Program-made: the position numbers and the translations under genes
NCBI GenBank assembly: GCA_963707125.1
Contig: CAVPOU010000004.1
Span: 84,241 to 148,240, forward strand
Direction of reading: 5' to 3'
Source of the DNA: an uncultured delta proteobacterium
Lineage (GTDB): Bacteria > Desulfobacterota > DSM-4660 > Desulfatiglandales > HGW-15
Length of the DNA: 64,000 nt
Notes under the pieces: model-generated
What the model was told of the DNA's origin: nothing
Database searches by the model: none
Seen by the model: the letters and a program-made list of their open reading frames with translations, nothing else
Shown here: positions 1 to 64,000 of the stretch, piece by piece
Numbering within the stretch: the stretch's first letter is position 1
Layout of the letters: each line of letters begins with the position of its first letter

Positions 1-16
1 CGGATCCAATCCCGAG

Positions 17-2548
17 TCATTCGACCGCAGGGTTCAGTCCATGCCTCTGTTCCCAGTCATCCGGGATTCCGTCCCCGTCCCAGTCCACACACACCGGGCC
101 GTGCATGGTCCTGGTCCCATCAAAATCAATGTCCTCCAGCTTGTAGTAGTAGAGCCTTCCACGCACCACTCCCCTATCCACATAGGTGTAGTCCCTTCCC
201 CTCACCGAGAAGGTCAGCCCGGGAATGAGCCTGTCCGTTATCCTCGTGTACGGCCCTCCCACACTCTCAGACCGGTACACGTGGAACCCAAAATTATCTA
301 TCTCCTGCGCCGTACTCCAGGAAACCAACACCTCGCTCTCTCCGCCGGTCGCTCTCAAAGAGAGAAGATCCACAGCCGTGGGCGGGCTCGCCTGCTCAGC
401 GCCGATGCTCACAAATCCGCTGGCCCCGCTCTCCGTTTTGTTCGGCCAGTTCATGTTATTGTATTCCGTCTGAATCCAGCACGCATCGCGGGGAACTCTG
501 GAAATCCGGACTTCGTCGAGGCTTCCGTCGAAGTAATGAAAGCTAGGAATGTATCCAAAAAGTAACGGCTGTGCCGTAGCATCTATGGTGCCTGTAGTCT
601 GGGGATACTGGTTTTCCTGTACGCCGTTTCTGTAAGTTGTAACATTTGACCCGTCATACGTTAAAACCAGATGTTCCCATATCCCCAACGAAAGAGCCCA
701 GACATTATTCTGATAGGGGGCTTCATCAATTTCGAATGAACCGGCGCCACCATAGGTCCACATCCAGTATTGACGATAGGTATTGTCACCCTTTGCAAGG
801 ATCCCCGCGTCACTCACCCAGCTGTTTACATTAAGCCAGAGCTCAACTGTGACATAATTGACATTAAGAATAGCGTTGTTTCCGCAATCCACATAATCGT
901 CATCCCCCGCAAAATAGTCTGCCCCACCTATCTTTCCAGTCGCATTGGTTGTGCCTCCACCCCCATCCTGAAAGTTTCGCGGCGTACCCGCGCCATTGTT
1001 ACCCGTTGAATCCACATGCCCCGCTACTCCATCATTAGGACTCTCGCTCAAATGCCACACCCCCACATAATTGGTATCCCATACCTGAGTTGGAGTTGCT
1101 GGGGGGGACGCAATGGAGCTATTGCCGTAATCCATGTAGATAACCGTATCAGTGCTGACGGAAAGGCTGGGAATCCTTACCCATGCGAGAAGCGTTCCGC
1201 TTGCCCCATCATACCTCTCGATCTCATGATCGAGTTGATTCAAGTCGGTGCCCCTGAAGATGATGTCATATCCGCTGCTACTGGTGACACGTCCGCCATT
1301 GGCCGTGGTCTTGAGATTGTTGTCGTTCTGGATGCTGATCAGAACAGGAAAGTCTGTTAGATTCGCGGAACAGCTCGCGCCCACCCTGGTCCGATCAATC
1401 GTGATGGGCTTTCGATAGGAAAACACCTCGGCAAATTGGACGACGAACCAACCGACATTTGCTGTGGCGGAGCCGGTGACCCCCCGGGTGATCCGGAGGT
1501 TCGTCGAGCTGGTGAGATCCAGAGTGAACCAACCGACGCCCGGGACATCATCGCCCGTGTAAGCGGACTTGCCGCCCCGGCCAAAGTAACCGCCCGCGGC
1601 GAGGCTCTTGGTGGTGTCCACGCTGGTGATAGTCACATCTTTCTGCGTCTCCGAGGTGGTGAAACTCTGTGAGCCGCGCTGGACGGTGGTGGCATCGGTG
1701 AAGGTGACCAGGTACCAGGTGAGATTGAGGTTCTCCAGGTTGTTGGCGTAGGTGCTGTCTCGGTCGAAGGTGAGGGTGGTGGCGTTGGTGAGCTGGTCCC
1801 TGACGAGCTTCTGGCTGATGTTGACCCCGGTGCCGCTAGGGCAGTTGTACGACGAGATCAGCCAGCTCTTGTTCACGTCCACGCTTGTGACCGTGGCGGT
1901 CTTGGAGGTATCGGTGTACAGAAAGGTCAAATCCCCGGACTGGACGATTGCGGAGTCGTACTGCACGACCTGCCACTCCACATAGGAGGTGGCATCCCCG
2001 TTTAACTGCATGGTGAGGTTAAGATTCGTGCTGCTGGTGAGCTTGGCCTTGACAAAGTCGTTGCCCCCGAAGCTCGCCCCACTGACCCTGTAGCTGATGA
2101 GAGGGAAGCTCTTGGTCGTGTCCACGCTGGTGATCGGAATGTCCAGGGAGGTGATCCCGTTCAGAGCCGCCGAGGTACCCCGCTGAACCGTGACCCCGCT
2201 TGTGACCTCTGCGACGTACCACTTCACAGTGACCGCTCCGGTAGTGCCATTCCGCTGGAAGGTGAGGGTGGTTCCGTTGGTGATCTGGCCCGTGATCTGA
2301 CCATCGTTCGGGGCACTGGTGTTTTCGCTCACCCCAAAGACCAGGAAGGCCTTAGTCGTGTCCACGGCGGTGATGGTCGCGGTAGCGATGCTATCGCCGC
2401 CGGCGATGGTGGTGATGCCGGTCTGGACGCCAGCAGCCTGTGCGACACCTGCGAAGGCAAGAGCCGCTAAAAGGATTAGAAGGCTCGCCCTCACCGCCAT
2501 CAAAGAACGAGAGCTGAAACGCTTTGAGTTTATCTTTTTTGTCCTCAT
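17..2548 (-). CDS. Secreted multidomain surface protein: signal peptide, four tandem ~90-aa beta-rich repeats, DUF2341-like domain, LamG/concanavalin-like domain, C-terminal beta-sandwich with Asp-rich tail
   Basis: 843-aa ORF. The N-terminus MRTKK...LAALAFAGVAQA looks like a signal peptide. Units ending ..(I/V)TSVDTTKS.. / ..TVQRG.. recur four times. FSYRKPITIDR..DFPVLISI..VIYMDYGN fits the DUF2341 pattern. GVWHLSE..LDEVRISRVPR fits the Laminin_G_3 pattern. The tail is DWDGDGIPDD. Recognised by eye only. Confidence 0.8.
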   Translation of the reverse strand: MRTKKINSKRFSSRSLMAVRASLLILLAALAFAGVAQAAGVQTGITTIAGGDSIATATITAVDTTKAFLVFGVSENTSAPNDGQITGQITNGTTLTFQRNGTTGAVTVKWYVAEVTSGVTVQRGTSAALNGITSLDIPITSVDTTKSFPLISYRVSGASFGGNDFVKAKLTSSTNLNLTMQLNGDATSYVEWQVVQYDSAIVQSGDLTFLYTDTSKTATVTSVDVNKSWLISSYNCPSGTGVNISQKLVRDQLTNATTLTFDRDSTYANNLENLNLTWYLVTFTDATTVQRGSQSFTTSETQKDVTITSVDTTKSLAAGGYFGRGGKSAYTGDDVPGVGWFTLDLTSSTNLRITRGVTGSATANVGWFVVQFAEVFSYRKPITIDRTRVGASCSANLTDFPVLISIQNDNNLKTTANGGRVTSSSGYDIIFRGTDLNQLDHEIERYDGASGTLLAWVRIPSLSVSTDTVIYMDYGNSSIASPPATPTQVWDTNYVGVWHLSESPNDGVAGHVDSTGNNGAGTPRNFQDGGGGTTNATGKIGGADYFAGDDDYVDCGNNAILNVNYVTVELWLNVNSWVSDAGILAKGDNTYRQYWMWTYGGAGSFEIDEAPYQNNVWALSLGIWEHLVLTYDGSNVTTYRNGVQENQYPQTTGTIDATAQPLLFGYIPSFHYFDGSLDEVRISRVPRDACWIQTEYNNMNWPNKTESGASGFVSIGAEQASPPTAVDLLSLRATGGESEVLVSWSTAQEIDNFGFHVYRSESVGGPYTRITDRLIPGLTFSVRGRDYTYVDRGVVRGRLYYYKLEDIDFDGTRTMHGPVCVDWDGDGIPDDWEQRHGLNPAVE

Positions 2549-3026
2549 GGTTTCATGCCTTATTCGTTGGAAACCTATTGCTTAAAGAAACTCCTGAAGG
2601 CAAGCGAGAATCGTCCCTGCATTACTCTGAGCAAGACCTGTGCCATGGAGTTAACACCAAACATTCTTCGTGATTTCAAAATGTTGCCAAGGAAGTGTAA
2701 ATCTAATTGTCAGAAAGATCTTGACAATTTCTGTCCAATTTGGATATTTTTGGGGAGGGATTGCTTAACTTACGATGGATCATTTAATTAGTTCATTTCT
2801 CAGGCCTACTCCCAACAAATGGTGATATTCACCTATGAGAGATACCAGGTCTTTGCGTTCTGCGAATTGGGAATCAAGGGTTTACAAGGGGAGGTCCATC
2901 CATTATTGTATTCTACCTGAGAGCAAGAAGGGGTTTGTTAACCGGTGAGCTCTGCTGGAACATCTAGCCGGTATTTTTCCGTAGTCTGCTCTCATTAGTT
3001 CAAAGTCGTCCTTGAGGTTTAAGCTA

Positions 3027-4295
3027 ATGAATGGCAAAGATGATAAGAACGGGGAAAAAGCAACCCCTCTATCCAGTAGCCAGGAATTGTTTGAAAAGAT
3101 CTTCAAGCGAGCAACGATGGAGATCAAAAGGGAAAAATCAGGGGAAGTTCAAACTCACCAACCCACCCCAAAATCCGATCCAGGACGAAGACAGCATCAA
3201 ACAAAGACACCGGAGATTAAGAAGAGCGCCGTTAAGGGTGCAGGGCCTCCTACCCCTCGAAAGCTTGAAACAGCCAAAACACCTCTTCCGGTGAAGAGTG
3301 AAAGAGCAGATTCAAACCCTCCGCCAAAAGGCATGTCCAAAACCGACAAGAAAAACGCGAAGAGATCCGGTGCTCCGAAGGCAGCAGTCCTCCTAGTCCT
3401 TCTAGCTATTCTTGCCGGGATAGTTTCGAACTACATGGGGATCATCGATATTTCTCTTTTGCTCAATTATTTTGGATTTGGTCCTCAGCAGGTCGTTCAA
3501 GCACCTATTCCCAGGAAACAACCGGCGAAGCCTCCTGAAAAGCCTGCTATCTCCCCAAAGCAACCGCAAGCGCAGGAAAAGGTTTCCACACCCCCACCTG
3601 CGCCAAGCGAACCAACTCCTCCAGCTGTGTCGAAGGAGGAGAAACTCGTGGAATTGGAAACGCCCACAGCAATCGCACAAGCAGCGCCGGGCGAGGAGCG
3701 AATCGAGAAAAAAGCGCCCTCCGTGTCCACTACCGACCAACCTAAGCCTCCTGAGGTTTCTGCCAAGCAGGAACCTCAGCCACTGCCACTCCAGACTCAG
3801 CCTTCGGCCAAACCCAGCGCAACGGAAGTTTCTCCCTCTCCGCCAAGGACCCCTGAATACCCTTATTCCGTATATCTCGGCTCTTTGAAAGCCCATGAAG
3901 CAGTTAAGAAAGCCATCTCCGACTATCAGGAAAAGGGGCTTTCTCCTTATTGGACAAAAGTGGATCTAGGGGATAAAGGTGTTTGGTTCAGGGTTTTTGC
4001 AGGGTATTTTCGAACCAAAGATGAGACCGAGAAGTACATCAGGGACCGGAACATTCAAGGAGCTACGCCTGGGATTACAAAATACGCAAATTGGATTGGG
4101 AGCTATGGATCTGACAAGGAAGTTGAGGATCAGAAGCGAGCGCTTCTGTCTGCAGGCTTTTATCCTTACGTCATTAAAGCGCCTGACGGGAAGAGCTTGC
4201 TCTATTCAGGAGCTTTTGACCGAAAGGAGTATGCGGAAAAAGAGCGAAGCGCCTTGGCCTCTAAAGGCATCAAGAGCGAAGTCGTAGAGCGGTAG
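3027..4295 (+). CDS. SPOR domain-containing membrane protein with a Pro/Lys-rich linker
   Basis: The ORF is open from 3012. ATG at 3027 has GAGG 9 nt upstream. One TM segment (AAVLLVLLAILAGIV), then a long P/K/E/Q-rich region. Two C-terminal SPOR-like units (YSVYLGSLKAHEAVKK..WFRVFAGYF and NWIGSYGSDKEVED..LLYSGAFD). Confidence 0.8.
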   Translation: MNGKDDKNGEKATPLSSSQELFEKIFKRATMEIKREKSGEVQTHQPTPKSDPGRRQHQTKTPEIKKSAVKGAGPPTPRKLETAKTPLPVKSERADSNPPPKGMSKTDKKNAKRSGAPKAAVLLVLLAILAGIVSNYMGIIDISLLLNYFGFGPQQVVQAPIPRKQPAKPPEKPAISPKQPQAQEKVSTPPPAPSEPTPPAVSKEEKLVELETPTAIAQAAPGEERIEKKAPSVSTTDQPKPPEVSAKQEPQPLPLQTQPSAKPSATEVSPSPPRTPEYPYSVYLGSLKAHEAVKKAISDYQEKGLSPYWTKVDLGDKGVWFRVFAGYFRTKDETEKYIRDRNIQGATPGITKYANWIGSYGSDKEVEDQKRALLSAGFYPYVIKAPDGKSLLYSGAFDRKEYAEKERSALASKGIKSEVVER

Positions 4296-4300
4296 AAGAA

Positions 4301-4336
4301 GTAATGAGTAATGAGTAACGAGGACTGAGGACTGAG
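4301..4336. repeat. Heptamer array (TAATGAG x2, TAACGAG, GACTGAG x2); its last 18 nt form the left arm of a perfect inverted repeat
   Basis: Read directly: gtaatgagtaatgagtaacgaggactgaggactgag. CGAGGACTGAGGACTGAG at 4319-4336 is the exact reverse complement of 4854-4871. Confidence 0.85.
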
Positions 4337-4424
4337 TAGAATAAACCCAGTACGGAAGACTGAGGCCTCAGTAATGAGTTTAAAACCGACAGAAACAAGG
4401 ACCTCAGGCCTGGTTACCCAGTCC

Positions 4425-4811
4425 TTAATGGGCTTTTGCCTGTTTCGCCACGGAAGACCTTAGACCGCCCACGATCCTCCCAACTTCTTCAGCGAGTAGC
4501 AATATTTCTTCAAACTCCGATTCGGCGACGTATCCGACGTCGAGGGCAACATAGAGTATCGACCGAAGCTCAGCACAGGAGCCCTTTGCGATTGAGAGAA
4601 ATTGATGGAATTCTTTTCGGCCACCTCTTTCAAATCCTTCTGCAATGTTGGACATAATTGAAACGGCAGCCCTTTGGATCTGACCTAAGAGACCAAAATC
4701 CCTCGCAAATCGATCTTGTCGAGTGATCTCATAGATTTTCTTTGCCAGTTGCCTCGCCTTTTGCCAAGCTATCAAATGTTCAAACCGCGTGATCTTGCCT
4801 TTCTCACCCAT
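4425..4811 (-). CDS. Four-helix-bundle protein (23S rRNA intervening-sequence protein / Avd-like family)
   Basis: 128-aa [58 protein letters not shown] is the characteristic pattern of this family. Confidence 0.85.
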
Positions 4812-4853
4812 ACCTACTCTCCCTCTTTTGCCACTGATTTTCCTCGCTCATTG

Positions 4854-4871
4854 CTCAGTCCTCAGTCCTCG
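4854..4871. repeat. Right arm of the 18-bp perfect inverted repeat flanking the four-helix-bundle gene
   Basis: CTCAGTCCTCAGTCCTCG is the reverse complement of 4319-4336. It overlaps the last codons and stop of the radical SAM gene (..PRTED*). CAATGAG- and CGAG-type heptamers continue outward. Confidence 0.85.
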
Positions 4872-6111
4872 GCACTAGCCTTTCCACCATCTCCATCATT
4901 TGCCGGTGCTTTGTGCCTCCCGGACAATACTCGCACTCTCCGTGAGGGGATATGGGAATTTTAAAAGCATGGGCTCTAAGGTGGGCGACCTGACAGAGGA
5001 AGTCCACAGGTTCTTCTGCATCTCCGCACTCAAGCACCCCGTTTGCAGGGCACATGCCGCACATGCTCCTTAGCTCGCAGGCCAGGCACTTTGTCTTTCG
5101 AGTGGCCTTCTTCCTGCTCACCTTCAGCAGGAACTCCTCCCAGCCTTCCTTGAAGCTGCCTTTCCTTAGGTCGTAGGTTTCGCCGTGCCGGAGCACGCAG
5201 GTGCTCAGCTTTCCGGAAGCGTCTATCGCAAAAGTGTTGTGAGCACCGCCGCAGGTGTAGAGTTCAACCCCCTCCTCAGGGTTGTGAGCAGGCCTCTTGA
5301 AATGCTCGCAGAACTTGACCCATTCGTTTTTCCTGTTCGGCTCCTTCAAATCCAGCTCCACCACTTCCGTGGGAGAGAGCCTCACACTAAGAGGGGCAAG
5401 CGATGAGTCAACCCTTCGGCTACCCCGTGCTTCTCCACGGGGCCTGCTCAGGGTTGACCCTGAGCGGGGCTTGAGCGCCGTCGAAGGGTCAACCCGAGGA
5501 TTGATCATGGCGTCAAACCGGAACTCCAGGCCCAGTTCCTCTTCGACGAAACGCTTCATGTCCCATATCTCATGGGTGTTGGGCTTGAGGACCATGGTCT
5601 TCAGAATCGGCGGCAAGCCCACCTCCATGAGAAGCCGCACTCCCCGCATGGTCCTGTCAAAGGACTTGGCAACACCCGTGACTCTATCATGCGTCACCGC
5701 TGTGCAGCCATAGAGGGAGACTTCTACGGAGAAAGGTCTCCACGTGGCCAGATATTCCGCTACCGCAGGGGTGATGAGGGTCGCGTTGGTGAAAAGAGTG
5801 ATCAGGAACCCTGCGTTCTTGGCATGCGCATAGATGTCTAAGAAATCCTTTCTGACAAAGATCTCCCCTCCGGTGTAAAGCAGCCACAGGCATCCTTCTG
5901 CGGCCAGCTCGTCAAGGATTCGGCAATGTTCGCCAAGAGTGAGTTCGGTGCGGCGGGCTTGTTGATCGCTAAGTGGAAGATTATTGTAGCAGTGAACACA
6001 GGTGAGGTTGCAGCGCTTGGTGACCTCCATGGAGCCATCGATGGGAACCCGTTTCGCTACAACGCGATCATGAACGCTCAGGCTCCAGTCTTGATAACTT
6101 TGAGTTTCCAT
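4855..6111 (-). CDS. Radical SAM / SPASM domain protein (peptide-maturase-like)
   Basis: 418-aa ORF. CNLTCVHC is the CxxxCxxC triad near the N-terminus. C-terminal Cys clusters (YTCGGAHNTFAIDASGKLSTC, CLACELRSMCGMCPANG, CEYCPGG) are typical of a SPASM/twitch extension. Confidence 0.85.
   Translation of the reverse strand: METQSYQDWSLSVHDRVVAKRVPIDGSMEVTKRCNLTCVHCYNNLPLSDQQARRTELTLGEHCRILDELAAEGCLWLLYTGGEIFVRKDFLDIYAHAKNAGFLITLFTNATLITPAVAEYLATWRPFSVEVSLYGCTAVTHDRVTGVAKSFDRTMRGVRLLMEVGLPPILKTMVLKPNTHEIWDMKRFVEEELGLEFRFDAMINPRVDPSTALKPRSGSTLSRPRGEARGSRRVDSSLAPLSVRLSPTEVVELDLKEPNRKNEWVKFCEHFKRPAHNPEEGVELYTCGGAHNTFAIDASGKLSTCVLRHGETYDLRKGSFKEGWEEFLLKVSRKKATRKTKCLACELRSMCGMCPANGVLECGDAEEPVDFLCQVAHLRAHAFKIPISPHGECEYCPGGTKHRQMMEMVERLVPRTED
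5405..5497. repeat. In-frame palindromic insertion inside the radical SAM gene
   Basis: Three copies of a 10-mer in alternating orientation: GTCAACCC at 5407-5414, GGGTTGACCC at 5451-5460, GGGTCAACCC at 5486-5495. An inner hairpin is CCCCGTG-cttctc-CACGGGG. The segment translates to the low-complexity stretch DPSTALKPRSGSTLSRPRGEARGSRRVDSSL between the core and the SPASM part. Confidence 0.5.
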
Positions 6112-6177
6112 GGATCAACATGGTACCATACCGTTTGAGCTTCTGCAAAACCCCTTAACATCCGAATACAAGACCAA

Positions 6178-6399
6178 TCACGAAAGCACGAAATTAGGAA
6201 AGCACGAAGGAAAACCAGGAGAGCTTTCTTTATATTTGTCAATCCTGATGGGTTTGTAAGAAGTCAGGAAATGACCTCTTGGGTCATTCCGGCGGAAGCC
6301 GGAATCCATTAAAAACAATCCATCCTGGACCCCGGCTTCCGCCGGGGTGACGGCTTTGAGGGCATTCCGGGAGAGCATCTGTTTTCATGCCTTCGTGTT
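6178..6399. repeat. MITE/REP-like intergenic element with CACGAAGG-containing terminal inverted repeats and internal hairpins
   Basis: The left end agcacgaaggaaaac (6201-6215) matches the right end gttttcatgccttcgtgtt (6381-6399). Internal perfect hairpins are ATTCCGGC-ggaa-GCCGGAAT (6286-6305) and CCCCGGC-ttcc-GCCGGGG (6330-6347). CACGAA motifs are reiterated at 6179-6206. Confidence 0.6.
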
Positions 6400-6481
6400 A
6401 GCGCTTCCTTTCTTGGTGCCAACTCGGCGCTTGTAGCAGAATTCCAGGTGAGGTAAAATAATCCTGCAAGCTGATTGACAC

Positions 6482-8296
6482 ATGCGGAGGGCAAGGGATC
6501 TGGATAACTGGTGGACCTATCTGAAGCAGGGACTTTCGCGTCCATCCCCTGAAGACAGGATTGCAGGTCAGGAGGGGTACGGAAACACTCTCGATAGTCT
6601 CCGCAACCTGCGACCGTACCTCCTCCGTCACTGGCGAAACGCGGCCGCTGGCCTTCTTCTCATTCTTTTTGCCTCCCTTCTCGCTTTCCCCCAGCCGCTC
6701 ATCACACGGTACATCGTGGATGATGTCATTCTGAAACGCCAGCTCGGGCTTCTGGCAGGCGCTATTGCTTTGCTCATCGTTCTTATCCTGGCTGAAAAAC
6801 TCGTCAAGGTGCTTGAAGACTTCACCTTTGCCCGTTTTGAGCAGGGAATCACGCTCGACATCCAGCAACGCCTCTTTGACAGGGTCCTCCACTTTCCCAA
6901 GTCCTTCTTCGATGAAATCCAGACCGGATATTTGATGTCCAGACTATCCGACGATGCAGAGGGGCTGCGCTGGTTCTTTTCGAGCACCGTTGTGTACGTT
7001 CTCAGCAATCTGATCCGATTCGCAGGAGGTGTCGGTTTTCTCTTTTACCTCGAGTGGCGGCTCGCGGTGATCATTCTCGTTATCTTTCCTGGGATCCTCT
7101 TTGCCATGAATTACTTTGCGAGAAAAGTGCATGTCCTGAGCCATCGCAGCATGGAGCAGGAAGCCCACATCTCCAGCCGCATGCAGGAAGCCCTGTCCTC
7201 CACGCCCTTGATCAAATCCTTCGCATCCGAGGATAGAACGCAGAATCGTCTCGTCTCCGAACTCAAAAAAGCATTTCAAATCTCCCTTGAGCAAACCGCT
7301 GTCAGCTCCTTGGCGGACACGGCGATCAGCATCCTGCCTGCTGTTTCGCGAGGCATTGCTCTTGCTCTAGGCGCCTACTGGGTCATCAAGGAGGAGTGGA
7401 CACTGGGCTCCCTTCTCGCGTTCCAGGGTTATCTGGGATATGTCTTTGGCCCGGCCCAGTTCCTCGCAACCGCCAATCTCCAGCTCCAGAAAGCCCTGGC
7501 AGCCCTTCAACGGATTTGGGCCCTCTTCCGAATCCTCCCTGAGGAGAATTCACGGACGGGGATCAAAGTGGATCATTTGAAGGGTGAAATCGAGTTCAGG
7601 GAAGTCTCTTTCTCTTACAACGGCCGTGAAAACGTGCTCGATCGTCTCTCTTTCGAGATCCGGCCCGGTGAACATTTGGCCGTGGCGGGACAGAGCGGTG
7701 TCGGAAAAACGACGCTCCTGAGTCTTATCCTTTGCTTCTACAGGCCTACGTCGGGTGAGATTTATTTTGACAGCCGGCCTGCATCCGATCTCCAGGTCAC
7801 GTCGTTGAGGAAAAAAATCGGGTATGTTTCTCAGAACACTCTCCTCTTGTCCGGTACGATCATGGATAACCTCAGGTACGGAAACCCCGAGGCCGGTGAG
7901 GAGGAAATGATTCAGGCATCCCGAGCAGCGGAATTGCATGATTTCATTACGGGTCTGCCATCGGGCTACCACACAGAGATCGGGGAAAAGGGAATAAGAT
8001 TATCGGAAGGGCAGAAACAGAGGCTTTCCATTGCAAGAGCGTTGGTCAAGGTACCGGATGTCCTTGTTCTTGATGAGCCCACCTCCTCCCTTGACGGCAA
8101 GACAGAGGGATCGATCCTTCGTTCTCTCCCTGCCTTCGTAAAGGACAAAACCCTCCTTGTCGTATCCAACAAACTCTCTACGCTGAAGTATTGCGATCGC
8201 GTGTTGCTCCTGGATGAAAACAAGCGCCTCACCTCGAGCACTCACCAGCAGCTTATGGAGACGAACGAGTATTACCGGTCCCTCATCCCGCATTAG
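6482..8296 (+). CDS. ABC exporter, fused permease/ATPase (MsbA/type-1 exporter-like)
   Basis: 604-aa ORF. About six predicted TM helices in the N-terminal half. Walker A GQSGVGKTT, signature LSEGQKQR, Walker B VLVLDEPTS. Confidence 0.9.
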   Translation: MRRARDLDNWWTYLKQGLSRPSPEDRIAGQEGYGNTLDSLRNLRPYLLRHWRNAAAGLLLILFASLLAFPQPLITRYIVDDVILKRQLGLLAGAIALLIVLILAEKLVKVLEDFTFARFEQGITLDIQQRLFDRVLHFPKSFFDEIQTGYLMSRLSDDAEGLRWFFSSTVVYVLSNLIRFAGGVGFLFYLEWRLAVIILVIFPGILFAMNYFARKVHVLSHRSMEQEAHISSRMQEALSSTPLIKSFASEDRTQNRLVSELKKAFQISLEQTAVSSLADTAISILPAVSRGIALALGAYWVIKEEWTLGSLLAFQGYLGYVFGPAQFLATANLQLQKALAALQRIWALFRILPEENSRTGIKVDHLKGEIEFREVSFSYNGRENVLDRLSFEIRPGEHLAVAGQSGVGKTTLLSLILCFYRPTSGEIYFDSRPASDLQVTSLRKKIGYVSQNTLLLSGTIMDNLRYGNPEAGEEEMIQASRAAELHDFITGLPSGYHTEIGEKGIRLSEGQKQRLSIARALVKVPDVLVLDEPTSSLDGKTEGSILRSLPAFVKDKTLLVVSNKLSTLKYCDRVLLLDENKRLTSSTHQQLMETNEYYRSLIPH

Positions 8297-8301
8297 AGCA
8301 T

Positions 8302-8420
8302 GCTGATGAAAAACGCCCATCTGCGGCGTTTCCCTCATCCCTCGTCACTGCGGCGTACTTCTGTGTACGCCTCGTTCCTCGGAATTTCGGGTGCCTTGCA
8401 TCTAGGCGTTTTTGATCAGC
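8302..8420. repeat. 119-bp repeat with 23-bp imperfect terminal inverted repeats (family 2, copy 1)
   Basis: GCTGATGAAAAACGCCCATCTGC (8302-8324) versus GCATCTAGGCGTTTTTGATCAGC (8398-8420). The interior shares tgcggcgta..tacgc..gccttgcatcta with 13125-13227. Confidence 0.6.
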
Positions 8421-8475
8421 CTGCTTATCAGGTAGTCTTCAGAGGTTTCGGTGCTCTGGGTCCTTCTTTTTCTGT

Positions 8476-10497
8476 CTACTGTCTACTGTCTTCTGTATTC
8501 TTCCCTTCGCTCTTTGCTGGAGCACAACTCTGGTCATCCGGGGCTGGCGGGAAATAGACCCTGAACGTGGTTTCTCCTGACTTGAGGCAGTCCTCCCGCT
8601 CCCTGCAAAACCGGCACTTGCTGATTCTTCCGGGGCAGAGATCACTGTCTTTGGGGATGAATCCGCATCGCGAGGATTCCATGTCGATTTCGAAGCTGAA
8701 CCGCTCGGCGAAAATCTTCATGCGCAGGAGGTCTGCTCCCTTACCTCCAGCGTAGAAGTCAAAAGGTCTCTTCGAGGAGTAGGCCATCGTATCATGGGTG
8801 GTAAAAAAACCTTCGAAGAGTCTTTTCTGATTCTCCTCCGTGATGCCGATCCCGTAGTCATGAACGATCAGCTCTCCTCCATCCCCTTTCCGATGAACCG
8901 TGATCTCGATTTTTCCTTCATCCGGAGTCGCCTCTATCGCATTCCGGAGGAGCCCATCCACCACTTTTTCGAGCACATCCTCCGGCACGCAAATGTTCGG
9001 CACCGATTCAAGATGAGTGGCGATCTCCACTTCCCGGTAAGGATACTTTGGTCTTAAAGTCTCGATCCTCCATTCCACAAATCTTTCCAGGGAGAATTCG
9101 GAAACCTTTATCTCCTTGGGCCCGTAGAGCTCTTCGATCTTGTTTTTGATCCTGTCAATGATTGGACCTTCTCCCACTTCCTGCACCACAAGAGTTTCAA
9201 GCTCATCCGTGCACTGCTCCAGAAGCATGTTGAGAAGATGGTAGGTCCGGTACTGCCTGTCGGCCATGATGTCTTCCACCTGGTACTGAATCCCCAGGAT
9301 GCGATCGAGGTTTCGCCAGGCTCTCTCGTAAGTCTTTTTCCAGCCTTGTTCCGGAAGATCTTCCAATTTTTTCGACAGGATGTTCAGGCTTGCCATGAGG
9401 ACTGAAACCGGGGTCTTCAACTCGTGGGAAAGATGGTTAATGGCCCGATCCTTGGCGCGGTTCAAACTCGCGAGTTCCTTGTAGGCTTCCGTGACCTCCT
9501 TGGCGTACCTCGCGTTCTCGATGGAGAGCGCCACGGTGCCGGCAATGAGATTGAGACGTTCCACGTCCGTCTGGTCAAAAACAGCCTTCCTCTTGTTAAT
9601 GGCACAGAGCACGCCAATGATGCGATCACCGCTCTTTAGAGGGACGTCCAGCATGTTGCGCGATTTGAAATGCATCTGGTCATCGACAAAGCCGTAGAAA
9701 TACGGATCCTTTGAGGTATCAAGGACAATGACCGGCTGACCCGTCTTGAGAACTCTTCCTGAGACCCCTTTGCTCGCGGGATACCGAACTTCCTTGGCTC
9801 TTCTCTGGGTGTCCCTGTCATCATAAGCCGCGCCCAGGAAGTAAAATTCTTTCTTCGCCTCATCCAGGAGAATCACGAGCGCGCCTTCCACCTCAAGAAC
9901 GCGTTTGATCTCTCTGCTCACGTAGTCCAGAAGATCTTCCAGACGAGGGTAGGAAGGCAGGGCCATGCTAATGCGGAAAAGAGCGTCCTGGGTCAGTTGG
10001 AGTTTTTTCTCCTGGGTGATATCTCTCAAGAGGACCACTTCTCCTGCCGGCTCGCCTTCCATTTCTGAAAAGACGGCGCCGCTCATCAGCACCTCGATGA
10101 CTTGTCCATCCTTGGTCAACCTCCTGCTCTCATGTCGATGGATCATCTTCTCATCGAGAAGTTTTTTGATATCCGCCTTGACCTGATCCTGAAGATCCGC
10201 CGGAACATAAGGGATGTGCTTCCCCTGCAACTCCTCAAGGGACCAGCCGAAGGTCTGGGTAAATGCTGGATTGAGGTAGCTCACCTTACCTTCCACGGTG
10301 AAGACCGCCATCGGGTAAGGGACAAAATCGAGGAGGGTCCTGTATCTCTTTTCAGCCACGCGGCTTGCTTCGTAGGCGCACCGGTAGTCATATTCAGACT
10401 CTTTCAGGACCTGCACCTGCTCGACCCTGTCCGGCTTCTTCTTTTTGCCCTTGGACGGCGATCGTTGCCCCCGGCCCTTGGATTTTGCGGTCATCAC
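8476..10497 (-). CDS. Sensor histidine kinase (PAS - GAF - HisKA - HATPase) with a Cys-rich insert in the ATPase domain
   Basis: 673-aa ORF. H-box HLSHELKTPVSVL. GAF-like segment (..VSGRVLKTGQPVIVLD..). ATP-lid residues GIGITEENQKRLFEGFF. C-terminal CGFIPKDSDLCPGRISKCRFCREREDC. No response regulator is adjacent. Confidence 0.9.
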   Translation of the reverse strand: MMTAKSKGRGQRSPSKGKKKKPDRVEQVQVLKESEYDYRCAYEASRVAEKRYRTLLDFVPYPMAVFTVEGKVSYLNPAFTQTFGWSLEELQGKHIPYVPADLQDQVKADIKKLLDEKMIHRHESRRLTKDGQVIEVLMSGAVFSEMEGEPAGEVVLLRDITQEKKLQLTQDALFRISMALPSYPRLEDLLDYVSREIKRVLEVEGALVILLDEAKKEFYFLGAAYDDRDTQRRAKEVRYPASKGVSGRVLKTGQPVIVLDTSKDPYFYGFVDDQMHFKSRNMLDVPLKSGDRIIGVLCAINKRKAVFDQTDVERLNLIAGTVALSIENARYAKEVTEAYKELASLNRAKDRAINHLSHELKTPVSVLMASLNILSKKLEDLPEQGWKKTYERAWRNLDRILGIQYQVEDIMADRQYRTYHLLNMLLEQCTDELETLVVQEVGEGPIIDRIKNKIEELYGPKEIKVSEFSLERFVEWRIETLRPKYPYREVEIATHLESVPNICVPEDVLEKVVDGLLRNAIEATPDEGKIEITVHRKGDGGELIVHDYGIGITEENQKRLFEGFFTTHDTMAYSSKRPFDFYAGGKGADLLRMKIFAERFSFEIDMESSRCGFIPKDSDLCPGRISKCRFCREREDCLKSGETTFRVYFPPAPDDQSCAPAKSEGKNTEDSRQ

Positions 10498-10674
10498 GTC
10501 ACCTCCCAGGTGTTCCCTCGTGTATTCTAGAAAAACTCAACCGGCCTTGTCATTACAATTCTCTTGCCCTCTTCAAAGGCTCTGTGCTATTCTTTCTAGT
10601 AAATACGCGGCTTTCCGCTCGCCGGAACCATCCTTGCGAGCGCCGGCGCCTCGTGAGTCAATGAGGAGGAATCC

Positions 10675-11367
10675 ATGAAGCGACTCTTCACCCCGGCTTC
10701 ATTGTGTTTTCTGTTTTGTTTTGCTCTTTTGTCTTTTTCCCAGGCTCAGACCCCTTCCGGACCTGCCATGGTGCTCCCCGAGAGATCCTTTGATTTCAGG
10801 GAAGTGGAGGAAGGGAAAGTCGTTGAACATGCCTTCAAGGTTTTGAACAAAGGCAACCAGCCTCTTGAAATCAAGAACGTGAATCCCGGGTGAGGCTGCG
10901 CCGTGGCCTACTATGATAGGTCCATCCCCCCCGGAGGGGAGGGAAAAATTACACTGAAGGTCGATACCAGAGGATACGAGGGCAAGTTCCGGAAAGCCGC
11001 TAGGGTCTACACCAACGACCCGAAAATCCCTCAGGACACGCTTATCATGGAGGCTCTGGTCAAAACGCCTATCGTGCTATCGGAGAGAATGGTTTTCCTG
11101 CAGGGAACCACGCAGGAAGCCGTCACAAGAGCCGTGGACATCAAAGGGGAGCTCAACAAGCCTCTGAAACTCGAGCCCGTCGACTACACCCTCAACGAGA
11201 AGGTGAAATTCAACATCGAAGAAGTTGCGAAGGGGAAGCACTACCGGGTCACCTTCACGAGCATCCCGAATGTGGGCAACTATTACCAGGGTCTCCTCAG
11301 GCTCAGGACAAGCTATCCTGAAAGACCGGAAGTCGTGATCCATGTGAGGGGGAAGTTCATCAACTAA
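10675..11367 (+). CDS. DUF1573-family secreted protein read through an in-frame TGA at 10891-10893 (candidate selenocysteine)
   Basis: ORFs 10675..10893 and 10903..11367 share one frame and are separated only by the TGA. GAGGAGG lies before ATG 10675. The N-terminus is signal-like. ..LEIKNVNPG-TGA-GCAVAYYDRSIPPGGEGKITLKV fits the DUF1573 SCGCT..PG..G.I pattern, with TGA at the first Cys. A hairpin sits at 10905-10922. Confidence 0.6.
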
Positions 11368-11447
11368 TGCTGACGGCTCTTCCTTGGAGTCTTAATCTGA
11401 GGCTTCTACGTAAAAAGTCCGAAAACGCCCTTTTCTGTCAATGTTAA

Positions 11448-11975
11448 ATGAACAATGATCAAGGCGAAATGATCTTCAGGAGAATGGATTTGGAAAAGCC
11501 TCCACGAAGCAAGAAGAAAAAGGAAGCAGTCGTAGAGATCTTTGCGGACGGGGCATGCAGTGGCAACCCAGGGCCCGGCGGGTTTGGGGTCATTTTGCGC
11601 TGCGGCAAAGCAACCAAAGAGGCATCCGGCTGTGCGCCTCACACGACGAACAACCGGATGGAACTAATGGGAGTGATCGAAGGCCTTCGTCTTCTTAAGA
11701 GACCCTGTAAGGTGAAGGTCATCTCCGATTCCAATTATGTTGTCAAAGGCATGACCCAGTGGATAAGGGGTTGGATTAAAAAGAAGTGGATGAATTCGCA
11801 GAAAAAGCCTGTGCTCAACAGAGATCTCTGGGAAGTGCTTCTTGATTTGAGCAAACCTCATGAGATGGAGTGGGTCTGGGTACCCGGACACAGCGGACAC
11901 AAGGAAAATGAGCGATGCGACGAACTGGCCAGAATGGCCATCAGACGCTGCAGCTCCCTGGAGGACAACAAATAA
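11448..11975 (+). CDS. rnhA: Ribonuclease HI
   Basis: [59 protein letters not shown] is the RNase H catalytic pattern (D, E, D, D). The start codon is uncertain; later Met codons exist at 11469 and 11484. Confidence 0.85.
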
Positions 11976-12145
11976 TGGAAGCATTTTCAATTTAGGGCAG
12001 GTAGCAATCATCCTGTCAAGTGGTTAGCCATTGACGGGAACTAAAAATTGTGATATTTATATATTCCACAGTTTCCGAAATTGCCTATGCATTAGTTAAT
12101 TTTTGTTTTGTTTGAACAAGAAATACTGATTTATAGGAGTCACTA

Positions 12146-13123
12146 ATGAAATGCCCTAAGTGCGGTTATGTCAGCTTTGACTATAACCTGAGTTGCCCAA
12201 AGTGTAACAAAGATATCTCCTCTGAACAGGAGAAACTGCATATTCCCGCATTCAGACCTGACCCGCCATTCCTTCTTGGCGCATTGACCGGGGAAGTCAA
12301 TGAGTCTCAGATTGGTCCTGCTCCTGCGGCATCTCAGATTCCCTTTGAAAAAGAGGCAGATATTAGCATGGACGACTCCAGCTCACTGGACTCCGATGAG
12401 GTCTCTCTTGACGATTCATCTGAGCTGAGCCTGGATTCGGGCGAGCTCTCCCTGGATGACACATCGTCCATCTCCCTGGACACAGGAGAGGTTCAGGCTA
12501 GAGTTGCCAAGGGCTTGCAGAAGTTAAAAACCGAGACGGGCAAATCTGATACAGGGGACTTCAAATTGGAACCTGAAGAAGCTCTTCCAGACTTCGATCT
12601 GGGAGAAGAAGGCGAAGAGGAATTTTTGCTGGATTCAGAAGAAAAAGGCGAAGAAGAATTTTCAGTGCAGGAAGCGGCAGATTCCGAGCTGGATATTACT
12701 CTCGACCTTGAGGAAGAGGAAACTGAAGGCTCTGAACCTGCCTCAGACCTGCTGAGCAAGAAGGACAAAGAAGCCACCGCTCCAGAGCTTGAGCCGCTGG
12801 ATCTGGAAGCGGAAGAGACTCAAGGCAAAGAGGAAATTGAACTCAGCCTGGATGACCTCAAAATCAATGACACGGGGGAACTGGAGCTTGGGTCCGATGC
12901 CAATGCTTCAGATGAATTGGACAAACTCCTCGAAATGGACGAAATCAAACTCGATGAAATCCCTTTACCGGGCGCCTCTCCAAAATCAAAACGTGAAGCG
13001 CGCGTGGTCAGCGCCACAGCCCTAAAGAAGAAGGCCGGCGCCACGCCTGCGGATGACGAGCTTTCTCTTGACCTGGAAGACCTGGATCTGGACCTGGAAC
13101 TGGAGGACGCGAAACCTCATTGA
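12146..13123 (+). CDS. Zinc-ribbon protein with a long hyper-acidic tail carrying reiterated (E)LSLD motifs
   Basis: AGGAG lies 7 nt before the ATG. N-terminal CPKCG..x11..CPKC. The remaining ~290 aa are D/E/S/L-rich with SLDSDEVSLDDSSELSLDSGELSLDDTSSISLD and a terminal LSLDLEDLDLDLELED. Confidence 0.7.
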   Translation: MKCPKCGYVSFDYNLSCPKCNKDISSEQEKLHIPAFRPDPPFLLGALTGEVNESQIGPAPAASQIPFEKEADISMDDSSSLDSDEVSLDDSSELSLDSGELSLDDTSSISLDTGEVQARVAKGLQKLKTETGKSDTGDFKLEPEEALPDFDLGEEGEEEFLLDSEEKGEEEFSVQEAADSELDITLDLEEEETEGSEPASDLLSKKDKEATAPELEPLDLEAEETQGKEEIELSLDDLKINDTGELELGSDANASDELDKLLEMDEIKLDEIPLPGASPKSKREARVVSATALKKKAGATPADDELSLDLEDLDLDLELEDAKPH

Positions 13124-13124
13124 C

Positions 13125-13227
13125 CCTGATCACCAGCAAGCGCTCGCTCCTCTTTGCGGCGTATTGCTCCATACGCTCAGTCGTAGCTCCTGGGCGCCTT
13201 GCATCTAATGCCTTGCCGGTGATCAGG
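13125..13227. repeat. Family 2 repeat, copy 2 (103 bp, TIR CCTGATCACCAGCAAGCG / GCCTTGCCGGTGATCAGG)
   Basis: The ends are inverted repeats read directly. The interior ..ttgcggcgtattgctccatacgctc..gcgccttgcatcta is related to 8302-8420. Confidence 0.55.
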
Positions 13228-13335
13228 AATCCTTCCAAACCTCCCTCCCTTTATGCCTTTGGAAGTTAGGCCGTGAATTTGGATTGATCTTTCGCCTTGA
13301 CATCGGATCGTTGGCCGGTATAATTGGCCCACGAT

Positions 13336-13408
<73 letters not shown>

Positions 13409-13428
13409 TCTCACGAAAAATAAAAAGC

Positions 13429-13462
13429 AAGGGGCTGTCGCAAATCCGACAGCCCCTTTTCA
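13429..13462. terminator. Bidirectional rho-independent terminator between tRNA-Phe and the convergent alkylation-repair gene
   Basis: GGGGCTGTCG-caaatc-CGACAGCCCC stem followed by TTTT on the + strand. It is preceded by AAAAATAAAAA, which gives a T-tract on the - strand. Confidence 0.7.
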
Positions 13463-13486
13463 TTCGCCGGCAGGTTTACCCCCCCT

Positions 13487-14203
13487 TCATATTCTGCCTT
13501 TCATGAAGAGTTCTCTTTTGGCAGCGGGGAATCTCTCGATCGCATACCGAAGCATGATCCGAGGCATTTGCCTGTACTGCGCTCTCAAGAAGCTTTCCTC
13601 AGCGGCCGGGTCCCTTTTCCCCACCTCCCTGAGCATCCAACCGACAGCCTTGTGGATGAGGTCTTCTTGATCGGAGATGAGAATCTCTCCGATTCTGAGT
13701 GTATCATCGAATTGGTGACTCTTGATGAACTGAAAGGTCGCCAAGATCGCAACTCGACGTTCCCACAATACGGATGACTGGGCGAGTCTATAAAGAGGCT
13801 TTCTGTTCCTGTTCATCAAGAAATCGCCGACAATGTTGGGAGCAGAGAGATCAACAAGATCCCAGTTGTTGATCCATCGAGTGCTTTTCAGGTAGAGGCC
13901 GTAAATCTTCTTTTTTTCGGCTTCGTCTCCCCTCATGTATTTGCGGATAAGGATCAGCAGGGCCAGAAGCCTTTCCTCGTGAACTGAAGACTTGAGCAAC
14001 GCTTCCACTTCGCCAAGATCCAGTTCCCCGTATTCTTTGGAAAGCTTTCTGAGTTGAGGAACCATGACCCCCAGGAAGATGTCCCCCTCCCCATACTCCC
14101 CAGGCCCTGTCTTGAAAAATCTCTGAAGGGTTTTCGCTTTCTCTTTGTCTTCAAGATTCAGCAATCGTTTTCGGATGTCTTCTGCTTTCATTGCAGGCTT
14201 CAT
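13487..14203 (-). CDS. DNA alkylation repair protein (AlkC/AlkD-like HEAT-repeat family)
   Basis: ..KTLQRFFKTGPGEYGEGDIFLGVMVPQLRKLSKEY..WINNWDLVD..AVGWMLREVGKRD is the family pattern. The ORF is open to 14269; the start is placed at 14203 (or 14191) from typical length. Confidence 0.8.
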   Translation of the reverse strand: MKPAMKAEDIRKRLLNLEDKEKAKTLQRFFKTGPGEYGEGDIFLGVMVPQLRKLSKEYGELDLGEVEALLKSSVHEERLLALLILIRKYMRGDEAEKKKIYGLYLKSTRWINNWDLVDLSAPNIVGDFLMNRNRKPLYRLAQSSVLWERRVAILATFQFIKSHQFDDTLRIGEILISDQEDLIHKAVGWMLREVGKRDPAAEESFLRAQYRQMPRIMLRYAIERFPAAKRELFMKGRI

Positions 14204-14340
14204 CCTCCAACAAGCACGGGATGAAAAAGATTCGCTCAGCCGAGCGGGAAAAAACACGCCACGGCTCATCGAGTGAGATCCGGAATATACCTACTGTGAA
14301 TAGCAACGAGGTGGGGAACTCATCCGTCATGCAAGAAGGT

Positions 14341-14814
14341 TCACTGGATGAGTCTTTCGAAATCCGCATCGCCTTTCAGCTTCTTGAAGTAGCTCTGCGC
14401 CCTGGCTTTTTCTTTGAACCCCGGTTCGAGTTCAATGGCTTTTCTCAACCTTGAAAGAGCTCCTTCTTTCTCGCCTTTCATCGATTCAATACAGGCGATG
14501 ACATACCAAGCACCTGCAAGCTGCGGATTGATCTCCACAGCCTTGAGTAATGCTCCTTTGGCCTCCGGGTAGCGATGGGTCCTAAAAAGCTCCTTGCCCT
14601 TATTGTTCCAGAGGTCGCCAAGATGCAGACTCATTTGAGCAGCCTTCGCCGCGGCTTCCTCTTGGTCCATTCCCTCATCGCCGAACGGGAGTTCGGACGC
14701 GCCACCTATTCTCCTCCTGTCATCTCCAGAACGTCTGTCCCGACCGGTTCGGCGTTCATAGGGGTAAGGAAACATAGCGAGTCGCCTCTCTCCAATTGGT
14801 TTTTCAGAACGCAT
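14341..14814 (-). CDS. TPR-repeat protein
   Basis: 157-aa ORF. The C-terminal two thirds show TPR-like periodicity (..GKELFRTHRYPEAKGALLKAVEINPQLAGAWYVIACIESMKGEKEGALSRLRKAIELEP..). Confidence 0.7.
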   Translation of the reverse strand: MRSEKPIGERRLAMFPYPYERRTGRDRRSGDDRRRIGGASELPFGDEGMDQEEAAAKAAQMSLHLGDLWNNKGKELFRTHRYPEAKGALLKAVEINPQLAGAWYVIACIESMKGEKEGALSRLRKAIELEPGFKEKARAQSYFKKLKGDADFERLIQ

Positions 14815-14843
14815 AAAATCAATCTACCAAGATACATGAAATT

Positions 14844-15001
14844 GTAACTGCTCAGGTGTTTAGGCTGAAGGCTGAAGGGCAATAGTGATCATCCATGACA
14901 CAATCACCTGCCAAGGTATCCAAACGATCTTGGCTTTGTGTGATCGCGCATGTCTTTTCCTTCAGTCTATCTACCTTCAGTCTATCCACCTGAGTAGTTA
15001 C
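14844..15001 (+). repeat. Family 1 structured MITE-like repeat, copy A (158 bp)
   Basis: Terminal inverted repeat GTAACTGCTCAGGTG / CACCTGAGTAGTTAC. Arms GGCTGAAGGCTGAAGG versus CCTTCAGTC..CCTTCAGTC. Central hairpin ACACAA..CCAAG..CTTGG..TTGTGT. It differs from copy B at 4 of 158 positions. Confidence 0.8.
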
Positions 15002-15012
15002 AGAAAATCAAT

Positions 15013-15330
15013 CTAATGGTAGCTCTTTAGAATTTCTAAATCAACCAAATATTGACCTTTGAGCCTTCCCCCATCATTTCTCTTAATTTTGCGAACTGAG
15101 GTTTTGAGGTGCTCGGACGGGAGAATCGAGTCGGCATCGTAGTACTCCATACTCAGCAATTCCCCTTCCCTGAACTCAAGCAGAGCGGAGGGATCCTGCT
15201 CCGCCAGGAGGCACAGGTAGGTCGGTGATTTGTGCCAGACTCTGAATCGCAGAGGTCCAAACTCAACCATGCAAGCTCTACTTGTTTCCTGATTCGCACG
15301 CGGCACTTCGCGCAAGGTCGAAAGATTCAT
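15013..15330 (-). CDS. Hypothetical 105-aa protein bracketed by family 1 repeats
   Basis: ORF only; no motif I can name with confidence. It lies between repeat copies A and B, downstream of an AT-rich tract. Confidence 0.5.
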   Translation of the reverse strand: MNLSTLREVPRANQETSRACMVEFGPLRFRVWHKSPTYLCLLAEQDPSALLEFREGELLSMEYYDADSILPSEHLKTSVRKIKRNDGGRLKGQYLVDLEILKSYH

Positions 15331-15479
15331 GGCGGCTCTCCTCCTTTAAACACTCTGGTTTAGAGGGCGTATCTGCACAAAAGTACACTGCACTATCCAT
15401 GCCAGCAACAACCCTAATTCGAGATGGGGAAGATTTTTTAGTGCTTCTTATCATAAAAAGGGCTATATTTAGGCCCATT

Positions 15480-15630
15480 TTAAGGTTATATTATATTTAT
15501 TATAAATAATTATATATAATTTTGTGTGTATTTATTTGTTATAAAAACTACTTTTCTTGTTAATAAAGAACAATAATTGTCATATTTCATACGATTTTAT
15601 GGAAATTATCTGTCTACTTCAATGCAGATT
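15480..15630. promoter_or_regulatory. ~150-bp strongly AT-rich tract upstream of the 15013..15330 gene
   Basis: ttaaggttatattatatttattataaataattatatataattttgtgtgtatttatttgttataaaaac.. stands out sharply from the ~50% GC surroundings. A function (promoter/UP element, nucleoid-protein site) is only inferred. Confidence 0.35.
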
Positions 15631-15631
15631 T

Positions 15632-15789
15632 ATAACTGCTCAGGTGTTTAGGCTGAAGGCTGAAGGGCAATAATGATCCTCCATGACACAATCACCTGCC
15701 AACGTATCCAAACGATCTTGGCTTTGTGTGATCGCGCATGTCTTTTCCTTCAGTCTATCTACCTTCAGTCTATCCACCTGAGTAGTTAC
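15632..15789 (+). repeat. Family 1 structured MITE-like repeat, copy B (158 bp)
   Basis: Near-identical to 14844-15001 and in the same orientation. Confidence 0.8.
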
Positions 15790-15861
15790 GAAGAGTTATC
15801 GATTTGATTCAGCTATGTGGTATCGGTTTCAATCGCTTGAATCCGACCATCCGCTTTGAGC

Positions 15862-15893
15862 CAAAAAAATGGCCTGGAGAAAGACTCCAGGCC
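15862..15893 (-). terminator. Rho-independent terminator downstream of groEL
   Basis: GGCCTGGAG-tcttt-CTCCAGGCC followed by ATTTTTTT when read on the - strand. Confidence 0.7.
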
Positions 15894-15917
15894 AAAGAAC
15901 AAATGAAAGCGGACTGA

Positions 15918-17899
<1,982 letters not shown>

Positions 17900-18109
17900 T
17901 TTCCTGATCTCCTCCCGTTAAGTTTCAATACGTCTATGAAATGACACTCGTTGAAAAGGCAAAAGCCAGACATTCAAATCAAAGGCTGGGAATCCCTCGT
18001 ACTCAACCACAGGGAACCGCAGCCAATAACATCCTGGTTAAGTTTGATTATTTAACTTAATTGCGGCAATCGGGATGTCAAGAGCAGCCACAAAATTTAC
18101 TTGCCGGTT

Positions 18110-19069
18110 CTAGTGTTTTTCCCTGAGCCACCACTGAAGGGTCAGCCGAATCCCCTGTCCCAGAACGGTCTCAGGAACCCACCCCAGGCCGTCCCTTGCT
18201 TTGCCGACCACCAAGCAACTTCTTTTGATATCGCCGGGCCTGGCATTCTGGGCAGAGAGGTGAGAAAGCGCCTGCGGGAGGCCGGGCTTGATTTCCCTTA
18301 CGGCCTCATAGATGACGTTGTAAAGATCCAGGGTCTTCGTTTCCTTTCCAGTCCCTATGTTAAAGAATTCCCCCCCTCCCTGCGTAAGGGCCTTGAGATT
18401 CGCCTTCACCGCGTCACCGACAAAGCAATAGTCCCGAATCATGCCTTCGGGCTCTTCCGGGAAATGATTCAGGATGGAAGGCTTCCCCTCCAAGAGATTG
18501 GTCATGAATATGCTCACCACCCCTGCCTCCCCTTGTGGAATCTGGCGCGGCCCGTAGATGTTCGCATACCTCAAGATGGTGTATTCGAGCCCGTGCTGAT
18601 GCCTGTAATAGCCAAGGTAGAACTCCGAGCAGAATTTCGATATGGCATAGGGAGAAAGAGGTTTCGGCGAATACCTCTCAGAAGTGGGGTACTCTCCCGC
18701 CTCTCCGTAGATGGCTCCCCCTGAGGAAATGAAGATCACTTTTCTCGTGTTGTGTTTTACGGCATTCTCAAGGAGATTTAAGAACCCCCTGAGGTTGATG
18801 TCCGCATCGAAAAGAGGATCAGAAACCGACGCGGGAACGCTGATCTGGGCCGCATGATGATTCAGGATTTCCGGTTTTTCCCGGGCAAAAACCTCGCGAA
18901 TCTCCGGAGAGCGGATGTCCATTTCGTAGAAGGTTGCTCTGGGGTTCAGGTTTGACTTCTTTCCCGTAAAAAGATTATCGACGACCACGACATCATGTCC
19001 TGCCCCGATGTACCCGTCGACCACATTGGAACCGATGAACCCTGCCCCGCCCGTAACCAGAATTTTCAT
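18110..19069 (-). CDS. NAD-dependent epimerase/dehydratase (GalE-like)
   Basis: MKILVTGGAGFIGSNVVD Rossmann motif and a YAISK catalytic YxxxK. The start is set at ATG 19069; the longer ORF to 19123 runs into a hairpin repeat. Confidence 0.85.
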   Translation of the reverse strand: MKILVTGGAGFIGSNVVDGYIGAGHDVVVVDNLFTGKKSNLNPRATFYEMDIRSPEIREVFAREKPEILNHHAAQISVPASVSDPLFDADINLRGFLNLLENAVKHNTRKVIFISSGGAIYGEAGEYPTSERYSPKPLSPYAISKFCSEFYLGYYRHQHGLEYTILRYANIYGPRQIPQGEAGVVSIFMTNLLEGKPSILNHFPEEPEGMIRDYCFVGDAVKANLKALTQGGGEFFNIGTGKETKTLDLYNVIYEAVREIKPGLPQALSHLSAQNARPGDIKRSCLVVGKARDGLGWVPETVLGQGIRLTLQWWLREKH

Positions 19070-19113
19070 GAAGACCTCCACTTCAACGAACGCAGTTAAT
19101 TGTTTACCATTCA

Positions 19114-19166
19114 GCCCCCTCACCCCGCCCTCTCCCTAATCCTGGGGAGAGGGGAAGGGTGAGGGG
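19114..19166. repeat. GC-rich hairpin repeat (CCCCTCACCC..CCCTCTCCC / GGGGAGAGGGG..GGGTGAGGGG)
   Basis: ~21-bp imperfect inverted repeat around a taatcct loop. Similar CCCTCACCC/GGGTGAGGG palindromes occur near 22115-22180, 23618-23700 and 24925-25030. Confidence 0.5.
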
Positions 19167-19318
19167 AACTCCAAGATGCCAAAAGAAAAACTGCGTTTGT
19201 ATCATAAAAGCGAACCTGTGCCTACCATTTCCGGCAGACGCGAGTCAAGGATTTCTCGTTCTCTTTCCCACTAATGTATTGCAATGGGAGCCTATGTTGC
19301 CATAAATTGAGTTGTTTG

Positions 19319-19470
19319 GTAACTGCTCAGGTGTTTAGGCTGAAGACTGAAGGGCAATAATGATCATCCATGACACAATCACCTGCTAACCTGCCTGCCG
19401 CGCCCGCGGCGCAGGCAGGTGTCTTTTCCTTCAGTCTATCTACCTTCAGTCTATCTACCTGCGTAGCTAC
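19319..19470 (+). repeat. Family 1 structured repeat, copy C (variant central hairpin)
   Basis: Same arms as copies A and B. The central segment is replaced by a different hairpin, CCTGCCTGC-cgcgcccgcg-GCGCAGGCAGG. Confidence 0.75.
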
Positions 19471-19515
19471 GGTTCTTGTTTATTTGGTTGATTCCATTCT
19501 TTCCGGAGAGATTCT

Positions 19516-21849
19516 TTGCTGCAGAAGAAGCACAACAACGTTCTTGATCACATCGGCTGGACGCCTCTTGTGCCCATCCGCCAGTTGAATACCAACCGAA
19601 GCGTTCAGATCCTGGCCAAACTCGAGTCCTTCAACCCCGGAGGCTCCGTGAAAGACAGGCCGGCCTTTTACATGATCGAAGAGGCGGAAAGAACCGGAGA
19701 ACTGACCAAGGACAGGATCATCCTGGAGGCAACGAGCGGCAACACAGGGATCGGGTTGTCTCTTGTGGCCGCCGTCAAGGGCTATCGCATCCTGCTGGTG
19801 ATGTCCGAAGCCGTCAGTGAGGAAAGAAAAAAGATTTTGAAAGCCATGGGGGCGGATCTCCAGTTCACCCCCGCCCACATGGGCACGGATGGATCCATCG
19901 AGTTCGCCTACAACCTGGTCCGAGAAGAAGCGCAGAAGTTCTGGCTTGCAGACCAGTTCAACAACGATGCGAACTGGCTCTCCCACTACCACGGAACAGC
20001 TATGGAGATATGGGAGCAGACCGGCGGCGCCTTGGACATGGTCGTGGCCAGCATGGGCACCACGGGCACCCTCATGGGGCTTGCCCGGCGCTTCAAGGAG
20101 CTCAAGCCCGAGGTCCAGATCATCGGCGTAGAACCTTACATGGGGCACAAGATTCAGGGTCTCAAGAACATGAAAGAGTCCTATCCCCCGGGAATCTACG
20201 ACCGGAAAAGAGCGGACAGGATTATGCATGTCGACGATGGAGAGGCTTTTGAAACCACCAGACTCCTTGCCAAGAAAGAAGGCCTTTTCGTGGGCATGAG
20301 CGCAGGGGCGGCCATGGCCGTTGCTCTCAGGCTCGCTCGAGAAATGAAAGAGGGACGAATCGTCGTCATCCTTCCGGACGGAGGGGAACGCTATCTGAGC
20401 ACTTCTCTTTTCGTGGACAGAAAAACCTCGGGGCTTTGCCTGTACAACACGCTCACGCGGAGAAAGGACGCGTTCGTTCCGATCCAGGAAAACCGGGTCA
20501 GCCTCTACAGCTGCGGGCCCACCCTTTGCCAGCACCTCCACATCGGGCAAGCCCGCCAGCTGGTTTTCTCCGACCTGGTCCGCCGCACCCTCGAGCTCAA
20601 GGGCTACGAGGTCACTCACATTGTGAACGTGACGGACATTGACGACCGAACCATTGAAGGCGCGGAAAAAGAGGGGGTGGACCTCAAAGAGTTTACGGAA
20701 AGGTACTATCAGGAGTTTCTTAAGGACCTGGATTCGCTCCTTGTCAAGAAGGCCACCGCCTATCCCAAAGCGAGCGAGCACATCGAGGATATGATCCAGT
20801 TTTCCGGCAAACTCCTCGACAAAGGGTACGCCTACGAGAAATTCCGCTCCCTCTATTTTGACATCTCCCGGTTCAGAGACTACGGGAGACTCTCCAGAAT
20901 CGACCTGGACAAGATTCACCTGGGGAAAACCGTGGATCTCGAACGATATGAAAAGGGCAATCCCAGGGATTTCACCCTCCTCAAGCGTTCCACCCTGAGC
21001 GAACTCAAGAAGGGCATATTCTTCCAGACCAAGTGGGGAAACGTAAGACCGAGCTGGCACCTCGAGTGCCCGGTCATGGCTCTAAAATTTCTCGGCGACA
21101 CCCATGACATCCACACCGGAGGAGCGGATCTCGTGTTCCCTCACCACGAGAACGCCATCGCCCTCAGCAGGGCAATCACCGGTAAACCGCTTGCCAATTA
21201 CTGGCTGCATCATGAACTGGTCATGGTGGACGGCAAGAAACCGGCCGACGGCAAGGAGAGCGAACACACCACGATCAAGAATCTTCTTAAGAAGGGGTAC
21301 ACCGGGAGAGAAATCAGATACTGGCTCATCAGCCATCATTACAACAAGCCCATCTCCTTTTCTCTGGCTAAGCTGGACAACGCGAAGAAGACTCTTTCCA
21401 ACCTGGACAAGTTCATGAAGAAAGTCTTCTTTTGCCGCTCCGGTGAAACCAACCCTGAAATGGACCAGGTGGTCTACAACCTCAACCACAAGTTTTCCGA
21501 AGCCATGGATGACGATCTCAACACCTCGCAGGCTCTGGCTGCCCTGTTCGAGTTTACCCGTGAAGTGAACCGCATCGTCGATCAGAAGGGACTCTCTCAG
21601 GAAGACAAGCAGCGGGTGAAAGAAGCCCTGGGCGCCGTCAACTCGGTCCTGGAGATCATGGACCTGGACGCGCCCAAGGCGGACGAAGCGATTGAAGCCC
21701 TGATTCAGAAAAGGGAAGCGGCTCGAAAGCCAAGGGACTGGCAAACGGCTGACCGGATTCGCCAAGAGCTCAAGAGGATGGGAATTGAGCTGACGGATAC
21801 CAGGGATGGAACCATGTGGCGGAGAGAATGGGATTCGAACCCGAGGTAG
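19516..21849 (+). CDS. Fusion protein: CysK/CysM-like PLP cysteine synthase (aa ~1-300) + cysteinyl-tRNA-synthetase-like domain with degenerate class I motifs (aa ~305-777)
   Basis: N-terminal half: ..NPGGSVKDRPA..TSGNTGIGL..GTTGT..SAGAA.. C-terminal half is collinear with CysRS (LYNTLTRRKD..YSCGPT..WHLECPVM..FPHHEN..DDDLNTSQALAAL..GTMWRR). It reads HIGQ instead of HIGH and KKPADGKESEH where KMSKS is expected. TTG start is assumed at 19516. Confidence 0.8.
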   Translation: MLQKKHNNVLDHIGWTPLVPIRQLNTNRSVQILAKLESFNPGGSVKDRPAFYMIEEAERTGELTKDRIILEATSGNTGIGLSLVAAVKGYRILLVMSEAVSEERKKILKAMGADLQFTPAHMGTDGSIEFAYNLVREEAQKFWLADQFNNDANWLSHYHGTAMEIWEQTGGALDMVVASMGTTGTLMGLARRFKELKPEVQIIGVEPYMGHKIQGLKNMKESYPPGIYDRKRADRIMHVDDGEAFETTRLLAKKEGLFVGMSAGAAMAVALRLAREMKEGRIVVILPDGGERYLSTSLFVDRKTSGLCLYNTLTRRKDAFVPIQENRVSLYSCGPTLCQHLHIGQARQLVFSDLVRRTLELKGYEVTHIVNVTDIDDRTIEGAEKEGVDLKEFTERYYQEFLKDLDSLLVKKATAYPKASEHIEDMIQFSGKLLDKGYAYEKFRSLYFDISRFRDYGRLSRIDLDKIHLGKTVDLERYEKGNPRDFTLLKRSTLSELKKGIFFQTKWGNVRPSWHLECPVMALKFLGDTHDIHTGGADLVFPHHENAIALSRAITGKPLANYWLHHELVMVDGKKPADGKESEHTTIKNLLKKGYTGREIRYWLISHHYNKPISFSLAKLDNAKKTLSNLDKFMKKVFFCRSGETNPEMDQVVYNLNHKFSEAMDDDLNTSQALAALFEFTREVNRIVDQKGLSQEDKQRVKEALGAVNSVLEIMDLDAPKADEAIEALIQKREAARKPRDWQTADRIRQELKRMGIELTDTRDGTMWRREWDSNPR

Positions 21850-21864
21850 AGGGTTACCCCCTGC
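21817..21864 (-). pseudogene. tRNA-Ser-like 3' fragment (variable arm, T-loop, acceptor 3' strand, CCA); possible attachment-site remnant
   Basis: The - strand reads ..AGGGggtaaCCCTctacctcGGGTTCGAATCCCattctctccgCCA. No matching 5' acceptor strand, D arm or anticodon arm could be found upstream, and the T stem has 2 mismatches. It overlaps the last codons (WRREWDSNPR*) of the CysRS-like ORF. Confidence 0.45.
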
Positions 21865-21891
21865 ACTCGCTTAACATCCGGGTATCATGTC

Positions 21892-22134
21892 ATGCTTTCC
21901 AAAGTAGAGGTTATGGAGACTTCCAGGGGGTGTACGCGTACGTGGTCATTCTGCATCATGAAGCAGATGTATGGGCAGACTTTCCGGACGTATCCCATCG
22001 AACGGGTCTTGGCGGATACAGATGATATTTATTATAACCGCCGGACGGGAGGCGCATTGCGGCCAGGAGGCATTAATCGTTTCGCAATTGAACTGACCTG
22101 GTTCGTAAAATCTCCCCTCGCCCCTCTTTGTTAA
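21892..22134 (+). pseudogene. Fragment of a B12-binding-type radical SAM gene
   Basis: VMETSRGCTRTWSFCIMKQMYGQTFRTYPIERVLADTDDIY resembles the ..SRGCxxxCxFC...R.R....V..E core, but the middle Cys is Trp and both flanks are missing. Confidence 0.35.
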
Positions 22135-22204
22135 AGAGGGACGATCCCTCCCTTTGTAAAAGGGAGGGGAGGAGGGACTGAGCGAACGGCCGCCGGCCCG
22201 CGGA

Positions 22205-22597
22205 TCAGTGCGACCCCTTGGCCGGCTCCGCCGGCACCTGAATGGTTCGGAAGAGAAGCAGCAGCCCGAAGATCAGCGCGAAAATCTCCCCGCCCAAGGT
22301 CAGGATCACCGACATCAGGTTCATCATGTCCACTGCCGACACCCAGGTGGCGACCGCGGCTCCTGCCGTGGTCTGCAAGGTGGGTATGCCCGCCTGCGGG
22401 GCCGACAGGAAATAGAAGAGCAGGGTACCCACCTCGAAGAGCAGCACCAGCATTGAGAAGAGAATGGCGATGCTTGCCGCCATCACCCCGGTGAAACCGG
22501 TTCCGGCTGCAGAAAACTCGGAGCGGCCGTTGAGAGCCTGGAACTGGCTCTCGAAGGACTGATTGCGGGCGCTGAATGGTGGAGGTTCTGGCTCCAC
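22205..22597 (-). CDS. Hypothetical small membrane protein
   Basis: 130-aa ORF with 3 hydrophobic segments; no recognisable family. It lies in a high-GC region where spurious ORFs are common. Confidence 0.35.
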   Translation of the reverse strand: MEPEPPPFSARNQSFESQFQALNGRSEFSAAGTGFTGVMAASIAILFSMLVLLFEVGTLLFYFLSAPQAGIPTLQTTAGAAVATWVSAVDMMNLMSVILTLGGEIFALIFGLLLLFRTIQVPAEPAKGSH

Positions 22598-23218
22598 AGG
22601 CTAGCAGGAGGTCAGACCACGAACCACCCAGCCGCAGGTGATCGGGACTCCCCTAGAACTGAGCGACGATCCGCGGAGGTGGAGGATGTCGTCGACGATC
22701 ACTTGCAGGTGCTGCCGGGTGCTCGGCATCGCCGTTGACCGGGCATCCGCATTCAGGGGCTGAAAGTGATCCCGCGCACGGAGTGGCATGCGGTATCTTT
22801 CGGGCTGTGCTGAACGGTATGGTTGTCTCGCAATGGCGCTCGAGCAAGTGACCGCACTTGCTCAAGGCACCACTGAGACACTCGCTAGAAGCCCCGGCGC
22901 ACCATGACGAGGACCTCGGTCGAGCTGTGGTTGAAGCCGGCGGCGTTGCTCTGGTCGCGCACGAGATGCACCGCCTCGCGCGCGCTCACCCCCTTGCCGT
23001 GCTCGAAGGTCTGCAGCGCCGCGGCAGGCGGCCGGTATCTTCTTTGCTCATGACTTCCCCTCCGGACGTCCCCGCCCTAGCTTGCCAGTCCCGCACCGGC
23101 TGCGCGAAACGCCGGCGCAGATCGTTCGCGATCGGCTCGACCTTCGTGCGGCCGTTCTGGTCGGCGATGCGTGCCTGTCGCCGTGACTACTCCACCGGGA
23201 AACTTCGAGCTTTCCGGA

Positions 23219-23450
23219 CTAGAAGAACAACGTCACGCGGCCGTTGATGATGTAGTCGTAGGTCGCTCCCGAAGGATTGCCGATCTTGGTCGCGCCGCCG
23301 AATGCGAATTCGAGGTTCCGGCTCCAGCGATGGACGAGCAGGAGGTCGAGGACTGGAGGATTGCGCTGGCCGTGCCGGCAACGGACGATACGGTCCGTAG
23401 CGAACGTTAAGCTGAGGAAGGACGACCTTATCCGTGGAAGATAGGTTTGC
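23219..23450 (-). pseudogene. C-terminal remnant of an outer-membrane beta-barrel (porin-like) gene
   Basis: The - strand frame reads ..SLTFATDRIVR..NLEFAFGGATKIGNPSGATYDYIINGRVTLFF*. It has alternating beta-strand character and a terminal Phe. No start codon or N-terminal part is present. Confidence 0.3.
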
Positions 23451-23884
23451 TCCTCTCATCTGTTTGCCCGGCTTTGGTTCTGGTGGCTATGGCGCTAGGA
23501 GGCTAGCCCCACTCCTGTTGCCGCGACTCAGTGGCGTGTCCTGATTGGCACGGATATCGTCGCCGGCCGATCGGCGGTTACTAATGGTCCCACAATTGTC
23601 TTTGCATCGCGAAGCCCCCTCTCACCCTGCCCCTGGTCGCCTTTTACCAGCCTCTGGCTGGCTGGCGCTGCCGAAGGCAGGGATAGGGTGAGGGGGAGCG
23701 CATAGTCAATACTATTTCGAGACGATTAACATCGGAGCATGCAAGTTGGGATTTCCCTATTCGTTGTGTTGTGCTATATTCGTGCGGTAATTCCGGTCTT
23801 CGGACCGGTCCGAAGGCCGGCGTTTCATGTCCGTTCATCCACCCGGCCGGCAATCCGAACTGTCAGAGGCACCCCAGCGATTCT

Positions 23885-24883
23885 ATGAGGCAACGCGTTC
23901 AGATAGGAAGCGCCACCTGGTCATTCCTGAGTTCCCGGGTGCTGCCGTTGCGCCCGGTTCAGCTGGTGATCCAGACCGGCTTGAAATGGGACCGTGACAA
24001 CTGCCCCGGCATGGCCGCGGCCCTTTCCTATTACGCCCTGTTCTCACTTTTCCCGCTGCTTCTGGTCATTCTGAGCATTGTCGGGGCCCTGATCGGCCCT
24101 GAGACGGAGGTATTTGAATACATTCAAAAGCTGATCGTACGGGATCTGCCCCCGGCCGTTCAAGACATGGTGGTGGGGACCATTGTCGCACTTAACGAAA
24201 ACAGCGTGGGTGCCAGCATTGTGGGGTTTAGCCTGCTTTTTTTTACGGCCAGCACCCTGTTTGTGGTTCTGCGCCAGTCGGTGAACATAATCTGGGAATC
24301 CCCCGCCCGCATCTCCGAGGCGGGCTCGATCCCCCGAATGGTGCTCTTCTTCATCCTCAACAAGCTGGTGGCCTACCTGCTGGTGCTGGCGACCGCCTTG
24401 ATCCTGTTGGTGTCTTTCGTGGCGAGCGTTTCCATCGGGGCTGTCATCGAGGTGGTCAACCACTTCCAGAAAAATGTCGCCTTCATCCAGCAGGTGGACG
24501 AACTGCTGCTAACCCGCTGGCTTCAGGTCAGCACTTCGGTCGTCATCCTGAGTGTAACCTTGTGCATTCTCTTCAAACTTCTGCCCACGGTCCGTCCCCG
24601 GTGGCGGGACGTATGGCTGGGGGCCATCCTCACGGCTTTCATGCTCGTCGGGCTGCAGAAGTTGGCCACGGGCGGCGTCGTTTCCGTTTTCGGCAAATTT
24701 CTGTCCTATGGGGCGATCGGCAGCGTTATGATTCTGTTGCTGTGGATCTTCATGGCCTGCCAGATCGTGTTTGTGGGGTGTGAGTTTTCGTATGTTTACG
24801 CGCAGCTTTACGGCAGCCGCCGCGGTAAGGCTCCACCCGCAGAGCGGGTGGCCTCAGGTTGCCCCCTCGAAGGGGGCTCTTGA
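23885..24883 (+). CDS. YihY/BrkB (ribonuclease BN-like) family membrane protein
   Basis: ..WDRDNCPGMAAALSYYALFSLFPLLLVILSIVG.. followed by 5-6 TM segments. The start is set at ATG 23885 within the ORF that opens at 23771. Confidence 0.8.
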   Translation: MRQRVQIGSATWSFLSSRVLPLRPVQLVIQTGLKWDRDNCPGMAAALSYYALFSLFPLLLVILSIVGALIGPETEVFEYIQKLIVRDLPPAVQDMVVGTIVALNENSVGASIVGFSLLFFTASTLFVVLRQSVNIIWESPARISEAGSIPRMVLFFILNKLVAYLLVLATALILLVSFVASVSIGAVIEVVNHFQKNVAFIQQVDELLLTRWLQVSTSVVILSVTLCILFKLLPTVRPRWRDVWLGAILTAFMLVGLQKLATGGVVSVFGKFLSYGAIGSVMILLLWIFMACQIVFVGCEFSYVYAQLYGSRRGKAPPAERVASGCPLEGGS

Positions 24884-25171
24884 TCAGCAGTTTGCCCAAA
24901 TTGCCAAAACACGTCCTCCCCCTTGATGGGGGAGGTCACCCGCCAGGCGGGTAAAGGTGGGGGTGAAAAAAGTGGCTGTGAAATCCCGTCACCATAACCC
25001 CCTCCCCCCGTATCAAGTACGGGGCAGGCTCTAGCCCCTCCCACCAGCCTTCGACGTGCTCACGGTCCCGAGGAAGATCGAGGGAGGGAGGGGAAACGCC
25101 GGATCGGTAGAACCTATCCGGGTCCTCCACCAGAGGTGAGGGTTCAGTCACAACCAAGCGGGCCGGGTGGA

Positions 25172-26138
25172 TTACCGCCGGGCCGTAATGCGCTGCCCGT
25201 CCGGGGTGTGCAGCACCAGGCGCCCCTGCGGACCGATCTCGAAGCGATGGGTTTTCTGGAGCAGCTCCAGGAAGCGCATCTCCTGGCGGCTCAACGGCTC
25301 CTCGCAGGCCATCTTCGTGCCGGCCATCTGCCCGAACGAAAGCCCCTCTCCGGTCAGGCGGAAGCTGCCCGTGAATCGGTTGCACGAGGCGTTGCCGGCC
25401 ACGCGGCCCTCCTCCAAAAAGAGGATCGTCGCCTTGGATTTTTCCGCCACCGGCACACCGTCGATGGTCTCCACGATCCACTCCAGCCCGGTGAGAAGAT
25501 TCCGGGGGTCGCCGCCGCAGCCTGCGTGCGCCTTGCCGTCGAGCTCGTAGCGCACCCGATAGGGGTGGGGCATCCCGGTGGCGACATCGGCGCAGATCTC
25601 CGGCCGGAGGGTGACCGCCAGGCGGCGGCCCTCGGCCGCGGTCCGGTAGAGGAAGCCCTCGGCGGTCGTTAGAGGTTCGGTTTTCGGCATGCGGAGCTGC
25701 AGGGCTCCGAAGTCGGCGTTGAGGAAGATCGCGTCGGCATCGATCGTGATCATCCAGCCGGGCTCCTGGCCGCGGGCGGTGAAGGGCAGGTCGGGCTCCC
25801 GCAGGGCGCGACACTCGGGAAGCTCCCGGCCGCGCACGGTCACCAGGGCCAGATCGCCCTTGCTCCAGAAACCGGTGGCGGTGTCCGTCGACGGCCGTAT
25901 AGCGGGCGCCGGAGGCCGATACGGCGGTTTTCAGGTCAAAGGATTCACCGGCAACGTTCATCCGCGCACGCCCCTCCGGTGCATTGAAGATGACCGGCGT
26001 GGTCCCGCACAGGTAGAGGATTTTGTCCGGGATCACCGGCTGTGCGCTCTTGTCCTGTCCGGTCCGGTCCGGGTGAATGCAGCCCGAGGCAAGCGCCGCA
26101 AAAGCCGCAAAAGCCGCCGCTACAAGCTTTTTGTTCAT
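25172..26138 (-). pseudogene. Lipoprotein with MliC-like and META (HslJ-like) domains, one frameshift near 25883-25890
   Basis: AGGAGG lies before ATG 26138. The lipobox is LASGC. ..LYLCGTTPVIF..SASGARYTAVD continues in another frame as TDTATGFWSKGDLALV.. (ORF 25172..25843), which contains NRFTGSFRLTGEGLSFGQMAGTKMAC. Confidence 0.7.
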
Positions 26139-26184
26139 ATAGTTCCTCCTTTCCCGGAGCCGGCACCGCCGCTGCGTGATTTGC

Positions 26185-26667
26185 CTATCCCTGGAGTACC
26201 TCCCGCAGCCGCTGCTCATCGTCGAGGGCAAGCGACGTCTTCAGGACTTTGCCTTTGAAACCTTGCAGGCGTTCCAGCACCTTGTCCTCCGTGGCCTGGC
26301 GAAAGAGCACGAACAGGACCGAAGCGCCGGGAGTGAAGTCCTTGCTGAACTCCTTCATGAACTTGTCGTCGATGCCGATGTCCGTCAGCTTGCCGCTCAG
26401 CGCACCGGCGGCGGCGCCCACGGCGGCGCCCAGCAGGGGATTGAGAAAGAGAACGCCGATGAGCATGCCCCAGAAGCTGCCGCTCACGGTTCCCGTCAAG
26501 GTCAGGTCGACCGCCTGATGCAGCTTCACCTTGCCCTTTTCATCCTTGGTGACCACGACAACGTCCTTCATGTCGATCAGATACTCTTTCTGCATCTTGG
26601 CCAATTCCGCCCGCACAGCAAAAGCGGTGTGCTCGTCGTGAAACTCGATCGCTACTAAGTCAGACAT
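26185..26667 (-). CDS. DUF1269-family membrane protein
   Basis: 160 aa. MSDLVAIEFHDEHTAFAVRAEL..KDVVVVTKDEKGKVKLHQ..Gly-zipper TM..GIDDKFMKEF is the typical pattern. Confidence 0.85.
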   Translation of the reverse strand: MSDLVAIEFHDEHTAFAVRAELAKMQKEYLIDMKDVVVVTKDEKGKVKLHQAVDLTLTGTVSGSFWGMLIGVLFLNPLLGAAVGAAAGALSGKLTDIGIDDKFMKEFSKDFTPGASVLFVLFRQATEDKVLERLQGFKGKVLKTSLALDDEQRLREVLQG

Positions 26668-26745
26668 AAAGACCTCCTTCGATGGGTTTAAATGGTTGGT
26701 GTCACGGTGCTGGTTCCAAAAACCCCATGAACACTAGGGACAGTG

Positions 26746-26832
26746 AAGCTCGTAGCGCACCCGACGGGGGTGGGGCCTTCCGGCGGCGACATCGGCGCAG
26801 ATTTCCGGCCGCATGCCGACCGCCAGGCGGCG
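26746..26832. repeat. ~87-bp diverged duplicate of an internal segment (25541-25630) of the MliC/META gene
   Basis: gaagctcgtagcgcacccgacgggggtgggg..ggcgacatcggcgcagat.tccggcc..gaccgccaggcggcg aligns with 25541-25630 with scattered substitutions. On the - strand it would encode ..RPEICADVAAGRPHPRRVRYEL. Confidence 0.6.
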
Positions 26833-26948
26833 TTCAGTCCCTCCTTTCCCCCGTCTTGCGCGAGACGGCGAAATTTCCTGTACCGGATTGCCGGTTTCTT
26901 ACTATCCCTGCCGGCCTCGGAGCAGCCGCTGACCCGACTCGCCGTGGG

Positions 26949-27512
26949 CTACAGATCGAGCCGTGTGATGCGCGCGCCGTCCAGCGAGATGCCCGCCATG
27001 AGCCCGCGGTTGGAAAGCACGTAACCGATGACGGGCTGCTGCGCCGTAGCCGTGGTCACCTGCGCGCTCGCGCCCACCGAGATCAAGGTCACCGATGCAT
27101 CGGCGCCCACCGTCCAGCCCGAGCTGTTCTGGAACTGCCTCAGCGCGTCGTCCGTCATGAACAGCAAAAAGACCGCCGTCGACTGGGCGCCGGCCTGCAG
27201 GCCGAACGATCCGCTCGTCGTGGCGTGGTAGCTCTTTGTCTTGCCGCCGATGCGCAGCGCTCCCTGGCCGCGCGAGGCGCCGACGATGAACCCGGCCTCC
27301 ATCACGGACGGGAACACCAGCACGCCCCGGGCGCGGCCCACCAACTGCTCCGATCCCTCGACCTGCCCATAGAGCCTGGCGAGCGCATTGTCGACTTCGG
27401 CATCGATGCTGCGGCGCCTCGTGTCAGGGTCGCCAGAACTCGGGCCGGTGGTGGTGCAGCCGAAGGCGAGCACCAGGAAAACGGCCAGAACAGATAGAAT
27501 TCGTTTGTTCAT
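26949..27512 (-). CDS. SYLF (Ysc84-like, DUF500) domain lipoprotein
   Basis: Lipobox LAFGC. ..ARGVLVFPSVMEAGFIVGASRGQGAL..GSFGLQAGAQS..GWTVGADASV..GLMAGISLDGARI matches the family pattern. Confidence 0.85.
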   Translation of the reverse strand: MNKRILSVLAVFLVLAFGCTTTGPSSGDPDTRRRSIDAEVDNALARLYGQVEGSEQLVGRARGVLVFPSVMEAGFIVGASRGQGALRIGGKTKSYHATTSGSFGLQAGAQSTAVFLLFMTDDALRQFQNSSGWTVGADASVTLISVGASAQVTTATAQQPVIGYVLSNRGLMAGISLDGARITRLDL

Positions 27513-27565
27513 TCAATGTCCTCCTTGTTTTAAATTTGTTTGGAACTGGATCAATTGATGTAACA

Positions 27566-27709
27566 AGATTTGTGCCAAGAGGGTCGACAGGCCAATTATT
27601 GACACAATCAATTGATATGATTTGATATTTATAGACGAACCAGATTTCGCGATCCGGAAGGCCATGGGCCGGTTTTCGTGGGATGCAGAGGAAGCGTTAA
27701 ATATCACGG
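27566..27709. repeat. ~145-bp non-coding repeat, copy 1 (second copy at 56156-56299)
   Basis: atttgtgccaagag.gtcgacaggcc.attattgacacaat.aattgatatgatttgatatt....gat.ccggaagg..atgg.ccggttttcgtgg.atg.agaggaagcgttaaatatcacgg is shared by both copies, roughly 85-90% identical by eye. Confidence 0.75.
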
Positions 27710-27761
27710 AAATTCTCACCGGCCTCGGCCACAAAGTCGAGGATCGCCTGCCGCCGCCGGT

Positions 27762-29057
27762 TCAGCGTTTCTTCGCGCGCCGTACATAAGACCCCACCCG
27801 GCCGATCTGCAACTGCCACCAGCCGAACGTTTCGGTGAGCCACTTGTAAACGGCGGCGCCGACCAGCGTGCCGAGAGCGACCGAGGTGATCACAAACACC
27901 ACCATGACCAGGCCTTCGAGCCCGGCAGCGCGGTCGCTCAGCATGCGCGTGACGCTCAGCAGGCCCAAGGCGCCCGGTACCAGCAGCCAGAAGGCGGGCA
28001 GGAAGGTCACGGTTGCCGGCGGACCGCGGAAGCGGAGCTGAATCAGGTAGCCCAGCGGTGTGGCCACCAGCGTGCCGAAGAACCCGCTGATCTCGCACCC
28101 CAAAAACCCTCCCGCGAGCCGCTGCGCCGCAAAGGCGATCAGCAGCACCAGGAGAATCCAGTGCAGGGAATTTCGCGGCGCCGAGAAGTGAAGATAAACT
28201 CCCAGGCCGAACACCAAGACGCCGGCCCAGGCGGCCTCCACTATTTTCACGTAATGCGCGGCGGAGTAGGTCAGGTCGTTGGGGCTGTAGCCGACGAGCA
28301 CGGCGCCCACCGCGAGACCGAACGCCAGCAGCACCAGTTGCACGAAGCCGGCGATCAGGCGGCTTGCGCCGCTCACCATGTCGCCGTAGGCGAGCTCCAC
28401 CATGCCGAGTGCGAGCATGCCGCCCGGCAGGAAGGTTATCAGCGGCGGCACCAGCGCGTGCAGGGGATCCACCGGCAGTCCATACTTCACTGCGAGGAAA
28501 ACGAGCGCGGAGACAAGCGCCGCGGCGATCACCGGCAGCGGCACCGCCTGCACGGCGCGCCCGCGGTTGGACAGTTTCACCGCGCCCACGATGAAACCAA
28601 GCCCTGCCGCCGCCGCCAGGTTGGCGGCCGTCGGCATCAGCACCATCGCCAGGCCGACGGTTAGAATCGTGTGGCCCACGACGATCCCGGCGGCACCGAA
28701 GCGCGCCTTCTGCGCCAGGATCGCCGAGAGCCGCTGCAGGCCCTCGCCCGGCGCCACCTCCGCTTTCTGGGCCGCCTCGCCCAACGCGTAAATGCCGCCG
28801 ATCTGGTCCAGTCGCAGCGTCTGCGGTTCGCATTGGACCAGGGTCACGCGCTCGCCTGCTTCGTCATGAATCGAAATGAACAGGGCGGTGGGAAACGCCA
28901 CGGCGCGCGACTTGCGCATCCCGTAGGCCGAGGCCGTGCGGCGCAGGATCAGCTCCACCTTCGCCGTCTGCTCGCCGCACGCTATGTAGGCCTGCCCCAG
29001 CCGGAACATGAACTCGATCAAAGTCGCCGTGTCGGGCGCCGTGGATTCTTTCTTCAC
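27762..29057 (-). CDS. Threonine/serine exporter (ThrE) family membrane protein
   Basis: 431 aa with a GTG start. N-terminal regulatory-like part (..FMFRLGQAYIACGEQTAKVELILRRTASAYG..) followed by ~10 TM segments, the typical ThrE (DUF1212+DUF3815) layout. Confidence 0.8.
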   Translation of the reverse strand: MKKESTAPDTATLIEFMFRLGQAYIACGEQTAKVELILRRTASAYGMRKSRAVAFPTALFISIHDEAGERVTLVQCEPQTLRLDQIGGIYALGEAAQKAEVAPGEGLQRLSAILAQKARFGAAGIVVGHTILTVGLAMVLMPTAANLAAAAGLGFIVGAVKLSNRGRAVQAVPLPVIAAALVSALVFLAVKYGLPVDPLHALVPPLITFLPGGMLALGMVELAYGDMVSGASRLIAGFVQLVLLAFGLAVGAVLVGYSPNDLTYSAAHYVKIVEAAWAGVLVFGLGVYLHFSAPRNSLHWILLVLLIAFAAQRLAGGFLGCEISGFFGTLVATPLGYLIQLRFRGPPATVTFLPAFWLLVPGALGLLSVTRMLSDRAAGLEGLVMVVFVITSVALGTLVGAAVYKWLTETFGWWQLQIGRVGSYVRRAKKR

Positions 29058-29096
29058 ATGAATGGTCCCAAAATGGTCTTTACATCGCGAAGCCGC

Positions 29097-30309
29097 CTAT
29101 TCCTGGGTCGCCAGCGCCACGGCCAAGCGGCAGCCCTTGAGGTACTCCGGCACGTTCACGTACTCCTTGACGGTGTGGACCTCGGCCTGTCCCGAGCCGA
29201 AGGTCACCGTCGGCACGCCGTGCTTGACCAGCCAGTTGGCATCGAGGCCTCCGTTCGAGCTGATGACCTCGGGCGTCATCCCGAGCGACTCGACCGCGCG
29301 CCGGGCATACTGCACCGCCGGCGATTTCTCGTCGAGCTTGAAGGGCGGATAGGACGGCTGTGCATCGAACTTGACCTCGGCCATCTCGCCGTCCGAGTTT
29401 TTCACGGCTTCCCGCGCCTTCATGAACGCGTCGCGGTAGCCCGCCGCGATTTTGCCGGCGAACGCGGCATCGTGGCTGCGTGCTTCGCCGGTAATGTGGA
29501 CGTAATCGGTGACGACGTTGGTGGCGTCGCCGGCTGCCTTGCGGTCCTTGCCGCCGAACACGCCCACGTTACTGGTCCCCGCGCCCTCGGGCTTCGTGAC
29601 CTTGCCGAACCAGCCGGCGCGATGCGCTTCGGCGAGTGCGATCGATCCGACGAGCGTGGCGGATATCCCCTTTTCCGGGGCCACTCCGGCGTGCGACGCC
29701 TTGCCCTTGATCTCCGCCTCCCAGTTTTCCTGGCCGACGGCGGCGATGAGCAGCATGTTCGCGTGGGTGGTGTCCACGTTGAAGCACATCCGGCGCTCCC
29801 CCGAGGTCCTTGGGGTCGAGCTCGCGGGCCCCGTGGATCCCGCTCTCCTCGCGGACCGTGAAGAGCAGGGTGAGCGGCGGATGCGGCAGCTTGTGCTTCA
29901 GCAGCGTCTCGACCATGGCGACGATCACCGCGCACCCCGTGCGCGCATCGCTGCCGAGCGCGGTGCTGCCGTCGGTCACGATCCGGTCCCCCTGGCGCAT
30001 CGGTTTGGCGCCGGCACAGAGCGCGACCGTATCCAGGTGGCTCGAGAACAGCAGCCTGTCTCCCTTCCGCGTCCCGGGAAGCTCCACGATCAGATTGCCG
30101 GTCTGCGTGGGCAGCGGGATCTTCTTGTGGACGTTGTCGAACCGGATGGCCGCCGCCGGCACCCCGACTTTCTGAAGTGCGTCCGCGACCGCCTCTGCGA
30201 TCGCCTTTTCCTCGCCGGTGATGCCTTCCACCGTCAGAAAGTTCATCAGGTGCGCTTCAGCGGCACTCACGTCCAGCGGCATGTCTTTCATCGCATTCTC
30301 CTTTAACAT
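29097..30309 (-). pseudogene. M20/M42-type metallopeptidase, one frameshift near 29795-29802
   Basis: The N-terminal piece (ORF 29569..30309: ..LLFSSHLDTV..GSDARTGCAV..FTVREESGIHGAREL..) continues in another frame (ORF 29097..29789: ..FNVDTTHANML..ASHAGVAPEKGIS..). The junction is at a C5/G5 run. Confidence 0.75.
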
Positions 30310-30410
30310 TATTGTTTTTGTCTAACAGTTTAGCTCTTTGAAATGGATGGCCTTTTTCTGTGTTTATTTCAAAGAGCTAAACTGTTACGTTTTTGTTATT
30401 CCGGCCGGCG

Positions 30411-31956
30411 CTAAAAGCCCCACGGCAGACCGAGCAGGTACCAGACGGCAAACAGACCCGTCCACGCAACGGTCATCCACACCGCGTAGGGCAGGAGCAG
30501 CGCCACCACAGTGCCGATGCCGGTGTTTTTGGCGTACTTCTGTGCAAACCCGACGACCAGCGCGAAATAGGCATTGAGCGGCGTCAGCGTGTTGGTCGGC
30601 GAGTCGCCGACGCGATACGCCGACAACACGGCCGCGGGGTCCACATTCAGGGTCACGAAGAGCGGCACGAAGACCGGCGCGAAGATCGCCCACTTGGCGA
30701 TCGCGGGCGTGAACACAATGTTCAACGCGGTGACCACGAGGATGAACCCCAGGAGCATCCAGATCGAGCCGATATTCGCGGCTTTGAGGGCGTCGGCCAT
30801 CGTCACCGCCATCAGCGTCGGCAGGTTGCTGTAGTTGAAATAGGCGATGAACTGGCTGATGACCAAAAACAGCAGGATGCGTTCCGCCGAGCCCGCTGAT
30901 CGCTTTGGTCATGGCGCCGATGACGTCGGCGCTGCTCTTCATCGTGGCGGCCCCGATGCCGTAAGCGACGCCGGCCGCGAGGAACACGAACATGATCGCG
31001 ACGATCAGCCCGTTCATGAACGGTGAGTTGCCGATCAGCGCGCCGGTTTCCGGATTTCGCAGCGGAGCGCCGGACGGCAGGGTCAGGAGCCCGAAAATCC
31101 CTAGCACCAGAACCAGAGCGACCGCGGCAAAGGCGAGACCGCGCCACTCGGCGGCCGCCAGGCTGGAGCCCTGCGCGGCTGGCTCAGTGCCCTCGGCGTG
31201 ACTCGGATCAAACTTGCCCAGCCGCGGCGAGATGACGCGATCGGTGACCAGCGCGATCACGATCACGAGCAGTGGCACCGAAACGATCGAAAACAACAGA
31301 CCGGAGGTTAGTTCGATCGTTCGCGTCGGGTCCACCATGCGGATCGCGTCGTTGGTCAGTTCGGTCAGCACCGCGTCCAGCGGCTTGATGAGCATGTTGA
31401 CGTTGAAGGCGCCGGCCACCGCTGCGAACCCCAGCGCGATGCCCGCCAGCGGGTGCCGGCCGAGGCTGAGGAACGCGGCGCCGGCCAGCGGGATCAGGAC
31501 CACATAGCCGGCATCTGCGGCAATGCTGGAGAGCACGCCGACGAAGGCCAGCAGGTACGTGATCGACCAGGCCGGCGCGACCGCCACGATCATGCGGATC
31601 AGGGCCTTGATGAGTCCGGCTTCCTCGGCCACGCCGACGCCCACCATCGCCACGACGAGGAGCCCGATCGCGGCGAACCCCATGAAGTTGGGCACCAACC
31701 GGACGTAAATGTCGCGGATCCCGCTCGCCGTGGCGAGGCTGCGCGCCTGCGTCGTAGCGGTCTCGATCGCGTGCGTCTCCGGATTGATCACCTGGTAGGT
31801 GACGCTCGCGCCGGTCGCTTCCAGAATGAAGGAGAGGACGATGACAAACCCAATCAGGATCAGGAAGATGATCACCGGATGCGGGACCCGGTTGCCGACT
31901 TGCTCGACGGTGTCCAGGAACCGCTGCATCATCGATTTGGGTGCTCTGGAGGTCAC
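30411..31956 (-). pseudogene. AbgT-family (p-aminobenzoyl-glutamate/dipeptide) transporter, one frameshift near 30875-30887
   Basis: ORF 30385..31956 is AbgT-like (..FLDTVEQVGNRVPHPVIIF..) up to ..AMTKAISGLGG. It then continues as ILLFLVISQFIAYFNYSNL.. in ORF 30411..30866. Confidence 0.75.
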
Positions 31957-32070
31957 AGCTCCTCGTCAGATGGGCATCGATATAAGAGAGTCCTCCGGAG
32001 AAGGACCGATATCGGCTCGCGCCGGGAGACTCCATAACCCCGTTTGAAACTGCAAGCGGTCGCAGCGGCG

Positions 32071-33052
32071 TTAGTGATACGGCGCGAACGCCGCGGCAAC
32101 GTCGGCGCCTTTTCCGCCGCGCATGACGAGGCCGAGCAGCAGCCGCGCCTTGAGGCCCGAGAGGCAGCCCGCGGACACGACACCGCGCTTGATCAGGTCG
32201 ATTTCCGCTCCGGGATAGCCGTAGGTGCGGGTGAAGACATGGCCCGTCATGGCACGGCTCGCGAGCACCACCGGTATTTTGGCCGCCAGGTCGCCGACGA
32301 TGGGAGCCACGTCCGCATGCACGTGGCCGGCGCCCATCCCCTCGATCACCACCCCCGCGTAGCCCAGGCCGGGCAGCGATCCGAACAGGCGCCCGTCGTC
32401 GCCCATGGCGGCCTTGATGAGCGCCACCGGTGCGGGCGGGCCCTCTGCGGCCGGCAGGGTGGGGTTGCGCGTCACGCGCACATAGAAGCGCGGCTGCCGT
32501 TCGATGAGGGTGCCGATCGGCCCGACCAGCGGCGAGAGAAACGCCGAGGGCAGGGCGGTGTGCGATTTTTGAACGAAACGCGCCGCATGAATGTCGTAGT
32601 TGAGGACCGCGAGCGTTCCGAGGCCGCGCGACTCCGGGCATGCGGCGACGATGGCCGCCGACAAGAGATTGGCGGGCCCGTCCGCGCCCGGTGCATCGGC
32701 GCCGCGCATGGCGCCCGTGACGACCACCGGCTTGTCGGAGTCGACGAGGAGATCGAGCAGGAACGCCGATTCCTCGATGGTGTCGGTGCCCTGGATCACC
32801 ACCGCGGCGTCGAACCCGGAAGCGAACGCCTCCCGGATCGTGCTCGGCGACTTCGACCAGGTTCGCCGGGGTGAGCGAGGGGCTGGGCAGGCGGAAGGGC
32901 GACCGCGCGTCGATGTCTCCGACTTCGGCGAGCGCGGGCACCGACGCCACCAGCTCGGCGGCGCCCAGTTTGGGGGTGATGCCGCCCGAATCGCTCGGGA
33001 CCATGGTGATCGTCCCGCCGAGCGAGAGAACGAGAAGACGGGGTTTGTTCAT
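32071..33052 (-). pseudogene. L-asparaginase (type I-like), one frameshift near 32845-32857
   Basis: MNKPRLLVLSLGGTITM.. (start 33052) runs to ..TPANLVEVA. It then continues in another frame as STIREAFASGFDAAVVIQGTDTIEESAF.. (ORF 32071..32802). Confidence 0.75.
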
Positions 33053-33071
33053 GGCGTCATCGTCCTTTCCG

Positions 33072-34727
33072 TTAATCTTCACGCTTCGGTTTGGGCGGCG
33101 GCGGATTCGCCGGGATCTCGCCCGGCTTGTAGTCGGGCAGCCGGCCGGCCGGGAAGATCGCCAGCAGGGAAAGCGCCGCCATGATCAGGAGGCCGATCTT
33201 GAGCGCCCGAAGCCGTGCTTCCTCGTTGATGCGCACCGCCTCCTTGATTTTCTCCGGGGGGATGCTGGTGCGCTCCAGGGCCGTCTTCAGCCGTTCATTG
33301 CTCACGAAGGTGATGTTGTTGTCCAGGTCGATCTGGGTCTGGAGCTCCGTTTTCAGTTCCGGGTGCTGGGTCAGCGACGCGAGGATGAAGGCGCTCAACA
33401 GGCCGACGAGCAGCGCGCCCGAGACGGCCGTGCCGACGGCGGCGGCGAGGTTGTTGGTCGTCCCGCGCAGCGAGCCGACGTCACCGGCCAGTTCCTTGGG
33501 CGAGGCGGTGACGAGCACGTTGAACAACAGCGTCACGAGCGACCCCTGGCCGATGCCGAACAGGATCAGCCCGATCATGACGACCGGTGCGCCCCAATCG
33601 TTGCGCACGACCCACGCGAGCCACAGCAGCGCGACCGTGCAGAGGACGAAGCCAGAGCGTCCGATCTGCCGCGGCGTGAGCTTTTGGTAGAGCTTGATGA
33701 TCAGCATCGCCGTGAAGAATACGGTGAGATTGAACGGCATCATCGCGATGGCCGTCTCGATCGGCGAGCGGCCCTGGATGATCTGGATATACAGCGGCAC
33801 GGAGAAGTTGAGCGCGCCCTCCAGCGCGACGACGGCGAACATCGCGTAGACCGCGGCCCGTTCGGAGGCGGAGGCGACCACCTCCAGGGCGAGCAGCGGC
33901 GTCTTTCCGGACGCCGTGCGCCGGCGCGTCCAGACGATGAAGGCCTGCAGCAGCACGATGCCGACCACGATCATGAACGGGGCGGGCGACATGCCGAGCA
34001 GGTCGAACGGAGCGGCAGGGCGCGCGAGACCGAGTCCCCACCGGTTCAGGTTGTTGAAGCCGAAGCTGATGAGGATGATCGCCGCGGCCGTCAGCAGCAC
34101 GCCGAACAGATCGATCTGCACTTCGGGCCGGCCCTTGGCCGGCTTGAGCTTGAAACTCAGGAGGAAGACCAGCGCGGAGACCGCGATCAGGATGGCGAAC
34201 GCAGGCCGCCAGCCGATGTAGGTGCCCAGCACGCCGCCGATCACGAAGGCCAGCACCCCGGCGCCCGCGCGCGCCGAACCGAGGGCGCCGAGCGCGGCGG
34301 CCTGCTGCTCGCCGTGGTACTCGTTGGCGATCAGCGCGACGAGCGAGGGGACCAGCGCAGCGCCCGCGAGGCCGCTCAGGAGCTGGGCGGTCGGCATGAG
34401 GTTGGCGGTCGGACTGAAGGTCATCAGCACCTGAGCCCCTCCGAACAGGATCACCACGGCGCGGAAGATGACCACGGCCCCGAACCGTTGGTTCAACTTG
34501 GCGCCGAGCATGACGAAGCCCGCCACGGCGAGCGAATACATCACGATCCCGGTGGCGACCGTGGTCGGCGGCACGTTGAAACTGTTCACCATGCCGCTCA
34601 GCGCGACCGGCAGCGAGGCCACATTGAAAGACATGATCGCCTGGCCGAAGGCGATGGCGATCATCGGCACCCAGGATTCCCGTTGTCCGGTCTGAGAGCC
34701 GGGCAGTGCATCGGTCTTGGTGGTCAT
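33072..34727 (-). CDS. MFS transporter, 14-TMS drug:H+ antiporter (DHA2/EmrB-like)
   Basis: The start at ATG 34727 has AGGAGA upstream. ~14 hydrophobic segments and a C-terminal hydrophilic tail. Confidence 0.8.
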   Translation of the reverse strand: MTTKTDALPGSQTGQRESWVPMIAIAFGQAIMSFNVASLPVALSGMVNSFNVPPTTVATGIVMYSLAVAGFVMLGAKLNQRFGAVVIFRAVVILFGGAQVLMTFSPTANLMPTAQLLSGLAGAALVPSLVALIANEYHGEQQAAALGALGSARAGAGVLAFVIGGVLGTYIGWRPAFAILIAVSALVFLLSFKLKPAKGRPEVQIDLFGVLLTAAAIILISFGFNNLNRWGLGLARPAAPFDLLGMSPAPFMIVVGIVLLQAFIVWTRRRTASGKTPLLALEVVASASERAAVYAMFAVVALEGALNFSVPLYIQIIQGRSPIETAIAMMPFNLTVFFTAMLIIKLYQKLTPRQIGRSGFVLCTVALLWLAWVVRNDWGAPVVMIGLILFGIGQGSLVTLLFNVLVTASPKELAGDVGSLRGTTNNLAAAVGTAVSGALLVGLLSAFILASLTQHPELKTELQTQIDLDNNITFVSNERLKTALERTSIPPEKIKEAVRINEEARLRALKIGLLIMAALSLLAIFPAGRLPDYKPGEIPANPPPPKPKRED

Positions 34728-34818
34728 GGCATTTATTCTCCTTTCTTGCGTTCGGTTCCTGTTTTCTCGGGCGCCATGCGTGCGGCGCACCGAGGGGTAT
34801 GGGTTCCGGCCGTGCAGA

Positions 34819-35823
34819 TCAAACGGCGGGCTTCGAGGCGAAGAGATTGAGTCCCAGCCGCTCCGAAAGGTATTTGGTGACGCGCTGACCCTTGATGCTG
34901 TTGCCGGCGCCGTCCAGCAGCGGGGAGAAGGTGCCCAGGCCGCCCTTGCCCGGTGACACGGTGACGATGCCGCCGCTCACCCCGCTCTTGCCGGGCAGCC
35001 CGATCTCATAGAGCCAGTCGCCGGAGCGCTCGTAGAGCCCGGCGGTCGCCAGCACCGCAAGCACCCGCTTGGCGACGGCGCCGTCAACCACGCGCTCCTT
35101 GGTCAGCGGATTCACCCCGCCGTCAGCCAGGGTGGCGCCCATCACCGCCAGGTCCTTGACCGTCACGTTCAGCGAGCACTGCTTGGTGTAGACATCGGTC
35201 GACTCCAGCGCATCGAAATAGAGCCGGCCGTATCCCTCCAGCAGCTTGGCGATGCCGCGGTTCCGCTGGTTGGTGGCCGCCTCGGACTCGTACACCTCCC
35301 GGTCGATCGCAAGCGTGCGGCCGGCAAAACGGGACAACCCTTCCCGGATAAACCGCCATTTGGCTTCGGCCGTCTCACCCGGCACGAGGCTGGTGGTGGC
35401 GATCGCCCCGGCGTTCACCATCGGGTTCATCGTGCGGTCCGCATTCAACTCGACGGCCATCACCGAGTTGAAGGGCAGCCCCGTGCTGTTTACGCCGATC
35501 TTGCGGCGCGCCTCCTCGCAGCCTACCGCCTGGGATACGAGAGCGAATACAAAAGGCTTGGAAACGCTCTGGATCGAAAATTCATTCGCCGTATCCCCCA
35601 CGGCGAAGACACGGCCGTTGATGCCGACCACGCACACGCCAAAAAGCTCCCGCGGCGTGCGGGCCAGGGCGGGTATGTAGTCCGCAACCTTGCCCTCATC
35701 CAGGGATTTGTAGCGCCGGTAGGCTTCTTCAATCAGGGTCGCCGCTTCCGGTTCCGGCGGCAGATGGCCGGTGGAAATGGCCGACTGCGCAGCGGCCTCG
35801 TCTACATCGATTTCGGTGAACAT
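34819..35823 (-). CDS. glsA: Glutaminase A
   Basis: 334 aa. ..YIPALA..FSIQSVSKPFVFALV..NPMVNAGAI..GKSGVSGGI.. matches the glutaminase serine-beta-lactamase-like motifs. Confidence 0.9.
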   Translation of the reverse strand: MFTEIDVDEAAAQSAISTGHLPPEPEAATLIEEAYRRYKSLDEGKVADYIPALARTPRELFGVCVVGINGRVFAVGDTANEFSIQSVSKPFVFALVSQAVGCEEARRKIGVNSTGLPFNSVMAVELNADRTMNPMVNAGAIATTSLVPGETAEAKWRFIREGLSRFAGRTLAIDREVYESEAATNQRNRGIAKLLEGYGRLYFDALESTDVYTKQCSLNVTVKDLAVMGATLADGGVNPLTKERVVDGAVAKRVLAVLATAGLYERSGDWLYEIGLPGKSGVSGGIVTVSPGKGGLGTFSPLLDGAGNSIKGQRVTKYLSERLGLNLFASKPAV

Positions 35824-36140
35824 GCCAGCCTCCTTTCACGGCACCGTTTAAGAAACGATAGAACTTTGCAGATTGGTGGATGCAGCAGGGGAAACCGTAC
35901 AGAAAATTTTTATTTTTATAATTACTTCCGATCTAGATGTCAAGGATTTTTCTAGGTGCAAAAAGAATGTTAAACTTTTCAAAATCCTCTTGCGCTAGTG
36001 ATTATTCTCTGTTAATTGTTCCAATTTTGACGGACAAGTATCATTTTAACAGCTCGTCTACAAGACCCTCAAACCGAAGAGGCTCAGAACAGTCGAAACC
36101 GGCTGGGACCCCATGCCCCGGCACTCCTGAAAGGCAGCCC

Positions 36141-37319
36141 ATGCACACGAACCGACACCATGGCTTTGGAAATGTGCGCCACCTCATCCCGGTCGGCGTC
36201 GGCCTTTTCCTTTTCTTGACGGCTGCTTGCGGCCGTCAGGAGGCTCCGGCCCCACCGCCGCCGCCTCCCCCGGCGGTGGTGGTGTCTCCTGTGCCGGCGG
36301 CGACCGTTCCGCTCTACGGGGAATATGTCGCCCGGACCGAGGCGCGCGAAACCGTGGCGATACGCTCCCGGGTGGACGGGTTCATCGAGAAGGTCCTCTT
36401 CGAGGAGGGCGGTCAGGTCAAGGCCGGGCAACTTCTGTTCGTGATCGACCAGCGGCCGTTCAGCGCGGCCCTTCAGGAGGCGCGCGGCAGCCTGGCCCAG
36501 GCCAAGGCCTCGCTCAGCAAGGCCACGCGGGATGTGGCCCGCCTGCAGCCGCTGGTGGCCGAATTCGCCGCCCCGCAGGTGGACCTGGACAGCGCCGAGT
36601 CGGCGGTCGAATTCAGCATGGCCTCGATTGAACGGGCCAAGGCCGCCCTCGCCATCGCCGAGCTGAACCTGAAGTTCAGCGAGATCCGCGCCCCCATCAC
36701 CGGCGTCATCGGCAAGCAGGAGGTCGCGGTGGGAAACCTGGTCTGCCGGGACCAGACCGGTCTGACTTCGATCTCCTCCTGGGACCCCATGCGGACGGTC
36801 TTCAGCCTCAGCGAGGGGGACTATCTGCGCCTGGGACAGCAGCGCCGCGACGACAATCCATTCATCCCGCGCAAAAACGCGGCACCCTTTGAATTGATCA
36901 TGGCCGACGGATCCTTCTACCCGCACCGCGGGAGCTTGAGCTTCCTGGACCGGACCCTGGATCTCACCACCGGCACCCTGAGCGTCTACGTCAGCTTCCC
37001 CAACCCCGACCGGCTGCTACGGCCCGGACTCTTCGGCCGCGTCCGGGTGGTGGTCGAGGCGAAACCCGACACCCTGCTGGTGCCGCAGCGGTCGGTCCAG
37101 GTGATCCAGGGCGTGAGCAGCGTCCTCGTCGTGGACTCGGACGGCCGCGTGGCGCAGCGCGTCGTGACCCTGGGGGAGCGGTTCAAGGATTTCTTCATCG
37201 TCACGGAAGGGCTTAAACCCGGGGAGCGCGTGGTGGTGGAAGGCGTGCAGAAAGCAATCCCGGGCCGGAAGGTCCGGCCCACCGAGCAGCCCATCAAACT
37301 GGAAGCGCTCGGGGGCTGA
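36141..37319 (+). CDS. RND efflux periplasmic adaptor (membrane fusion protein) lipoprotein
   Basis: Lipobox LTAAC. ..YVARTEARETVAIRSRVDGFIEKVLFEEGGQVKAGQLLFVID..IRAPITGVIG.. The start is set at ATG 36141 inside the ORF that opens at 35937. Confidence 0.85.
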   Translation: MHTNRHHGFGNVRHLIPVGVGLFLFLTAACGRQEAPAPPPPPPPAVVVSPVPAATVPLYGEYVARTEARETVAIRSRVDGFIEKVLFEEGGQVKAGQLLFVIDQRPFSAALQEARGSLAQAKASLSKATRDVARLQPLVAEFAAPQVDLDSAESAVEFSMASIERAKAALAIAELNLKFSEIRAPITGVIGKQEVAVGNLVCRDQTGLTSISSWDPMRTVFSLSEGDYLRLGQQRRDDNPFIPRKNAAPFELIMADGSFYPHRGSLSFLDRTLDLTTGTLSVYVSFPNPDRLLRPGLFGRVRVVVEAKPDTLLVPQRSVQVIQGVSSVLVVDSDGRVAQRVVTLGERFKDFFIVTEGLKPGERVVVEGVQKAIPGRKVRPTEQPIKLEALGG

Positions 37320-37324
37320 CGGCC

Positions 37325-40300
37325 ATGGTCAAGTACTTCATCCACCGCCCCGTCTTCGCCATCGTCATCGGACTGATCATCCTCATCGCCGGGGGGCTCG
37401 CCATCCTGGCCCTGCCGACCTCCCAATACCCGCCCATCAGCCCTCCCACGGTCACCGTGGAGACCTTTTTCGTGGGGGCCAGCGCCCGGGTGGTCGAGCA
37501 GAACGTGGCCATCCCGATCGAGCAGGAGGTGAACGGGGCCGAGAACATGCTCTACATGTCCTCGAGCAGCACCAGCGACGGCCGCTACCGCCTCGTCTGC
37601 ACCTTCGCCGTGGGGACCGACATCGATATCGCCCAAGTCGACGTGCAGAACCGCGTGAGCCGGGCCGACAGGGCCCTGCCCCCCGAGGTCATGAATTCGG
37701 CATTTCGGTCCGGAAAGCCTCGCCGGACATGCTGATGGTCCTTTCCCTCTTCTCCCCGGAGGGGACCTACGACGACCTGTTTCTCAGCAACTTCGCATCC
37801 CTGAACATTTTCGACCACATCGCCCGCATCTACGGTGTGGGCGACATCGCCATCGTGGGAGAGCGCGAGTACGCCATGCGCCTTTGGGTCCGGCCCGACA
37901 AGCTGGCCGGCCTGGGGCTCACGGCCCGGGATGTCGCCCAGGCGGTGCAGGACCAGAACATCCAGGCCCCCTCCGGCCAGGTGGGCCAACCGCCCGCCAC
38001 AGCCGGGTTGAGCCGGCAGGAGAGCGTGGAGGTTCGGGGGCGCCTGACCGAGGCGGAGGAGTTCGGGAACATCATCGTCCGTGCGCGCCCCGACGGCTCG
38101 ATCCTGCGGGTGCGGGACGTGGCGAGCACCGAACTGGGCGCCCGGAGCTACACCTCGTTCTCCCGCCGGGCCGGACAGCCGGCCACGACCCTGGTGATCT
38201 ACCAGCTCCCGGGAGCCAATGCACTCGACGTGGCAAGCAAGATCCGGGCCTTCATGGAACAGACCAGCCGCAGCTTTCCGCCGGGCCTCGAGTACGAAGT
38301 CTCATATGACAACACCTTGTTCGTTCGGGTTGCACTCCAGGAGGTGGTCTTCACCCTGTTCAAGGCCCTGGGACTGGTGATGCTGGTGGTCTTCGTCTTT
38401 CTCGGGAACTTCCGCGCCACGCTGATCCCCTGCCTGGTGGTGCCCATCCCCATGGTGGGCACCTTCGCCGCCTTCGCGGCCCTGGGATTCTCCATCAACA
38501 CCCTCTCGCTCTTCGGCCTGGTGCTGGCAATCGGCTCGGTGGTGGACGACGCCATCGTGGTGGTGGAAGCGATCAAGGCCCACATGGCGAAAGGCTTGAG
38601 TCCGCTGGAGGCCACGGAGAAGTCCATGGACGAGGTCACCCGACCGATCATCGGGGTGGCCTGCGCGCTGCTGGCGGTCTATGTGCCGGTGATTTTCCTG
38701 GGGGGCATCGTCGGCCAGCTCTACCGGCAGTTTGCACTCACTCTCTGTTTCGCCGCGCTGCTCTCGATTCTCGTCTCCCTGACCCTTACCCCGGCCCTGT
38801 GCGTCAAGATCCTGCGCGCCAAGAAGAAGGAGGGGGGGCTTCTCAACGCCTTCAACCGCGGGTTCAATCGGCTGTTCGACGCCACCACCTCCGGCTACCT
38901 CAAGGGGATTCAATTCCTGATGCGCCGCCTGATCCTGGCCCTGGTGCTGTTGGCGGCGGTCTACTTCGGGGCCGGCCGTCTCCTGCAGACCCTGCCGGGG
39001 GGACTGGTGCCCGATGAGGACCAGGGGGTGGTTTTCGCCACTTTCAACCTGCCGCCGGGGGCCACCCTGGAGCGCACCGACGCGGTCTTGTCGCGCGCGG
39101 AGCGGTTTGCAGCCGAGGTCCCGGGCATCCGGACGGTGCTTGGCTGGGGCGGCTTCAACCTCATGACCAGCTCTTTCAGCTCCGACGCCGCCACCCTGGT
39201 CATGACGCTCGCCCCGTGGGGAGAACGGACCTCCCCGGAGACCCAGCTCGTTGCCATCATGCAGGGCCTGAGGCGGGAGTTCGCCGACTATCCCGAGGCG
39301 CGGGCCTTTGTCTACTCCCTGCCCTCCATTCCCGGCATGGGCAATGTCAGCGGCTTCCAATACATTCTCCAGGACCGGGCCGACCACACCCCGGAGGAGC
39401 TCTTCCAGAGGGCCCAGGAGATGGTGGCCGCCAGCGCCGCAGAGCCTGCGATCGGCGTCCTGTTCAACACCTTCCAGGTGAACGTGCCGCAGGTTCAGCT
39501 GGAGATCGACCGGGAAAAGGTCCAGACCCTGGGGATCCCCTTGAGAGGCGTGCTCGAAGGCTTGCAGCTTTACTTGGGCGGTTTCATGATCAACGACTTC
39601 AACCAATTCGGCCGGGTCTTCAGGGTGATGATCCAGGCCAAGCCCGAATTCCGCCAGGGGCCCGAGGCCATCGGCGACATCTACGTCCGCAACACGGCCG
39701 GCAAGATGGTGCCTCTCAGCACGCTGGTGAAGATCAACGCGCAAAGCGGCCCCATCCACATAAACCGCTACAACATGTTTCGCGCGGCGGAGCTCTCCGG
39801 CCAACCGGCCCCCGGCTTCAGCTCCGGTCAGGCCATCGCCGCCATGGAGCGACTCTCCGAGACCCTGCCCCGCGGCTTCGGCCACGAATGGACGGGCCTC
39901 GCCTTCCAGGAGAAACTGGCCGGCGGCCAGGCCGTTTACATCTTCGCCTTTTCCGTGCTCTTCGTCTTCCTGGTGCTGGCGGCGTTGTACGAGAGCTGGG
40001 CCATCCCCATCGGGGTGCTCCTGGGGCTGCCGATCGCCGTTTTCGGCGCCTTTCTCGGGATCTGGTTTCGGGGGTTTGCGAACGATGTGTACGTGCAGGT
40101 CGGTATCGTGATGCTGATCGGTCTCAACTCCAAGCTCTCGATCATGATCGTGGAGTTCGCCAAGAACAAGCGGGACCTCGAAGGCTTTACAACCTTCGAC
40201 GCTGCAACGGAGGGGGCCAAGCTGCGCTTCCGGGCCGTCCTGATGACCGCTCTGGCGGAAGTCTTCGGCCTGATGACCCTGGTGCTCTCCTCCGGTGCCG

Positions 40301-40488
40301 GCGCCGCGGCCCGCACGTCTTTGGGCACCGCCGTCGTTGCCGGCATGGCCACCGCCACCGTGCTGAGCCTCTTTTTTATTCCGGTGCTTTACTACGCGGT
40401 TCAGACCCTGGTGGAGAAGATCAAGGGGCGCCCGCAGGTTCCCATCGACCTGACGGCGGCGGCATCGCGGCCGGCCGGCGAGCCGTGA
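37325..40488 (+). pseudogene. RND (AcrB/HAE1-type) inner-membrane efflux pump, one frameshift near 37694-37704
   Basis: ORF 37325..37735 (MVKYFIHRPVFAIVIGLIILIAG..) and ORF 37729..40488 are collinear with AcrB. ..PPEVMNS|GISVRKASPDMLMVLSLFSP is restored by a 1-nt shift. Confidence 0.8.
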
Positions 40489-40499
40489 AGGGGGATGTC

Positions 40500-41961
40500 A
40501 TGAAACGGTTTGTTTTCCTTTTGACCGGCGTTTGTCTTCTCGGCGGATGCCTCGCCCCGCCTTATGACCGCGCCCCGGGGGATGTGCCCGCCAGCTACCG
40601 GTTTCAGCCGCTCAAGGGGGAACCTCAACCGGAGCTCGCCTCCCTCGCCGACCTGGCGTGGTGGGAGATGTTCGACGACCCGGCGCTGCAGGGGCTGATC
40701 GCTGCCGCCCTGGCGCAGAACTACGATGTCCGCCTCGCCCTGGCCCGGGTGGCCGATGCGCGGGCCCTGGCGGGGGTGAGCCGCTCGTTTCTGATGCCCC
40801 AGGTGGGCGGCGTCGCCCGCTATCAGCGGCAGCGGGTCAGCCGGAGCAGCGTCGAGCCGCCCATCCCCTCAAGCGCCGATACGCCGGACAACTTTGCCCA
40901 GTTCAACTTCGACCTCTTCTGGGAGATCGACCTGTTCGGGCGCCTGCAGAACTTGAACGAGGCCGCCCAGTCGCTGTTCTTCGCTTCCGAGTGGGGGCAA
41001 CAGGCCGTGCTGTCGGCCGTGGTGGCTGATGTGGCGAGGGCCTACTTCGAGCTGCGCACCCTGGACTTTCAGCTCGAGATCTCCCGCGCCACCCTGGAGT
41101 CCTTCGAACGTTCGCGCCGCCTGGTCATGCTGCGGGTCCGGCACGGTCTGGTGTCCCGTGAGGAGCTGGCTCAGGCCGACGCCCTGGTCCATACCGCTGG
41201 CGCCCGGATTCCCGATCTGGAGCGGCTGATCGCGCAGAAGGAGAACCAGATCAGCATCCTCTTGGGGAACAACCCTCAGCCAATCCGCCGCGGCAAGTCC
41301 CTGCCCGAATTGGCGGTGCGACCGACGGTCCCGGCCGGGCTGCCCTCCGACCTCTTGGAGCGGCGGCCGGACATCCGCCAGTCCGAGGCGGTGCTCGATT
41401 GCCGCCAACTACCGCATCGGCGCGGCCCGGGCCAACTTCTTCCCCCGGATCGCCCTCACCGGCCAGGGCGGGACCCAGAGCGTGGACCTCTCGCTCCTGT
41501 TCACGGGAGCATCCACCTTCTGGAACATCGGCGCGATCGCCACCCTGCCCATCTTCACCGGGGGGTTCAACTACTTCACCCTCCAGGCCACCTATGCCCA
41601 GAAGGAGCAGGCCCTCACCCTGTACCAGTCCACCGTACGCCAGGCCTTCCGGGAGGTCTCGGACGGGCTGGTGGCGCATGCCCGATTCCAGGAATTCCTG
41701 TCGGAGCAGCAGGCGCTGGTCGAAAGCTACCGGGAATACGCCGTTCTCGCCAACACGCGCTTCAAGGGGGGGCTCGAGTCCTTCCTGTCGGTGCTCGATT
41801 CGGAACGCCAGCTGTTCGGCGCCAAGCTCGACCTGGCGGCGGTGCAGCGCGACCGGCTCCTCACCCTGGTGCAGCTCTATAAAGCCTTGGGAGGCGGCGC
41901 GGAGATCATTCGCGAACCTCACGCCGCGGGGAACGCCGCAGCCCTCTGCGCGACCCGATGA
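40500..41961 (+). pseudogene. Outer-membrane efflux factor lipoprotein (NodT/OprM family), one frameshift near 41391-41403
   Basis: MKRFVFLLTGVCLLGGC lipobox. ..RRPDIRQSEAVL then changes frame to ..AANYRIGAARANFFPRIALTGQGG.. (ORF 41482..41961). Confidence 0.8.
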
Positions 41962-41993
41962 CCGGTGCTGCCGGCCGACCGCATAGCGTTGGT

Positions 41994-42299
41994 CGTTGGG
42001 GGTCGGGCCGCGGCAAGTCCTTGATAATGAGATGAATAGTGCTGAGTCGAACCCCTGAATCCGGCCAATAGTGCATTTTTTGAGGCCAAAAAGCCCTTAT
42101 TGCTGAGAGTCCATGGCCAGAGCAAAACGACATTATGTTCCGGGCTACATTTGGCATATCACCCATCGATGCCATAAACGAGAATTCCTGACTATAAGCC
42201 TCTTTTCAAGGATGAAAACGAGGATATAGGTTTGGAAAACGCCCACCTCTGGGACCTTAATGCCGAATAATCAAGCACATGCCGTGGCCCGCCCCCCCC
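41994..42299 (+). mobile_element. 306-bp miniature element derived from a Y1 (IS200/RAYT-like) transposase gene, copy 1
   Basis: TIRs GGGGTCGGGCCGCGGCA / TGCCGTGGCCCGCCCCCC. The interior keeps only the first ~26 codons MARAKRHYVPGYIWHITHRCHKREFL, then a stop. Confidence 0.6.
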
Positions 42300-42485
42300 A
42301 CATGGGGTATCCACGCCTCCCACGTAGAACATGACATCGACGTCGCCCCGCCGCAGCGCGGCCAGCGCCTCGGGTCCGTTGAGCGGCACCCGGGGCGTGG
42401 AGCCCACATCGAGCCCATTCGCGACCAGCAGGGGTTCGGTGGAGGCATGGGTGCCTGTCCCCGGACCGCCGTTGGAGATCCGGCG
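42300..42485 (-). pseudogene. Fragment of a periplasmic solute-binding protein gene (TAXI/NMT1-like)
   Basis: The - strand reads ..ISNGGPGTGTHASTEPLLVANGLDVGSTPRVPLNGPEALAALRRGDVDVMFYVGGVDTP. It is cut on both sides by repeat elements. Confidence 0.35.
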
Positions 42486-42494
42486 CCCTCCCGC

Positions 42495-42589
42495 CAGTCA
42501 CTTCAGAAAAGGCCCATCCCTGTCCGACGGGTGGCTCGTTGCAAGAGATCCCTTTTGTGTAAGCCCATGTAAACACTTTTGAACGTTAC
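42495..42589. repeat. Family 3 repeat, right-end fragment
   Basis: cagtcact.c.gaaaaggccc..cctgtccga...taagcccatg.aaacacttttgaacgttac matches the right ends of 45644-45905 and 55732-56044. Confidence 0.6.
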
Positions 42590-42765
42590 CAAGGGCTTGG
42601 TTCGACACTCGATGAACCCCTGTTCTTCTTGAGCGAACGTTTTCTCTGCGCATGTGGCTCTGTGGTGAAAGATGGCTTTTCCGGTCTGCGGCGATTTAGG
42701 AGTTGCCATAAGTGCTGTTGTCAGATATACTTGTTTATCAAAACTGATAATCAAGTGTCTTTGTC

Positions 42766-43371
42766 ATGGACTACAAACGGTTTCTGAAAATTGAGAAACT
42801 CTCTTTCTCCCATGAAGACGTCGCCGACCTTCTAGCAATCAAGAAGGAGTCGGCTGCCGTCCTCTGCGCTCGGTACGTGAAGAAAGGGTTGCTCACGAGG
42901 CTCAAGAGGGATGTCTACGTGCGCACCGAAACCCTCGGCCATTTGAGCACGATGGATCTCTTCCGAATTGCGAATCTTCTCCAGGTGCAATCTTATGTTT
43001 CCCTGATGACCGCCCTTTCGCACCACGGGGTATCCTCCCAGGTGCAGAGGGGATTTGTAGAATCTGTCTCCATGAAGAGAACAACAGCATTCGACCGAGG
43101 GGGAATAGCTTTTCACTACCTCAAAGTCAGCACGGCGCTGTACGGTGGTTTTGTTAAAGATCAGGGGGCTTTCATTGCCTCCCCCGAGAAAGCTCTGCTC
43201 GATGCCGCTTACCTCTCTTCCATGGGCCGCTATGCCCTGGACGTGGCTTCCCTTGACCTGAGCAAGCTTGACCGGAAGAAGCTTGTTCGTCTGGCCGCCA
43301 ATCACCCTTCAAAGACAAAGAAATTCCTGGAGCGAATCTATGAAGAGACTCGAAGACCACGAGAGCTTTGA
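42766..43371 (+). CDS. AbiEi-like antitoxin / wHTH regulator
   Basis: 201 aa. N-terminal ..FSHEDVADLLAIKKESAAVLCARYVKKGLLTRLKRDVYV fits the AbiEi N-terminal pattern. It overlaps the downstream NTase gene by 32 nt. Confidence 0.65.
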   Translation: MDYKRFLKIEKLSFSHEDVADLLAIKKESAAVLCARYVKKGLLTRLKRDVYVRTETLGHLSTMDLFRIANLLQVQSYVSLMTALSHHGVSSQVQRGFVESVSMKRTTAFDRGGIAFHYLKVSTALYGGFVKDQGAFIASPEKALLDAAYLSSMGRYALDVASLDLSKLDRKKLVRLAANHPSKTKKFLERIYEETRRPREL

Positions 43372-43705
43372 GATGACTTTTCTCAACCGACTCGCTTCTA
43401 ATCGCCTGACAGGTTCCCTTGTGTTTGGCGGAGGAACGATGCTCAGGCTCTGCCACGAGCTGCCGAGGTATTCCCTGGATCTCGATTTCTGGTTTTACAA
43501 GGAGACCGACTTCAGCGATTTCTTCAGAAGTCTGCAAGATGCCGCGTCGCCGGCGTATGAGATTACAGATGCCCAGGAGAAATTCCACTCACTCCTGTTG
43601 GAAATGAGGAGAGTCAGAGGAACGACGAAACTGAAAATTGAAGTCCGCAAGAAGGTCGCACCCTCTGGTAGCTCAGAGCAGAAGATCGCTTATTCGCCCC
43701 ATTAG
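43340..43705 (+). CDS. AbiEii/AbiGii-family nucleotidyltransferase toxin, short (probably C-terminally truncated)
   Basis: ..LVFGGGTMLRLCHELPRYSLDLDFWF is the family's GGTAL..R.S.DLDF motif. At 121 aa it is shorter than the usual >200 aa, and a hairpin repeat follows the stop. Confidence 0.6.
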   Translation: MKRLEDHESFEMTFLNRLASNRLTGSLVFGGGTMLRLCHELPRYSLDLDFWFYKETDFSDFFRSLQDAASPAYEITDAQEKFHSLLLEMRRVRGTTKLKIEVRKKVAPSGSSEQKIAYSPH

Positions 43706-43859
43706 GACACAGATTAACGCGGATTTATTGGATTAAAAAAAAATAAAACATCTGTGCTCATCCGTGTCCAGAAGATTTCTCTGCGTTTCTCTGTGACTCT
43801 AGCGACCGCAGGGAGCGGGCGTGAGACATGGGATTTCTGTGCGATTTGGAGAGGCGGGG

Positions 43860-44282
43860 TCAGCCCGAGAACTTCAGAGTCGCCAGAAACAGATCCGGAG
43901 TTGTGGCGGGGATTTCCGACTTCTTATAGTCGCCGATATTTCTTGTTATAATGAATTCAGCGGCCACTTCCTTTGCCGCAGCAAACTGAACGGCATCCTC
44001 AAAATCGGTGATTTTAGACTCCAGCGCCAAACGGAGAGTGGATTCTTTTACAGGAGCAATCCGAAAGACAGAAAGTAAATCGGAAACGCAACTCTTAGCG
44101 AACTCCTTGCCCCTGGCTTTTGCAACGAGGTAGAAAATGGTGGTTACGGTGTGGGCGGCCAAATACGCTCTGGCGTGCCCGTTTTCAATTTCCGCCCACA
44201 GCCTTGCTGCGGAGGCGTAGAAGGGTTCTCTTTTTGCCAAGACATCAAGGATGACATCTATGTCGACAAGGATTGTTTTCAC
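43860..44282 (-). CDS. PIN-domain toxin (VapC-like)
   Basis: 140 aa. MKTILVDIDVILD..DFEDAVQFAAA..IITRNIGDY carries the PIN acidic residues. Confidence 0.85.
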   Translation of the reverse strand: MKTILVDIDVILDVLAKREPFYASAARLWAEIENGHARAYLAAHTVTTIFYLVAKARGKEFAKSCVSDLLSVFRIAPVKESTLRLALESKITDFEDAVQFAAAKEVAAEFIITRNIGDYKKSEIPATTPDLFLATLKFSG

Positions 44283-44515
44283 AGGTACTTGCTTTCAAGA
44301 TGGTCGTGGTATTTCTTCACAGAAGCCTCGTCTTCCTTAAGAATGCCTGTCAATTTGTTCAAAATGGGCGGCATCTCTTCCGGTAGCTTCTTAGAGGCGG
44401 CAAGGGAATCAAAAAAGACGGACACCGCCTGGGAAAGCGACAAGCCCCTCTTCCTTGCCCAAGCTTTGGCAAATCGGATGGTTTCGTCATCGACACTTAA
44501 CGTGAGTTTTGACAT
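44279..44515 (-). CDS. Antitoxin partner of the PIN toxin (DUF6364-like)
   Basis: 78 aa. MSKLTLSVDDETIRFAKAWARKRGLSLSQAVSVFF. It overlaps the PIN start by 4 nt. Confidence 0.6.
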   Translation of the reverse strand: MSKLTLSVDDETIRFAKAWARKRGLSLSQAVSVFFDSLAASKKLPEEMPPILNKLTGILKEDEASVKKYHDHLESKYL

Positions 44516-44790
44516 TTTGCCTCACCCCCCAGAAGAAATACGTATAACTATTTTAGCGCTATACGTGAGAATGTCAACCACCAAAACCTGCGTCTCTCGG
44601 AGCCGAAGTGCCTAAAGTTGGAAAAGAGAAGGAAAAGACAGGAGATCTCTCGCAGAGCTCCTAGAGGCCACAGAGAAAGCTATTAGACAGGATTATCAGG
44701 ATTACTGTTTTCTGAAATGCAAAGACCAACCATCTTGTTGATCCTTTCGATCCTGTCTAGAGAAGCTGTCGTATTGTCGTTGTCGTTGAG

Positions 44791-45096
44791 CGTTGGGGGT
44801 CGGGCCACGGCAAGTCCTTGATAATGAGATGAATAGTGCTGAGTCGAACCCCTGAATCCGGCCAATAATGCGTTTTTTGAGGCCCAAAAACCCGTTATTG
44901 CAAAGTCCATGGCCAGAGCAAAAAGACATTATGTTCCGGGCTACATTTGGCATATCACCTATCGATGCCATAAACGAGAATTCCTGACTATAAGCCTCTT
45001 TTCAAGGATGAAAACGAGGATATAGGTTTGGAAAACGCCCACCTCTGGGACCTTAATGCCGAGTAATCAAGCACATGCCGTGGCCCGACCCCCCAC
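44791..45096 (+). mobile_element. Y1-transposase-derived miniature element, copy 2 (direct repeat of 41994-42299)
   Basis: Same TIRs (GGGGTCGGGCCACGGCA / TGCCGTGGCCCGACCCC, perfect here) and the same truncated MARAKRHYVPGYIWHITYRCHKREFL ORF. Confidence 0.6.
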
Positions 45097-45171
45097 CCGA
45101 ATGACAGAAAAGGGCGTCTTCCGACTTTTTGCGAGTTCATCAATTATTGGGCCGTTAATAAGATGCCCGGC

Positions 45172-45618
45172 TCAACCGGAATAGGCCGCCACGCTGTAAA
45201 GCGGCACGATCCACCGCTGGAAAATGGTGATGAGCGCAAAGATGCCGATGATCAGCAGGATCAGCGAAATGATTTTTGCCAGCGGCCTGGATTCGCCGTA
45301 GGTGAACTGGCCGGACTGGATCTGCTTGACGAGCTTCACATGCTGAATGACTCCTCCGAGGATGCAGATCATCCCGAGAACGATGAAGCTCATCCCGAAC
45401 CAGAGCGGGGCATGGATCTGGTCGATAAACCGTCCGGTCGTCTCCATCTCATCCATCTCGATATATTCGTAGGACTTGGCGATGGCGAAGCCGAACGCGA
45501 TCAGGGAGATGGCCGTTCGGATCCAGGCCATGAGGGTCCGGTCGTAGGCCGCCCGGTTGCGCTCCTTGGCGAGCTCATTGGTGAGATTCACCTTTACCTC
45601 ATTTTCGTTTGCCAGCAT
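45172..45618 (-). CDS. DUF202 (YidH-like) membrane protein
   Basis: AAGGAGG lies before ATG 45618. ..ERNRAAYDRTLMAWIRTAISLIAFGFAI.. and 3 TM segments. The longer ORF to 45654 runs into the family 3 repeat. Confidence 0.8.
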   Translation of the reverse strand: MLANENEVKVNLTNELAKERNRAAYDRTLMAWIRTAISLIAFGFAIAKSYEYIEMDEMETTGRFIDQIHAPLWFGMSFIVLGMICILGGVIQHVKLVKQIQSGQFTYGESRPLAKIISLILLIIGIFALITIFQRWIVPLYSVAAYSG

Positions 45619-45643
45619 GTGTCCGCCTCCTTCAAACTGATTA

Positions 45644-45905
45644 GTGACGTTCAAAAGTGTGTGTATGGGACCGAGCTATCTGGACAGGGCTGGCACCTTT
45701 TCCTGCGTTCCAAGGGCTCCTGGGCTGGTGGCACGGACAAGCTTTGCTTGTCCGTGATAACACTGGCTCTGTTCTTTGCTCTCACGGACAAACGAGTTTG
45801 TCCGTGCCACCAGAGTCACTCCGGAATAGGTGCCAACCCTGTCCGATGTTCGGCTGGCCGCATGAGATGTATTTGTAAGCCCATGCAAACGCTTTTGAAC
45901 GTTAC
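45644..45905. repeat. Family 3 MITE-like element, full copy (262 bp)
   Basis: TIR GTGACGTTCAAAAGTGT / GCTTTTGAACGTTAC. Sub-terminal inverted GACAGGGCTGGCACC / GGTGCCAACCCTGTC. Internal hairpins are built on GGTGGCACGGACAA. Confidence 0.7.
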
Positions 45906-46035
45906 CAACTGATTCATTCCTCTTCGCGTCACGGTGAGCAGGGCCATTTATTAACCGGCTCGAATCTAAATTGACATGGAGCCTCCCGGTGCCGCGCACT
46001 CGGAAACGCACGGCACAGGGAGGCTCCGGTTCGGG

Positions 46036-47577
46036 TTAGTCGATGTTCAACGCCTGCTCCATCTTCTTCAGCACCTGGTCGATGCCGAAGCTCGCCGGCT
46101 TCATGCGCGGCGGGAACTCCTTGAAGGTTTCAAGGAAATTCTTTACGATAAACTGTGCGGCATAGGTCAGGTAAGCCCGGTCAATAAGCCAATCCCAGTA
46201 GGTGTTGGAGGTGATATCCGCCCGCTCGAAGGGGTCGGTGCGCAGGTTGAATATCTTGGGGATGCGCAGGTGGGTGAAGGGTTCCGCCCAGATCATGACC
46301 GTGCCCACGCAGCGCTGCTCGGCGAAGACGAATTTCCAGTTGTTGTAGCGCAGCCCGACCAGGTCCCCGTCATCCGAGAAGTAGACGAACCCGGGACGCG
46401 GCCCTTTCTCCTCCTTGCCCGTGAAGTGGGGCAGGAAGTTGTACCCGTCCAGGTGGACCTTGAACGTCTTGTCCCCGATCCTGTGCCCTTTCTTGAGCTT
46501 CTCGCCGATCTCCGGCTCGCCGGCCGCGGCCAACAAGGTCGGCAGCCAGTCCTGGTGGGCGATGATCTCGTTTGAGACCGTGCCGGCCTTGATCTTGCCG
46601 GGCCAGCGCACCATCATCGGCACCCGGAAGGCGCCCTCCCAGTTGGAGTTCTTCTCGTTGCGGAAGGGGGTCATGGCGCCGTCGGGCCAGGTGTTCATGT
46701 GCGGGCCGTTGTCGGTCGAATACATCACGATCGTGTCCTTGGCGATGCCGAGCTCGTCCAGGAGGTCCAGCATCTGGCCCACGTGCTTGTCGTGCTCCAC
46801 CATGGTGTCATGGTAGAAGGACTGCCAGCGCCCGGCCTGGCCGAGGATCTCCTTCGGCGGGTGGATGCGGAAGTGCATCCAGGTGGTGTTGAACCACACG
46901 AAGAAGGGTTTGTCCGCCTTGTGGGCCTGCTTGATGAAGTCCTTGGCCGCGCCGACGAACTCGGTGTCGCAGGTCTCCATGCGCTTCTTGGTGAGGGGCC
47001 CGGTATCTTCGATCTTCTGCTTGCCGACGCGACCCCAGCGCGGTTGCTCGGTGGGGTCGTCCTTTTCGGTCGCCCAGGAGTGGATGACGCCGCGGGGCCC
47101 GAAGGATTTCTTGAAATCGGGCAGCTCCGCGTCCGTCGGGTAGTCCACGTTTTCCGGCTCCTCCTCGGCGTTGAGGTGGTAGAGGTTCCCGAAGAACTCG
47201 TCGAAGCCGTGGGCCGTGGGCAGGTACTTGTTCTTGTCGCCGAAGTGGTTCTTGCCGAACTGGCCGGTGGCATAGCCCAGCGGTTTGAGCAGCTCGGCGA
47301 TGGTGGCGTCCTCGGCCTGCAGGCCGATGTCCGCGCCGGGCATCCCCACCTTGGTCAGGCCGGTGCGGTAGGGGCTCTGCCCGGTGATGAAGGCGGCGCG
47401 GCCGGCCGTGCAGCTCTGCTGGCCGTAGGAGTCGGTAAAGCGCATGCCCTCGTTGGCGATGCGGTCGATGTTGGGGGTGCGGTAGCCCATCAACCCCTCG
47501 CTGTAGCAGCTCAGGTTGGTGATGCCGATGTCATCCCCCCAGATGATGAGAATGTTGGGTTGCTTCTGTTTTGCCAT
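46036..47577 (-). CDS. Arylsulfatase (formylglycine-dependent sulfatase family), intact
   Basis: 513 aa. AAGGAGG RBS. NILIIWGDDIG..QQSCTAGRAAFITG (CxAxR FGly motif)..GKNHFGD. Confidence 0.9.
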   Translation of the reverse strand: MAKQKQPNILIIWGDDIGITNLSCYSEGLMGYRTPNIDRIANEGMRFTDSYGQQSCTAGRAAFITGQSPYRTGLTKVGMPGADIGLQAEDATIAELLKPLGYATGQFGKNHFGDKNKYLPTAHGFDEFFGNLYHLNAEEEPENVDYPTDAELPDFKKSFGPRGVIHSWATEKDDPTEQPRWGRVGKQKIEDTGPLTKKRMETCDTEFVGAAKDFIKQAHKADKPFFVWFNTTWMHFRIHPPKEILGQAGRWQSFYHDTMVEHDKHVGQMLDLLDELGIAKDTIVMYSTDNGPHMNTWPDGAMTPFRNEKNSNWEGAFRVPMMVRWPGKIKAGTVSNEIIAHQDWLPTLLAAAGEPEIGEKLKKGHRIGDKTFKVHLDGYNFLPHFTGKEEKGPRPGFVYFSDDGDLVGLRYNNWKFVFAEQRCVGTVMIWAEPFTHLRIPKIFNLRTDPFERADITSNTYWDWLIDRAYLTYAAQFIVKNFLETFKEFPPRMKPASFGIDQVLKKMEQALNID

Positions 47578-47676
47578 GTGTTGCCTCCTTGGTTGAGTGT
47601 TTGAACGTCCGTGATCGCGTTAGTCAGGGTTTAGGCAGCATGCGCGCCGCCAGATGAAACCATTGATCCGTTTGTG

Positions 47677-47890
47677 CTATCGAGCTACCTCTTCGATATC
47701 CGGCAATTGCCAGCTCCTATCGAAGTAAGATTCTGTCGGTGCATAGAGACGCAAATATGCAAACCAACCTTTTCCCGGAACAGTCGGTATCCAGTTCTTT
47801 TCAAGACCCTTGGGTGGTTCAGGGCCAAAATAGAGATCCACCGAGCCATCTTCGTTCTTGACAAGATCCATTCGGGAATCGAGCCCGGCA
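47677..47890 (-). pseudogene. C-terminal remnant of a DUF1254/DUF1214-family gene
   Basis: ..GLDSRMDLVKNEDGSVDLYFGPEPPKGLEKNWIPTVPGKGWFAYLRLYAPTESYFDRSWQLPDIEEV aligns with the C-termini of the genes at 57969, 59475 and 61046. The N-terminal ~400 aa are absent. Confidence 0.6.
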
Positions 47891-48042
47891 ATAGGGGCAA
47901 CGCCGCATTGGCGCCGATGCAGGCGGCGCCAACGCCGCCCATCACCCGCCGCAGGCCTTCTGTGCACCATAACCAGCTAACTTCGGCCGTCGGTCTGCAT
48001 GGGCGTTGTTAGCTGGCAGAACCACCGTCGCCCATCCACGAG

Positions 48043-49602
48043 TTACCTCTTCTCAGGCCGGAAGATGGTATTCCAGTCCCGCTTCATGTCCACAACGAGC
48101 CAGCCGCGCTTGGGGGCCTCCTTGAGGGCTTCGACAAGCTTGCCGGTACTCTTCGTCTTGGCATCATAGGCATATTCGCGTTCACTGTCGGTATGGTGGA
48201 CGATGAGGCCGAAACTAGGGCGCGGGTTGTTGATCGTGGTGTACTGCAACATCGCGTGGTCGCCGTCACTGTTCCCACAACATATCGTAGGTCGCCGGCC
48301 GATAAACTGATGAATGCCGACTGGCTTGCCCTCCTTGTCGTTGACGAATAAATAGTCGAGTGTTTTTGTCAGCACCGGTCCGCTGTCGCGTAGCTCGAAT
48401 GTCGTCCGCGCTGTCGAGCCGACAACCTGCTCCGGTGGTATGCCGTAAACGCGCTCCACCCAGACGCGCATGAAGTCCGCGCCGCCACCGGAAACGATGA
48501 AGTTCTTGAAGCCATTTGCCCGCAGATGGCGCAGGAGTTCCTGCATGGGTTGGTAGGTGAGTTCGTCATAGGGCCTGCCATATCGCGGATGTTTGGCCGA
48601 TGTGAACCATGCCTCCACGGCGTCACGAAACTCGTCGATCGTCATCCCTGCATGGGTGAGTGCCAAGACCTGCATCAGGCCATCGAAGTGTTCGCCTTCC
48701 AGGAGTTTTGAAAGTTCGCCGGCCAAGGCGGCTTGCACCATGGGATCCGAAGCGAGCTTGGGCTCAGTGAGGATGCGTCGGTTCAGTTCGTCGATGGCAA
48801 AGGCTGCCTGAAACGGCATCGGATTCTCCGGCCAGAGAGTGCCGTCGTTGTCGTACACGGCAATGCGTTCTGCCAGTGGCAAGAAGTCGGGTGATTCTTC
48901 CTTTGTCACCTTGGCGATGAACGCGAGGATCCCCTGTTTGGCGGGGCCATCGTTCCAGGAAGGCAGCGGATCAGTACAGTGAAGGTCATAGAGCTTCCTT
49001 TGTGCGACGCCATAATCCCCCAGCTGGTAGAGGCTCACGGATACGGCCCGGACGGTGAAGGCCTCGAATGGCTCGGCTTTCAGAGCGTCCACAAAGTCAC
49101 GGGTCCCTATACCGACGGTCAGATGAGGGTGGTAGTTCATGCCGGTGCGGGGTCCGACGAAGTTGTTCACGTAGTCCACGGTCGGCTGGCTGATCGCCCC
49201 GCCGTCGGGGCGGGGCGCAAAGGCCTCGCCGGTCCCCTGCTCCACCGCGAACGGGGCGACGGCGTCGATGATCCGTTGCTGAAGTCGGCGCATATCCTCG
49301 GTCGGCTCGATGACGATGCCCACCAACCGGAGATCCTTTTCGGCCAGGGCATAGTAGCCGATCGCATGGCATTCCCAATTCATCGACTGCTCTGCACGCA
49401 GCACTGCGGCCACAGCATTCGCGACCTCGTCGAGGTCCGCCGTCCGCACAAACCGCTGGAGCAGGGTGATGTGCGGCGCGTGGTTGGCATCGAGGGCGAA
49501 ACCGTCCGGATAGCTCTCTCGCAGCCGGGCGTTCGCCGCCTGTGCCTTCTCAACCGTGGCAGCATCTGGATCCAGCAGTATGTTGATCGCGATCAAGGTC
49601 AT
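48043..49602 (-). CDS. Fusion protein: 2H phosphoesterase (LigT-like) N-domain + HAD-superfamily phosphatase C-domain, copy 1
   Basis: AGGAAAGGAGA lies before ATG 49602. Two HxT/S motifs (HAPHITLL, HPHLTVGI). The HAD motifs are AVYDNDGTLW, VSGGG and GNSDGDHAML. Confidence 0.8.
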   Translation of the reverse strand: MTLIAINILLDPDAATVEKAQAANARLRESYPDGFALDANHAPHITLLQRFVRTADLDEVANAVAAVLRAEQSMNWECHAIGYYALAEKDLRLVGIVIEPTEDMRRLQQRIIDAVAPFAVEQGTGEAFAPRPDGGAISQPTVDYVNNFVGPRTGMNYHPHLTVGIGTRDFVDALKAEPFEAFTVRAVSVSLYQLGDYGVAQRKLYDLHCTDPLPSWNDGPAKQGILAFIAKVTKEESPDFLPLAERIAVYDNDGTLWPENPMPFQAAFAIDELNRRILTEPKLASDPMVQAALAGELSKLLEGEHFDGLMQVLALTHAGMTIDEFRDAVEAWFTSAKHPRYGRPYDELTYQPMQELLRHLRANGFKNFIVSGGGADFMRVWVERVYGIPPEQVVGSTARTTFELRDSGPVLTKTLDYLFVNDKEGKPVGIHQFIGRRPTICCGNSDGDHAMLQYTTINNPRPSFGLIVHHTDSEREYAYDAKTKSTGKLVEALKEAPKRGWLVVDMKRDWNTIFRPEKR

Positions 49603-49648
49603 GCGGCTTCTCCTTTCCTGGTAGTTCATGGTGAGTGTGTGTCTAGCT

Positions 49649-49785
49649 AATATGTAGATGTGTGGTTCTTCTTATCTCACATTTCCGATGATGGCCAGAA
49701 GCTTGAGAGAGATCAAGAAGGGTGCACGGGGGTTGGACCCGCTTTGCCGTCTCTGTTGTTTCCGAGCTGGCCATGGCATTTCTTG
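49649..49785. repeat. ~137-bp repeat shared with 53539-53686 (includes the 3' end of a SEC-C-motif reading frame)
   Basis: aatatgtagatgtgtggttcttcttatctcac.atttccgatgatggccagaagcttgagagagatcaagaagggtgcacgggggttggacccgctttgccgtctctgttgtttccga.ctggccatggcatttcttg is nearly identical in both copies. Confidence 0.75.
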
Positions 49786-51010
49786 TATGAGCGCTGCGCA
49801 GGGGCAGGAGGCGTTGCGGCGGTTTGCGAAAGTTTGCGGCGGGGCTTCCTCCTGCGCGAGCAGCTCTATGATTTTCGGAGACGGCGCGCGTCGAATGAGT
49901 AACTCGGTGAGAATTTTCAGCGAGGTCGGGCGTGCGTAAAAAACGATTTATAGCCGCACACAGGTAATTGAGTGCGGGCTCGCATCGGGGGTGGTCAAGA
50001 ACGATTTTAGGGGCACTCGGTGGCAGGCAAACAAATACTGGCATTGACGACAAGAACGGACAGGTTCGCGCTTGTCTGACGAACTTGTGCTGCTTTCCGA
50101 GTCCACGAGCTCGAAAGGGAGTTTGCATTATATTCCAGATAGTAGTCCGGTTCCACGAAGTGATCACAGGAATAGAGATCGCCGTTGTGCTCCAGTGCTA
50201 TGCCCAGGCCGCAGGTGGGACCGAAAATGCATAACGTTCCCGCCATCCCAGCCATCCGGCCAGGGCTCCGTCGAAATTGAGGACGAAGGTCCGCCCACAT
50301 CCCTTTCACCCATTCGTCAAAGATCTCAATCAAAAACCGGCCGCACTTCCCCGCGCTGAACGGATCGGTCGTGACCTCGTGCTTTCCTGAACGCGCTTCA
50401 TTTTTCCGCTCCACAATGGGGATGAACTGGAGATACGGACGTCGATTCATCCTGAAGAACCGGTAGACTTCTAGAGGATGATCAGCGTTCTGGCGTTGAC
50501 GGTGCAAAGGACATTGAACGCGACGCTATGTTCTTGCAGCAGCTTGGCCCCTTGACCGCTCGTTCGCATGTCTCTCGGCCGCCTTTATCTTTGCGGTAGA
50601 AGTCGTGCAGCTCTTAGGCCCGTCGAGACTGAGTCCGATCAAGAAGCCGTTTTCTCGAAAGATGACACCACTCCTCATCAAGCAAAACGCCGTTGGTCTG
50701 GAAGGTGTTCTCGATCCAGGTGCTGGGACGGCGGTATTTTCTGAAGCTCCAGGGAGCGCCGAAAGAAATCTAGCCGCATCAGCGTCGGCTCTCCGCCCTG
50801 CCAGGCCACGGTGACTTGAGGAACCTGATGAGCTTCCAGGAGCTGCTGGATATACGGGTCGAGAACCTCTTCCGACATCCGGAAATACCCGGATAAAGCC
50901 CTTCTCTTGAGGAAAAAACATAAGCACAGTGAGGTGCAGGCCGATCCTGTGGCTTGGCATGATATGGAAGGCGGTGGAAACTTTTGGAGGCGTGGTTTGT
51001 ATTCATTGGT
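49713..51010 (-). pseudogene. Anaerobic sulfatase-maturating enzyme (radical SAM, AslB/AtsB-like) with multiple frameshifts
   Basis: Pieces lie in three frames: ..AKP/GSACTSLCLCFF..RMSEEVLDPYIQQLLEAHQVPQVTVAWQGGEPTLMRLDFFRRSLELQK.. (50678..50878); ..FLIGLSLDGPK..; ..HPLEVYRFFR..LQFIPIVER..FDEWV..LCIFGPTCG..LEHNGDLYSCDHFVEPDYYL.. (50007..50507); ..CRQCQYLFAC..ALNYLCAA..; and a SEC-C-like ..NASCPC..KKCHGQ tail. Confidence 0.65.
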
Positions 51011-51137
51011 TTCCTTGGTTGAGGGATGTTCATATGGCCGTGGGGCTTGCAGGGCTTCATGGAGGTGCTACTTTTCTTGTCAGGACCGGCAGCGCGCTCG
51101 CGCTGCCGGCTCCGATCCTGTTACTGCCGCGCCATAA

Positions 51138-53417
51138 TCATGCGCATCTCGGCTCGCTATCTTCGATCACATCGCCGCTGACGTCGAACGTCACCTGTGG
51201 ATCGTACGGTGAACCAAAGGGCGGCTCGTAGAACGGCGCACCGGCGCGCCAGGATCGGCGCCGACGATCATCGCTCCGGTTAGCCCCAAGGTGAAAGGCG
51301 TGGTGTGAGGGAAATCGGCCTGGCCGACGAGTTTGCCATCGATGTAGAGCTGGGCGCGGCCGGGAGTGCCCTTGCCATTGGCGAAGTCCGGCGGGCCGGT
51401 CACTTCGAATTCGAAGCGCAGATCGTGGCGCTGGCCGGGATCGGGACGGTGCTCGCCACCTGCAGATAGTCGCGAGCCACGTAATTTTGAACGTATGGAG
51501 TTTGCCATCTTGCACGTAGAACGAATAGCCGCCATCCACGCCTCCAAAAGAAACGAGAGCCCTTCCGCTCCGCCCGAGGGGATCTCCACGTCTGCGGTGA
51601 TGCTGTGCGTGCGGTTGAGTGTAATCGCTCCGGCATTATAAGGCACAGCCTGCGTGTGCGGGTAGAAGGTGTAATGCGTGCGGTTCTTGGTGAGCTGCGG
51701 GCGTTCATCCGCGTAGCGCTGCACGCCGCGGCCATCCACCGGAAGCACGTGGTATTTCCCTGCTTCGACATACCAGGTAGCGATCATCTCGATCAGCTTG
51801 GAGCGGTTCCCTTCGGCGATGTTATGGTTTTCGGCGAAATCCGCGTCCACATGGTAAAGCTCCCAGCTTCTAGCATCCAGCTCGGTCAGTTTTCAGCCGG
51901 GATCGGATTCCAAAACCGGTACCTGCCTCGGTGAACGAAGGGCCGGGCCAGGGGCAGACTGCCCGCCAGCCATCGTGGTAGATGGAACGGTGGCCGAGCA
52001 TTTCGAATACTGGGTGTGATGCTTGCTCTCGGCTTGGGCATCATCGAGAGTATGCGCGAAACTGACACCCTCGATCGGGGATTGCTGGACGCCTTTGATA
52101 GAGGCAGGGGGTTCCAATCCGACGAGTTCCAGCACCGTAGGCATCCAGTCGATGACATGCGCATACTGGGTGCGCACCTCGCCCTGGCTTTGAAGCCGCT
52201 GGGGAAGTGCACGATGAAGGGATCGCAGATCCCACCCCGATAGGTCTCGCGCTTCCAACGGCGGAACGGTGTGTCGCCCGCCCACGTCCAGCCCCAGGGA
52301 TAATGGTTGAAAGTGGTCGGGTCGCCCAGCTCGTCAATGTGCTTGATATTCGTTTGCAGGTCTTCTTTCACGTTATTGAAGAACAGATTCTCGTTGACCG
52401 AGCCGGTCGGTCCGCCTTCGGATCTGGCGCCGTTGTCGGAGACTAACATGATCAAGGTATTGTCAAACTCGCCGAGTGGATTTCAGGAAGTCAAACATCC
52501 GGCCCAGATGGAAGTCGGTGTGCTCCATGAAACCGGCGTAGACCTCCATCATATGGGCGTACAACCTCTTTTCGTCCGCCGAAAGCGTATCCCACTGCGC
52601 CACATCGGGATCGTGCCGGGACAGCTCGGCATCCGCCGGGACGAGGCCCATCTCTTTCTGGCGGGCGAAGGTCTTTTCGCGGTACACATCCCAGCCCTCG
52701 TCAAACTGCCCTTTATACTTGTCCGACCATTCCTTGCGCACTGATGCGGTGCGTGCATAGCGCCGGGAGCAAAATACATGAAGAAGGGTTTATCAGGCGC
52801 CACCTGCTTGGCGTCGGCGATGAAGCTGATCGCCTTGTCCACCAGGTCCTCGGTGAGGTGGTAGCCCTCTTCGGGTGTCTTGGGAGGCTCCACCTGGTGG
52901 TTGTCATAAACCAGCTCGGGGTAATACTGGTGGGTCTCGCCGCCCATGAAACCGTAGTAACGCTCGAAACCGCGTCCCAACGGCCAGCGGTCATACGGTC
53001 CGCAGCCGAAATCTGGTCGGCCGGAGTCAGATGCCACTTGCCAACGGCATAGGTGTTATAGCCGTTCTGCAGCAGGATCTCCGAGAGGAAACCGTTCTCG
53101 AAGGGGATGTTCGCGTTATACCCGGGAAACCCGTCGAACCTTCGGTATGCAGGCCATGGCGTTGGAATGATGATTGCGCCCGGTAGGATGCAGGCGCGCG
53201 TGGGCGAGCATAACGCCGTGGTATGCATATTGTTGAAACGCAGACCGTTTTCCGCCAGGGCATCCATATGGGGGGTTTTGATCGGGTTGCCGTAACAGCC
53301 AAGCTGCCCAAAGCCGACATCATCCAGCACGATGAACAGGACGTTTGGCGCCCCTTCCCGGGCGCGCGTGGGCTCGGGCCAGGCCTGTAGAGGTGTCGAA
53401 CGTGCGGCCGACAACAC
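51138..53417 (-). pseudogene. Large (~760 aa) arylsulfatase with at least five frameshifts
   Basis: Seven overlapping ORF pieces are collinear with one sulfatase: ..NVLFIVLDDVGFGQ..TTALCSPTRACIL..(52713..53417); ..PYDRWPLGRGFERYYGFMGGETHQYYPEL..(52549..53037); ..KEWSDKYKGQFDEGWD..(52463..52741); ..MLVSDNGA..(51886..52455); ..VIDWMPTVLEL..(51893..52285); ..WYVEAGKYHVLP..(51191..51850); ..VTFDVSGDVIED (51138..51539). Confidence 0.75.
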
Positions 53418-53538
53418 CGTTAAAGGCAGTTCCGGGCTTGCACTCTTTTAGGGACATAGCGATAGCCTCCTTATTAGGAAATTAGAAATCTACAACCGAT
53501 AGGAATATCTTCAACCTAGTTTCCGCTCGTGCCATTCA

Positions 53539-53706
53539 CATTGCGCCGAATATGTAGATGTGTGGTTCTTCTTATCTCACCATTTCCGATGATGGCCAGA
53601 AGCTTGAGAGAGATCAAGAAGGGTGCACGGGGGTTGGACCCGCTTTGCCGTCTCTGTTGTTTCCGATCTGGCCATGGCATTTCTTGAATTTGAGCCCGCT
53701 GCCGCG
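53539..53706. repeat. Second copy of the 49649-49785 repeat, extended by a degenerate SEC-C-motif remnant
   Basis: The - strand reads ..[32 protein letters not shown] (CPC lost). 53669-53706 is also shared with 56320-56357. Confidence 0.7.
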
Positions 53707-53743
53707 GGCATCTCGCGAGCCCCCCTTGATAGCCAATTCTTTG

Positions 53744-55525
53744 CTAAAACCCATAAACCAACGGTGCCAGTGTCAGCACCACCGCACCGATTATGAGAGT
53801 GAGCGGCACCCCGACTCGCGCAAAATCCCCGAAGGTGTAGCCACCGGGTTCCTGGACCATCAGGTTCGTTTGAAAGCCTGCAGGGTTGATGAAGGCACAG
53901 GTAGAGGCACTCATCAATACCATGGCGAACGGCATGAAACTCACCCCCAGACTGTTGGCCAGGGATAAGGCCACCGGAAACATGAAGGCGGCGGCGGCGG
54001 CGTTCGTAATGATGTTCGTCATGAGGAGGGTGCCCACATAGACGGCGCTGAGGGCTATCACGGGACTGCTGCCGCCAATGCCGGCAATGACGCTAGCGAA
54101 TGCTGCAGACAGGCCACTGTTCGTCACCGCGGCTTCCAGGCCCACTGCGGCGCCCAAAACCACGATGGTTTGCCAGTCCAAACTACCCCACACCCTGCTG
54201 CTGGTCAGGCAGCCGGTGAGGAGCATGGCGCCTGTGGCCAGCAGGGCGGCATTGAGCATGCTCATCAGGCCAGTGGCCGTCACCGTCACCATGGTTGCCG
54301 TGATCACCGTGGCGATCACGGCCCTGTCCACCCGCTGCACCCGGTATCCTTCCAAGCGCCGCGTCAGGATAAAATCCAATTCCCGGCGGTTTTCGTAGAA
54401 GAAGGCATCGCTGACTTCGACGATGGCGGCATCTCCCGGTTCCAAGCGGAGCTCCGCCAAAGGCTGCGGCGGCGCCTGGCCGTGGCGGGAAATGCCCACC
54501 AGCATCATTTCGTAAGGGCTTCCGGGCAGCGGCAGGTCGGCTATCCGGTGCCCGATGGCCGGCGACCGGGCAGAGATAACGAGTTCGACGAGATGATGCT
54601 GGTAGCGCTTGGTCCTCATGGGGCTGGCGAAGACGGGGACCAGGCCCAGAGTCGTCCACAACTCGGGGAGGACGTCGGCCTGGGCGTAAAAGGTGAGCAC
54701 ATCTCCGGCTTCCAGCCTGCAGTGCGGCCCGGTTTCGATGGGAGTTCCCTGGCGGGTGACGGCTTCCAGGGTATAGCCGATGGGTTTCGCAAAACCAGCT
54801 TCCAGGAGCGTCTTACCCGCTAAAAAGGAATTTTCCTCCACCGCCAGTTCGCTCCGGTAGATACGTTTTTGTACGCCTGCCTCATCCTGACTTGTCCGGT
54901 CCGGTAAAAGACGCGTTCCCAGCAAAATCATAAAGGCCAACCCTGCCAGAGTTGCGGGCATGCCGATCCAGAAGGGATCGAACACCCCCAGGGGAGCCAT
55001 TCCCTTCAGTGTCCCTCTTTCCAAAGCGCTTGACACCAGACCGCCAATGATCAGGTTTACCGATGAGCCGATCAGGGTCATGCTCCCGCCCAAGATTGCC
55101 ATGAAACTAAGCCCCATGTATATCTTGGAACCTGCCAAACCGGTGGCGCGCGCTAAAGAACGCACCACCGGAATCATCATTGCCACCATGGGCGTATTGT
55201 TCAATAGGGCACTCCCCAGGGCCATCGGTGGAAAAATTCTGATTTGGGCCGAGGTTACGGATTCCGGCCGGCCGACGAGCCGCTGCGACAGGAGAGATAT
55301 AGCGCCGGTGGCGTACATGCCCGCAGCCACGGGAAACAAGGCGGCCACCGTCATCACTCCGGTATTGCTGAATCCTGTCAGGAGCGCTTCGGCCGGGGCC
55401 AATTTCAAGGTCATGGCCGTGGTCAAGGTTCCCATGAAAACCAGCCAGGCCGGAAAGCGGCCCCAAGCCAGAAACGCAAACATTATGACCAGAATGCTCA
55501 CCATCAGCCAGGCGTTCACCGACAT
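53744..55525 (-). CDS. SLC13/DASS-family anion permease with central TrkA-C domains
   Basis: 593 aa. N- and C-terminal multi-TM halves flank two TrkA_C-like segments (..LAGKTLLEAGFAKPIGYTLEAVTRQG..LEAGDVLTF.. and ..IGHRIADLPLPGSPYEMMLVGISRHG..LEPGDAAIV..). Confidence 0.8.
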   Translation of the reverse strand: MSVNAWLMVSILVIMFAFLAWGRFPAWLVFMGTLTTAMTLKLAPAEALLTGFSNTGVMTVAALFPVAAGMYATGAISLLSQRLVGRPESVTSAQIRIFPPMALGSALLNNTPMVAMMIPVVRSLARATGLAGSKIYMGLSFMAILGGSMTLIGSSVNLIIGGLVSSALERGTLKGMAPLGVFDPFWIGMPATLAGLAFMILLGTRLLPDRTSQDEAGVQKRIYRSELAVEENSFLAGKTLLEAGFAKPIGYTLEAVTRQGTPIETGPHCRLEAGDVLTFYAQADVLPELWTTLGLVPVFASPMRTKRYQHHLVELVISARSPAIGHRIADLPLPGSPYEMMLVGISRHGQAPPQPLAELRLEPGDAAIVEVSDAFFYENRRELDFILTRRLEGYRVQRVDRAVIATVITATMVTVTATGLMSMLNAALLATGAMLLTGCLTSSRVWGSLDWQTIVVLGAAVGLEAAVTNSGLSAAFASVIAGIGGSSPVIALSAVYVGTLLMTNIITNAAAAAFMFPVALSLANSLGVSFMPFAMVLMSASTCAFINPAGFQTNLMVQEPGGYTFGDFARVGVPLTLIIGAVVLTLAPLVYGF

Positions 55526-55561
55526 AGTCTCTCCTTACCGTCATAAACCTGACAAGTTACT

Positions 55562-55731
55562 TTACAGGCTCTTATGCAGGGCCTCGCCCTTGATCCGGCG
55601 AACCTCTTTGTCGTCCGGGTTCAAGAGGTAAGCGCAGTTGACCAGTTGAGCAGCCCAGGCGTATTCCTTCTTCCCTCTGGCTTGTCTGGCATGGACGATC
55701 ACCTTGTCCTTGCCTCCCATCAAATCCAGCA
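55562..55731 (-). pseudogene. Fragment of an alkyl/aryl-sulfatase (MBL-fold, dimerisation-domain region)
   Basis: The - strand reads LLDLMGGKDKVIVHARQARGKKEYAWAAQLVNCAYLLNPDDKEVRRIKGEALHKSL*. This resembles the ..GG.dkvl..A......G.Y.WaaeL.n..v...P.n..ar.l.a.al..L segment. It is cut at its 5' side by the family 3 repeat. Confidence 0.45.
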
Positions 55732-56044
55732 GTAACGTTCAAAAGTGTATGAATGGGACCGACTGATCTGGGCAGGCCTGGAACCTTTTCCTTCGTTCCA
55801 AGGCCGCCCGGGGCGGCCAAGTCTCCCGGGCTGGTCTTTTCTACGGTTTTTCGACGGGGGAGTTCTGCCCCCTCCCGCTGTTCCCCTCGCGTCCGCTTGG
55901 GGCCAGGGGTTTCCCCCATCGATAAACCGTGAAAAGACGGCGCCCTCCCGACAGTCACTCCGGAAAAGGCCCCAGCCCTGTCCGAGGCGCTGTTTCAGAT
56001 GTCACATCTTCTGCTAAGCCCATGCAAACACTTTTGAACGATAC
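55732..56044. repeat. Family 3 MITE-like element, full copy (313 bp)
   Basis: TIR GTAACGTTCAAAAGTGT / CACTTTTGAACGATAC. The sub-terminal ..gggcaggcctggaacc.. / ..ggccccagccctgtcc.. are as in 45644-45905, but the interior differs. Confidence 0.7.
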
Positions 56045-56155
56045 CAATCCAGCAGGCGTTCGGCTTCTTGTTTGAGCGGAAGTCAAAAGATCTGCGTAGC
56101 GTCCTGATCTTACCACCCCATGATGAAGTGCCTCTTATCGGATCGAGGGTAAACA

Positions 56156-56299
56156 AAATTTGTGCCAAGAGGATCGACAGGCCGATTATTGACACAATGA
56201 ATTGATATGATTTGATATTCATGGAGGAATAAGATTTCCCGATCCGGAAGGCGATGGTCCGGTTTTCGTGGCATGTAGAGGAAGCGTTAAATATCACGG
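56156..56299. repeat. ~145-bp non-coding repeat, copy 2 (see 27566-27709)
   Basis: Direct comparison with copy 1, same orientation. Confidence 0.75.
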
Positions 56300-56424
56300 G
56301 AAACACGGTTCCGGCCATGGCATTTCTTGAATTTGAGCCCGCTGCCGCAGGGGCAGGGGGCATTGCGGCCGATTTTCTCAGGGCCCGCCTCCGCCCGCCC
56401 ATCGGCCTTGGCCAGCAGGGTCAT
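56287..56424 (-). CDS. Small SEC-C-motif ORF (45 aa) or the 3' remnant of a larger SEC-C-tailed gene
   Basis: [45 protein letters not shown] contains an intact CPCGSGxKxKKCHG metal-binding motif. The frame stays open upstream into the neighbouring gene, so the start is uncertain. Confidence 0.4.
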
Positions 56425-56465
56425 CACCTGCGCAGCCGGCCGCGGCGCACACCAACGAAGCGCGG

Positions 56466-56825
56466 TTAGTGTTCCAGGCCGTCGTTGATGATGCCCAGGA
56501 CCTTCGGCGGCACCTCGATGACGGCCGGGCCCGTCTGCTTCAGGTCGAGGCTGAGGCTGGTGTAGATGCTCTCGGTGTTGTAGGTCAGGCCGATGGCGAT
56601 CGACTTGCCTTCACCCGGCTCGACGTACACGATCATGCCCCCGGTCTCGCTGACTCCGTAGTCGCGCGGGTGCGCGTCCAGAAAGGCCTGCATCGACATC
56701 GCGGGCATGAAGTCGAGGTAGGCCTGCGCGGCGCGCTGCAGGTCGAGTTGGTCGTAGAGCTTGCGAATGGTCTCTGCCGTCGGATAGCCGCCTTCGTATC
56801 GCAGTTCGTCTAGATTGCTGATCAT
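56466..56825 (-). pseudogene. N-terminal (DUF1254) fragment of a DUF1254/DUF1214-family gene
   Basis: GGAGGAATC lies before ATG 56825. MISNLDELRYEGGYPTAETIRKLYDQLDLQRAAQAYLDFMPAMSMQAF.. aligns with the N-terminus of the 57969 gene. It stops after ~119 aa, where the repeat/SEC-C region begins. Confidence 0.6.
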
Positions 56826-56844
56826 GATTCCTCCAAAATGCTCA

Positions 56845-57720
56845 TCAAGGGTTGGTGACGTGTGGCTGAGCGCGGGCGACCTGCTTGCGCCAGCGCTCAT
56901 AGGGAACGGCGAGCAACAGGGCGGCGAGCAGGTAGAGCAGGACCGTCCCGATGACGGTCGCCTCGTGCTCCGGGAAGGCGCCCGATGCGAGCAGCAGCGC
57001 GATGGCTGGGTGCCGGGAGACCGTGGCCGAGGCGAGCGCTCCACGGTTGCCCGGATCCGGGCCACCGAGCAGGTGCCCGACGAGCAGGCCAAACGCGACG
57101 ACGGCCAAGGTGACGACGAGCGTGCCCTGGCCGATCACGCCCAGGATCGCCCGGCCATGAACGATGAGCAGGACCACCGCGCCGAGCAGGAGGACCACTC
57201 CACCCACCCGGTCGGCAAGGGCCGCAAGCCGCGGCGCGGCGCCCGGGTAGAGGCGGGCCAGGCCCATGCCGACGGCCAGGGGGGCCGCGACGGTGACAAG
57301 AAGCACCACCTCCACGGCCAGGGGATCCAGGGCGGTAGCCACTCCGAATATCCGGTAGGCGATCCAGATCATGAGCGGAACGACCAGGAGCGCGACGCCG
57401 GATGACAGGACCTGCAGGCCGATGACGTAGTCGCTCTGGCCGCCGACCGCGGCTCCCTTCTTGGCCCACGGAGGCAGCACGGGCGAGACCGCGCACCCCA
57501 GCAGCACCGCGCCAACGCCCGCCTGGAGCGGCACCAGCCACACCAGCACGAGCACGAAGGCGGGCAGCGCCACGTACATCGCGACCATGGCGCGAAGGGC
57601 CAGCGCCGGCCTGCGCAGCAGCAGCAGCGGCTGCTCCAGGCGCGCCCGGATGCCGATGGCAACCACGAGCAGCACCACACCCAGGAGCAGCACCAGCTTG
57701 AGGATCGTCTCAGGATTCAC
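56845..57720 (-). CDS. Polytopic membrane transporter (bile acid:Na+ symporter / SBF-like fold suspected)
   Basis: 291 aa with ~9 hydrophobic segments. The family assignment rests on overall look only. Confidence 0.55.
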   Translation of the reverse strand: MNPETILKLVLLLGVVLLVVAIGIRARLEQPLLLLRRPALALRAMVAMYVALPAFVLVLVWLVPLQAGVGAVLLGCAVSPVLPPWAKKGAAVGGQSDYVIGLQVLSSGVALLVVPLMIWIAYRIFGVATALDPLAVEVVLLVTVAAPLAVGMGLARLYPGAAPRLAALADRVGGVVLLLGAVVLLIVHGRAILGVIGQGTLVVTLAVVAFGLLVGHLLGGPDPGNRGALASATVSRHPAIALLLASGAFPEHEATVIGTVLLYLLAALLLAVPYERWRKQVARAQPHVTNP

Positions 57721-57968
57721 GGTCTCTCTCCTCCGTCAGTTGAAGGGACACCTCGGCAACAGCCGCTGGCTGCAGAAACGAGGCGACAACTACCTTGACG
57801 CGCGCCGATCCGCAGGCGGCCAGCCCGAGTCACGGCGCCACCACGCCGGCCAGGCGCAGTGGCCACGCGATGGCTGCGCGCGGGGTGGGGCGGGGAACGA
57901 GGCGATTCATGGTCATGTCGTTCTGCATGGGGTTCTCCTTGCAAGCGTCAAATTGTTTGCTCTTCAAC

Positions 57969-59366
57969 TTAGACTTTCACAATGTCATCCGGTTTCCAGG
58001 TTTGATCGAAGAAGGGTTCCAGCGGACCGTACAGACGAATGTAAGTAAACCAGCCCTTGCCGGGAACGGTTTGGATCCAGTTCTTTTCCTTCCCTGCTGG
58101 CGCGCTAGGGCTGAAATAGATATCGTGGGATCCATCTTCGTTCTTTTCAGGTTCATCAAAGCTGTTGATACTTGGCTTGGGTTGATCGGTTTGGAGCAGC
58201 GAGCGCGTACCGGGATCATACAATGTCACAGACCAAAAGTTATTGATGGGGATGTTTGGCGGAAGGTGGAGCTTGTAGGTTTGGCCGCCGTCGAGATAAT
58301 CGCCATTGGCATCGACATAAGCCGCCATATACTGGGATCCGGCTCCGACCATTTTATGCACCATGGCAGGTGTCACACAAATGGCGGTGAAGTGGAACAG
58401 GATTCTGGCATCCAGGTTTCTGGCGCCATTCTTCAAGAACTCATGGCTGCCGCCGACAAAGATATATTCCCAGTTGCGATCCGGGTACACCTTCGTTTCC
58501 GCTTCACGTGACTGATAGGCGATCGCCCGGGCCATCCCCAAACCTGTTTGGGCGCCTTTATCGAGAATCTTTTTCATCCGTTCATCGGGGTTGAACGCTT
58601 TGCCTTTCTCGATGCCCAGCGCTCTCAACAGCCCTAACTGCTCCGATCCAAATGCTTCCGTTGGCTCATATTGGATCACCTTGTCCAGGTTGACAAAATA
58701 CTGGAAATCATTTGGGTGGGTGGTATCTGCCGATAATCCGCTTACGTTGATGATATTGGGCTTTCTCGGCCCATCCTTTAACGGATAAACCGCGCAATTA
58801 TCGCCATACCATTTTATAGCCTGCTCACCCATACCGCTGATTTGTTGGCTGGCACGCGCCATAATCCACACCTTGTAGGTGCGCGACCGACCCACAAAAT
58901 ATCCTTCGGGAACTTCACCTTCATAATCCGGCGGCAGCAGGAGGTACTTCCCCCCCTTTCCTTTATCCGGGCCGACCATGCCGAAATCGACAATGTACCG
59001 GAAATAAGCATCATTGGCCATGCCCAAAACCTGCGGGGGTATCTCAACAACGGTGGGGCCATCCTTCTTGAGGTCAATGATGCAAGAAAAATACACACTC
59101 TCTGTATTTCCTGTCAACATATACGGTGTAGCGTCCAGCAAATCAGCGGCAACAGCAAGGTCAGAACATTCCATACACCCAAATCCTTTCTCCTGCCCCT
59201 CAAGCAATGAATACATCGACATTGCCGGCATGAAATCAAGGTAGGCCTGGCACGCACGTTGAAAATCGAGCGCATCAAACAGCTTTTGAGCGGTCTCTTT
59301 GGTTGGATAACCGCCCAGCATAAATTCAAAATCACCGATCGGTGTAGTTAGTTTTTCCGTGCTCAT
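57969..59366 (-). CDS. DUF1254 + DUF1214 domain protein, intact (lower-GC paralog)
   Basis: AGGAGA lies before ATG 59366. ..GGYPTKETAQKLFDALDFQRACQAYLDFMPAMSM..GPDKGKGGKYLLLPPDYEGEVPEGYF.. and C-terminal ..EDGSHDIYFSPSAPAGKEKNWIQTVPGKGWFTYIRLYGPLEPFFDQTWKPDDIVKV. Confidence 0.85.
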   Translation of the reverse strand: MSTEKLTTPIGDFEFMLGGYPTKETAQKLFDALDFQRACQAYLDFMPAMSMYSLLEGQEKGFGCMECSDLAVAADLLDATPYMLTGNTESVYFSCIIDLKKDGPTVVEIPPQVLGMANDAYFRYIVDFGMVGPDKGKGGKYLLLPPDYEGEVPEGYFVGRSRTYKVWIMARASQQISGMGEQAIKWYGDNCAVYPLKDGPRKPNIINVSGLSADTTHPNDFQYFVNLDKVIQYEPTEAFGSEQLGLLRALGIEKGKAFNPDERMKKILDKGAQTGLGMARAIAYQSREAETKVYPDRNWEYIFVGGSHEFLKNGARNLDARILFHFTAICVTPAMVHKMVGAGSQYMAAYVDANGDYLDGGQTYKLHLPPNIPINNFWSVTLYDPGTRSLLQTDQPKPSINSFDEPEKNEDGSHDIYFSPSAPAGKEKNWIQTVPGKGWFTYIRLYGPLEPFFDQTWKPDDIVKV

Positions 59367-59474
59367 AATATTTTCTCCTGAATAATGGTCCACAACCCGG
59401 TTGAATTTAAACTAAAAGTTAGAAGTAAACTTCTTATGCCATAGACTCGCATCAGTGCCTGGAGGTCCCACCTG

Positions 59475-60953
59475 TCACTTCATCTTCGCTACGTCGCCGG
59501 GTTTCCAGGTCTTCGTGAGAGCCGGTTCGGTCGGCCCGTAGAGCCGCAGAACGGCGAAGTACCCTCTCTCGGGCACCGTGGCGAGCCAGTTCTTCTCCTT
59601 GCCCTCCGGGGCTTTCGGCCCGAGGTAGAGATCGGTGCTGCCGTCGGCGTTCTGGACCGGCAAGTCGCGCGATCCGAGCGACGGGAAGGGCTGGCCGTTG
59701 GCAAGGCCCGAAGCGTTCTCGGCTTCGTACAGCGTCACGGACCAGAAGTTCGCGGCCGGCACGTCCTTCGGCATGTTCAGCTTGTAGTTCGTCCCACCGG
59801 TCAGGGGCACGCCATCGCCGTCGGTGAAGGCGATGACGTAGAACGCTCCCTTGCCGGGAATCTGCGAGAGCATGCCGGGGCTGATCGAGTAGTAGTTCGA
59901 GAAAAACCACGGGCGGCAATCGACATCGAGAGCCCCGCCGCGATCCACTCGCCGCCAACTCAGGTCGAGCTTGCCGCTCGGCTTCTCCGCCGTCGCATCG
60001 GCCATCGGATTGACCCAGCGGCGGTCGGGGTACATCCGGAACGACCGACCGGACACGACCTCATCGAAGGCGATCACGCGGCTCATCTTGTACGCCGACT
60101 TCGCCGCGCGGTCGAGGATGCCCCGCATGCGTTCGTCCGGCTGAAACGGCTCCCCCTTCACGATGCCGAGTCCGGCCAGCATGCCCATCCAGTCCGGGTC
60201 GGCCAGGTGCGGCCCTTCGGCGTCCACCAGCTTCTTCAGTTGGTCGAAGGCCGTCGCGTCGCTGATCGGGAGCATGTTCGCCGGTACGCCCGAAGCATCC
60301 GGGAACTTCATCGGTTTGGCCTCGCCCTTCAGCGGGTAGATCTTCGTCTTCTCGATCAGCTCGACCGGCGGCTTCAGGTCGCTCGCATCGGCATAGAAAG
60401 CCCGGAGAAACACGAACACGTTGTTCGTGCCCGAGCGGCAGACGAAGTAGCCCTCCGGGACTTCGCCCTCGTAGCCCGGCGGCAGGAGCAGGAACTTTCC
60501 GCCCTTCCCCTGATCCGGGCCGAAGAAGCCGAAGTCGCCGGCGTACTTGCCGCCATCGACGGGGATCGGCCGTTGCCAGAAGTCCAACAGGATGCCCTGC
60601 AACATGGGCGGGGCGTCGAACACGAGCGGGCCGTCCTTGCCGAGATCGACGTAGCTCATCGCATAGATCACGTCCGAGTTCGGCGTGGTCACGAGCGTCC
60701 TGGCGTCGAGGCGCTTCTTCCACACCGGCAAGACGTTGTGCCCCTCGCCGAACGTCTTCTCGGAGCCGACCTTCATGCCGAGCGTATTGATGAGCGGCAA
60801 CGCCCAGAGGTACGTTTGCGTGGCGCGGTGGTAAAGCATTTCATCGCGTAGCGTCTGCGCCGTATCCGCCGTGGCTCGGTTTTCCACGAAAGGAAGGTTG
60901 GCGATCTGCTCTTGATGCTGAATGGCTGGCGACGTGTTAAGCTTTATGGACAT
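59475..60953 (-). CDS. DUF1254 + DUF1214 domain protein, intact (high-GC paralog)
   Basis: GAGGAG lies before ATG 60953 (MSIKLNT..). ..GPDQGKGGKFLLLPPGYEGEVPEGYF..ADGSTDLYLGPKAPEGKEKNWLATVPERGYFAVLRLYGPTEPALTKTWKPGDVAKMK. The 685-aa ORF in the track is an upstream read-through of this frame. Confidence 0.85.
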   Translation of the reverse strand: MSIKLNTSPAIQHQEQIANLPFVENRATADTAQTLRDEMLYHRATQTYLWALPLINTLGMKVGSEKTFGEGHNVLPVWKKRLDARTLVTTPNSDVIYAMSYVDLGKDGPLVFDAPPMLQGILLDFWQRPIPVDGGKYAGDFGFFGPDQGKGGKFLLLPPGYEGEVPEGYFVCRSGTNNVFVFLRAFYADASDLKPPVELIEKTKIYPLKGEAKPMKFPDASGVPANMLPISDATAFDQLKKLVDAEGPHLADPDWMGMLAGLGIVKGEPFQPDERMRGILDRAAKSAYKMSRVIAFDEVVSGRSFRMYPDRRWVNPMADATAEKPSGKLDLSWRRVDRGGALDVDCRPWFFSNYYSISPGMLSQIPGKGAFYVIAFTDGDGVPLTGGTNYKLNMPKDVPAANFWSVTLYEAENASGLANGQPFPSLGSRDLPVQNADGSTDLYLGPKAPEGKEKNWLATVPERGYFAVLRLYGPTEPALTKTWKPGDVAKMK

Positions 60954-61045
60954 GATTGACTCCTCTTGGGTTAAAGATATGGATCGAACGCAAGCACGCT
61001 CTCCGGAAGCGAGTTTTGCATCGCTGCCGGAGAGCGGCGAACAAG

Positions 61046-62451
61046 TCACTTGACGCGAACGAGATCCGGCAGTCCCCAGCTGCGATCGAAGTAGGTTTCG
61101 GTCGGCGCATAGAGGCGGAAGTAAGCGAACCAGCCACGACCGGGGGCCGTCGGAATCCAGTTCTTCTCCTTGCCCTTCGGTGCCTCTGGGCCGATGTACA
61201 AGTCCACGGAACCGTCGGCGTTCTTGATCAGGTCTTTCCGGGAATCCAGCCCGGCGATGTCGTGCTTCGTCTCGATGAAGCTGCGGGTCTCCGTGTCGTA
61301 AAGCGTCAGCGCCCAGAATTGCTTGGCGGGGGCATTCGGCGGAACGCGGAGCGTATAGTTGTTGCCGCCCTGCAGCCATTGCCCGTCCTTGTCTTTCTGG
61401 ATGCCGATGTAGACCTGTCCTAGTCCGGGAGTTTTGCTTGTCATCCCGGCGGAGAGGGTCATGGCCTCGTAGAACCAGGCCGTCGCGCTCATCGAGAGCG
61501 GTGTGGTACTTGGTCTCCTGGTCGGCATCCAACAGGATGGCGTTCTTCCAGTGGGTATCGGGCCACAGACTTGGCTTCCTTCTGGCGCTTGGCGTAACTG
61601 TGCGCCCGCGCCATCGACTCGCCTACCACCGCCGCTTGTTCCAGAATCTTCTTCTGCCGCGCGTCCGGCTCGAACTTCTTGCCCTTTTCGATGCCTAGCG
61701 GCTTGAGCATGGCCACCATCATGCGGTCGCGGTCGTGGACGGGTTCCTCATTGAGCATCTTGGAGACGAGCTGCCAGAACTCGAGCCCGGTTCCCGGCCA
61801 AGCGTACCACTTCTTCCCTTCTGCGGGAATGATCCGCGTCTTGCGTGGGTTGTCTCGTTTGGCATAGGGATAGGCTTGATAACTGCTCTTGAGCACTTCC
61901 GCTTGTTTCGGGTCCGTGGTCAGCACGCGAAACCCATGCAAGATGTTGTTTGCGGGAGATTCGAAGACGCGGTAGCCCTCGACGCCTTTGGGGGCTTTCT
62001 GGCCGGGCGGCACCACCAGGTACTTGCCACCTTCGCCCTTGTCGGGCCCACTCAGGCCCATGTCGGTGATCGGGCGCTGCCACAAGTCGAGGAGGCCGCC
62101 GGCAGTCAGACCTTTCGGATACTGAATCACCAGCGGGCCGGTTCGTTCCAGGTTCACGAAGCCAACCAGGTACGTCGTGGTGTCGTTCGGTGTGAGGATC
62201 CCCAACTTGTCGCGAAAACTCACAAATTGCACGAGATCGCCATCCTCCTGGCCGAACACAGTCTCGTACTGCTCCTGCCATTTCGCGAAAGAGACGATCG
62301 GAATCGCCCACAGGTAGGCTTGCGTGGCTCGCTGGAAATCCATCTCTTCATACAGCTTATCGACGGTTTCGTTGGATGGATACCCACCCTCGAACCTCAG
62401 CTGGCCAATGCGGGTTTCCATGCCACCGGTGGTGGGGAGCTTCGTTTTCAT
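61046..62451 (-). pseudogene. DUF1254 + DUF1214 domain protein with two frameshifts (near 61565-61570 and 61481-61487)
   Basis: GAGGAGG lies before ATG 62451. ORF 61489..62466 (..GGYPSNETVDKLYEEMDFQRATQAYLWAIP..GPDKGEGGKYLVVPPGQ..) passes to a short middle frame (WPDTHWKNAILLDADQETKYHTALDER), then to ORF 61046..61528 (ATAWFYEAMTL..ADGSVDLYIGPEAPKGKEKNWIPTAPGRGWFAYFRLYAPTETYFDRSWGLPDLVRVK). Confidence 0.75.
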
Positions 62452-62560
62452 GTTGTACCTCCTCATCTTGAATGGGTTAGATGATCATAGTTTGCAGGCT
62501 TCACCTTCATGACAGGAGCATCCTAATGCCTTCGCCTATCCAACATCACCCTTCCACGAG

Positions 62561-64000
62561 TTACCTCGACTCGGGCCGGAAGATGGCATTCCAGTCCCGC
62601 TTCATGTCCACAACGAGCCAGCCGCGCTTGGGGGCCTCCTTGAGGGCTTCGACAAGCTTGCCGGTGCTCTTCGTCTTGGCGTCATAGGCATATTCGCGTT
62701 CACTGTCGGTATGGTGGACGATGAGGCCGAAACTGGGGCGCGGGTTGTTGATCGTGGTGTACTGCAACATCGCGTGGTCGCCGTCACTGTTCCCACAACA
62801 TATCGCAGGTCGCCGGCCGATAAACTGATGAATGCCGACTGGCTTGCCCTCCTTGTCGTTGACGAACAAATAGTCGAGTGTTTTTGTCAGCACCGGTCCG
62901 CTGTCGCGTAGCTCGAATTTTGTCCGTGCTGTCGATCCGACAACCTGCTCCGGTGGTATGCCGTAAACGCGCTCAACCCAGACGCGCATGAAGTCCGCGC
63001 CGCCACCGGAAACGATGAAGTTCTTGAAGCCATTTGCCCGCAGATGGCGCAGAAGTTCCTGCATGGGTTGGTAGGTGAGTTCGTCATAGGGCCTGCCATA
63101 TCGCGGATGTTTGGCCGATGTGAACCATGCCTCCACGGCGTCGCGAAACTCGTCGATCGTCATCCCTGCATGGGTGAGTCCCAAGACCTGCATCAGGCCA
63201 TCGAAGTGTTCGCCTTCCAGGAGTTTTGCAAGTTCGCCGGCCAAAGCGGCTTGCACCATGGGGTCCGAAGCGAGCTTGGGCTCATTGAGGATGTGTCGGT
63301 TCAGTTCGTCGATGGCAAAGGCTGCCTGAAACGGCATCGGATTCTCCGGCCAGAGAGTGCCGTCGTTGTCGTACACGGCAATGCGTTCTGCCGGTGGCAG
63401 GAAGTCGGGTGATCCTTCCTTTGTCACCTTGGCGATGAACGCGAGGATCCCCTGTTTGGCGGGGCCATCGTTCCAGGAAGGCAGCGGATCAGCACGGTGA
63501 AGGTCATAGAGCTTCCTTTGTGCGACACCATAATCCCCCAGCTGGTAGAGGCTCACGGATACGGCCCGGACGGTGAAGGCCTCGAATGGCTCCGCTTTCA
63601 GAGCGTCCACAAAGTCACGGGTCCCTATACCGGCGGTCAGATGAGGGTGGTAGTTCATGCCGGTGCGGGGTCCGACGAAGTTGTTCACGTAGTCCACGGT
63701 CGGCTGGCTGATCGCCCCGCCGTCGGGGCGGGGCGCAAAGGCCTCGCCGGTCCCCTTCTCCACCGCGAACGGGGCGACGGCGTCGATGATCCGTTGCTGA
63801 AGTCGGCGCATATCCTCGGTCGGCTCGATGACGATGCCCACCAACCGGAGATCCTTTCGGCCAGGGCATAGTAGCCGGTCGCACTGGCATTCCCAATTCA
63901 TCGACTGCTCTGTACGCAGCACTGCGGTCACAGCATTCGCGACCTCGTCGAGGTCCGCCGTCCGCACAAACCGCTGGAGCAGGGTGATGTGCGGCGCGTG
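62561..64000 (-). CDS. 2H phosphoesterase + HAD fusion, copy 2 (runs off the window end; contains a 14-codon out-of-frame patch)
   Basis: Collinear and ~95% identical by eye to 48043-49602. NWECQCDRLLCPGRKDLRLV replaces NWECHAIGYYALAEKDLRLV because of two compensating 1-nt indels (~63855 and ~63884). Confidence 0.75.
   Translation of the reverse strand, partial: HAPHITLLQRFVRTADLDEVANAVTAVLRTEQSMNWECQCDRLLCPGRKDLRLVGIVIEPTEDMRRLQQRIIDAVAPFAVEKGTGEAFAPRPDGGAISQPTVDYVNNFVGPRTGMNYHPHLTAGIGTRDFVDALKAEPFEAFTVRAVSVSLYQLGDYGVAQRKLYDLHRADPLPSWNDGPAKQGILAFIAKVTKEGSPDFLPPAERIAVYDNDGTLWPENPMPFQAAFAIDELNRHILNEPKLASDPMVQAALAGELAKLLEGEHFDGLMQVLGLTHAGMTIDEFRDAVEAWFTSAKHPRYGRPYDELTYQPMQELLRHLRANGFKNFIVSGGGADFMRVWVERVYGIPPEQVVGSTARTKFELRDSGPVLTKTLDYLFVNDKEGKPVGIHQFIGRRPAICCGNSDGDHAMLQYTTINNPRPSFGLIVHHTDSEREYAYDAKTKSTGKLVEALKEAPKRGWLVVDMKRDWNAIFRPESR

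Follow-up and report, generated by a model that had tools for sequence, protein, structure and literature searches.

Results

Anatomy of the locus

The window, that is, the whole 64-kb stretch of DNA that was analysed, contains a gene for a small four-helix-bundle protein, which lies between a radical SAM/SPASM gene and a convergent SPOR-domain gene and is bracketed by inverted arrays of heptamers. The features of this cassette are listed in Table 1. The 18-bp inverted repeat that had been described from the sequence alone is indeed perfect; it extends to 23 nt at 91% complementarity, and its arms lie 517 nt apart with the coding gene between them. When the 18-mer was sought at up to 3 mismatches, the window yielded 3 matches where shuffles predicted 0.03, and a chance repeat was rejected. 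All 3 are at the cassette locus, and a sequence scan of the 64-kb window found no further copy of the 18-mer or of the NNNNGAG arrays elsewhere. Tandem-repeat and pattern scans confirmed the heptamer arrays, which are longer than had been listed, and the additional palindromes are present as CTGAGGCCTCAG (around 4360-4371) and CCTCAGGCCTGG (around 4402-4413). One contig (L002) is without one unit of the 3' array; heptamer number thus varies by one within the population.

Table 1. Features of the cassette and its flanking genes (positions in the window)
Feature	Position	Strand or role	Description
SPOR-domain gene	3012..4295	+	convergent; bounds the cassette on the other side
3' heptamer array	4301..4378	-	downstream of the four-helix-bundle gene; 11 reverse-complement-type units: 1-6, CTCATTA CTGAGGC CTCAGTC TTCCGTA CTGGGTT TATTCTA; 7-11, CTCAGTC CTCAGTC CTCGTTA CTCATTA CTCATTA
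Left arm of 18-bp repeat	4319..4336	3' arm in transcript	CGAGGACTGAGGACTGAG (read on +); paired in folds
Loop segment	4379..4401	-	TCCTTGTTTCTGTCGGTTTTAAA; homologous to the 22-nt loop of empty hairpin allele L116
Array B	4402..4424	-	GGACTGG GTAACCA GGCCTGA GG; degenerate direct copy of the 5' array (alignment A1); begins right behind the four-helix-bundle stop codon
Four-helix-bundle gene	4425..4811	-	128 aa; PF05635 / TIGR02436, 23S rRNA IVS protein family
5' UTR of four-helix-bundle gene	4812..4841	-	from sequence and promoter scan
5' heptamer array A	4842..4876	-	upstream of the four-helix-bundle gene; 5 units (minus strand): AGTGCCG AGGACTG AGGACTG AGCAATG AGCGAGG; from sequence, tandem-repeat and pattern scans
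Right arm of 18-bp repeat	4854..4871	5' arm in transcript	exact reverse complement of the left arm; paired in MFE and centroid
Radical SAM/SPASM gene	4855..6111	-	co-directional, upstream; likely source of the cassette-carrying transcript

The cassette abuts both of its neighbours, much as the sequence-only reading had it. The right arm overlaps the end of the radical SAM gene: array A encodes the last codons and the stop of that gene, the TGA (4857-4855) falling inside the arm. On the other side the SPOR stop codon occupies 4293-4295 and the 3' array starts 6 nt further on. A Shine-Dalgarno-like GAGGGAGAG is present around 6-14 nt upstream of the ATG of the four-helix-bundle gene, and a promoter scan found no promoter-like site between this gene and the radical SAM gene.

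The four-helix-bundle protein

The protein is a clear member of PF05635 (23S_rRNA_IVP), a family originally discovered in rRNA intervening sequences, with 125.4 bits against a cut-off of 33.8 (E=1.4e-36) over residues 11-114 of 128. It also matches TIGR02436 (117 bits against a cut-off of 24, E=4e-34) and the PDB entry 2GSC, XCC0516 (E=2.7e-15). The dN/dS of the gene against locus L099 is about 0.09, and the intact ORF is kept under purifying selection. Homologues are abundant: 7998 of 8000 scored candidates have E <= 0.001 and all 8000 are significant, the best 120 of them being 69-98% identical to the query. Neither phage records nor viral contigs yielded a relative of the protein, and only 29 plasmid records contain one, all at less than 60% identity; nothing suggests that phages or plasmids carry the cassette.

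The family is related to Avd, the accessory protein of diversity-generating retroelements, and the gene could in principle be an Avd-type accessory gene left behind by such an element. The four-helix-bundle fold family is common to both and there are weak profile matches to PF22296 bAvd (27.3 bits) and NF033474 DivGenRetAVD (23.5 bits), but these are far under the cut-offs of 40 and 80 bits, while PF05635 is the best family match. The layout, a single gene inside a repeat hairpin, is also different. Furthermore, consistent with what had been reported from the sequence, no reverse transcriptase was recorded among the called genes of the window neighbourhood or of the longest near-identical contigs (+/-10 kb, up to 10 kb each side). 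A retroelement remnant was rejected on these grounds, and its probability is close to negligible.

The bracket is a trait of the protein family

Homologous loci from many phyla were compared with other ORFs of the same contigs as controls. RNAduplex energies calculated for 200-nt flanks mainly followed length and GC and did not discriminate; ungapped inverted-repeat scores between the 200-nt flanks, with genomic controls and a threshold of at least 14, were used instead. This threshold was reached by 81% of 74 homologous loci but by only 0.8% of 472 control ORFs, and the association of the arrays is therefore specific to the PF05635 family. The best inverted flank match has a median of 21 over 78 loci (homologues plus the window), whereas shuffled flanks have a median of 7 and never exceed 13. 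Homologues of 37-45% identity (Nostoc, Calothrix, Riemerella) keep the layout, and 120 of the 180 heptamer arrays found in 677 kb are within 250 nt of a four-helix-bundle gene. It is clear that the bracket is near-universal in this protein family.

The orientation of the gene relative to its neighbours is also biased. It is co-directional with the upstream ORF at 64 of 70 family loci and with both neighbours at 48 of 64; the median gaps to the neighbours are 70 and 49 nt.

The arms are matched within each locus

It had been proposed that further copies of the arm sequence be sought, which presupposes a fixed arm. This is not the case; every locus has its own heptamer, with at least 19 unit types across loci and a consensus of GAG-K-R-C-T. 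An exact unit is nonetheless common to both arms in 38 of 46 loci, where re-pairing the arms between loci gave a mean of 8.5 matches and a maximum of 16 in 2000 permutations. One contig bears two cassettes 3 kb apart that have different heptamers, the arms being matched within each. What is constant across loci is the 7-nt periodicity, the AG core and the complementarity between the arms, whereas the arm sequence itself varies. Once each array is phased on AG, 57-59 of the 60 locus consensuses have it at positions 2-3; by our own estimate a random heptamer has AG in some rotation around 1 time in 3.

The inverted arrays might be the terminal inverted repeats of a DNA transposon or MITE whose transposase is encoded elsewhere. 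Inverted termini, presence/absence polymorphism and several copies per genome all agree with such an element, and the direct array copies that flank the ORF are readable as an insertion duplication. However, copies have different arm sequences, also when they lie in one contig, and this is incompatible with a single transposase-binding site. Further, no transposase is present within +/-10 kb, the arms persist where the gene is absent, and the record of relatives in phages, viral contigs and plasmids given above also speaks against a transposon. With at least 19 arm units between loci, two of them in one contig, and no transposase nearby, classical transposon ends were rejected, and this explanation is very improbable.

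Mismatches between the arms arise from shuffled unit variants within the arrays and are divided almost evenly between G:U (48) and A:C (52). Without a G:U excess the arms carry no strand-specific mark of selection for RNA pairing, and their matching would be explained equally well by pairing of the DNA or by concerted evolution. Given the origin of the mismatches in shuffled variants, however, this comparison does not discriminate between pairing at the RNA and at the DNA level.

Alternatively, the arrays may mainly be periodic, putative binding sites for an oligomeric protein, perhaps the pentameric four-helix-bundle protein itself, the stem being secondary. One AG core would be bound per subunit, on RNA or single-stranded DNA, and the whole would be a self- or array-regulating module. 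What would recommend this is the AG, which recurs unchanged at 7-nt intervals among otherwise variable positions, and the relative Avd is itself an accessory protein, which binds nucleic acid. The 5' arrays have a median of 4.9 units, a count biased by the detection floor of 3, and a solved family member is described in PMC4990558, citing Lin 2006, as a homopentameric toroid. Proteins from loci with the same unit are 61.2% identical against 57.4% for different units, a difference reached in 2 of 2000 permutations; this link between protein and heptamer is weak and is confounded by shared ancestry. The occurrence of arrays away from the gene, and of similar arrays in Beggiatoaceae, Cyanobacteria and Geobacter (PMC4679880, PMC2700814), would also suit binding sites. 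The explanation nevertheless leaves unaccounted for the reverse-complement arms with their locus-specific units, and we consider it unlikely.

Gain and loss of the cassette

Presence and absence were surveyed at 35 radical SAM loci. The four-helix-bundle gene is present at L092, L097 and L099, frameshifted in L112, L117 and L118, replaced by an empty heptamer hairpin in L116, L095, L096 and L109-111, and absent in L103, L105 and L106. The carriers are not monophyletic on the radical SAM tree, and most relatives, with or without the gene, keep the 5' array at the C-terminus of radical SAM. The cassette is thus a dynamic unit, polymorphic for gain and loss, and conservation in all relatives, which the sequence-only reading had named as a refutation of mobility, does not hold. 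The extent of that unit has to be revised, since the alleles differ not by the arm-to-arm stretch of about 550 bp but by about 470 bp, comprising the 5' UTR, the ORF and one array copy. In alignment A1 the occupied allele equals the empty hairpin plus UTR, ORF and one direct array copy, array B being homologous to the 5' arm of the L116 empty hairpin.

Four orthologous junctions in other phyla were compared, at which both flanking genes are 66-93% identical. The cassettes at 3 of the 4 are only 57-67% identical and have different heptamers, which at 2 of those 3 are unrelated (for example, GAGGACT versus AAGTGGA). Against L099 and the matching L097 contig, dS is 0.11 for the cassette and 0.26 for the ABC gene, and against L092 it is 0 and 0.18, respectively, with few sites in each comparison; this pattern is compatible with recent exchange, but is suggestive only.

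The empty alleles raise the question of whether the hairpin is a host intergenic element, either a stabiliser or terminator of the 3' end or a REP-like repeat made by slippage, in which the gene is a passenger and neither processing nor dedicated mobility is involved. Empty hairpins are retained without the gene at the radical SAM 3' end in relatives such as L116 and L095 and occur elsewhere in L042 and L055; 3 of the 4 that were folded have z-scores of -4 to -12, that of L095 being -2.1. The persistence of the 5' array at the radical SAM C-terminus irrespective of the gene and a weak local terminator-like site at 4346-4364 are also what a host element would predict. Against this, the bracketing of 81% of PF05635 genes, as opposed to 0.8% of other ORFs, marks an association specific to this family, and arrays and gene change together at the orthologous junctions. 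A generic terminator shared by the convergent genes, the possible refutation that had been named beforehand, retains some support where empty hairpins occupy the radical SAM 3' end, although these are without a clear U-tract; for the occupied locus an intrinsic terminator was rejected, since arms separated by 517 nt, with a coding gene between them, are incapable of acting as one. Overall we think it distinctly unlikely that the hairpin is a host element of this kind.

Folding and comparison with rRNA intervening sequences

The transcript was folded as a 596-nt RNA, and the terminal long-range stem that had been anticipated appears in both the MFE and the centroid structure. The folding z-score of the whole transcript is unremarkable (-1.25) and only the terminal stem is informative. 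Rfam matched nothing other than a tRNA in the 64-kb window and no rRNA there or at 13 loci, and neither arrays nor stem match a described RNA family. None of the fetched loci contains the universal 23S motifs. The cassette does not, therefore, lie within helix 9, 25 or 45 of a 23S rRNA gene, and yet, between its two protein genes, it has the anatomy of an ORF-containing rRNA intervening sequence (IVS), with stem, heptamers and PF05635 ORF, as had been proposed.

The closest comparison is the IVS in helix 45 of the Coxiella burnetii 23S rRNA, in which a homologous S23p ORF is preceded by 2-3 tandem GACAGAT heptamers, a number that varies between strains, and the terminal stem is 28 bp long; in vitro, RNase III cuts at the start of the first repeat (PMC4990558). 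The IVSs of Coxiella and Leptospira resemble the cassette in that a PF05635/S23p ORF occupies the loop, in the same sense as the host transcript. For Coxiella, the likeness extends to a terminal stem (here 18 perfect bp plus extensions) and to tandem heptamers, variable in copy number, located at the stem ahead of the ORF. The distribution of 23S IVSs is likewise sporadic, suggesting horizontal transfer (PMC4990558). In contrast, the cassette sits between radical SAM and SPOR genes, its arrays are longer and on both arms, and its ORF is intact and under purifying selection. Excision by RNase III has been demonstrated for Coxiella and is putative for the cassette.

Discussion

With a probability that we would put a little above even, the locus is one example of a widespread IVS-type cassette in an mRNA, co-transcribed with the upstream gene, cut by RNase III at its stem, and gained and lost as a unit. 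Presumably lacking a promoter of its own, the cassette would be transcribed as a 3' extension of the radical SAM mRNA, and the four-helix-bundle ORF would be translated from its own ribosome-binding site within the hairpin. Array A (4842-4876) would pair with the outer 3' array (4301-4341) over 18 perfect bp and their extensions, enclosing around 500 nt. RNase III probably processes the cassette; by analogy with the Coxiella IVS it would cut the long double-stranded RNA and free the four-helix-bundle mRNA from the host transcript. We propose that, because of this release, insertion into transcription units would be tolerated. The cassette would be gained, exchanged and lost as a unit, probably via recombination at the repeat arrays, and loss between the direct copies A and B would leave a solo, empty hairpin. 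That it is actively mobile, and how it moves, we infer from these patterns. Several points count against the mRNA-IVS interpretation: the arm mismatches show no G:U excess, the folding z-score of the whole transcript is unremarkable, the cassette is not accompanied by a recombinase, and the ORF of the Coxiella IVS is apparently not expressed. Furthermore, a plain RNase III stem needs neither a 7-nt periodicity nor an invariant AG, and a further factor, such as protein binding or slippage, must therefore be involved.

A more far-reaching possibility is that PF05635 and the AG-heptamer arrays together form a new genetic element without a conventional transposase, in which the pentamer would recognise the periodic heptamers on RNA or single-stranded DNA. 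It would then guide or catalyse the insertion and exchange of its own cassette from array to array, into hairpins of rRNA helices and operon junctions alike, or else govern how RNase III reaches the stem. We regard this as a rather improbable reading; were it true, the rRNA IVSs would be only the few conspicuous members of a far larger family, with the empty heptamer hairpins scattered through many genomes as its footprints.

The origin of the rRNA IVSs and the role of their ORF have been open since 1990-93 (PMC4990558). ORF, heptamers and stem form a cassette that is gained and lost in ordinary operons across phyla, and the rRNA IVS then appears to be one particular form of a more general element. 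Bacteria carry genes for a PF05635 "four helix bundle protein" in large numbers, and the question is testable in culturable organisms. A link between non-rRNA PF05635 genes and inverted heptamer arrays was not found in the searchable literature.

Solo LTRs and integron cassettes offer an analogy, although no more than that, for a repeat-bounded cargo gene whose loss by recombination between the repeats leaves a solo repeat. The boundaries of attC sites are likewise set by structure and not by a fixed sequence. The present sites differ in that each holds a single gene, that the repeats are short tandem arrays, and that neither an integrase nor an integron platform is present. For the putative binding of the arrays by protein the analogy would be TRAP, a ring-shaped homo-oligomer that binds regularly spaced (G/U)AG triplets; the proteins are unrelated, and the spacing here is 7 nt.

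The cassette also provides a definite clue to the intergenic heptamer arrays that have been a puzzle in cyanobacteria, Beggiatoaceae and Geobacter. These comprise the cyanobacterial STRR, the TAACTGA repeats of Beggiatoaceae, Cyanobacteria and Bacteroidetes, and the 5x MTYCTGA of Geobacter metallireducens, and have been treated as possible regulatory sites (PMC4679880, PMC2700814); a search by term of the text of both papers found no mention of a four-helix-bundle or IVS protein. Like the present arrays they consist of related 7-nt tandem units (xxCTGA) and lie at gene junctions, in many cases directly next to a start or stop codon. The arrays described here belong to the class of intergenic tandem heptamer arrays (at least 2-3 units at gene boundaries), a purely descriptive class that implies no mechanism, and they differ from the others in forming matched inverted pairs around genes of a single, specific family. 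At the sampled loci, too, heptamer arrays were seen away from the four-helix-bundle gene, at other gene junctions. The class-3 palindromic sites of Geobacter are paired on opposite strands (PMC2700814), as are the arrays of the empty hairpins.

Anatomy of the cassette locus

Both the 128-aa four-helix-bundle gene and the perfect inverted repeat around it, as described in the sequence-only reading, are present: CGAGGACTGAGGACTGAG recurs as its exact reverse complement, and the ORF is a clear member of PF05635 and TIGR02436, with 125 bits against the PF05635 profile (cut-off 33.8) and E=2.7e-15 against the solved Xanthomonas protein XCC0516. Matches to CGAGGACTGAGGACTGAG at ≤3 mismatches number 3 in the window, all at the cassette locus, compared with 0.03 in window shuffles. 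The right arm does overlap the end of the radical SAM gene, and the 6-nt spacing also holds, being measured from the end of the 3' array to the stop of the convergent SPOR gene. No further 18-mer copies, such arrays or PF05635 genes occur elsewhere in the 64-kb window.

Features of the cassette locus and of other parts of the window
Feature	Position	Strand	Remarks
CGAGGACTGAGGACTGAG	4319-4336		left arm of perfect repeat
Reverse complement of CGAGGACTGAGGACTGAG	4854-4871		right arm of perfect repeat
Radical SAM gene stop, TGA	4857-4855	-	inside heptamer array
Array A, five heptamers	4842-4876	-	after radical SAM gene, minus-strand order
Leader, 30 nt		-	between array A and ORF; GAGGGAGAG ribosome-binding site
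Four-helix-bundle ORF, 128 aa	4425-4811	-	
Array B, degenerate direct array copy	4402-4424	-	directly 3' of ORF stop
Loop segment, 23 nt	4379-4401	-	after array B
3' array, eleven reverse-complement-type heptamers	4301-4378	-	last element before SPOR stop
Radical SAM/SPASM gene and divergent ABC exporter	4855-8296		
66-aa ORF	6178-6378	-	between radical SAM gene and exporter
Octamer array, CACGAAAG x3.8	6179-6208		upstream of radical SAM gene
Separate heptamer array, CAGTAGA-type	8470-8496	-	~4 units
PAS/GAF histidine-kinase ORF	8476-10497	-	array at its 3' end
~160-nt element, three copies	14842-15001, 15630-15789, 19319-19471		intergenic
777-aa ORF	19516-21849	+	

Folding of the transcript had been proposed as a check; in the 596-nt RNA from 4885 to 4290 the terminal long-range stem between the arms is present in both the MFE and the centroid structures. 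L002, a contig from the same population as the window, differs by exactly one heptamer, and thus the arrays also slip.

The inverted-array bracket across the protein family

The inverted-array bracket is a property of the whole four-helix-bundle protein family. Homologues (80 loci, 53-73% identity) were sampled from species-representative genomes of Acidobacteriota, Chloroflexota, Cyanobacteria, Deinococcota, Planctomycetota, Gemmatimonadota, Desulfobacterota and other phyla, and nearly all have a tandem heptamer array just upstream and a reverse-complement array just downstream. When the two 200-nt flanks of each locus were compared, the strongest inverted match scored 21 at the median (78 scored loci, window included), whereas flanks after shuffling reached 7 at the median and never exceeded 13; scores of at least 14 were obtained for 81% of 74 homologous loci and for only 0.8% of 472 other ORFs on the same contigs. 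Of the 180 heptamer arrays detected in 677 kb, 120 are no more than 250 nt from a four-helix-bundle gene. The layout, with other repeat units, recurs around three distant homologues (37-45% identity) carried on plasmids of Nostoc, Calothrix and Riemerella. In the Calothrix brevissima plasmid (L128, 405-1878), where the arrays are AGGGTGT-type, a phage-integrase-family gene lies directly upstream of the cassette and co-directional with it.

The heptamer unit varies by locus, with at least 19 types (for example GAGGACT, GAGTGCT, GAGTGAT, GAGTAAT, GAGTTCC, AAGTAGA, AAGTCCA and GAGGTAT), an overall consensus of GAG-K-R-C-T and a median of 4.9 units per array. The constants are the 7-nt period and the core, AG occupying positions 2-3 in 57-59 of 60 locus consensuses; these were phased on AG before positions were counted, and AG is estimated to occur in some rotation of about one random heptamer in three. 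At 38 of 46 loci the 5' arm has exactly the same unit as the reverse-complemented 3' arm, against a mean of 8.5 and a maximum of 16 when arms were re-paired randomly between loci (2000 permutations). A Terriglobia contig, L062, carries two cassettes 3 kb apart (1906-2352 and about 4900-5400) with different heptamers, GAGTTCC and GAGTGCT/GAGTCCT; matched arms are reported for each, yet the cassette at 5001 has no downstream partner array within 200 nt.

Heptamer arrays are not confined to the four-helix-bundle gene, since further GAGTGCT arrays adjoin ordinary genes, exactly at their junctions, in cyanobacterial and Nitrosomonadales contigs (L025, 6497-6523 and 7880-7914; L036, 6292-6359); in L025 forward and reverse arrays bracket a 434-aa gene. 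In another contig (L063, 445-671) a matched GAGTGAT pair surrounds, in place of the gene, a 153-nt non-coding loop that contains a match to the Rfam motif Acido-Lenti-1 (RF01687) at 39.7 bits, above the gathering score. The separate array in the window has the same AG core as the cassette arrays, and no inverted partner was seen for it.

Several other identities were considered and rejected. Against a DGR remnant stand Avd model scores far under the cut-offs and, as the sequence-only reading had stated, the lack of a reverse transcriptase near the cassette. The ends of a classical transposon do not fit arms that vary from copy to copy, and a transposase is lacking. An intrinsic terminator is set aside with arms 517 nt apart; a terminator or stabiliser role is reasonable for the empty hairpins (see below) alone. 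There are no phage matches or viral-contig relatives to indicate a phage or plasmid vehicle, and only 29 plasmid records hold a relative, all at <60% identity. No Rfam family covers the structure.

Gain, loss and probable exchange of the cassette

Comparison among relatives, a further check proposed earlier, was made at 35 metagenomic loci with radical SAM orthologues, and the cassette is variably present. It is found in L092, L097 and L099 (cassette protein 97-98% identical, radical SAM protein 79-88%) and is frameshifted in L112, L117 and L118. An empty hairpin, consisting of a heptamer array, a 22-30-nt loop and a reverse array, with strong predicted folding, occupies the site in L116, L095, L096 and L109-111; a forward array is followed by unrelated sequence in L093, L100-102, L107 and L113, and nothing is there in L103, L105 and L106. 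The gene-carrying loci are not monophyletic on the radical SAM tree.

In an alignment of the window with L116, array B and the loop of the window match the 5' arm of the empty L116 hairpin and its loop; the occupied allele therefore equals an empty hairpin plus ~470 bp made up of leader, ORF and a direct copy of the array. Such a difference is what either an insertion into the 5' arm or a loss through recombination of the direct arrays produces, the latter of which would leave a solo hairpin.

Evidence on exchange comes from four orthologous junctions at which both flanking genes have 66-93% amino-acid identity: one upstream of a ClpB-like gene (Chloroflexota), one upstream of coaX (Acidobacteriota) and two upstream of a hydantoinase-like gene (Chloroflexota and Deinococcota), these names being taken from N-terminal sequences with no profile-search confirmation. 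At three of the four the cassettes are 57-67% identical, below either flank, and the heptamers differ, being of unrelated types upstream of the two hydantoinase-like genes (GAGGACT versus AAGTGGA/AAGTTAA; GAGGACT-like versus AAGGTGA). The coaX pair is 87% identical, both with GAGGACT. We consider it implausible that point mutation changed a multi-copy array on both arms in so little time; it is simpler to suppose that gene and arrays were replaced together.

The radical SAM gene evolves fast, with 79-88% identity between the window and L092 and L099 compared with 91-95% for the adjacent ABC protein. Its product has 418 aa in the window; in most close relatives it has 391 aa, without a low-complexity stretch of ~27 aa. 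The ABC exporter is described by one source as a bacteriocin/lantibiotic exporter with a double-glycine peptidase domain, and gene calls in related contigs include the 66-aa ORF; the three may form a peptide-maturation (RiPP-like) cluster. The octamer CACGAAAG is also found downstream of the radical SAM gene in the cassette-less relatives L100, L101, L107 and L120.

Proposed expression and mechanism

The four-helix-bundle gene is co-directional with the upstream ORF at 64 of 70 loci and with both neighbours at 48 of 64. Median gaps to the neighbours are only 70 and 49 nt, so the arrays fill the space that separates the cassette from the neighbour's stop on one side and from the next start on the other. 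Together with a scan of the window that found no promoter-like site between the radical SAM gene and the cassette, this suggests that the gene is expressed by read-through, as part of host transcription units.

To our knowledge, the only experimentally characterised relatives of the cassette are 23S rRNA IVSs. That of Coxiella has a homologous ORF with two or three tandem GACAGAT heptamers upstream, their number varying by strain, and a 28-bp terminal stem, which RNase III cuts in vitro where the first repeat starts (PMC4990558); an rRNA IVS ORF has the sense of the rRNA, as the cassette ORF has that of its host transcription unit. Since all three parts are homologous to the Coxiella IVS, we infer that the cassette would be co-transcribed with the radical SAM gene, that its arms would form a long double-stranded stem and that RNase III would cut this stem, parting cassette RNA from host mRNA. 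Such separation would explain the tolerance of these cassettes in rRNA helices as well as between cistrons.

Mismatches between the arms comprise 48 G:U and 52 A:C; with no excess of G:U, nothing strand-specific points to selection on RNA pairing, although the test is weak because mismatches arise from unit variants in different orders. Neither the 7-nt period nor the invariance of AG is needed for a plain RNase III stem. It may simply be that periodic units let the arms pair even when slippage has shifted their register. The main rival, which is also a component of the most novel interpretation considered, is that the period may reflect recognition by an oligomeric protein; the solved family member is described as a pentameric toroid (PMC4990558) and arrays have about five units. 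Protein divergence tracks heptamer type only weakly.

PF05635 genes outside rRNA, the stems of rRNA IVSs and the heptamers of the Coxiella IVS were all known before. Intergenic heptamer arrays have been described alone in Beggiatoaceae and Cyanobacteria (PMC4679880), and as palindromic sites in Geobacter (PMC2700814). In full-text searches of openly accessible papers, no paper joins PF05635, IVS stems and heptamer arrays or describes family-wide inverted covarying arrays or empty-hairpin alleles. We therefore regard the locus as an IVS-type cassette in mRNA contexts, a variation on a known theme that lends itself to direct testing.

Other features of the window

The ~160-nt element, whose three copies are 94-98% identical, is bounded by inverted termini (GTAACTGCTCAGGTG ... 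CACCTGAGTAGTTAC) and contains short repeats, AGGCTGA x2.4 and CCTTCAGTCTATCYA x2.2; it has no ORF and resembles a small palindromic element of MITE type. The 777-aa ORF carries a cysteine synthase domain (aa 9-299) and, in the same frame, a cysteinyl-tRNA synthetase (aa 307-770); the two may be truly fused or may be neighbouring genes with no stop codon between them.

What the first reader, a model, noticed from the sequence alone, without database searches (positions are those of the whole stretch)
10675..11367. In-frame UGA at the conserved first Cys of a DUF1573 C-G-C motif: candidate new selenoprotein
**What the sequence shows.** The two tracked ORFs (10675..10893 and 10903..11367) are in the same frame and are separated only by TGA at 10891-10893. 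The GTG start of the second ORF looks like an ORF-caller artefact.

**Read-through product.** It is a single ~230-residue exported protein: ..SFDFREVEEGKVVEHAFKVLNKGNQPLEIKNVNPG-[UGA]-GCAVAYYDRSIPPGGEGKITLKVDTRG.. This follows the DUF1573 pattern as I know it (..F.F.......v...f...N.G...L.I..v..SCGCT......i.PG..G.I.V.f). The UGA falls exactly on the first Cys of the C-G-C motif, giving a U-G-C redox-like triad.

**Hairpin.** Eleven nt after the UGA there is a 6-bp hairpin, GGCCUA-CUAUGA-UAGGUC (10905-10922). This is the position where bacterial SECIS elements sit.

**Significance.** A UGA aligned to a conserved Cys is the classical signature of Sec/Cys homolog pairs. I do not recognise DUF1573 as one of the classical bacterial selenoprotein families.
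Basis: partly seen in the sequence, partly recalled or inferred. Interest (0 to 1): 0.8.

Follow-up and report, generated by a model that had tools for sequence, protein, structure and literature searches.

The report
Known DUF1573 (OS_HP2) selenoprotein gene
The in-frame UGA is real and almost certainly encodes selenocysteine in a secreted two-domain Ig-like protein, but this DUF1573/OS_HP2 "U-G-C" selenoprotein family was described in 2007 and is already curated, so the gene is a routinely mis-split member of a known family, not a new one.

Summary
ORFs 10675..10893 and 10903..11367 share a frame and are separated only by TGA 10891-10893. The 230-aa read-through product matches Pfam DUF1573 across the TGA.

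The selenoprotein reading is strongly supported:
- 82 of 83 orthologous loci (47-99% identity) keep TGA at this codon, with protein conservation on both sides.
- Full-length relatives have Cys there (19/28), including Cys orthologs in the same synteny.
- TGA is an ordinary stop in 12 of 27 other genes in the window.
- Synonymous sites downstream are frozen in a stem-like pattern that Cys forms lack.

"New" is not supported. NCBIfam NF041425 "OS_HP2 family (seleno)protein" hits above its cutoff. Two reviews list "DUF1573, PF07610, motif UGC" as a prokaryotic selenoprotein, citing Zhang & Gladyshev 2007.

An adjacent GC-rich hairpin (10925-10944, loop GGA) is conserved in 62/63 orthologs but lies 38-39 nt from the UGA, just outside the published 16-37 nt range.

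No selA/B/D or tRNA-Sec lies in the window. Function is unknown; a periplasmic selenol/thiol redox role is inferred. Interest is low.

The parts
10663..10669 (+). Shine-Dalgarno sequence GAGGAGG, 5 nt upstream of the true ATG start
   Evidence: Read directly from the sequence.
10675..11367 (+). Full selenoprotein CDS: 230 codons including UGA = Sec at codon 73, with TAA stop at 11365-11367. OS_HP2/DUF1573 family.
   Evidence: The read-through frame is conserved in 82 loci.
10675..10746 (+). Probable Sec-type signal peptide, MKRLFTPASLCFLFCFALLSFSQA|QTP. Judged by eye; no predictor was run.
   Evidence: Sequence. Orthologs and Cys homologs have equivalent hydrophobic N-termini.
10780..11031 (+). 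DUF1573 Ig-like domain 1 (residues 36-119), which contains the U-G-C motif
   Evidence: Pfam 78.5 bits, NF041425 116.8 bits, AlphaFold model with mean pLDDT 95.8.
10891..10893 (+). In-frame UGA, the predicted selenocysteine codon (residue 73)
   Evidence: TGA in 82 of 83 loci. The aligned column is Cys in 19 of 28 full-length relatives and W (TGA called as Trp) in 6.
10891..10899 (+). U-G-C motif (UGA GGC UGC), in the turn between two beta strands of domain 1
   Evidence: The +2 Cys is present in 26 of 28 relatives.
10903..10925 (+).
   Evidence: -7.9 kcal/mol. 81.7% of cells paired across 61 sequences. Codons frozen: GTG 54/67, GCC 64/65, AGG/CGG 59/60. Disrupted in the syntenic Cys ortholog.
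10925..10944 (+). Helix 2: UCCCCCCC-GGA-GGGG(A)GGGA, with loop GGN and 38-39 nt between the UGA and the loop. Best-conserved SECIS candidate.
   Evidence: -12.5 kcal/mol, and present with G in the first two loop positions in 62 of 63 orthologs. 96.5% of cells paired. Codons frozen at GGG 61/66, GAG 63/67 and GGA 61/67, while the loop codon is free.
11068..11364 (+). Second all-beta Ig-like domain (residues ~132-230)
   Evidence: AlphaFold model, strands 102-198 of the mature protein. Foldseek returns only tandem Ig/ASH-like matches.

Best explanation
Window 10675-11367 is a single gene for a secreted protein of about 206 residues after signal-peptide removal. The protein has two Ig-like domains and belongs to the OS_HP2 subfamily of DUF1573. 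UGA 10891-10893 is decoded as selenocysteine, giving a U-G-C motif in a surface turn where most relatives have C-G-C.

Recoding is most likely directed by mRNA structure immediately downstream. This consists of two adjacent hairpins: helix 1 (10903-10925) and helix 2 (10925-10944, loop GGA). SelB with Sec-tRNA(Sec) would bind this structure while the ribosome pauses at the UGA.

What is shown: one gene; a conserved UGA; Sec/Cys pairing; family membership; RNA-level constraint on the downstream codons.

What is inferred: that the organism has selABCD; which hairpin binds SelB; export to the periplasm; and the biochemical role. My best guess for the role is a redox-active selenol/thiol pair (a selenenylsulfide) working in a periplasmic thiol or sulfur relay. 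That guess rests on rhodanese, DsbD-like and MauE/DoxX genes lying next to some relatives.
For: - One gene: the DUF1573 domain spans the TGA, and the N-terminal 72 aa are conserved in frame in all orthologs.
- Conserved UGA: 82 of 83 loci at 47-99% identity. These include two MAGs, labelled delta proteobacterium and Desulfobacteraceae.
- Sec/Cys pairs: the column is C in 19 of 28 relatives and W (= TGA) in 6.
- Positional Cys orthologs: P0144 and P0133 share the histidine kinase / DUF1573 / RNase H synteny.
- No code reassignment: 12 of 27 validated genes in the window stop at TGA, and none has an internal TGA.
- Known family: NF041425 'OS_HP2 family (seleno)protein' scores 116.8 against a cutoff of 100; literature.
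- RNA constraint: synonymous sites are frozen in both stems but free in the loop and in the upstream Ala codon.
- Pairing: 89% of cells pair, against 44-63% when partners are slid.
- Sec versus Cys forms: mean local MFE is -18.5 kcal/mol in 63 Sec forms and -10.8 in 6 Cys forms.
- Fold: AlphaFold model with mean pLDDT 95.8 shows two beta-sandwich domains with the motif in a turn.
- Context hints: DsbD_2 + rhodanese + MauE/DoxX beside P0127, and rhodanese + MauE beside Sec form L062; SelB, Sulf_transp, TusA and Se_S_carrier near P0132.
Against: - No selA, selB, selD or tRNA-Sec lies in the 64-kb window or in the fetched ortholog flanks.
- Neither hairpin meets all four bSECIS criteria. Helix 1 lacks a G in the first two loop positions and is weak. 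Helix 2 is 38-39 nt from the UGA, where the published range is 16-37. Only 5 of 63 orthologs have a fully compliant hairpin.
- Covariation is modest (11 of 500 shuffles reach the observed score), and RNAalifold did not recover the helices.
- Helix 2 is partly an automatic by-product of the PPGGEG codons.
- The window gene's own neighbours (histidine kinase, RNase H) say nothing about function.
- Fold search found no redox enzyme analogue.
- There is no experimental evidence for Sec in any member of the family.
Confidence: 0.88

Rival explanations
1. The gene is a pseudogene, or the TGA is a sequencing or assembly error: a nonsense TGA has replaced TGC/TGT in an ordinary DUF1573 gene.
For: A single TGA in a single window cannot by itself be told apart from an error. 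Cys-form orthologs with TGC do exist.
Against: The TGA is present in 82 of 83 independently assembled loci from many samples, at 47-99% protein identity, with purifying selection on both sides. The exact product is found on three other contigs.
Confidence: 0.01
2. There are two separate products: a 72-aa secreted peptide terminated at UGA, and a 154-aa protein initiated at GTG 10903. An SD-like GGUGAGG sequence overlaps the UGA.
For: Gene callers make this call everywhere. A purine-rich GGGUGAGG lies 7 nt before the GTG.
Against: - The split cuts one Ig-like beta-sandwich in half.
- The 154-aa piece would lack a signal peptide and three strands.
- Cys orthologs in the same synteny are single ORFs.
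- In some orthologs the codon at the GTG position is GTT, GTC or GTA, which are not start codons.
Confidence: 0.03
3. UGA is read through without selenocysteine, for example by near-cognate Trp or Cys insertion, or under a reassigned genetic code.
For: Sec machinery was not seen in the window. Some public calls translate the site as W.
Against: - TGA terminates 12 of 27 validated genes in the window, so the code is standard.
- The site aligns to a catalytic-type Cys, not to Trp.
- Downstream RNA structure is conserved specifically in the UGA forms.
- The family is curated as a selenoprotein.
- The 'W' is an artefact of calling under a UGA=Trp table.
Confidence: 0.06

Closest known systems
[quoted passage not shown]
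   Same: Same Pfam domain, same U-G-C motif at the same column, same broad lineage (deltaproteobacteria/Desulfobacterota), and a score above the curated NCBIfam cutoff.
   Different: Nothing essential. This study adds many more members (466 confirmed metagenome stretches), syntenic Cys orthologs, and a description of the downstream RNA structure. The 2007 paper reported two sequences and no Cys homolog within its own dataset.
Cys-form DUF1573 proteins (C-G-C-T motif), e.g. P0144, P0133, P0124
   Same: Same two-domain architecture, length and signal peptide. P0144 and P0133 share the histidine kinase / RNase H synteny.
   Different: They have TGC/TGT in place of TGA, weaker downstream RNA structure, and relaxed codon and peptide constraints after the motif: T-x-A instead of A-V-A.
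Consensus bacterial SECIS (bSECISearch model; E. coli fdhF type)
   Same: Stem-loops lie immediately 3' of the UGA inside the coding region. Helix 2 has a small loop starting G-G and an energy below -7.5 kcal/mol. Helix 1 begins 9-11 nt after the UGA, like the E. coli minimal element.
   Different: No single hairpin satisfies all the criteria: helix 1 fails the loop-G rule, and helix 2 is 38-39 nt from the UGA rather than 16-37. The arrangement is two adjacent hairpins.
Other exported thiol/selenol redox selenoproteins of deltaproteobacteria (DsbA-like, Prx-like thiol:disulfide oxidoreductases)
   Same: A secreted protein in which Sec replaces a redox-type Cys next to a second Cys. This rests on the literature tables and on my own background knowledge.
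   Different: The fold is Ig-like rather than thioredoxin-like, the spacing is U-x-C rather than U-x-x-C, and no activity is known for any member.

Membership tests
Pfam DUF1573 (PF07610) | HMM score above the gathering threshold | tested here: met
   78.5 bits against 26.1, over residues 36-119 of the read-through product.
NCBIfam NF041425 OS_HP2 family (seleno)protein | HMM score above the curated cutoff of 100 bits | tested here: met
   116.8 bits, profile positions 1-97 of 98. For comparison, Sec forms P0068 and P0001 score 113.5 and 109.3, and Cys forms score 98.5-111.5.
NCBIfam NF041425 OS_HP2 family (seleno)protein | U-G-C (or C-G-C) motif at the conserved column | tested here: met
   UGA-GGC-UGC at 10891-10899. 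The column is C/U in 25 of 28 relatives and the +2 position is Cys in 26 of 28. The reviews give the motif as 'UGC'.
Bacterial selenoprotein (computational criteria of Zhang & Gladyshev, PMC1976440) | In-frame TGA conserved in at least two different sequences | tested here: met
   82 of 83 loci, 61-67 distinct sequences.
Bacterial selenoprotein (computational criteria of Zhang & Gladyshev, PMC1976440) | Cys-containing homologs aligned to the TGA | tested here: met
   19 of 28 aligned full-length relatives have Cys. Syntenic Cys orthologs are at L093 and L094.
Bacterial selenoprotein (computational criteria of Zhang & Gladyshev, PMC1976440) | bSECIS-like stem-loop downstream of the TGA | tested here: inconclusive
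   Conserved hairpins with synonymous-site freezing are present. A fully model-compliant hairpin occurs in only 5 of 63 orthologs.
Bacterial selenoprotein | Genome encodes selA, selB, selC (tRNA-Sec) and selD | not testable with these tools
   None was found in the 64-kb window or in ortholog flanks.
Bacterial selenoprotein | Selenium actually incorporated (75Se labelling or mass spectrometry) | not testable with these tools
   Requires an experiment. I found no report of one for this family in the library.
Consensus bSECIS element (PMC13188914, Fig. 2 legend) | Apical loop of 3-9 nt and upper stem of 4-16 bp | tested here: met
   Helix 1 has a 6-nt loop and 8 bp. Helix 2 has a 3-nt loop and 7-8 bp.
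Consensus bSECIS element (PMC13188914, Fig. 2 legend) | [quoted passage not shown] | tested here: inconclusive
   Helix 1 does not meet it (loop CUAUGA; the conserved G is at loop position 5). Helix 2 meets it (loop GGA/GGC/GGU) in 62 of 63 orthologs.
Consensus bSECIS element (PMC13188914, Fig. 2 legend) | 16-37 nt between the UGA and the apical loop | tested here: inconclusive
   Helix 1 has 16-17 nt and meets it. Helix 2 has 38-39 nt, which is 1-2 nt outside, and 37 nt in 5 orthologs.
Consensus bSECIS element (PMC13188914, Fig. 2 legend) | MFE <= -7.5 kcal/mol | tested here: met
   Helix 1 is -7.9 in the window but reaches the threshold in only 23 of 63 orthologs. Helix 2 is -12.5 in the window and reaches it in 62 of 63.

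The most novel reading that the evidence does not exclude
The recoding signal of this family may be a distinct class of bacterial SECIS. It would consist of two adjacent hairpins, with the SelB-binding GGN loop 38-39 nt from the UGA, beyond the 16-37 nt consensus. A folded helix 1 would act as a compact spacer that brings helix 2 to the mRNA entrance of the ribosome. With helix 1 folded, the effective single-stranded spacing is about 16 nt. Separately, the protein could be the periplasmic selenol partner of a DsbD-like / rhodanese / MauE relay.
Probability: 0.25. Interest if true: 0.35.

Novelty: already known. Interest (0 to 1): 0.15.

Why it matters
The practical value is mainly annotation hygiene. 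Every public gene call for this gene, across more than 100 protein clusters, is split into 72 + 154 aa or carries a spurious Trp, although a curated model (NF041425) exists.

The comparative set assembled here comprises 82 Sec loci and syntenic Cys orthologs. It gives a clean natural Sec/Cys pair and a slightly off-consensus SECIS that could refine bSECIS models.

It does not open a new question. The family, the motif and the Sec assignment were published in 2007 and reviewed in 2022 and 2026. The function of DUF1573 proteins remains unknown, and a secreted U-x-C Ig-like selenoprotein is a reasonable but modest target for biochemistry.

Tried and rejected
- Rfam at gathering thresholds found only tRNA-Phe and no SECIS family hit.
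- A PDB sequence search found nothing relevant.
- The RNAalifold consensus on 61 sequences did not recover either hairpin and gave a weak alternative structure at -8.5 kcal/mol.
- A mechanical scan for other in-frame-TGA split ORFs was too noisy in this GC-rich window to reveal further selenoproteins.
- Pfam annotation of about 40 window ORFs found no Sec machinery.
- ARAGORN on 29 ortholog loci found only tRNA-Phe.
- The cluster look-up does not accept 'U', so I could not check whether the full-length selenoprotein is already deposited.
- No sigma-70 promoter on the + strand and no intrinsic terminator was detected around the gene.
- Pseudogene, two-gene and reassigned-code readings were considered and rejected; see the rival explanations.

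Full report
**1. Observation**

- ATG 10675 is preceded by GAGGAGG at 10663-10669 and opens a frame that runs to TAA 11365-11367.
- That frame contains a single in-frame TGA at 10891-10893.
- Mechanical ORF listing splits it into 10675..10893 (72 aa) and 10903..11367 (154 aa, GTG start).
- Read-through gives 230 residues with a hydrophobic N-terminus (MKRLFTPASLCFLFCFALLSFSQA|QTP). I judged this to be a signal peptide by eye; no predictor was run.
- The local sequence is ...NVNPG-U-GCAVAYYDRSIPPGGEGK....

With Cys substituted at the TGA, Pfam DUF1573 (PF07610) scores 78.5 bits against a cutoff of 26.1, over residues 36-119. The domain crosses the TGA, and GTG 10903 lies inside it.

**2. The family is already known**

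- NCBIfam returns NF041425 "OS_HP2 family (seleno)protein" at 116.8 bits against a curated cutoff of 100.
- Two reviews list "DUF1573 domain-containing protein, PF07610, motif UGC" among prokaryotic selenoproteins (PMC9312934; PMC13188914).
- Both cite Zhang & Gladyshev 2007. That paper's Table 2 names OS_HP2 among the new selenoprotein families of the Olavius algarvensis delta-proteobacterial symbionts (PMC1976440).

**3. Is this locus a genuine member?**

*Homolog search.* A search with the read-through protein found 218 relatives.
- Nearly all of the top 120 (63-97% identity) are 154-aa fragments covering only the C-terminal 67%. That means they are split at the same place.
- The few longer calls read NPG-W-GCAV (P0001, P0068). 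These are TGA translated under a UGA=Trp table.

*DNA of orthologs.* I fetched two genome loci (MAGs labelled delta proteobacterium and Desulfobacteraceae) and 80 metagenome loci.
- 82 of 83 sequences, counting the window, have TGA at the aligned codon, across 47-99% protein identity.
- The upstream 72 codons are conserved in frame.
- The exception, L073, aligns only from residue 47, so its extrapolated position is unreliable.

*Cys homologs.* An exhaustive representative search with P0068 gave full-length relatives.
- In the alignment, the column is Cys in 19 of 28 and W (= TGA) in 6.
- The +2 position is Cys in 26 of 28.
- Cys forms P0144 and P0133 lie in the same synteny as the window gene: a PAS/GAF histidine kinase on the opposite strand, then DUF1573, then RNase H. 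They are positional Cys orthologs.
- That synteny recurs in 44-54 of the fetched loci.

*Genetic code.* TGA is an ordinary stop in 12 of 27 Pfam-validated genes in the window, and none has an internal TGA. The code is therefore not reassigned.

These results exclude a sequencing error, a pseudogene and a reassigned code. They also make two independent products very unlikely.

**4. The recoding signal**

It is not significant against shuffles (z = -1.6). Directly 3' of it lies a GC-rich hairpin over the PPGGEG codons (10925-10944, loop GGA, -12.5 kcal/mol; "helix 2").

*Synonymous sites across 67 distinct orthologs.* Sites inside both stems are nearly frozen:

| Codon | Usage |
|---|---|
| Val+4 | GTG 54/67 |
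| Ala+5 | GCC 64/65 |
| Arg+9 | third base G in 59/60 |
| Gly+15 | GGG 61/66 |
| Glu+16 | GAG 63/67 |
| Gly+17 | GGA 61/67 |

Four-fold sites just outside the stems or in the loop are free: Ala+3 has entropy 1.83 and the loop codon Gly+14 has 1.33. Other Gly, Pro and Ala codons in the gene use all four codons.

*Pairing.*
- With both helices specified, 89.1% of cells pair, against 44-63% when the 3' partners are slid by 1-3 columns.
- Helix 1 pairs in 81.7% of cells and helix 2 in 96.5%.
- Covariation proper is modest: 4 pairs show double changes, and 11 of 500 shuffles reach the observed score.
- RNAalifold did not recover the helices.

*Sec forms against Cys forms.*
- The 47-nt region folds to a mean of -18.5 kcal/mol in 63 Sec forms and -10.8 in 6 Cys forms.
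- The syntenic Cys ortholog L093 encodes the same V-A...R-A-V peptide with different codons (GTT GCG ... GCT GTT). That leaves 4 of 7 helix-1 pairs.

*Against the published bSECIS model* (3-9 nt loop; G in the first two loop positions; 16-37 nt spacing; MFE <= -7.5 kcal/mol; PMC13188914):
- Helix 1 meets the spacing (16-17 nt) but not the loop-G rule. It reaches the energy threshold in only 23 of 63 orthologs.
- Helix 2 meets the loop, G and energy criteria in 62 of 63, but lies 38-39 nt from the UGA.
- A fully compliant hairpin exists in only 5 of 63.

My reading is that there is real RNA-level selection on a two-hairpin structure. Which hairpin contacts SelB is unresolved, and the element is slightly off consensus. 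The same review notes that such exceptions exist.

**5. Sec machinery**

No tRNA-Sec, selA, selB or selD is present in the window or in the ortholog flanks. This defining feature could not be tested, because only 64 kb of the genome was available. From the literature and my own background knowledge, deltaproteobacteria are the most selenoprotein-rich bacterial group, which is consistent with Sec decoding here but is not proof.

**6. Structure and function**

*Structure.*
- An AlphaFold model of the mature ortholog P0001 (28-sequence alignment) is confident: mean pLDDT 95.8 and pTM 0.79.
- It shows two tandem beta-sandwich domains.
- The U-G-C motif lies in the turn between strands 33-40 and 45-49 of domain 1.
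- Foldseek against the PDB finds only generic tandem Ig/ASH-type domains and 2qsv, a P. gingivalis protein of unknown function. Structure therefore adds no catalytic analogue.

*Genomic context.*
- The window gene's own neighbours (histidine kinase, RNase H) are uninformative.
- Cys form P0127 sits between a DsbD-like membrane protein and rhodanese + MauE/DoxX.
- Sec form L062 has rhodanese + MauE downstream.
- P0124 follows a rhodanese.
- P0132 lies near SelB, Sulf_transp, TusA and Se_S_carrier genes.

From these I infer, with low confidence (about 0.4), a periplasmic selenol/thiol redox or sulfur-relay role for the U-x-C pair.

**7. Verdict**

The claim of a new selenoprotein family is wrong: this is OS_HP2/DUF1573, known since 2007 and curated in NCBIfam. 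What remains of interest is small. There is systematic mis-annotation in public gene calls, a slightly non-canonical two-hairpin SECIS candidate, and an uncharacterised function.

Noticed in passing
window 19516-21849 (+): A single 777-aa ORF fuses a cysteine synthase domain to a complete cysteinyl-tRNA synthetase, with only about 7 residues between the domains. The cysteine synthase part (CysK/CysM-type, PALP, residues 4-299) hits TIGR01136 at 352.8 bits. The CysRS part (residues 307-770) hits TIGR00435 at 429.6 bits. I did not check whether this fusion is conserved elsewhere or is a lost stop codon.
   Followed up: partly
window 22000-42000: GC content jumps from about 0.50-0.55 to 0.61-0.68. 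The block carries transporter and efflux genes: BrkB, ThrE, AbgT, MFS, glutaminase, HlyD, AcrB and OEP. It may be an acquired island or an assembly chimera.
   Followed up: no
window 48022-49482 and 62540-64000: A 1.46-kb direct duplication at 97.3% identity, 14.5 kb apart. It covers a gene for a 2',5' RNA ligase-like + HAD hydrolase protein. The second copy runs off the end of the window.
   Followed up: partly
window 57969-62466 (-): Three consecutive DUF1254/DUF1214 genes (474, 685 and 325 aa) sit between the two copies of the duplication.
   Followed up: no
window 37729-41882 (+): The AcrB-family ORF (919 aa) matches the profile only from position 136, so its N-terminus is missing or frameshifted. 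A second long ORF (39216-41882) overlaps it in another frame, and the C-terminal part of that ORF carries the OEP outer-membrane factor domain. Possible frameshifts or mis-assembly in the high-GC block.
   Followed up: no
L089 448-6873 (context of Cys-form homolog P0132): A Cys-form OS_HP2 gene lies 1.6 kb downstream of selB and just upstream of Sulf_transp (YeeE-like), TusA and Se_S_carrier (PF11823) genes. This is a selenium/sulfur-trafficking neighbourhood.
   Followed up: no
P0099, P0114, P0118 (metagenome proteins): More distant UGA-split relatives (about 50% identity, 275-285 aa after the split) carry a duplicated C-terminal Ig-like domain. The family therefore includes three-domain Sec forms.
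   Followed up: no
P0001, P0068, P0129, P0148, P0189, P0243: Public protein databases hold full-length versions of these selenoproteins with Trp at the Sec site. P0068 also has a 45-aa spurious C-terminal extension. Both appear to result from gene calling under a UGA=Trp table on metagenome contigs.
   Followed up: partly
window 12146-13123 (+): A 325-aa, highly acidic, low-complexity protein with an N-terminal CxxC...CxxC zinc-ribbon-like motif and no Pfam or NCBIfam hit. It is conserved next to RNase H and tRNA-Phe in 42 ortholog loci.
   Followed up: no

What the first reader, a model, noticed from the sequence alone, without database searches (positions are those of the whole stretch)
21817..23770. 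Abrupt compositional boundary at a tRNA-Ser-like 3' fragment, followed by ~2 kb of gene debris
**Composition change.** Left of ~21.85 kb the sequence is around 50% GC, with long clean ORFs. Right of it, most of the remaining 42 kb is visibly much more GC-rich, and both strands carry long shadow ORFs.

**The junction.** It coincides with a minus-strand tRNA-Ser-like 3' portion at 21817-21864 (variable-arm hairpin AGGG-ggtaa-CCCT, GGTTCGAATCC T-loop, TTCTCTCCGCCA acceptor end). This piece lacks any 5' half. That is the form expected for the duplicated attachment site left by an element integrated into a tRNA gene.

**Overlap with the CysRS-like ORF.** The fragment also supplies the last codons of that ORF (..GTMWRR-EWDSNPR*), so the natural stop may have been replaced.

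**Debris that follows.**
- a radical SAM fragment with the middle Cys mutated (21892-22134)
- CCCTC/GAGGG palindromes
- a 5'-less porin C-terminus (23219-23450)
- other short frame-broken peptide-like stretches (22870-23160)

No integrase is visible in the window.
Basis: partly seen in the sequence, partly recalled or inferred. Interest (0 to 1): 0.65.

Follow-up and report, generated by a model that had tools for sequence, protein, structure and literature searches.

The report
Decayed genomic island at tRNA-Ser gene
A sulfate-reducer-type genome carries at least 42 kb of foreign, GC-rich, partly broken DNA inserted into a serine tRNA gene, leaving only the last 60 bases of that gene; this is a well-documented but ordinary genomic island.

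Summary
Bases 21817-21876 (minus strand) are the 3' 60 nt of tRNA-Ser(GCU), from the anticodon loop to CCA. They sit exactly where relatives carry the intact gene, followed by tRNA-Ser(UGA) and rpe-rsmB-fmt-def. Three independent contigs (L001, L134, L135) bridge the same cysS/relic/radical-SAM-fragment junction, so it is not an assembly chimera. Close relatives L094 and L106 (96-98% identical flank) have the intact tRNA, so the insertion is polymorphic.

- **Composition:** DNA right of the relic differs in GC (0.59-0.65 against 0.52) and in tetranucleotide usage for all remaining 42 kb.
- **Decay:** it holds pseudogenes whose intact counterparts occur on 65% GC metagenome contigs.
- **Debris:** the 2 kb after the relic is deletional decay. 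Sister contigs keep longer versions of each remnant.

- The GC step lies about 300 nt right of the relic.
- The overlap of cysS with the tRNA, and its stop codon, are ancestral.
- Mosaic flanks show the occupied allele spread between lineages by homologous recombination.

No integrase or second tRNA copy is in the window, so the far end is unseen. This is a new member of a known kind.

The parts
19516..21849 (+). Host gene: a fusion of a CysK-like PLP enzyme with a CysRS-like domain. Its last 11 codons and its stop codon are antisense to the tRNA-Ser relic.
   Evidence: Pfam gives PALP at residues 10-288 and tRNA-synt_1e, DALR_2 and CysS_C at 320-769. The same tail and stop occur in relatives with an intact tRNA.
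21817..21876 (-). Relic of tRNA-Ser(GCU): anticodon loop to CCA, with no 5' half. 21817-21829 is of the window's own host type (CCCAT). 21830-21842 is the T loop, the switch interval. 21843-21876 is the arm shared by all occupied alleles (variable arm GCAGGGGGTAACCC).
   Evidence: ARAGORN and Rfam give no call here.
21877..22134 (+). Remnant of a B12-binding radical SAM gene. It lacks about 190 N-terminal codons, and the middle Cys of CxxxCxxC is Trp. Homology stops at a deletion junction at 22039-22049.
   Evidence: L081 keeps 2.66 kb more at this junction.
22109..22179 (-). Two adjacent CCCTC/GAGGG hairpins just downstream of the DUF3611 stop codon. They are probably a terminator or a REP-like element.
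   Evidence: Fold of -54.3 kcal/mol, z=-5.46. 98.6% identical in L001.
22205..22493 (-). 3' half of a DUF3611 gene. ORF 22205-22597 adds an unrelated N-terminus.
   Evidence: Pfam matches DUF3611 profile positions 99-173 of 175. An intact 204-aa gene is in L001. Truncation points differ in L081/L082, L083 and L134.
22494..23502 (.). Non-coding debris. It includes a frame-broken small ORF at about 22885-23055 (-) and the last 44 codons (23219-23351, -) of a 283-aa gene that is intact in L081.
   Evidence: L083 lacks 22530-23690 and L134 lacks 22479-23162.
23503..23770 (+). Region upstream of the BrkB gene. In L126 the same sequence abuts a tRNA-Phe 3' fragment. 23581-23730 is a 150-nt insert absent from L126.
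23771..41986 (.). GC-rich block (0.646). Genes: BrkB/YihY, MliC-META, DUF1269, Ysc84, ThrE, M20 peptidase, AbgT, asparaginase, MFS, glutaminase, and HlyD/AcrB/OEP efflux. Several are broken.
   Evidence: Pfam. Colinear at 88-90% with the intact operon in L128. The window carries 1-nt insertions at 29790, 30878 and 32844.
41987..45094 (.). Low-GC (0.51) module bracketed by 313-nt direct repeats (41987-42298 and 44784-45094). It carries a weak AbiEi-like match (E=0.0011, below Pfam's cut-off) and a PIN-domain gene.
45095..64000 (.). Further DNA of the same compositional type. Genes: DUF202, sulfatase, LigT/HAD (duplicated), CitMHS, and three DUF1254/DUF1214 paralogues. It runs off the window with no tRNA or integrase.

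Best explanation
**What it is.** The window comes from a Desulfobacterota genome of about 52% GC; its closest relatives are MAGs labelled Desulfobacteraceae, delta proteobacterium and Desulfatiglandales. In this group the core order is tRNA-Phe, GroES/EL, cysK-cysS, then on the opposite strand tRNA-Ser(GCU), tRNA-Ser(UGA) and rpe-rsmB-fmt-def. In the window's lineage a large foreign element is inserted into tRNA-Ser(GCU).

**What is left of the tRNA.** The original 3' part of the gene, from the anticodon loop to CCA, was displaced. It remains next to cysS as a 60-nt relic.

**Inferred origin.** The insertion was most likely made by a tyrosine integrase crossing over in the anticodon loop. If so, the element's own copy of the tRNA 3' part regenerates a working gene at the far end, which lies beyond the window.

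**Present state.** The element is at least 42 kb of GC-rich accessory genes and is no longer a tidy mobile element.
- Its tRNA-proximal end has been eroded by nested deletions. That erosion is the 2 kb of debris.
- Several cargo genes carry frameshifts.
- Small repeats have invaded it.

**How it spread.** The occupied allele passed between host lineages passively. Homologous recombination in the flanking cysS gene carried it across, which also left the relic in the window with a mismatched T stem.
For: **Shown**
1. Orthologous position. An intact tRNA-Ser(GCU) lies right after cysK-cysS in L002, L004, L006, L018, L020, L025 and L026, and in L094, L095, L097, L103, L106, L110, L120 and L121. 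In most of these it is followed by tRNA-Ser(UGA). L002 continues with rpe, rsmB, fmt and def.
2. Homology between the window and L002 stops at 21876, inside the anticodon loop.
3. The same junction occurs in independent assemblies:
   - L001 (SPAdes co-assembly), colinear over window 19494-22529
   - L134 (Logan), 19511-22478
   - L135 (MEGAHIT k141), 20756-22199
   - L081 and L082 cover the island side.
4. The site is polymorphic. Over the last 1075 nt of cysS, L134 is 97.7% identical to the empty-site contig L094 but only 95.0% identical to the window. L001 (occupied) is 95.7% identical to L126 (empty).
5. The island end is far less diverged than the host flank. Window against L001 is 87.8% on the left (2052/2337) and 98.0% on the right (639/652), Fisher p=2e-18. 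Window against L134 and L135 is 99.7% on the right.
6. Flanks are mosaic. L134 and L135 carry 110-170 nt of L001/L126-type cysS sequence next to the relic. The window carries such a tract at 21528-21699, then its own cluster's type at 21720-21829.
7. All 36 intact tRNA copies examined have the variable arm TGTAGGGGGTAAACC and a compensated T stem. All four occupied alleles share GCAGGGGGTAACCC.
8. Composition is foreign. The nearest named relatives of the glutaminase are Candidatus Contendobacter, at 88% aa. An intact counterpart operon lies on 65% GC contigs. The frameshifts are single-base insertions outside homopolymers.
9. Integrase genes (PF00589) sit against the 3' end of tRNA-Ser(GCU) in other metagenome contigs: L105, L113 and L122.

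**From the literature**
Integration into a tDNA splits the gene, the island restores it, and a displaced fragment marks the other end. The anticodon loop is one of three recognised crossover subsites (PMC4383910).
Against: - No integrase, no second copy of the tRNA segment and no intact tRNA-Ser are present in the 42 kb to the right. The island's far end, and so its status as one bounded element, is unproven.
- The DNA directly fused to the anticodon-loop breakpoint is a 5'-truncated radical SAM pseudogene. That is not what a pristine element end looks like, so at least one further deletion must be assumed.
- Part of the same GC-rich DNA (23503-25627) abuts a tRNA-Phe fragment in L126. The tract may therefore be a mosaic of several elements.
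- No reads were available to check the window's own assembly.
Confidence: 0.8

Rival explanations
1. It is the same kind of island, but each host lineage acquired it by its own integrase-mediated integration. The crossover would lie in the T loop or T/acceptor junction, and the 37-nt tRNA-like arm (21843-21876) would belong to the element's attP.
For: - The junction is identical in two host clusters that differ by 10-12% in cysS, while the island end differs by 2-3%.
- In the window the switch from host-type to shared-type sequence falls within the 13-nt T-loop segment 21830-21842.
- The T loop is a recognised crossover subsite.
Against: - L134 and L135 carry 110-170 nt of donor-type cysS sequence next to the relic, and the window has a donor-type tract at 21528-21699. 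Site-specific integration would not bring in flanking host sequence.
- The switch point differs between the window (T loop) and L134/L135 (3' of the T stem). A fixed integrase crossover would not vary.
- No integrase is linked to this element.
Confidence: 0.1
2. No mobile element is involved. A chromosomal rearrangement or deletion happened to break inside the tRNA gene and inside a radical SAM gene, joining two native regions.
For: - The sequence fused to the breakpoint is a truncated gene, as expected of an illegitimate join.
- The gene families of the right-hand tract (DUF3611, DUF1269, BrkB, Ysc84, META) recur together on related contigs.
- The nearest named DUF3611 relatives are Desulfobacterota.
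Against: - An illegitimate join would not be polymorphic with the identical junction in two host clusters.
- It would not be 98-100% conserved next to a flank that is 88-95% conserved.
- Neither the radical SAM gene nor DUF3611 lies within 10 kb of cysS in any of 80 relatives.
- Loss of the only tRNA reading AGY codons would be lethal unless the gene is regenerated (general knowledge).
- Composition differs over 42 kb.
- tRNA-Phe fragments in L002 and L126 break in the anticodon loop in the same way.
Confidence: 0.07
3. It is an assembly chimera that joins a 52% GC genome to a 65% GC genome at a conserved tRNA sequence.
For: - There is a sharp change in GC and k-mer usage.
- No repeat family crosses the boundary.
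- The source contig was not found in the public collections.
Against: - Three other contigs, from different data sets and assemblers, bridge the same junction in register. These are L001, L134 and L135; L135 was built with k=141.
- The sequence shared between an intact host tRNA and the relic is at most 13-26 nt exact, too short to mislead an assembler.
- L126 independently links the core block to the GC-rich DNA at another tRNA fragment.
Confidence: 0.02

Closest known systems
Genomic islands integrated into tRNA/tmRNA genes, as catalogued by Islander (Hudson, Lau and Williams 2015, PMC4383910)
   Same: - A displaced 3' tDNA fragment lies in the correct orientation next to the original downstream flank.
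- The fragment starts in the anticodon loop, which is the 'A' crossover subsite.
- Composition is foreign and the cargo is accessory genes.
- Strains differ in presence or absence.
   Different: - No integrase gene and no regenerated tRNA lie within 42 kb.
- The proximal end is eroded.
- The tract is larger and more decayed than a typical active island.
- It appears to spread by flank homologous recombination rather than by its own integrase.
Degenerate or 'anchored' islands that have lost mobility functions. This class is cited from general knowledge of pathogenicity and fitness islands and was not tested here.
   Same: - An att relic is retained.
- Cargo genes are pseudogenised.
- Small repeats and a toxin-antitoxin-like module (PIN domain, weak AbiEi-like match) have invaded.
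- Closely related strains carry different deletion variants.
   Different: The host is an uncultured sulfate-reducer-type lineage. The cargo is amino-acid catabolism and transport plus an RND efflux pump, not virulence genes.
tRNA pseudogene formed by in-situ decay
   Same: tRNA finders do not call it. It carries substitutions never seen in functional copies: two in the variable arm and an uncompensated T stem.
   Different: The 5' 34 nt are not decayed. They are absent and replaced by unrelated DNA at a sharp breakpoint.

Membership tests
tDNA-targeting genomic island (integrative element, Islander criteria) | A displaced fragment of the target tRNA gene, in the same orientation as the gene, at one end | tested here: met
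   Window 21817-21876 (-) matches tRNA positions 35/38-94 at the orthologous place of the intact gene.
tDNA-targeting genomic island (integrative element, Islander criteria) | A regenerated, intact copy of the same tRNA gene at the other end | tested here: not met
   tRNA-Phe is the only tRNA in the window, and there is no second tRNA-Ser segment. The other end may lie beyond base 64000, which these tools cannot reach.
tDNA-targeting genomic island (integrative element, Islander criteria) | A tyrosine integrase gene (PF00589) inside the island | tested here: not met
   Pfam on the main ORFs and tblastn with four integrases find none in the window. Integrases do abut tRNA-Ser(GCU) in L105, L113 and L122.
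tDNA-targeting genomic island (integrative element, Islander criteria) | An empty target site in close relatives | tested here: met
   L094 and L106 (96-98% identical cysS) and L126 have the intact tRNA directly after cysS.
tDNA-targeting genomic island (integrative element, Islander criteria) | Composition unlike the host, and horizontal history | tested here: met
   - GC is 0.59-0.65 against 0.52, and tetranucleotide r is 0.70-0.72.
- The island end is 98% identical where the flank is 88%.
- The glutaminase is nearest to Candidatus Contendobacter.
Functional tRNA-Ser gene | A complete cloverleaf with acceptor 5' strand, D arm and anticodon | tested here: not met
   ARAGORN and Rfam make no call. 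The 5' 34 nt are absent, and the T stem is TCGGG/CCCAT, which is uncompensated.
B12-binding radical SAM enzyme (fragment 21892-22049) | A CxxxCxxC cluster motif and an N-terminal B12-binding domain | tested here: not met
   The window has CTRTWSFC where the homologue has CTRTCNFC. The roughly 190 N-terminal residues are missing. The homologues are PF02310+PF04055. It is a pseudogene.
Assembly chimera | The junction is unsupported by independent data | tested here: not met
   L001, L134 and L135 bridge the junction, and L081 and L082 cover the island side. Reads from the source sample are not available.

The most novel reading that the evidence does not exclude
The right-hand 42 kb may not be one island. 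It may be a pool of decaying GC-rich modules with three properties:
- They sit at either of the two tRNA hot spots (tRNA-Phe and tRNA-Ser) that bracket the same 8.5-kb core block.
- They exchange pieces between those sites. The BrkB block abuts a tRNA-Phe relic in L126 and lies near the tRNA-Ser relic here.
- They cross species boundaries in Desulfobacterota by homologous recombination in the flanking core genes, without an integrase of their own.
Probability: 0.25. Interest if true: 0.45.

Novelty: new member of a known kind. Interest (0 to 1): 0.3.

Why it matters
- **For annotation.** A 60-nt stretch that tRNA finders miss is a reliable island boundary. The 2 kb that follow should be annotated as pseudogenes, not genes.
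- **For biology.** This is a clear example from uncultured sulfate-reducer-type bacteria of what happens to an island after it loses mobility. It is eroded by nested deletions that differ between near-identical strains. Its cargo frameshifts. Yet the allele still moves between lineages by recombination in the flanks.

None of this challenges current understanding.

Tried and rejected
- **Exact-protein look-ups.** Look-ups for the 777-aa, 370-aa and 80-aa window ORFs found nothing. The source contig is apparently not in that collection.
- **Viral contigs.** Scanning for the occupied-allele arm gave no hit.
- **Pfam on the radical SAM fragment.** It gave nothing, even on a version reconstructed from L081. 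The identity of the fragment was obtained only through phmmer against representative proteins.
- **Simple local deletion.** tblastn of the radical SAM fragment and DUF3611 against 80 cysS neighbourhoods found them only in L001. A local deletion is rejected.
- **Integrase crossover in the T loop.** I first read the mismatched T stem and the 88%-to-98% identity step as proof of this. The site-by-site comparison and contigs L134 and L135 show co-transferred flank tracts and a variable switch point. I now attribute the window's chimeric T stem to later homologous recombination.
- **Repeats linking left and right.** I first took a 32-nt inverted match (11409/45102) as a link between the two halves. 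A blastn self-comparison finds no repeat family crossing the boundary at E<=1e-4, so that argument is dropped.
- **Frameshifts as sequencing errors.** The three gene-breaking indels in the glutaminase-ThrE operon are single-base insertions outside homopolymers. Real mutations are more likely, but this cannot be proven without reads.

Full report
**What is in the sequence**

ARAGORN and Rfam find a single tRNA in the window, tRNA-Phe at 13335-13410, and nothing at the reported site. The reverse complement of 21817-21876 nevertheless reads TG(t)TAAGCGAG TGCAGGGGGTAACCCTCTACC TCGGGTTCGAATCCCAT TCTCTCCGCCA. blastn aligns 21817-21873 to positions 38-94 of intact tRNA-Ser(GCU) genes at 93% identity, E=1e-18. 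No other part of the window matches either serine tRNA.

ORF 19516-21849 is a fusion of a CysK-like PLP enzyme and a CysRS-like domain. Its last 11 codons and its stop lie on the opposite strand of the fragment.

GC by segment:
- 0.519 left of the fragment
- 0.504 in the next 256 nt
- 0.62-0.65 from 22.2 to 42.0 kb
- 0.51 at 42.0-45.1 kb
- 0.59 to the end of the window

Tetranucleotide usage of the left 22 kb correlates at only 0.70-0.72 with the two right-hand regions. Those two correlate at 0.88 with each other. The fragment is 60 nt rather than 48, and the GC rise begins about 300 nt to its right.

**The fragment is the in-place remnant of a real gene**

I searched one genome per species for relatives of the fusion protein and obtained 80 loci, nearly all Desulfobacterota MAGs. 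In seven of the eighteen I scanned, an intact tRNA-Ser(GCU) follows the gene on the opposite strand, then tRNA-Ser(UGA). In L002 (92% aa identity, a 1-Mb contig) the tRNA overlaps the end of the ORF just as the fragment does here. Downstream of it come rpe, rsmB, fmt and def.

Nucleotide homology between the window and L002 runs from 13364 to 21876 and stops inside the anticodon loop. The protein tail ...DSNPR* or ...DSNPW*, and the TAG stop inside the tRNA's variable arm, are also present in relatives with the intact tRNA.

**It is not an assembly artefact, and the site is polymorphic**

Three other contigs from different data sets bridge cysS, the relic and the radical SAM fragment in the same register:
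- L001, a SPAdes co-assembly
- L134, a Logan assembly of SRR9616610
- L135, a MEGAHIT k141 assembly

L081 and L082 cover the island side.

A metagenome scan for the intact tRNA found L094 and L106, whose cysS flank is 96-98% identical to the window's. Both carry the complete tRNA directly after cysS. Over the last 1075 nt of cysS, the occupied contig L134 is closer to the empty L094 (97.7%) than to the window (95.0%). In a second host cluster, L001 (occupied) is 95.7% identical to L126 (empty).

**The inserted DNA has its own history**

- Window against L001 is 87.8% identical over 2337 nt of coding flank. It is 98.0% identical over the 652 nt to the right, which are pseudogene and non-coding sequence (Fisher p=2e-18).
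- Within the window's own cluster the right side is 99.7-100% identical, against 95-98.5% for the flank.
- All 36 intact copies of the tRNA that I extracted have the variable arm TGTAGGGGGTAAACC and a compensated T stem. All four occupied alleles share GCAGGGGGTAACCC.

**How the allele spread**

A site-by-site comparison shows mosaic flanks.
- L134 and L135 carry 110-170 nt of L001/L126-type cysS sequence right next to the relic.
- The window has such a tract at 21528-21699. It then returns to its own cluster's type at 21720-21829 and switches to the shared arm within the T loop (21830-21842).

Three different left breakpoints, with donor flank co-transferred, point to homologous recombination rather than repeated integrase action. 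This pattern also explains the window's uncompensated T stem (TCGGG/CCCAT). I had first read that T stem as an integrase crossover, and I withdrew that reading.

**The debris**

Each remnant has a longer counterpart in a sister contig.
- Radical SAM piece: it aligns to residues 190-241 of 470-550-aa B12-binding radical SAM proteins, with Trp in place of the middle cluster cysteine. L081 keeps 2.66 kb more at a deletion junction at 22039-22049.
- DUF3611: the gene is intact in L001 (204 aa). It is cut at four different points in the window, L081/L082, L083 and L134.
- 23219-23351: this is the end of a 283-aa gene that is intact in L081. That protein has no Pfam match, so calling it a porin rests only on the C-terminal ...TLFF.
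- The two hairpins at 22109-22179 are very stable (z=-5.5). They lie just after the DUF3611 stop codon.

**The cargo**

Window 27757-35837 is colinear at 88-90% with an intact operon on 65% GC contigs (L128-L130): glutaminase, MFS, asparaginase, AbgT, M20 peptidase and ThrE. In the window, single-base insertions at 29790, 30878 and 32844, none of them in homopolymers, break three of those genes. AcrB, the outer-membrane efflux protein and MliC-META are also split.

The nearest named relatives of the glutaminase are Candidatus Contendobacter, at 88% aa. The nearest named relatives of DUF3611 are Desulfobacterota. The tract is therefore itself a mosaic.

**What is missing**

The window contains no integrase, no second tRNA-Ser segment and no intact tRNA-Ser. 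The far end therefore lies beyond base 64000 or has been lost. Integrase genes do abut the 3' end of tRNA-Ser(GCU) in L105, L113 and L122, so the site is used by integrases in this group.

The published principle is that integration splits a tDNA, the island regenerates it, and the displaced fragment marks the other end, with the anticodon loop as one crossover subsite (PMC4383910). What is seen here fits that principle. The integrase step itself is inferred, not shown.

**Verdict**

This is a decayed genomic island, or island array, at tRNA-Ser(GCU). It is a new member of a known kind.

Noticed in passing
window 19516-21849 (+): The host gene is a fusion of a CysK-like PLP enzyme with a CysRS-like domain, and it is widespread in Desulfobacterota and some Planctomycetota (80 loci). 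The class I synthetase signature motifs are altered, and the alteration is conserved: HIGQ in place of HIGH, and KPADGKES in place of KMSKS. The zinc and cysteine-binding residues are kept. It may not be a standard CysRS.
   Followed up: partly
window 13335-13410; L002 4244-4290; L126 about 7990-8057: tRNA-Phe is intact in the window. L002 and L126 keep only its anticodon-loop-to-3'-end portion at that spot, next to other inserted DNA. This is a second island hot spot on the other side of the same 8.5-kb core block.
   Followed up: partly
window 23503-25627 and 26747-26881; L126 8076-10097: The BrkB/META part of the GC-rich tract is 92-95% identical to DNA that directly abuts the tRNA-Phe fragment in L126, in the same outward orientation. 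The same module is thus attached to two different tRNA relics in two lineages.
   Followed up: partly
window 41987-42298 and 44784-45094: 313-nt direct repeats (95% identical, each with terminal inverted repeats) bracket a 2.5-kb low-GC module. The module carries a weak AbiEi-like match (E=0.0011, below Pfam's cut-off) and a PIN-domain gene. It looks like a small insertion inside the island.
   Followed up: no
window 14842-15001, 15630-15789, 19319-19471: A 160-nt repeat family occurs only in the left (host) part of the window. No repeat family is shared across the 21.9-kb boundary.
   Followed up: partly
window 30309-30392 and 23581-23730: Two small inserts are absent from sister contigs. One is 84 nt with a perfect 22-nt inverted repeat, lying between the M20 peptidase and AbgT genes. 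The other is 150 nt upstream of BrkB, with a partial copy at 29061-29098.
   Followed up: partly
window 48022-49482 and 62540-64000: A 1.46-kb duplication (97.3% identical) covers a LigT/HAD gene, with the copies 14.5 kb apart. Three DUF1254/DUF1214 paralogues lie at 57969-62466.
   Followed up: no
window 21820-21874 (+): Rfam family RF04351 (plastid psbI-rps4 3'UTR) matches at E=0.0012, below its gathering score. The match is the antisense of a tRNA-Ser 3' half and not a real member of that family.
   Followed up: yes

What the first reader, a model, noticed from the sequence alone, without database searches (positions are those of the whole stretch)
25172..62451. Unusually high density of frame-disrupted genes confined to the high-GC block
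**Disrupted genes.** Within 25-62 kb at least ten genes need one or more frame changes to be read through:
- MliC/META lipoprotein (~25886)
- M20 peptidase (~29798, at a C5 run)
- AbgT transporter (~30880)
- asparaginase (~32850)
- AcrB-like pump (~37698)
- NodT-like outer-membrane factor (~41396)
- anaerobic sulfatase maturase (several)
- the large sulfatase (at least five)
- one DUF1254/DUF1214 gene (two)
- copy 2 of the 2H-HAD gene (two compensating indels)

**Truncated fragments.** The block also contains a solute-binding protein, an alkylsulfatase, a DUF1214 tail and a DUF1254 head.

**Contrast.** Neighbouring genes of similar composition are intact: glsA, the MFS transporter, the MFP, ThrE, the 513-aa sulfatase, SLC13 and two DUF1254/1214 genes. 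Every gene in the low-GC 21.8 kb is continuous.

**Why it matters.** The pattern fits an acquired island undergoing pseudogenisation. It also fits a region assembled at low coverage or from error-prone reads, and the two readings have very different biological meaning. All three components of the RND pump operon except the adaptor are hit, so the system is probably non-functional.
Basis: partly seen in the sequence, partly recalled or inferred. Interest (0 to 1): 0.6.

Follow-up and report, generated by a model that had tools for sequence, protein, structure and literature searches.

The report
Frameshifts are probably assembly errors
The broken reading frames in the high-GC block are really in this sequence, but they most likely come from consensus errors in a long-read metagenome assembly of a real, strain-variable acquired region, not from gene decay.

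Summary
All ten listed genes need frame changes, and the 21.8-kb low-GC part has none.

The window comes from an 803,504-bp MAG contig of a Desulfatiglandales-like bacterium. Every isolated frameshift is a single-base indel found only in this contig:
- Positions: ~25883, 29794, 30879, 32846, 37696, 41397, ~61553, ~61590, 63857, 63884.
- Each of the eight sites that short-read contigs cover has the intact frame in all of them (1 to 9 per site, 94-99% identical).
- Three other contigs with assembler-style "contig_N" names carry different private single-base insertions in the same RND operon. The short-read contig carries none.

The "large sulfatase" has 20 frameshifts in 2.3 kb but shows no decay:
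- It has no stop codons.
- It is 91.5% identical to intact 784-aa homologs.
- Only 4 of 276 family-invariant residues are changed.
- It lies, with the maturase, in a 3.8-kb segment missing from two related contigs.

Substitutions private to the window still look like purifying selection (11 synonymous, 9 non-synonymous).

Some features are real:
- the compositional island
- truncated gene fragments; one is confirmed by short-read assemblies, three more are shared with a second assembly
- a 12-bp deletion removing the AbgT start codon
- a 363-bp AbiEii deletion

Reads are needed for proof.

The parts
1..21876 (.). Low-GC host core of a Desulfatiglandales-like Thermodesulfobacteriota bacterium. 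It has no frame-disrupted genes.
   Evidence: - GC is 0.46-0.55.
- The CysK-CysRS ORF is 91-92% identical in amino acids to MAG loci L007 and L008.
- Window 2513-14110 is 99.7-100% identical to short-read contigs L002-L005 with 0 gaps.
21877..22529 (.). Left boundary zone of the accessory block, where synteny with relatives ends.
   Evidence: The alignment to L008 ends at 21876 and the alignment to L007 ends at 22529. Nothing downstream in either relative matches window 22.5-64 kb.
25172..26138 (-). MliC/META lipoprotein gene with one extra base at ~25883.
   Evidence: - Pfam MliC and META fall in different frames.
- A frameshift-aware alignment to the intact 321-aa JGI protein P0413 gives 92.5% identity, one +1 event and 0 stops.
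- The fragment occurs only on the 803,504-bp source contig.
29097..30291 (-). M20/M28 peptidase gene with one extra base at 29794, next to a C5 run and with an adjacent substitution.
   Evidence: - Pfam halves are split between frames.
- The extra base is absent from 6 of 6 short-read contigs.
- The C-terminal 229 aa match intact 397-aa Logan proteins.
30411..31956 (-). AbgT transporter gene with one extra G at 30879. It also has a real 12-bp deletion (31951-31960) that removes the ancestral ATG.
   Evidence: - Pfam 1-339 and 342-495 lie in different frames.
- The extra G is absent from 8 of 8 short-read contigs.
- The 12-bp deletion is shared with JGI contig L096.
- Intact 516-aa homologs are 98% identical.
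32071..33052 (-). L-asparaginase gene with one extra base at 32846, flanked by two window-private substitutions.
   Evidence: - Pfam halves are split between frames.
- The extra base is absent from 9 of 9 short-read contigs.
- The C-terminal 242 aa are identical to the intact 326-aa P0159.
37325..40488 (+). AcrB-type RND permease gene with one base missing at 37696.
   Evidence: - Pfam 1-128 and 123-1020 lie in different frames.
- The base is present in L088, L001, L092 and L093.
- L088 encodes an intact 1053-aa protein.
40500..41961 (+). Outer-membrane factor (OEP) gene with one extra G at 41397.
   Evidence: - The two OEP repeats lie in different frames.
- The G is absent from L088, L001 and L092.
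49788..53580 (-). A 3.8-kb strain-variable segment flanked by 109-nt direct repeats (49680-49788 and 53581-53689). It holds the maturase (~49.9-51.0 kb) and the 784-aa-type arylsulfatase (51124-53457). Frameshift density is about 8 per kb.
   Evidence: - The segment is missing from L001 and from JGI contig L110, where SLC13 abuts 2H-HAD.
- Sulfatase: 18 one-base deletions plus 2 insertions, 0 stops, 91.5% identity to P0292, and 4 of 276 invariant columns changed.
- Maturase: stitched from at least 8 frame pieces, it hits TIGR03942 at E = 2.8e-91.
61052..62466 (-). DUF1254/DUF1214 gene with two frame changes at about 61553 and 61590.
   Evidence: - tblastn with the intact paralog places residues 11-301 and 333-474 in different frames.
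- The frameshift-aware alignment finds two +1 events. Positions are approximate because the reference is only 37% identical.
62564..64000 (-). 2H-phosphoesterase/HAD gene, copy 2, with compensating +1 (63884) and -1 (63857) indels 27 nt apart.
   Evidence: Both indels are private to this copy. They are absent from copy 1, from L001 and from 8 to 9 short-read relatives.
56478..56825 (-). DUF1254 'head' fragment. It is a real truncated gene.
   Evidence: - tblastn matches residues 27-129 only.
- The same short ORF is present in short-read contigs L181 and L182, which align to 56182-60644 without gaps.
47686..47859 (-). DUF1214 'tail' fragment at the edge of a segmental duplication (47.7-49.8 kb resembles 62.2-64.0 kb).
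   Evidence: - tblastn matches residues 417-474 only.
- Repeat families D1 and D5 have a spacing of 14518.
- The fragment is also in L001.
43268..43702 (+). AbiEii toxin remnant, cut by a 363-bp deletion relative to L001. It lies in a lower-GC toxin-antitoxin cassette flanked by ~310-bp direct repeats (41987-42298 and 44784-45094).
   Evidence: - Pfam AbiEii covers profile positions 2-100 of 238 only.
- L001 positions 12792-13154 have no counterpart in the window.
42299..42488 (.). A 190-bp fragment of an NMT1_3-type solute-binding protein gene.
   Evidence: It is 97.9% identical to part of the intact 451-aa NMT1_3 gene of L092.

Best explanation
**What the block is.** The window joins the ~52% GC core of a Desulfatiglandales-like bacterium to a real, laterally acquired, strain-variable accessory region of 58-67% GC.
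- That region carries genes for amino-acid catabolism and transport, an RND pump, a toxin-antitoxin cassette and a sulfatase/DUF1254-DUF1214 cluster.
- Its rearrangements, duplications and truncated gene pieces are real.

**What the frameshifts are.** The single-base frameshifts are most likely consensus errors of a long-read-only metagenome assembly.
- They pile up where read support is thin or mixed.
- They are sparse in the part shared with many co-occurring variants (25-42 kb and 61-64 kb).
- They are extremely dense in a 3.8-kb insertion that only some genomes carry (49.8-53.6 kb), where the consensus looks close to raw-read quality.
- On this reading the RND pump, AbgT, asparaginase, M20 peptidase, MliC/META, sulfatase and maturase genes are probably intact in the organism.

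**Shown versus inferred.**
- Shown: the lesions are private, short-read relatives are intact, and the pattern of selection is preserved.
- Inferred: the sequencing platform and the cause of the local errors.
For: 1. **Privacy.**
   - Each of 29794, 30879 and 32846 occurs only in the window and in 0 of 6, 8 and 9 short-read contigs from different samples. Those contigs are 97.0-99.2% identical to the window.
   - 37696 and 41397 are absent from short-read L088.
   - 63857 and 63884 are absent from 8 to 9 short-read relatives.
   - Four broken products looked up by exact sequence (AcrB N-terminal, M20 C-terminal, AbgT N-terminal, asparaginase C-terminal) exist on one contig only, the 803,504-bp source. 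Their 90%-identity clusters hold many full-length proteins. The same holds for the META fragment.
2. **Association with assembly type.**
   - In a five-way alignment of the RND operon, short-read L088 has 0 private indels.
   - The 'contig_N' assemblies have 2 (window), 2 (L092: 1 nt and 8 nt), 12 (L001) and about 23 (L093).
   - Nearly all are single-base and all but one lie at positions unique to one assembly.
   - L001 also breaks the BASS transporter ORF with a private G. The window's intact 291-aa version of that protein is found exactly on ten short-read contigs.
3. **No sign of decay in the sulfatase.**
   - It has 20 frameshifts but 0 in-frame stops and 91.5% identity to an intact homolog.
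   - Only 4 of 276 columns invariant in 99 homologs are changed. Intact homologs show 0-5 in a leave-one-out control. About 24 would be expected if its 66 differences fell at random.
4. **No sign of relaxed selection at 27-35 kb.**
   - Window-private codon changes are 11 synonymous and 9 non-synonymous.
   - Intact short-read relatives are similar: L094 12/8 and L087 26/15.
5. **The lesions are of one kind only.** All are 1-nt indels, with no nonsense mutations and no larger frame-breaking events inside these genes.
6. **Sharp boundaries.**
   - Frameshift density jumps from 0 to about 8 per kb exactly at the edges of a segment that L001 and JGI L110 lack.
   - 56182-60644 is gapless against short-read contigs, and so is the core.
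7. **Indels shared with short-read contigs behave differently.** They are intergenic or in-frame.
8. **Context.**
   - The nearest genome relative is a Microflora Danica Nanopore MAG.
   - That catalogue was assembled with Flye --meta --nano-hq and one Medaka round, and the methods passages retrieved mention no short-read polishing (PMC12313526).
Against: - No reads were available, so neither coverage nor platform of the source contig is known. Nanopore/Flye origin is inferred from contig naming, contig size and the nearest relatives.
- Most isolated indels are not in homopolymers, which is atypical of classical Nanopore errors.
- Eight of the ten isolated indels are insertions, whereas the sulfatase segment has mostly deletions. 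Two error regimes therefore have to be assumed.
- No short-read contig is 100% identical to the window in the affected genes (best 99.2%), so strain-specific real mutations cannot be formally excluded.
- The core of the same contig is error-free. The error model therefore needs local causes, such as lower coverage or mixed haplotypes in accessory DNA, and these are not demonstrated.
- AbgT alone shows 7 non-synonymous versus 4 synonymous changes on the window branch. The numbers are small but go in the direction of relaxed constraint.
Confidence: 0.78

Rival explanations
1. Genuine recent pseudogenisation. In this strain the acquired island lost selective value, and its genes picked up real single-base frameshifts.
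For: - The block does contain real remnants: truncated DUF1254 and DUF1214 pieces, an AbiEii deletion and loss of the AbgT start codon.
- The indels are mostly outside homopolymers.
- The core of the same contig has no indels.
- The AbgT window branch has 7 non-synonymous and 4 synonymous changes.
- Failed horizontal transfers are a known source of bacterial pseudogenes (general knowledge).
Against: - None of the eight isolated frameshift sites covered by short-read relatives is reproduced in any of them.
- No nonsense mutations occur anywhere.
- Window-private substitutions look purified (11 synonymous, 9 non-synonymous).
- The sulfatase keeps 272 of 276 invariant residues despite 20 frameshifts.
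- Three other 'contig_N' assemblies show different private indels in the same operon, while the short-read contig shows none.
- The isolated indels are mostly insertions (8 to 2). This runs against the deletion bias usually reported for bacteria (general knowledge).
Confidence: 0.12
2. Chimeric contig. The high-GC block belongs to a different, rarer organism and was joined to the Desulfatiglandales core by misassembly. Its low coverage would explain the errors.
For: - GC and GC3 change abruptly near 22 kb.
- Synteny with relatives ends at 21.9-22.5 kb.
- No tRNA or integrase lies at the junction.
- The errors are confined to the block.
Against: - Short-read contigs L087 and L094 also run from the same high-GC genes into lower-GC DNA (55-59% in L087). 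That DNA encodes ferredoxin and molybdopterin proteins (L087) or cytochrome c3 (L094), typical of sulfate reducers.
- Part of the block (56.2-60.6 kb) is error-free and is 99.9% identical to a contig from run ERR3804378. Runs ERR3804373 and ERR3804374, with adjacent accession numbers, carry the host core at 99.8-100% identity.
- L007 shares sequence up to 22529, which is inside the transition zone.
Confidence: 0.07
3. Mixed case. The dense 49.8-53.6 kb frameshifts are errors, but some of the ten isolated indels are real strain-specific mutations.
For: - The two groups have different indel spectra: 18 deletions to 2 insertions, versus 8 insertions to 2 deletions.
- The 12-bp loss of the AbgT start codon is real and lies in the same gene as a frameshift.
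Against: The same privacy and selection arguments apply to each isolated site. No individual site has independent support.
Confidence: 0.15

Closest known systems
Indel (frameshift) consensus errors in Nanopore-only metagenome-assembled genomes, which give split or shortened ORFs
   Same: - All lesions are single-base indels that split otherwise well-conserved ORFs.
- They are absent from short-read assemblies of near-identical sequence.
- Different long-read-style assemblies of the same genes have different private indels.
- The likely pipeline family (Flye plus one Medaka round; the methods passages retrieved mention no short-read polishing) is described in PMC12313526.
   Different: - The errors are not mainly in long homopolymers.
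- They are strongly localised to accessory DNA within one long contig, and the core is clean.
- Insertions dominate among the isolated sites.
- The cited paper links reduced coding density to low coverage, low GC content and long homopolymers, and does not mention high-GC islands.
Pseudogene-rich genomic islands, that is, decay of failed horizontally transferred genes
   Same: - The block is compositionally foreign.
- Synteny with relatives is broken.
- It contains truncated gene fragments, duplications and deletions seen in independent assemblies.
   Different: - The point frameshifts lack the expected companions: nonsense mutations, a neutral substitution pattern, and sharing among related genomes.
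- Tests for these gave negative results.
Strain-variable accessory regions (flexible genomic islands) in metagenomic populations
   Same: - Insertions and deletions of 0.36-3.8 kb separate the window from L001, L087 and L110. Direct repeats flank the 3.8-kb segment that L001 and L110 lack.
- The same gene cluster circulates at 90-99% identity in many samples. Two of its 90%-identity protein clusters hold 163 and 182 members.
   Different: No integrase, tRNA target or other mobility gene was found in the window. The right end of the block lies beyond the window.

Membership tests
Evolutionary pseudogenes (decaying island) | The inactivating lesion is reproducible in independent assemblies of the same or a closely related lineage. 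| tested here: not met
   - 29794, 30879 and 32846 are absent from 6, 8 and 9 short-read contigs.
- 37696 and 41397 are absent from L088, L001 and L092.
- 63857 and 63884 are absent from 8 to 9 short-read relatives.
- The five broken products looked up by exact sequence occur on one contig only.
Evolutionary pseudogenes (decaying island) | Relaxed selection: a neutral substitution pattern, with conserved residues hit as often as variable ones. | tested here: not met
   - Sulfatase: 4 of 276 invariant columns changed, against about 24 expected under neutrality.
- Window-private codon changes are 11 synonymous and 9 non-synonymous, like intact relatives.
- AbgT alone gives 4 synonymous and 7 non-synonymous changes, a small sample.
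Evolutionary pseudogenes (decaying island) | A mixed lesion spectrum: nonsense mutations and larger indels as well as frameshifts. | tested here: not met
   - There are 0 in-frame stops in the sulfatase (766 codons) and in MliC/META (321 codons) after frame correction.
- All lesions inside these genes are 1-nt indels.
Evolutionary pseudogenes (decaying island) | Truncated or rearranged gene remnants. | tested here: met
   - The DUF1254 head is confirmed in short-read L181 and L182.
- The DUF1214 tail and the alkylsulfatase fragment are shared with L001.
- AbiEii carries a 363-bp deletion.
- The deletion of the AbgT start codon is shared with JGI L096.
Long-read consensus (assembly) errors | Lesions are restricted to small indels and are absent from short-read assemblies of near-identical sequence. 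| tested here: met
   The closest short-read contig is 99.2% identical (L100) and intact.
Long-read consensus (assembly) errors | Other long-read assemblies of the same genes show their own, non-shared indels. | tested here: met
   L001 has 12, L092 has 2 and L093 has about 23 private indels in the RND operon (one insertion is shared by L001 and L093), against 0 in short-read L088. The long-read origin of these contigs is inferred from 'contig_N' names only.
Long-read consensus (assembly) errors | Homopolymer or low-complexity context. | tested here: inconclusive
   Only 29794 (C5 run) and perhaps 37696 (T2 versus T3) involve runs. 30879, 32846 and 41397 do not.
Long-read consensus (assembly) errors | Low or heterogeneous read support at the affected sites. 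| not testable with these tools
   No reads or coverage data were available. The only indirect evidence is that the densest errors coincide with a segment absent from L001 and L110.
Horizontally acquired genomic island | Compositional shift and loss of synteny relative to close relatives. | tested here: met
   - GC is 0.46-0.55 in the core versus 0.58-0.68 in the block, and GC3 reaches 0.95.
- Synteny with L007 and L008 ends at 21.9-22.5 kb.
- glsA and the MFS gene are 74-77% identical in nucleotides to Roseomonas plasmids.
Horizontally acquired genomic island | Mobility hallmarks at the borders (tRNA target, integrase, flanking repeats). | tested here: not met
   - The only tRNA (Phe, 13335-13410) lies 8.5 kb from the boundary.
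- The Pfam scans of ORFs across the block found no integrase or transposase.
- The right border lies outside the window.

The most novel reading that the evidence does not exclude
The ten isolated single-base frameshifts are real. One strain of this sulfate-reducer lineage would then have very recently inactivated a widely shared, otherwise strictly conserved acquired gene cluster: the RND pump, AbgT, asparaginase, M20 peptidase and MliC/META. Such a strain would be a snapshot of the first steps of island decay.
Probability: 0.12. Interest if true: 0.3.

Novelty: not a real feature. Interest (0 to 1): 0.12.

Why it matters
Mainly as a caution.
- Taken at face value, this contig would be annotated with more than ten pseudogenes and a dead efflux pump.
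- It could also be cited as an example of island decay.
- The comparison with short-read contigs shows that frameshift density in long-read-only MAGs can be strongly local. It can be clean in the core and severe in strain-variable accessory DNA.
- Pseudogene counts in accessory regions of such MAGs therefore need read-level or cross-assembly checks.

The real biology left over is ordinary. It is a flexible, laterally acquired region whose gene cluster circulates at 90-99% identity in many sediment and freshwater metagenomes.

Tried and rejected
- **Exact-protein look-ups failed** for MFP, glsA and ThrE as first translated.
  - The ThrE reference began at a GTG, which translates to V rather than M. 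With the residue changed to M, ThrE was found.
  - The MFP look-up began at the first possible ATG (460 aa). A 392-aa version from an internal ATG was not on record either.
  - The 334-aa glsA product starts at an ATG and was not on record, and I did not find out why.
  - Three more guessed products also missed (AcrB 919 aa, M20 N-terminal 240 aa, AbgT 523 aa), probably because the start choices were wrong.
- **Searching with the raw 234-aa sulfatase ORF** returned only short fragment proteins, and the tblastn pictures were confusing. A hand-stitched, frame-corrected query then found 784-aa homologs.
- **E. coli genomes:** no match to the core.
- **Plasmid matches at 80-95% identity** in hundreds of Enterobacteriaceae plasmids. 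The listed matches are stretches of 250 nt or less in conserved RND permease sequence, so they are not informative.
- **Shared insertion locus:** I looked for one by comparing the tails of L087, L094 and L092 with 80 relatives. Nothing useful came up.
- **Rfam:** only tRNA-Phe.
- **Methylation-motif idea:**
  - Two insertions follow GTGCTC (32846 and 41397).
  - The window has 49 such sites and the other 47 are unaffected, so there is no systematic motif error.
- **Confirming that ERZ25039461, ERZ25039527 and ERZ25039600 are Microflora Danica Nanopore assemblies:** no supplement text is held.
- **Programmed frameshifting or recoding** was considered and rejected.
  - The sites share no slippery motif.
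  - Close relatives read straight through at the eight covered sites.

Full report
**Source and layout**

The window has two parts.
- Positions 1-21.8 kb have 46-55% GC.
- The rest has 58-68% GC, with an interruption of about 50% GC at 42-46 kb.

The source could be traced from exact-protein look-ups and relatives.
- The window belongs to an 803,504-bp contig deposited in NCBI and ENA.
- The CysK-CysRS fusion ORF at 19516-21849 is 91-92% identical to two MAGs. One is an 'uncultured Desulfobacteraceae' MAG (L007) and the other is MFD00032.bin.1.156, a Microflora Danica Nanopore MAG (L008).
- Nucleotide similarity to these relatives ends at 21876 (L008) and 22529 (L007). Nothing further downstream in them matches the block.
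- The only tRNA is tRNA-Phe at 13335-13410.

**Checking the observation**

GC3 frame plots show abrupt phase changes inside apparently continuous coding sequence at about 25.8, 29.7, 30.8, 32.85, 37.65 and 41.35 kb. The signal is chaotic between 49.9 and 53.4 kb.

Pfam scans show consecutive parts of one family in adjacent ORFs of different frames:

| Gene | Split seen in Pfam |
|---|---|
| M20 peptidase | profile 1-79 / 112-205 |
| AbgT | 1-339 / 342-495 |
| Asparaginase | 1-67 / 61-189 |
| AcrB | 1-128 / 123-1020 |
| OEP | the two OEP repeats |
| MliC/META | MliC / META |

Other checks agree.
- The DUF1254/1214 copy at 61-62.4 kb is split between two frames.

All ten claims therefore hold, and so do the truncated fragments.

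**Independent assemblies of the same DNA**

Searching with a frame-corrected AbgT found intact 516-aa proteins at 96-98% identity. Their contigs, and contigs found through cluster members, gave twelve short-read assemblies (MEGAHIT 'k141', JGI or Logan) from different samples. These are L087-L091 and L094-L100.
- They share the gene order MFS-asparaginase-AbgT-M20-ThrE-Ysc84.
- L088 extends it, with glsA next to the MFS gene and MFP-AcrB-OEP beyond glsA on the opposite strand.
- They are 94-99.2% identical to the window, and every gene in them is intact.

The multiple alignment shows the following.
- The extra bases at 29794, 30879 and 32846 are present only in the window.
- They are absent from 6, 8 and 9 short-read contigs respectively.
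- All other indels are intergenic or in-frame, and subsets of contigs share them.
- One shared event is a 12-bp slippage deletion between GGTCTCAGC repeats. It removes the AbgT ATG and also occurs in JGI contig L096, so it is real.

Other sites give the same picture.
- The AcrB (-1 at 37696) and OEP (+1 at 41397) lesions are absent from L088, L001 and L092.
- The two compensating indels in 2H-HAD copy 2 are absent from copy 1, from L001 and from 8 to 9 short-read relatives.
- MliC/META has one +1 event relative to an intact 321-aa JGI protein.
- The DUF1254/1214 sites at ~61553 and ~61590 have no close relative to compare against. The MliC/META site rests on that single protein comparison.
- Five broken products looked up by exact sequence occur on the source contig only. 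Their 90% clusters contain many full-length members.

**Association with assembly type**

Three further ENA contigs named 'contig_N' carry the same RND operon: L001, L092 and L093. Their ERZ accession numbers lie close together. A five-way alignment gave these counts:

| Contig | Type | Private indels in the RND operon |
|---|---|---|
| L088 | short-read | 0 |
| window | 'contig_N' style inferred | 2 |
| L092 | 'contig_N' | 2 (1 nt and 8 nt) |
| L001 | 'contig_N' | 12 |
| L093 | 'contig_N' | about 23 |

- Almost all are single-base insertions, and all but one lie at positions unique to one assembly.
- Mismatches between the window and L001 in AcrB fall mostly at third codon positions (173, against 55 and 30). 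The underlying divergence is therefore ordinary purifying evolution.
- L001 also splits the BASS transporter ORF with a private G. The window's intact 291-aa version is found exactly on ten short-read contigs.

**The dense segment**

Window 49788-53580 has no counterpart in L001 or in JGI contig L110. In both, SLC13 directly abuts 2H-HAD. The segment is flanked by 109-nt direct repeats.

A frameshift-aware alignment of the intact 784-aa arylsulfatase P0292 to 53457-51124 gave:
- 766 aligned codons at 91.5% identity;
- no in-frame stop;
- 20 frameshifts, of which 18 are one-base deletions and 2 are insertions.

I then compared the frame-corrected protein with 99 intact homologs.
- It differs at only 4 of 276 invariant columns.
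- Intact homologs score 0-5 in a leave-one-out control.
- About 24 would be expected if its 66 differences were placed at random.

The neighbouring maturase can be read only by changing frame at least eight times. The stitched sequence matches TIGR03942 at E = 2.8e-91.

Twenty frameshifts with no neutral substitutions and no stops is not what decay looks like. It is what a consensus built from very few reads looks like.

**Selection in the sparsely affected part**

- Across MFS, asparaginase, AbgT, M20, ThrE and Ysc84, window-private codon changes are 11 synonymous and 9 non-synonymous.
- Intact short-read contigs give similar ratios: L094 12/8 and L087 26/15.
- Two of these private substitutions lie within 8 bp of the 32846 insertion, and another difference lies 3 bp from 29794. 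Such clustering fits a local consensus problem.
- AbgT alone shows 4 synonymous and 7 non-synonymous changes on the window branch. The numbers are small.

**Where the sequence is clean**

- The core (2513-14110) aligns to four short-read contigs with 0 gaps.
- Window 56182-60644 aligns to short-read L181 and L182 with 0 gaps. That alignment also confirms the short 'DUF1254 head' ORF as real.

The errors are therefore patchy inside the block. They are not a property of high GC as such.

**Interpretation**

The accessory block itself is real.
- Short-read contigs L087 and L094 also run from these high-GC genes into lower-GC DNA (55-59% in L087).
- That DNA encodes ferredoxin and molybdopterin proteins (L087) or cytochrome c3 (L094).

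The structural variation is also real.
- Relative to L087, the window lacks about 3.6 kb between ThrE and Ysc84. That stretch of L087 carries an SLC13 and a cation-efflux gene.
- A 363-bp deletion cuts AbiEii.
- A segmental duplication accounts for the DUF1214 tail.
- The 3.8-kb sulfatase/maturase segment is a strain-variable insertion.

The point frameshifts are best explained as long-read consensus errors concentrated where read support is thin or mixed.
- The Microflora Danica long-read catalogue was built with Flye --meta --nano-hq and one Medaka round. The methods passages retrieved mention no short-read polishing (PMC12313526).
- That the window comes from this or a similar pipeline is an inference from its relatives and contig characteristics.

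**Caveats**

- No reads were available.
- No short-read contig is 100% identical in the affected genes.
- Most isolated indels lie outside homopolymers.
- The isolated sites are insertion-biased, whereas the dense segment is deletion-biased.

**Estimates**

| Explanation | Estimate |
|---|---|
| Artefact, as the overall explanation | about 0.78 |
| At least some isolated sites are real | about 0.15 |
| Wholesale genuine pseudogenisation | about 0.12 |
| Chimeric join | about 0.07 |

These were estimated separately and overlap, so they do not sum to one.

Noticed in passing
window 45629-45919 and 55717-56058; right-half copy at 42470-42603: A ~300-nt intergenic element folds as one long, near-perfect hairpin (-147.5 kcal/mol, z = -10).
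- Its terminal inverted arms contain ACGTTCAAAAGYGTKT.
- The window has 5 arm matches, against 0.1 expected by chance.
- The two full copies sit just upstream of the RBS and start codon of a minus-strand gene.
- It has no Rfam family.
- It also occurs at the matching places in L001, but in none of the other 189 loci.
- It looks like a MITE or a structured 5' leader.
   Followed up: partly
window 19516-21849 (+): A single 777-aa ORF fuses a PALP (cysteine synthase-like) domain to a complete cysteinyl-tRNA synthetase. Full-length relatives exist in many Desulfobacterota MAGs and a few Planctomycetota MAGs, at 48-92% identity.
   Followed up: no
window 41987-45094: A lower-GC (~50%) toxin-antitoxin cassette holds AbiEi, a truncated AbiEii, and a DUF6364/PIN_3 pair. 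It is bracketed by ~310-bp direct repeats (41987-42298 and 44784-45094, 94-98% identical). The window's AbiEii lacks 363 bp that are present in L001.
   Followed up: partly
window 31951-31960: A 12-bp deletion between tandem GGTCTCAGC repeats removes the ancestral AbgT ATG and first four codons. JGI short-read contig L096 shares it, and AbgT is called as 506 aa there. It is therefore a real polymorphism, unlike the nearby frameshift.
   Followed up: yes
window 47.7-49.8 kb versus 62.2-64.0 kb; also 57972-62466: A segmental duplication (spacing 14518, 94-98% identical) carries the 2H-phosphoesterase/HAD gene and the end of a DUF1254/DUF1214 gene. There are also three tandem DUF1254/DUF1214 paralogs at only 35-44% identity.
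   Followed up: partly
window 27-42 kb; loci L087-L100: The cluster glsA-MFS-asparaginase-AbgT-M20-ThrE with the adjacent RND operon occurs at 90-99% identity in many sediment and freshwater metagenomes.
- Two of its 90%-identity protein clusters hold 163 and 182 members.
- The flanks differ between contigs.
- glsA and the MFS gene are 74-77% identical in nucleotides to Roseomonas megaplasmids.
- This looks like a widely exchanged gene block.
   Followed up: partly
L001 14912-20455 and L093 8056-12471: Within these two contigs, the private single-base insertions are concentrated in the RND operon.
- L093 has about 23 private indels in 4.4 kb of the RND operon.
- L093 has 0 gaps in the 1.6-kb AbgT stretch.
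- Uniform low coverage does not explain this. Mixed, similar RND alleles in the read pile-up is one possible cause.
   Followed up: partly
window 32840-32846 and 41391-41397: Two of the window's private G insertions directly follow the same hexamer, GTGCTC. The other 47 GTGCTC sites in the window are unaffected. This is unexplained and may be coincidence.
   Followed up: partly
window 49766-49807, 53667-53708, 56310-56351: A repeated 42-nt motif reads, on the minus strand, as a SEC-C-like peptide ([12 protein letters not shown]). Two copies lie in or beside the direct repeats that flank the 3.8-kb variable segment.
   Followed up: no
L006 (Roseomonas gilardii plasmid pRo-1), locus 8535-9928: The stretch that aligns to the window's asparaginase region has no listed gene in the plasmid table. 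It could be a pseudogene there, or it could be a gap in the PLSDB gene table.
   Followed up: no
window 4425-4811 (-): A 128-aa 23S_rRNA_IVP / bAvd-like four-helix-bundle gene sits next to a radical SAM gene in the host core. It is conserved in four short-read contigs. bAvd proteins accompany diversity-generating retroelements, but no reverse transcriptase was looked for.
   Followed up: no
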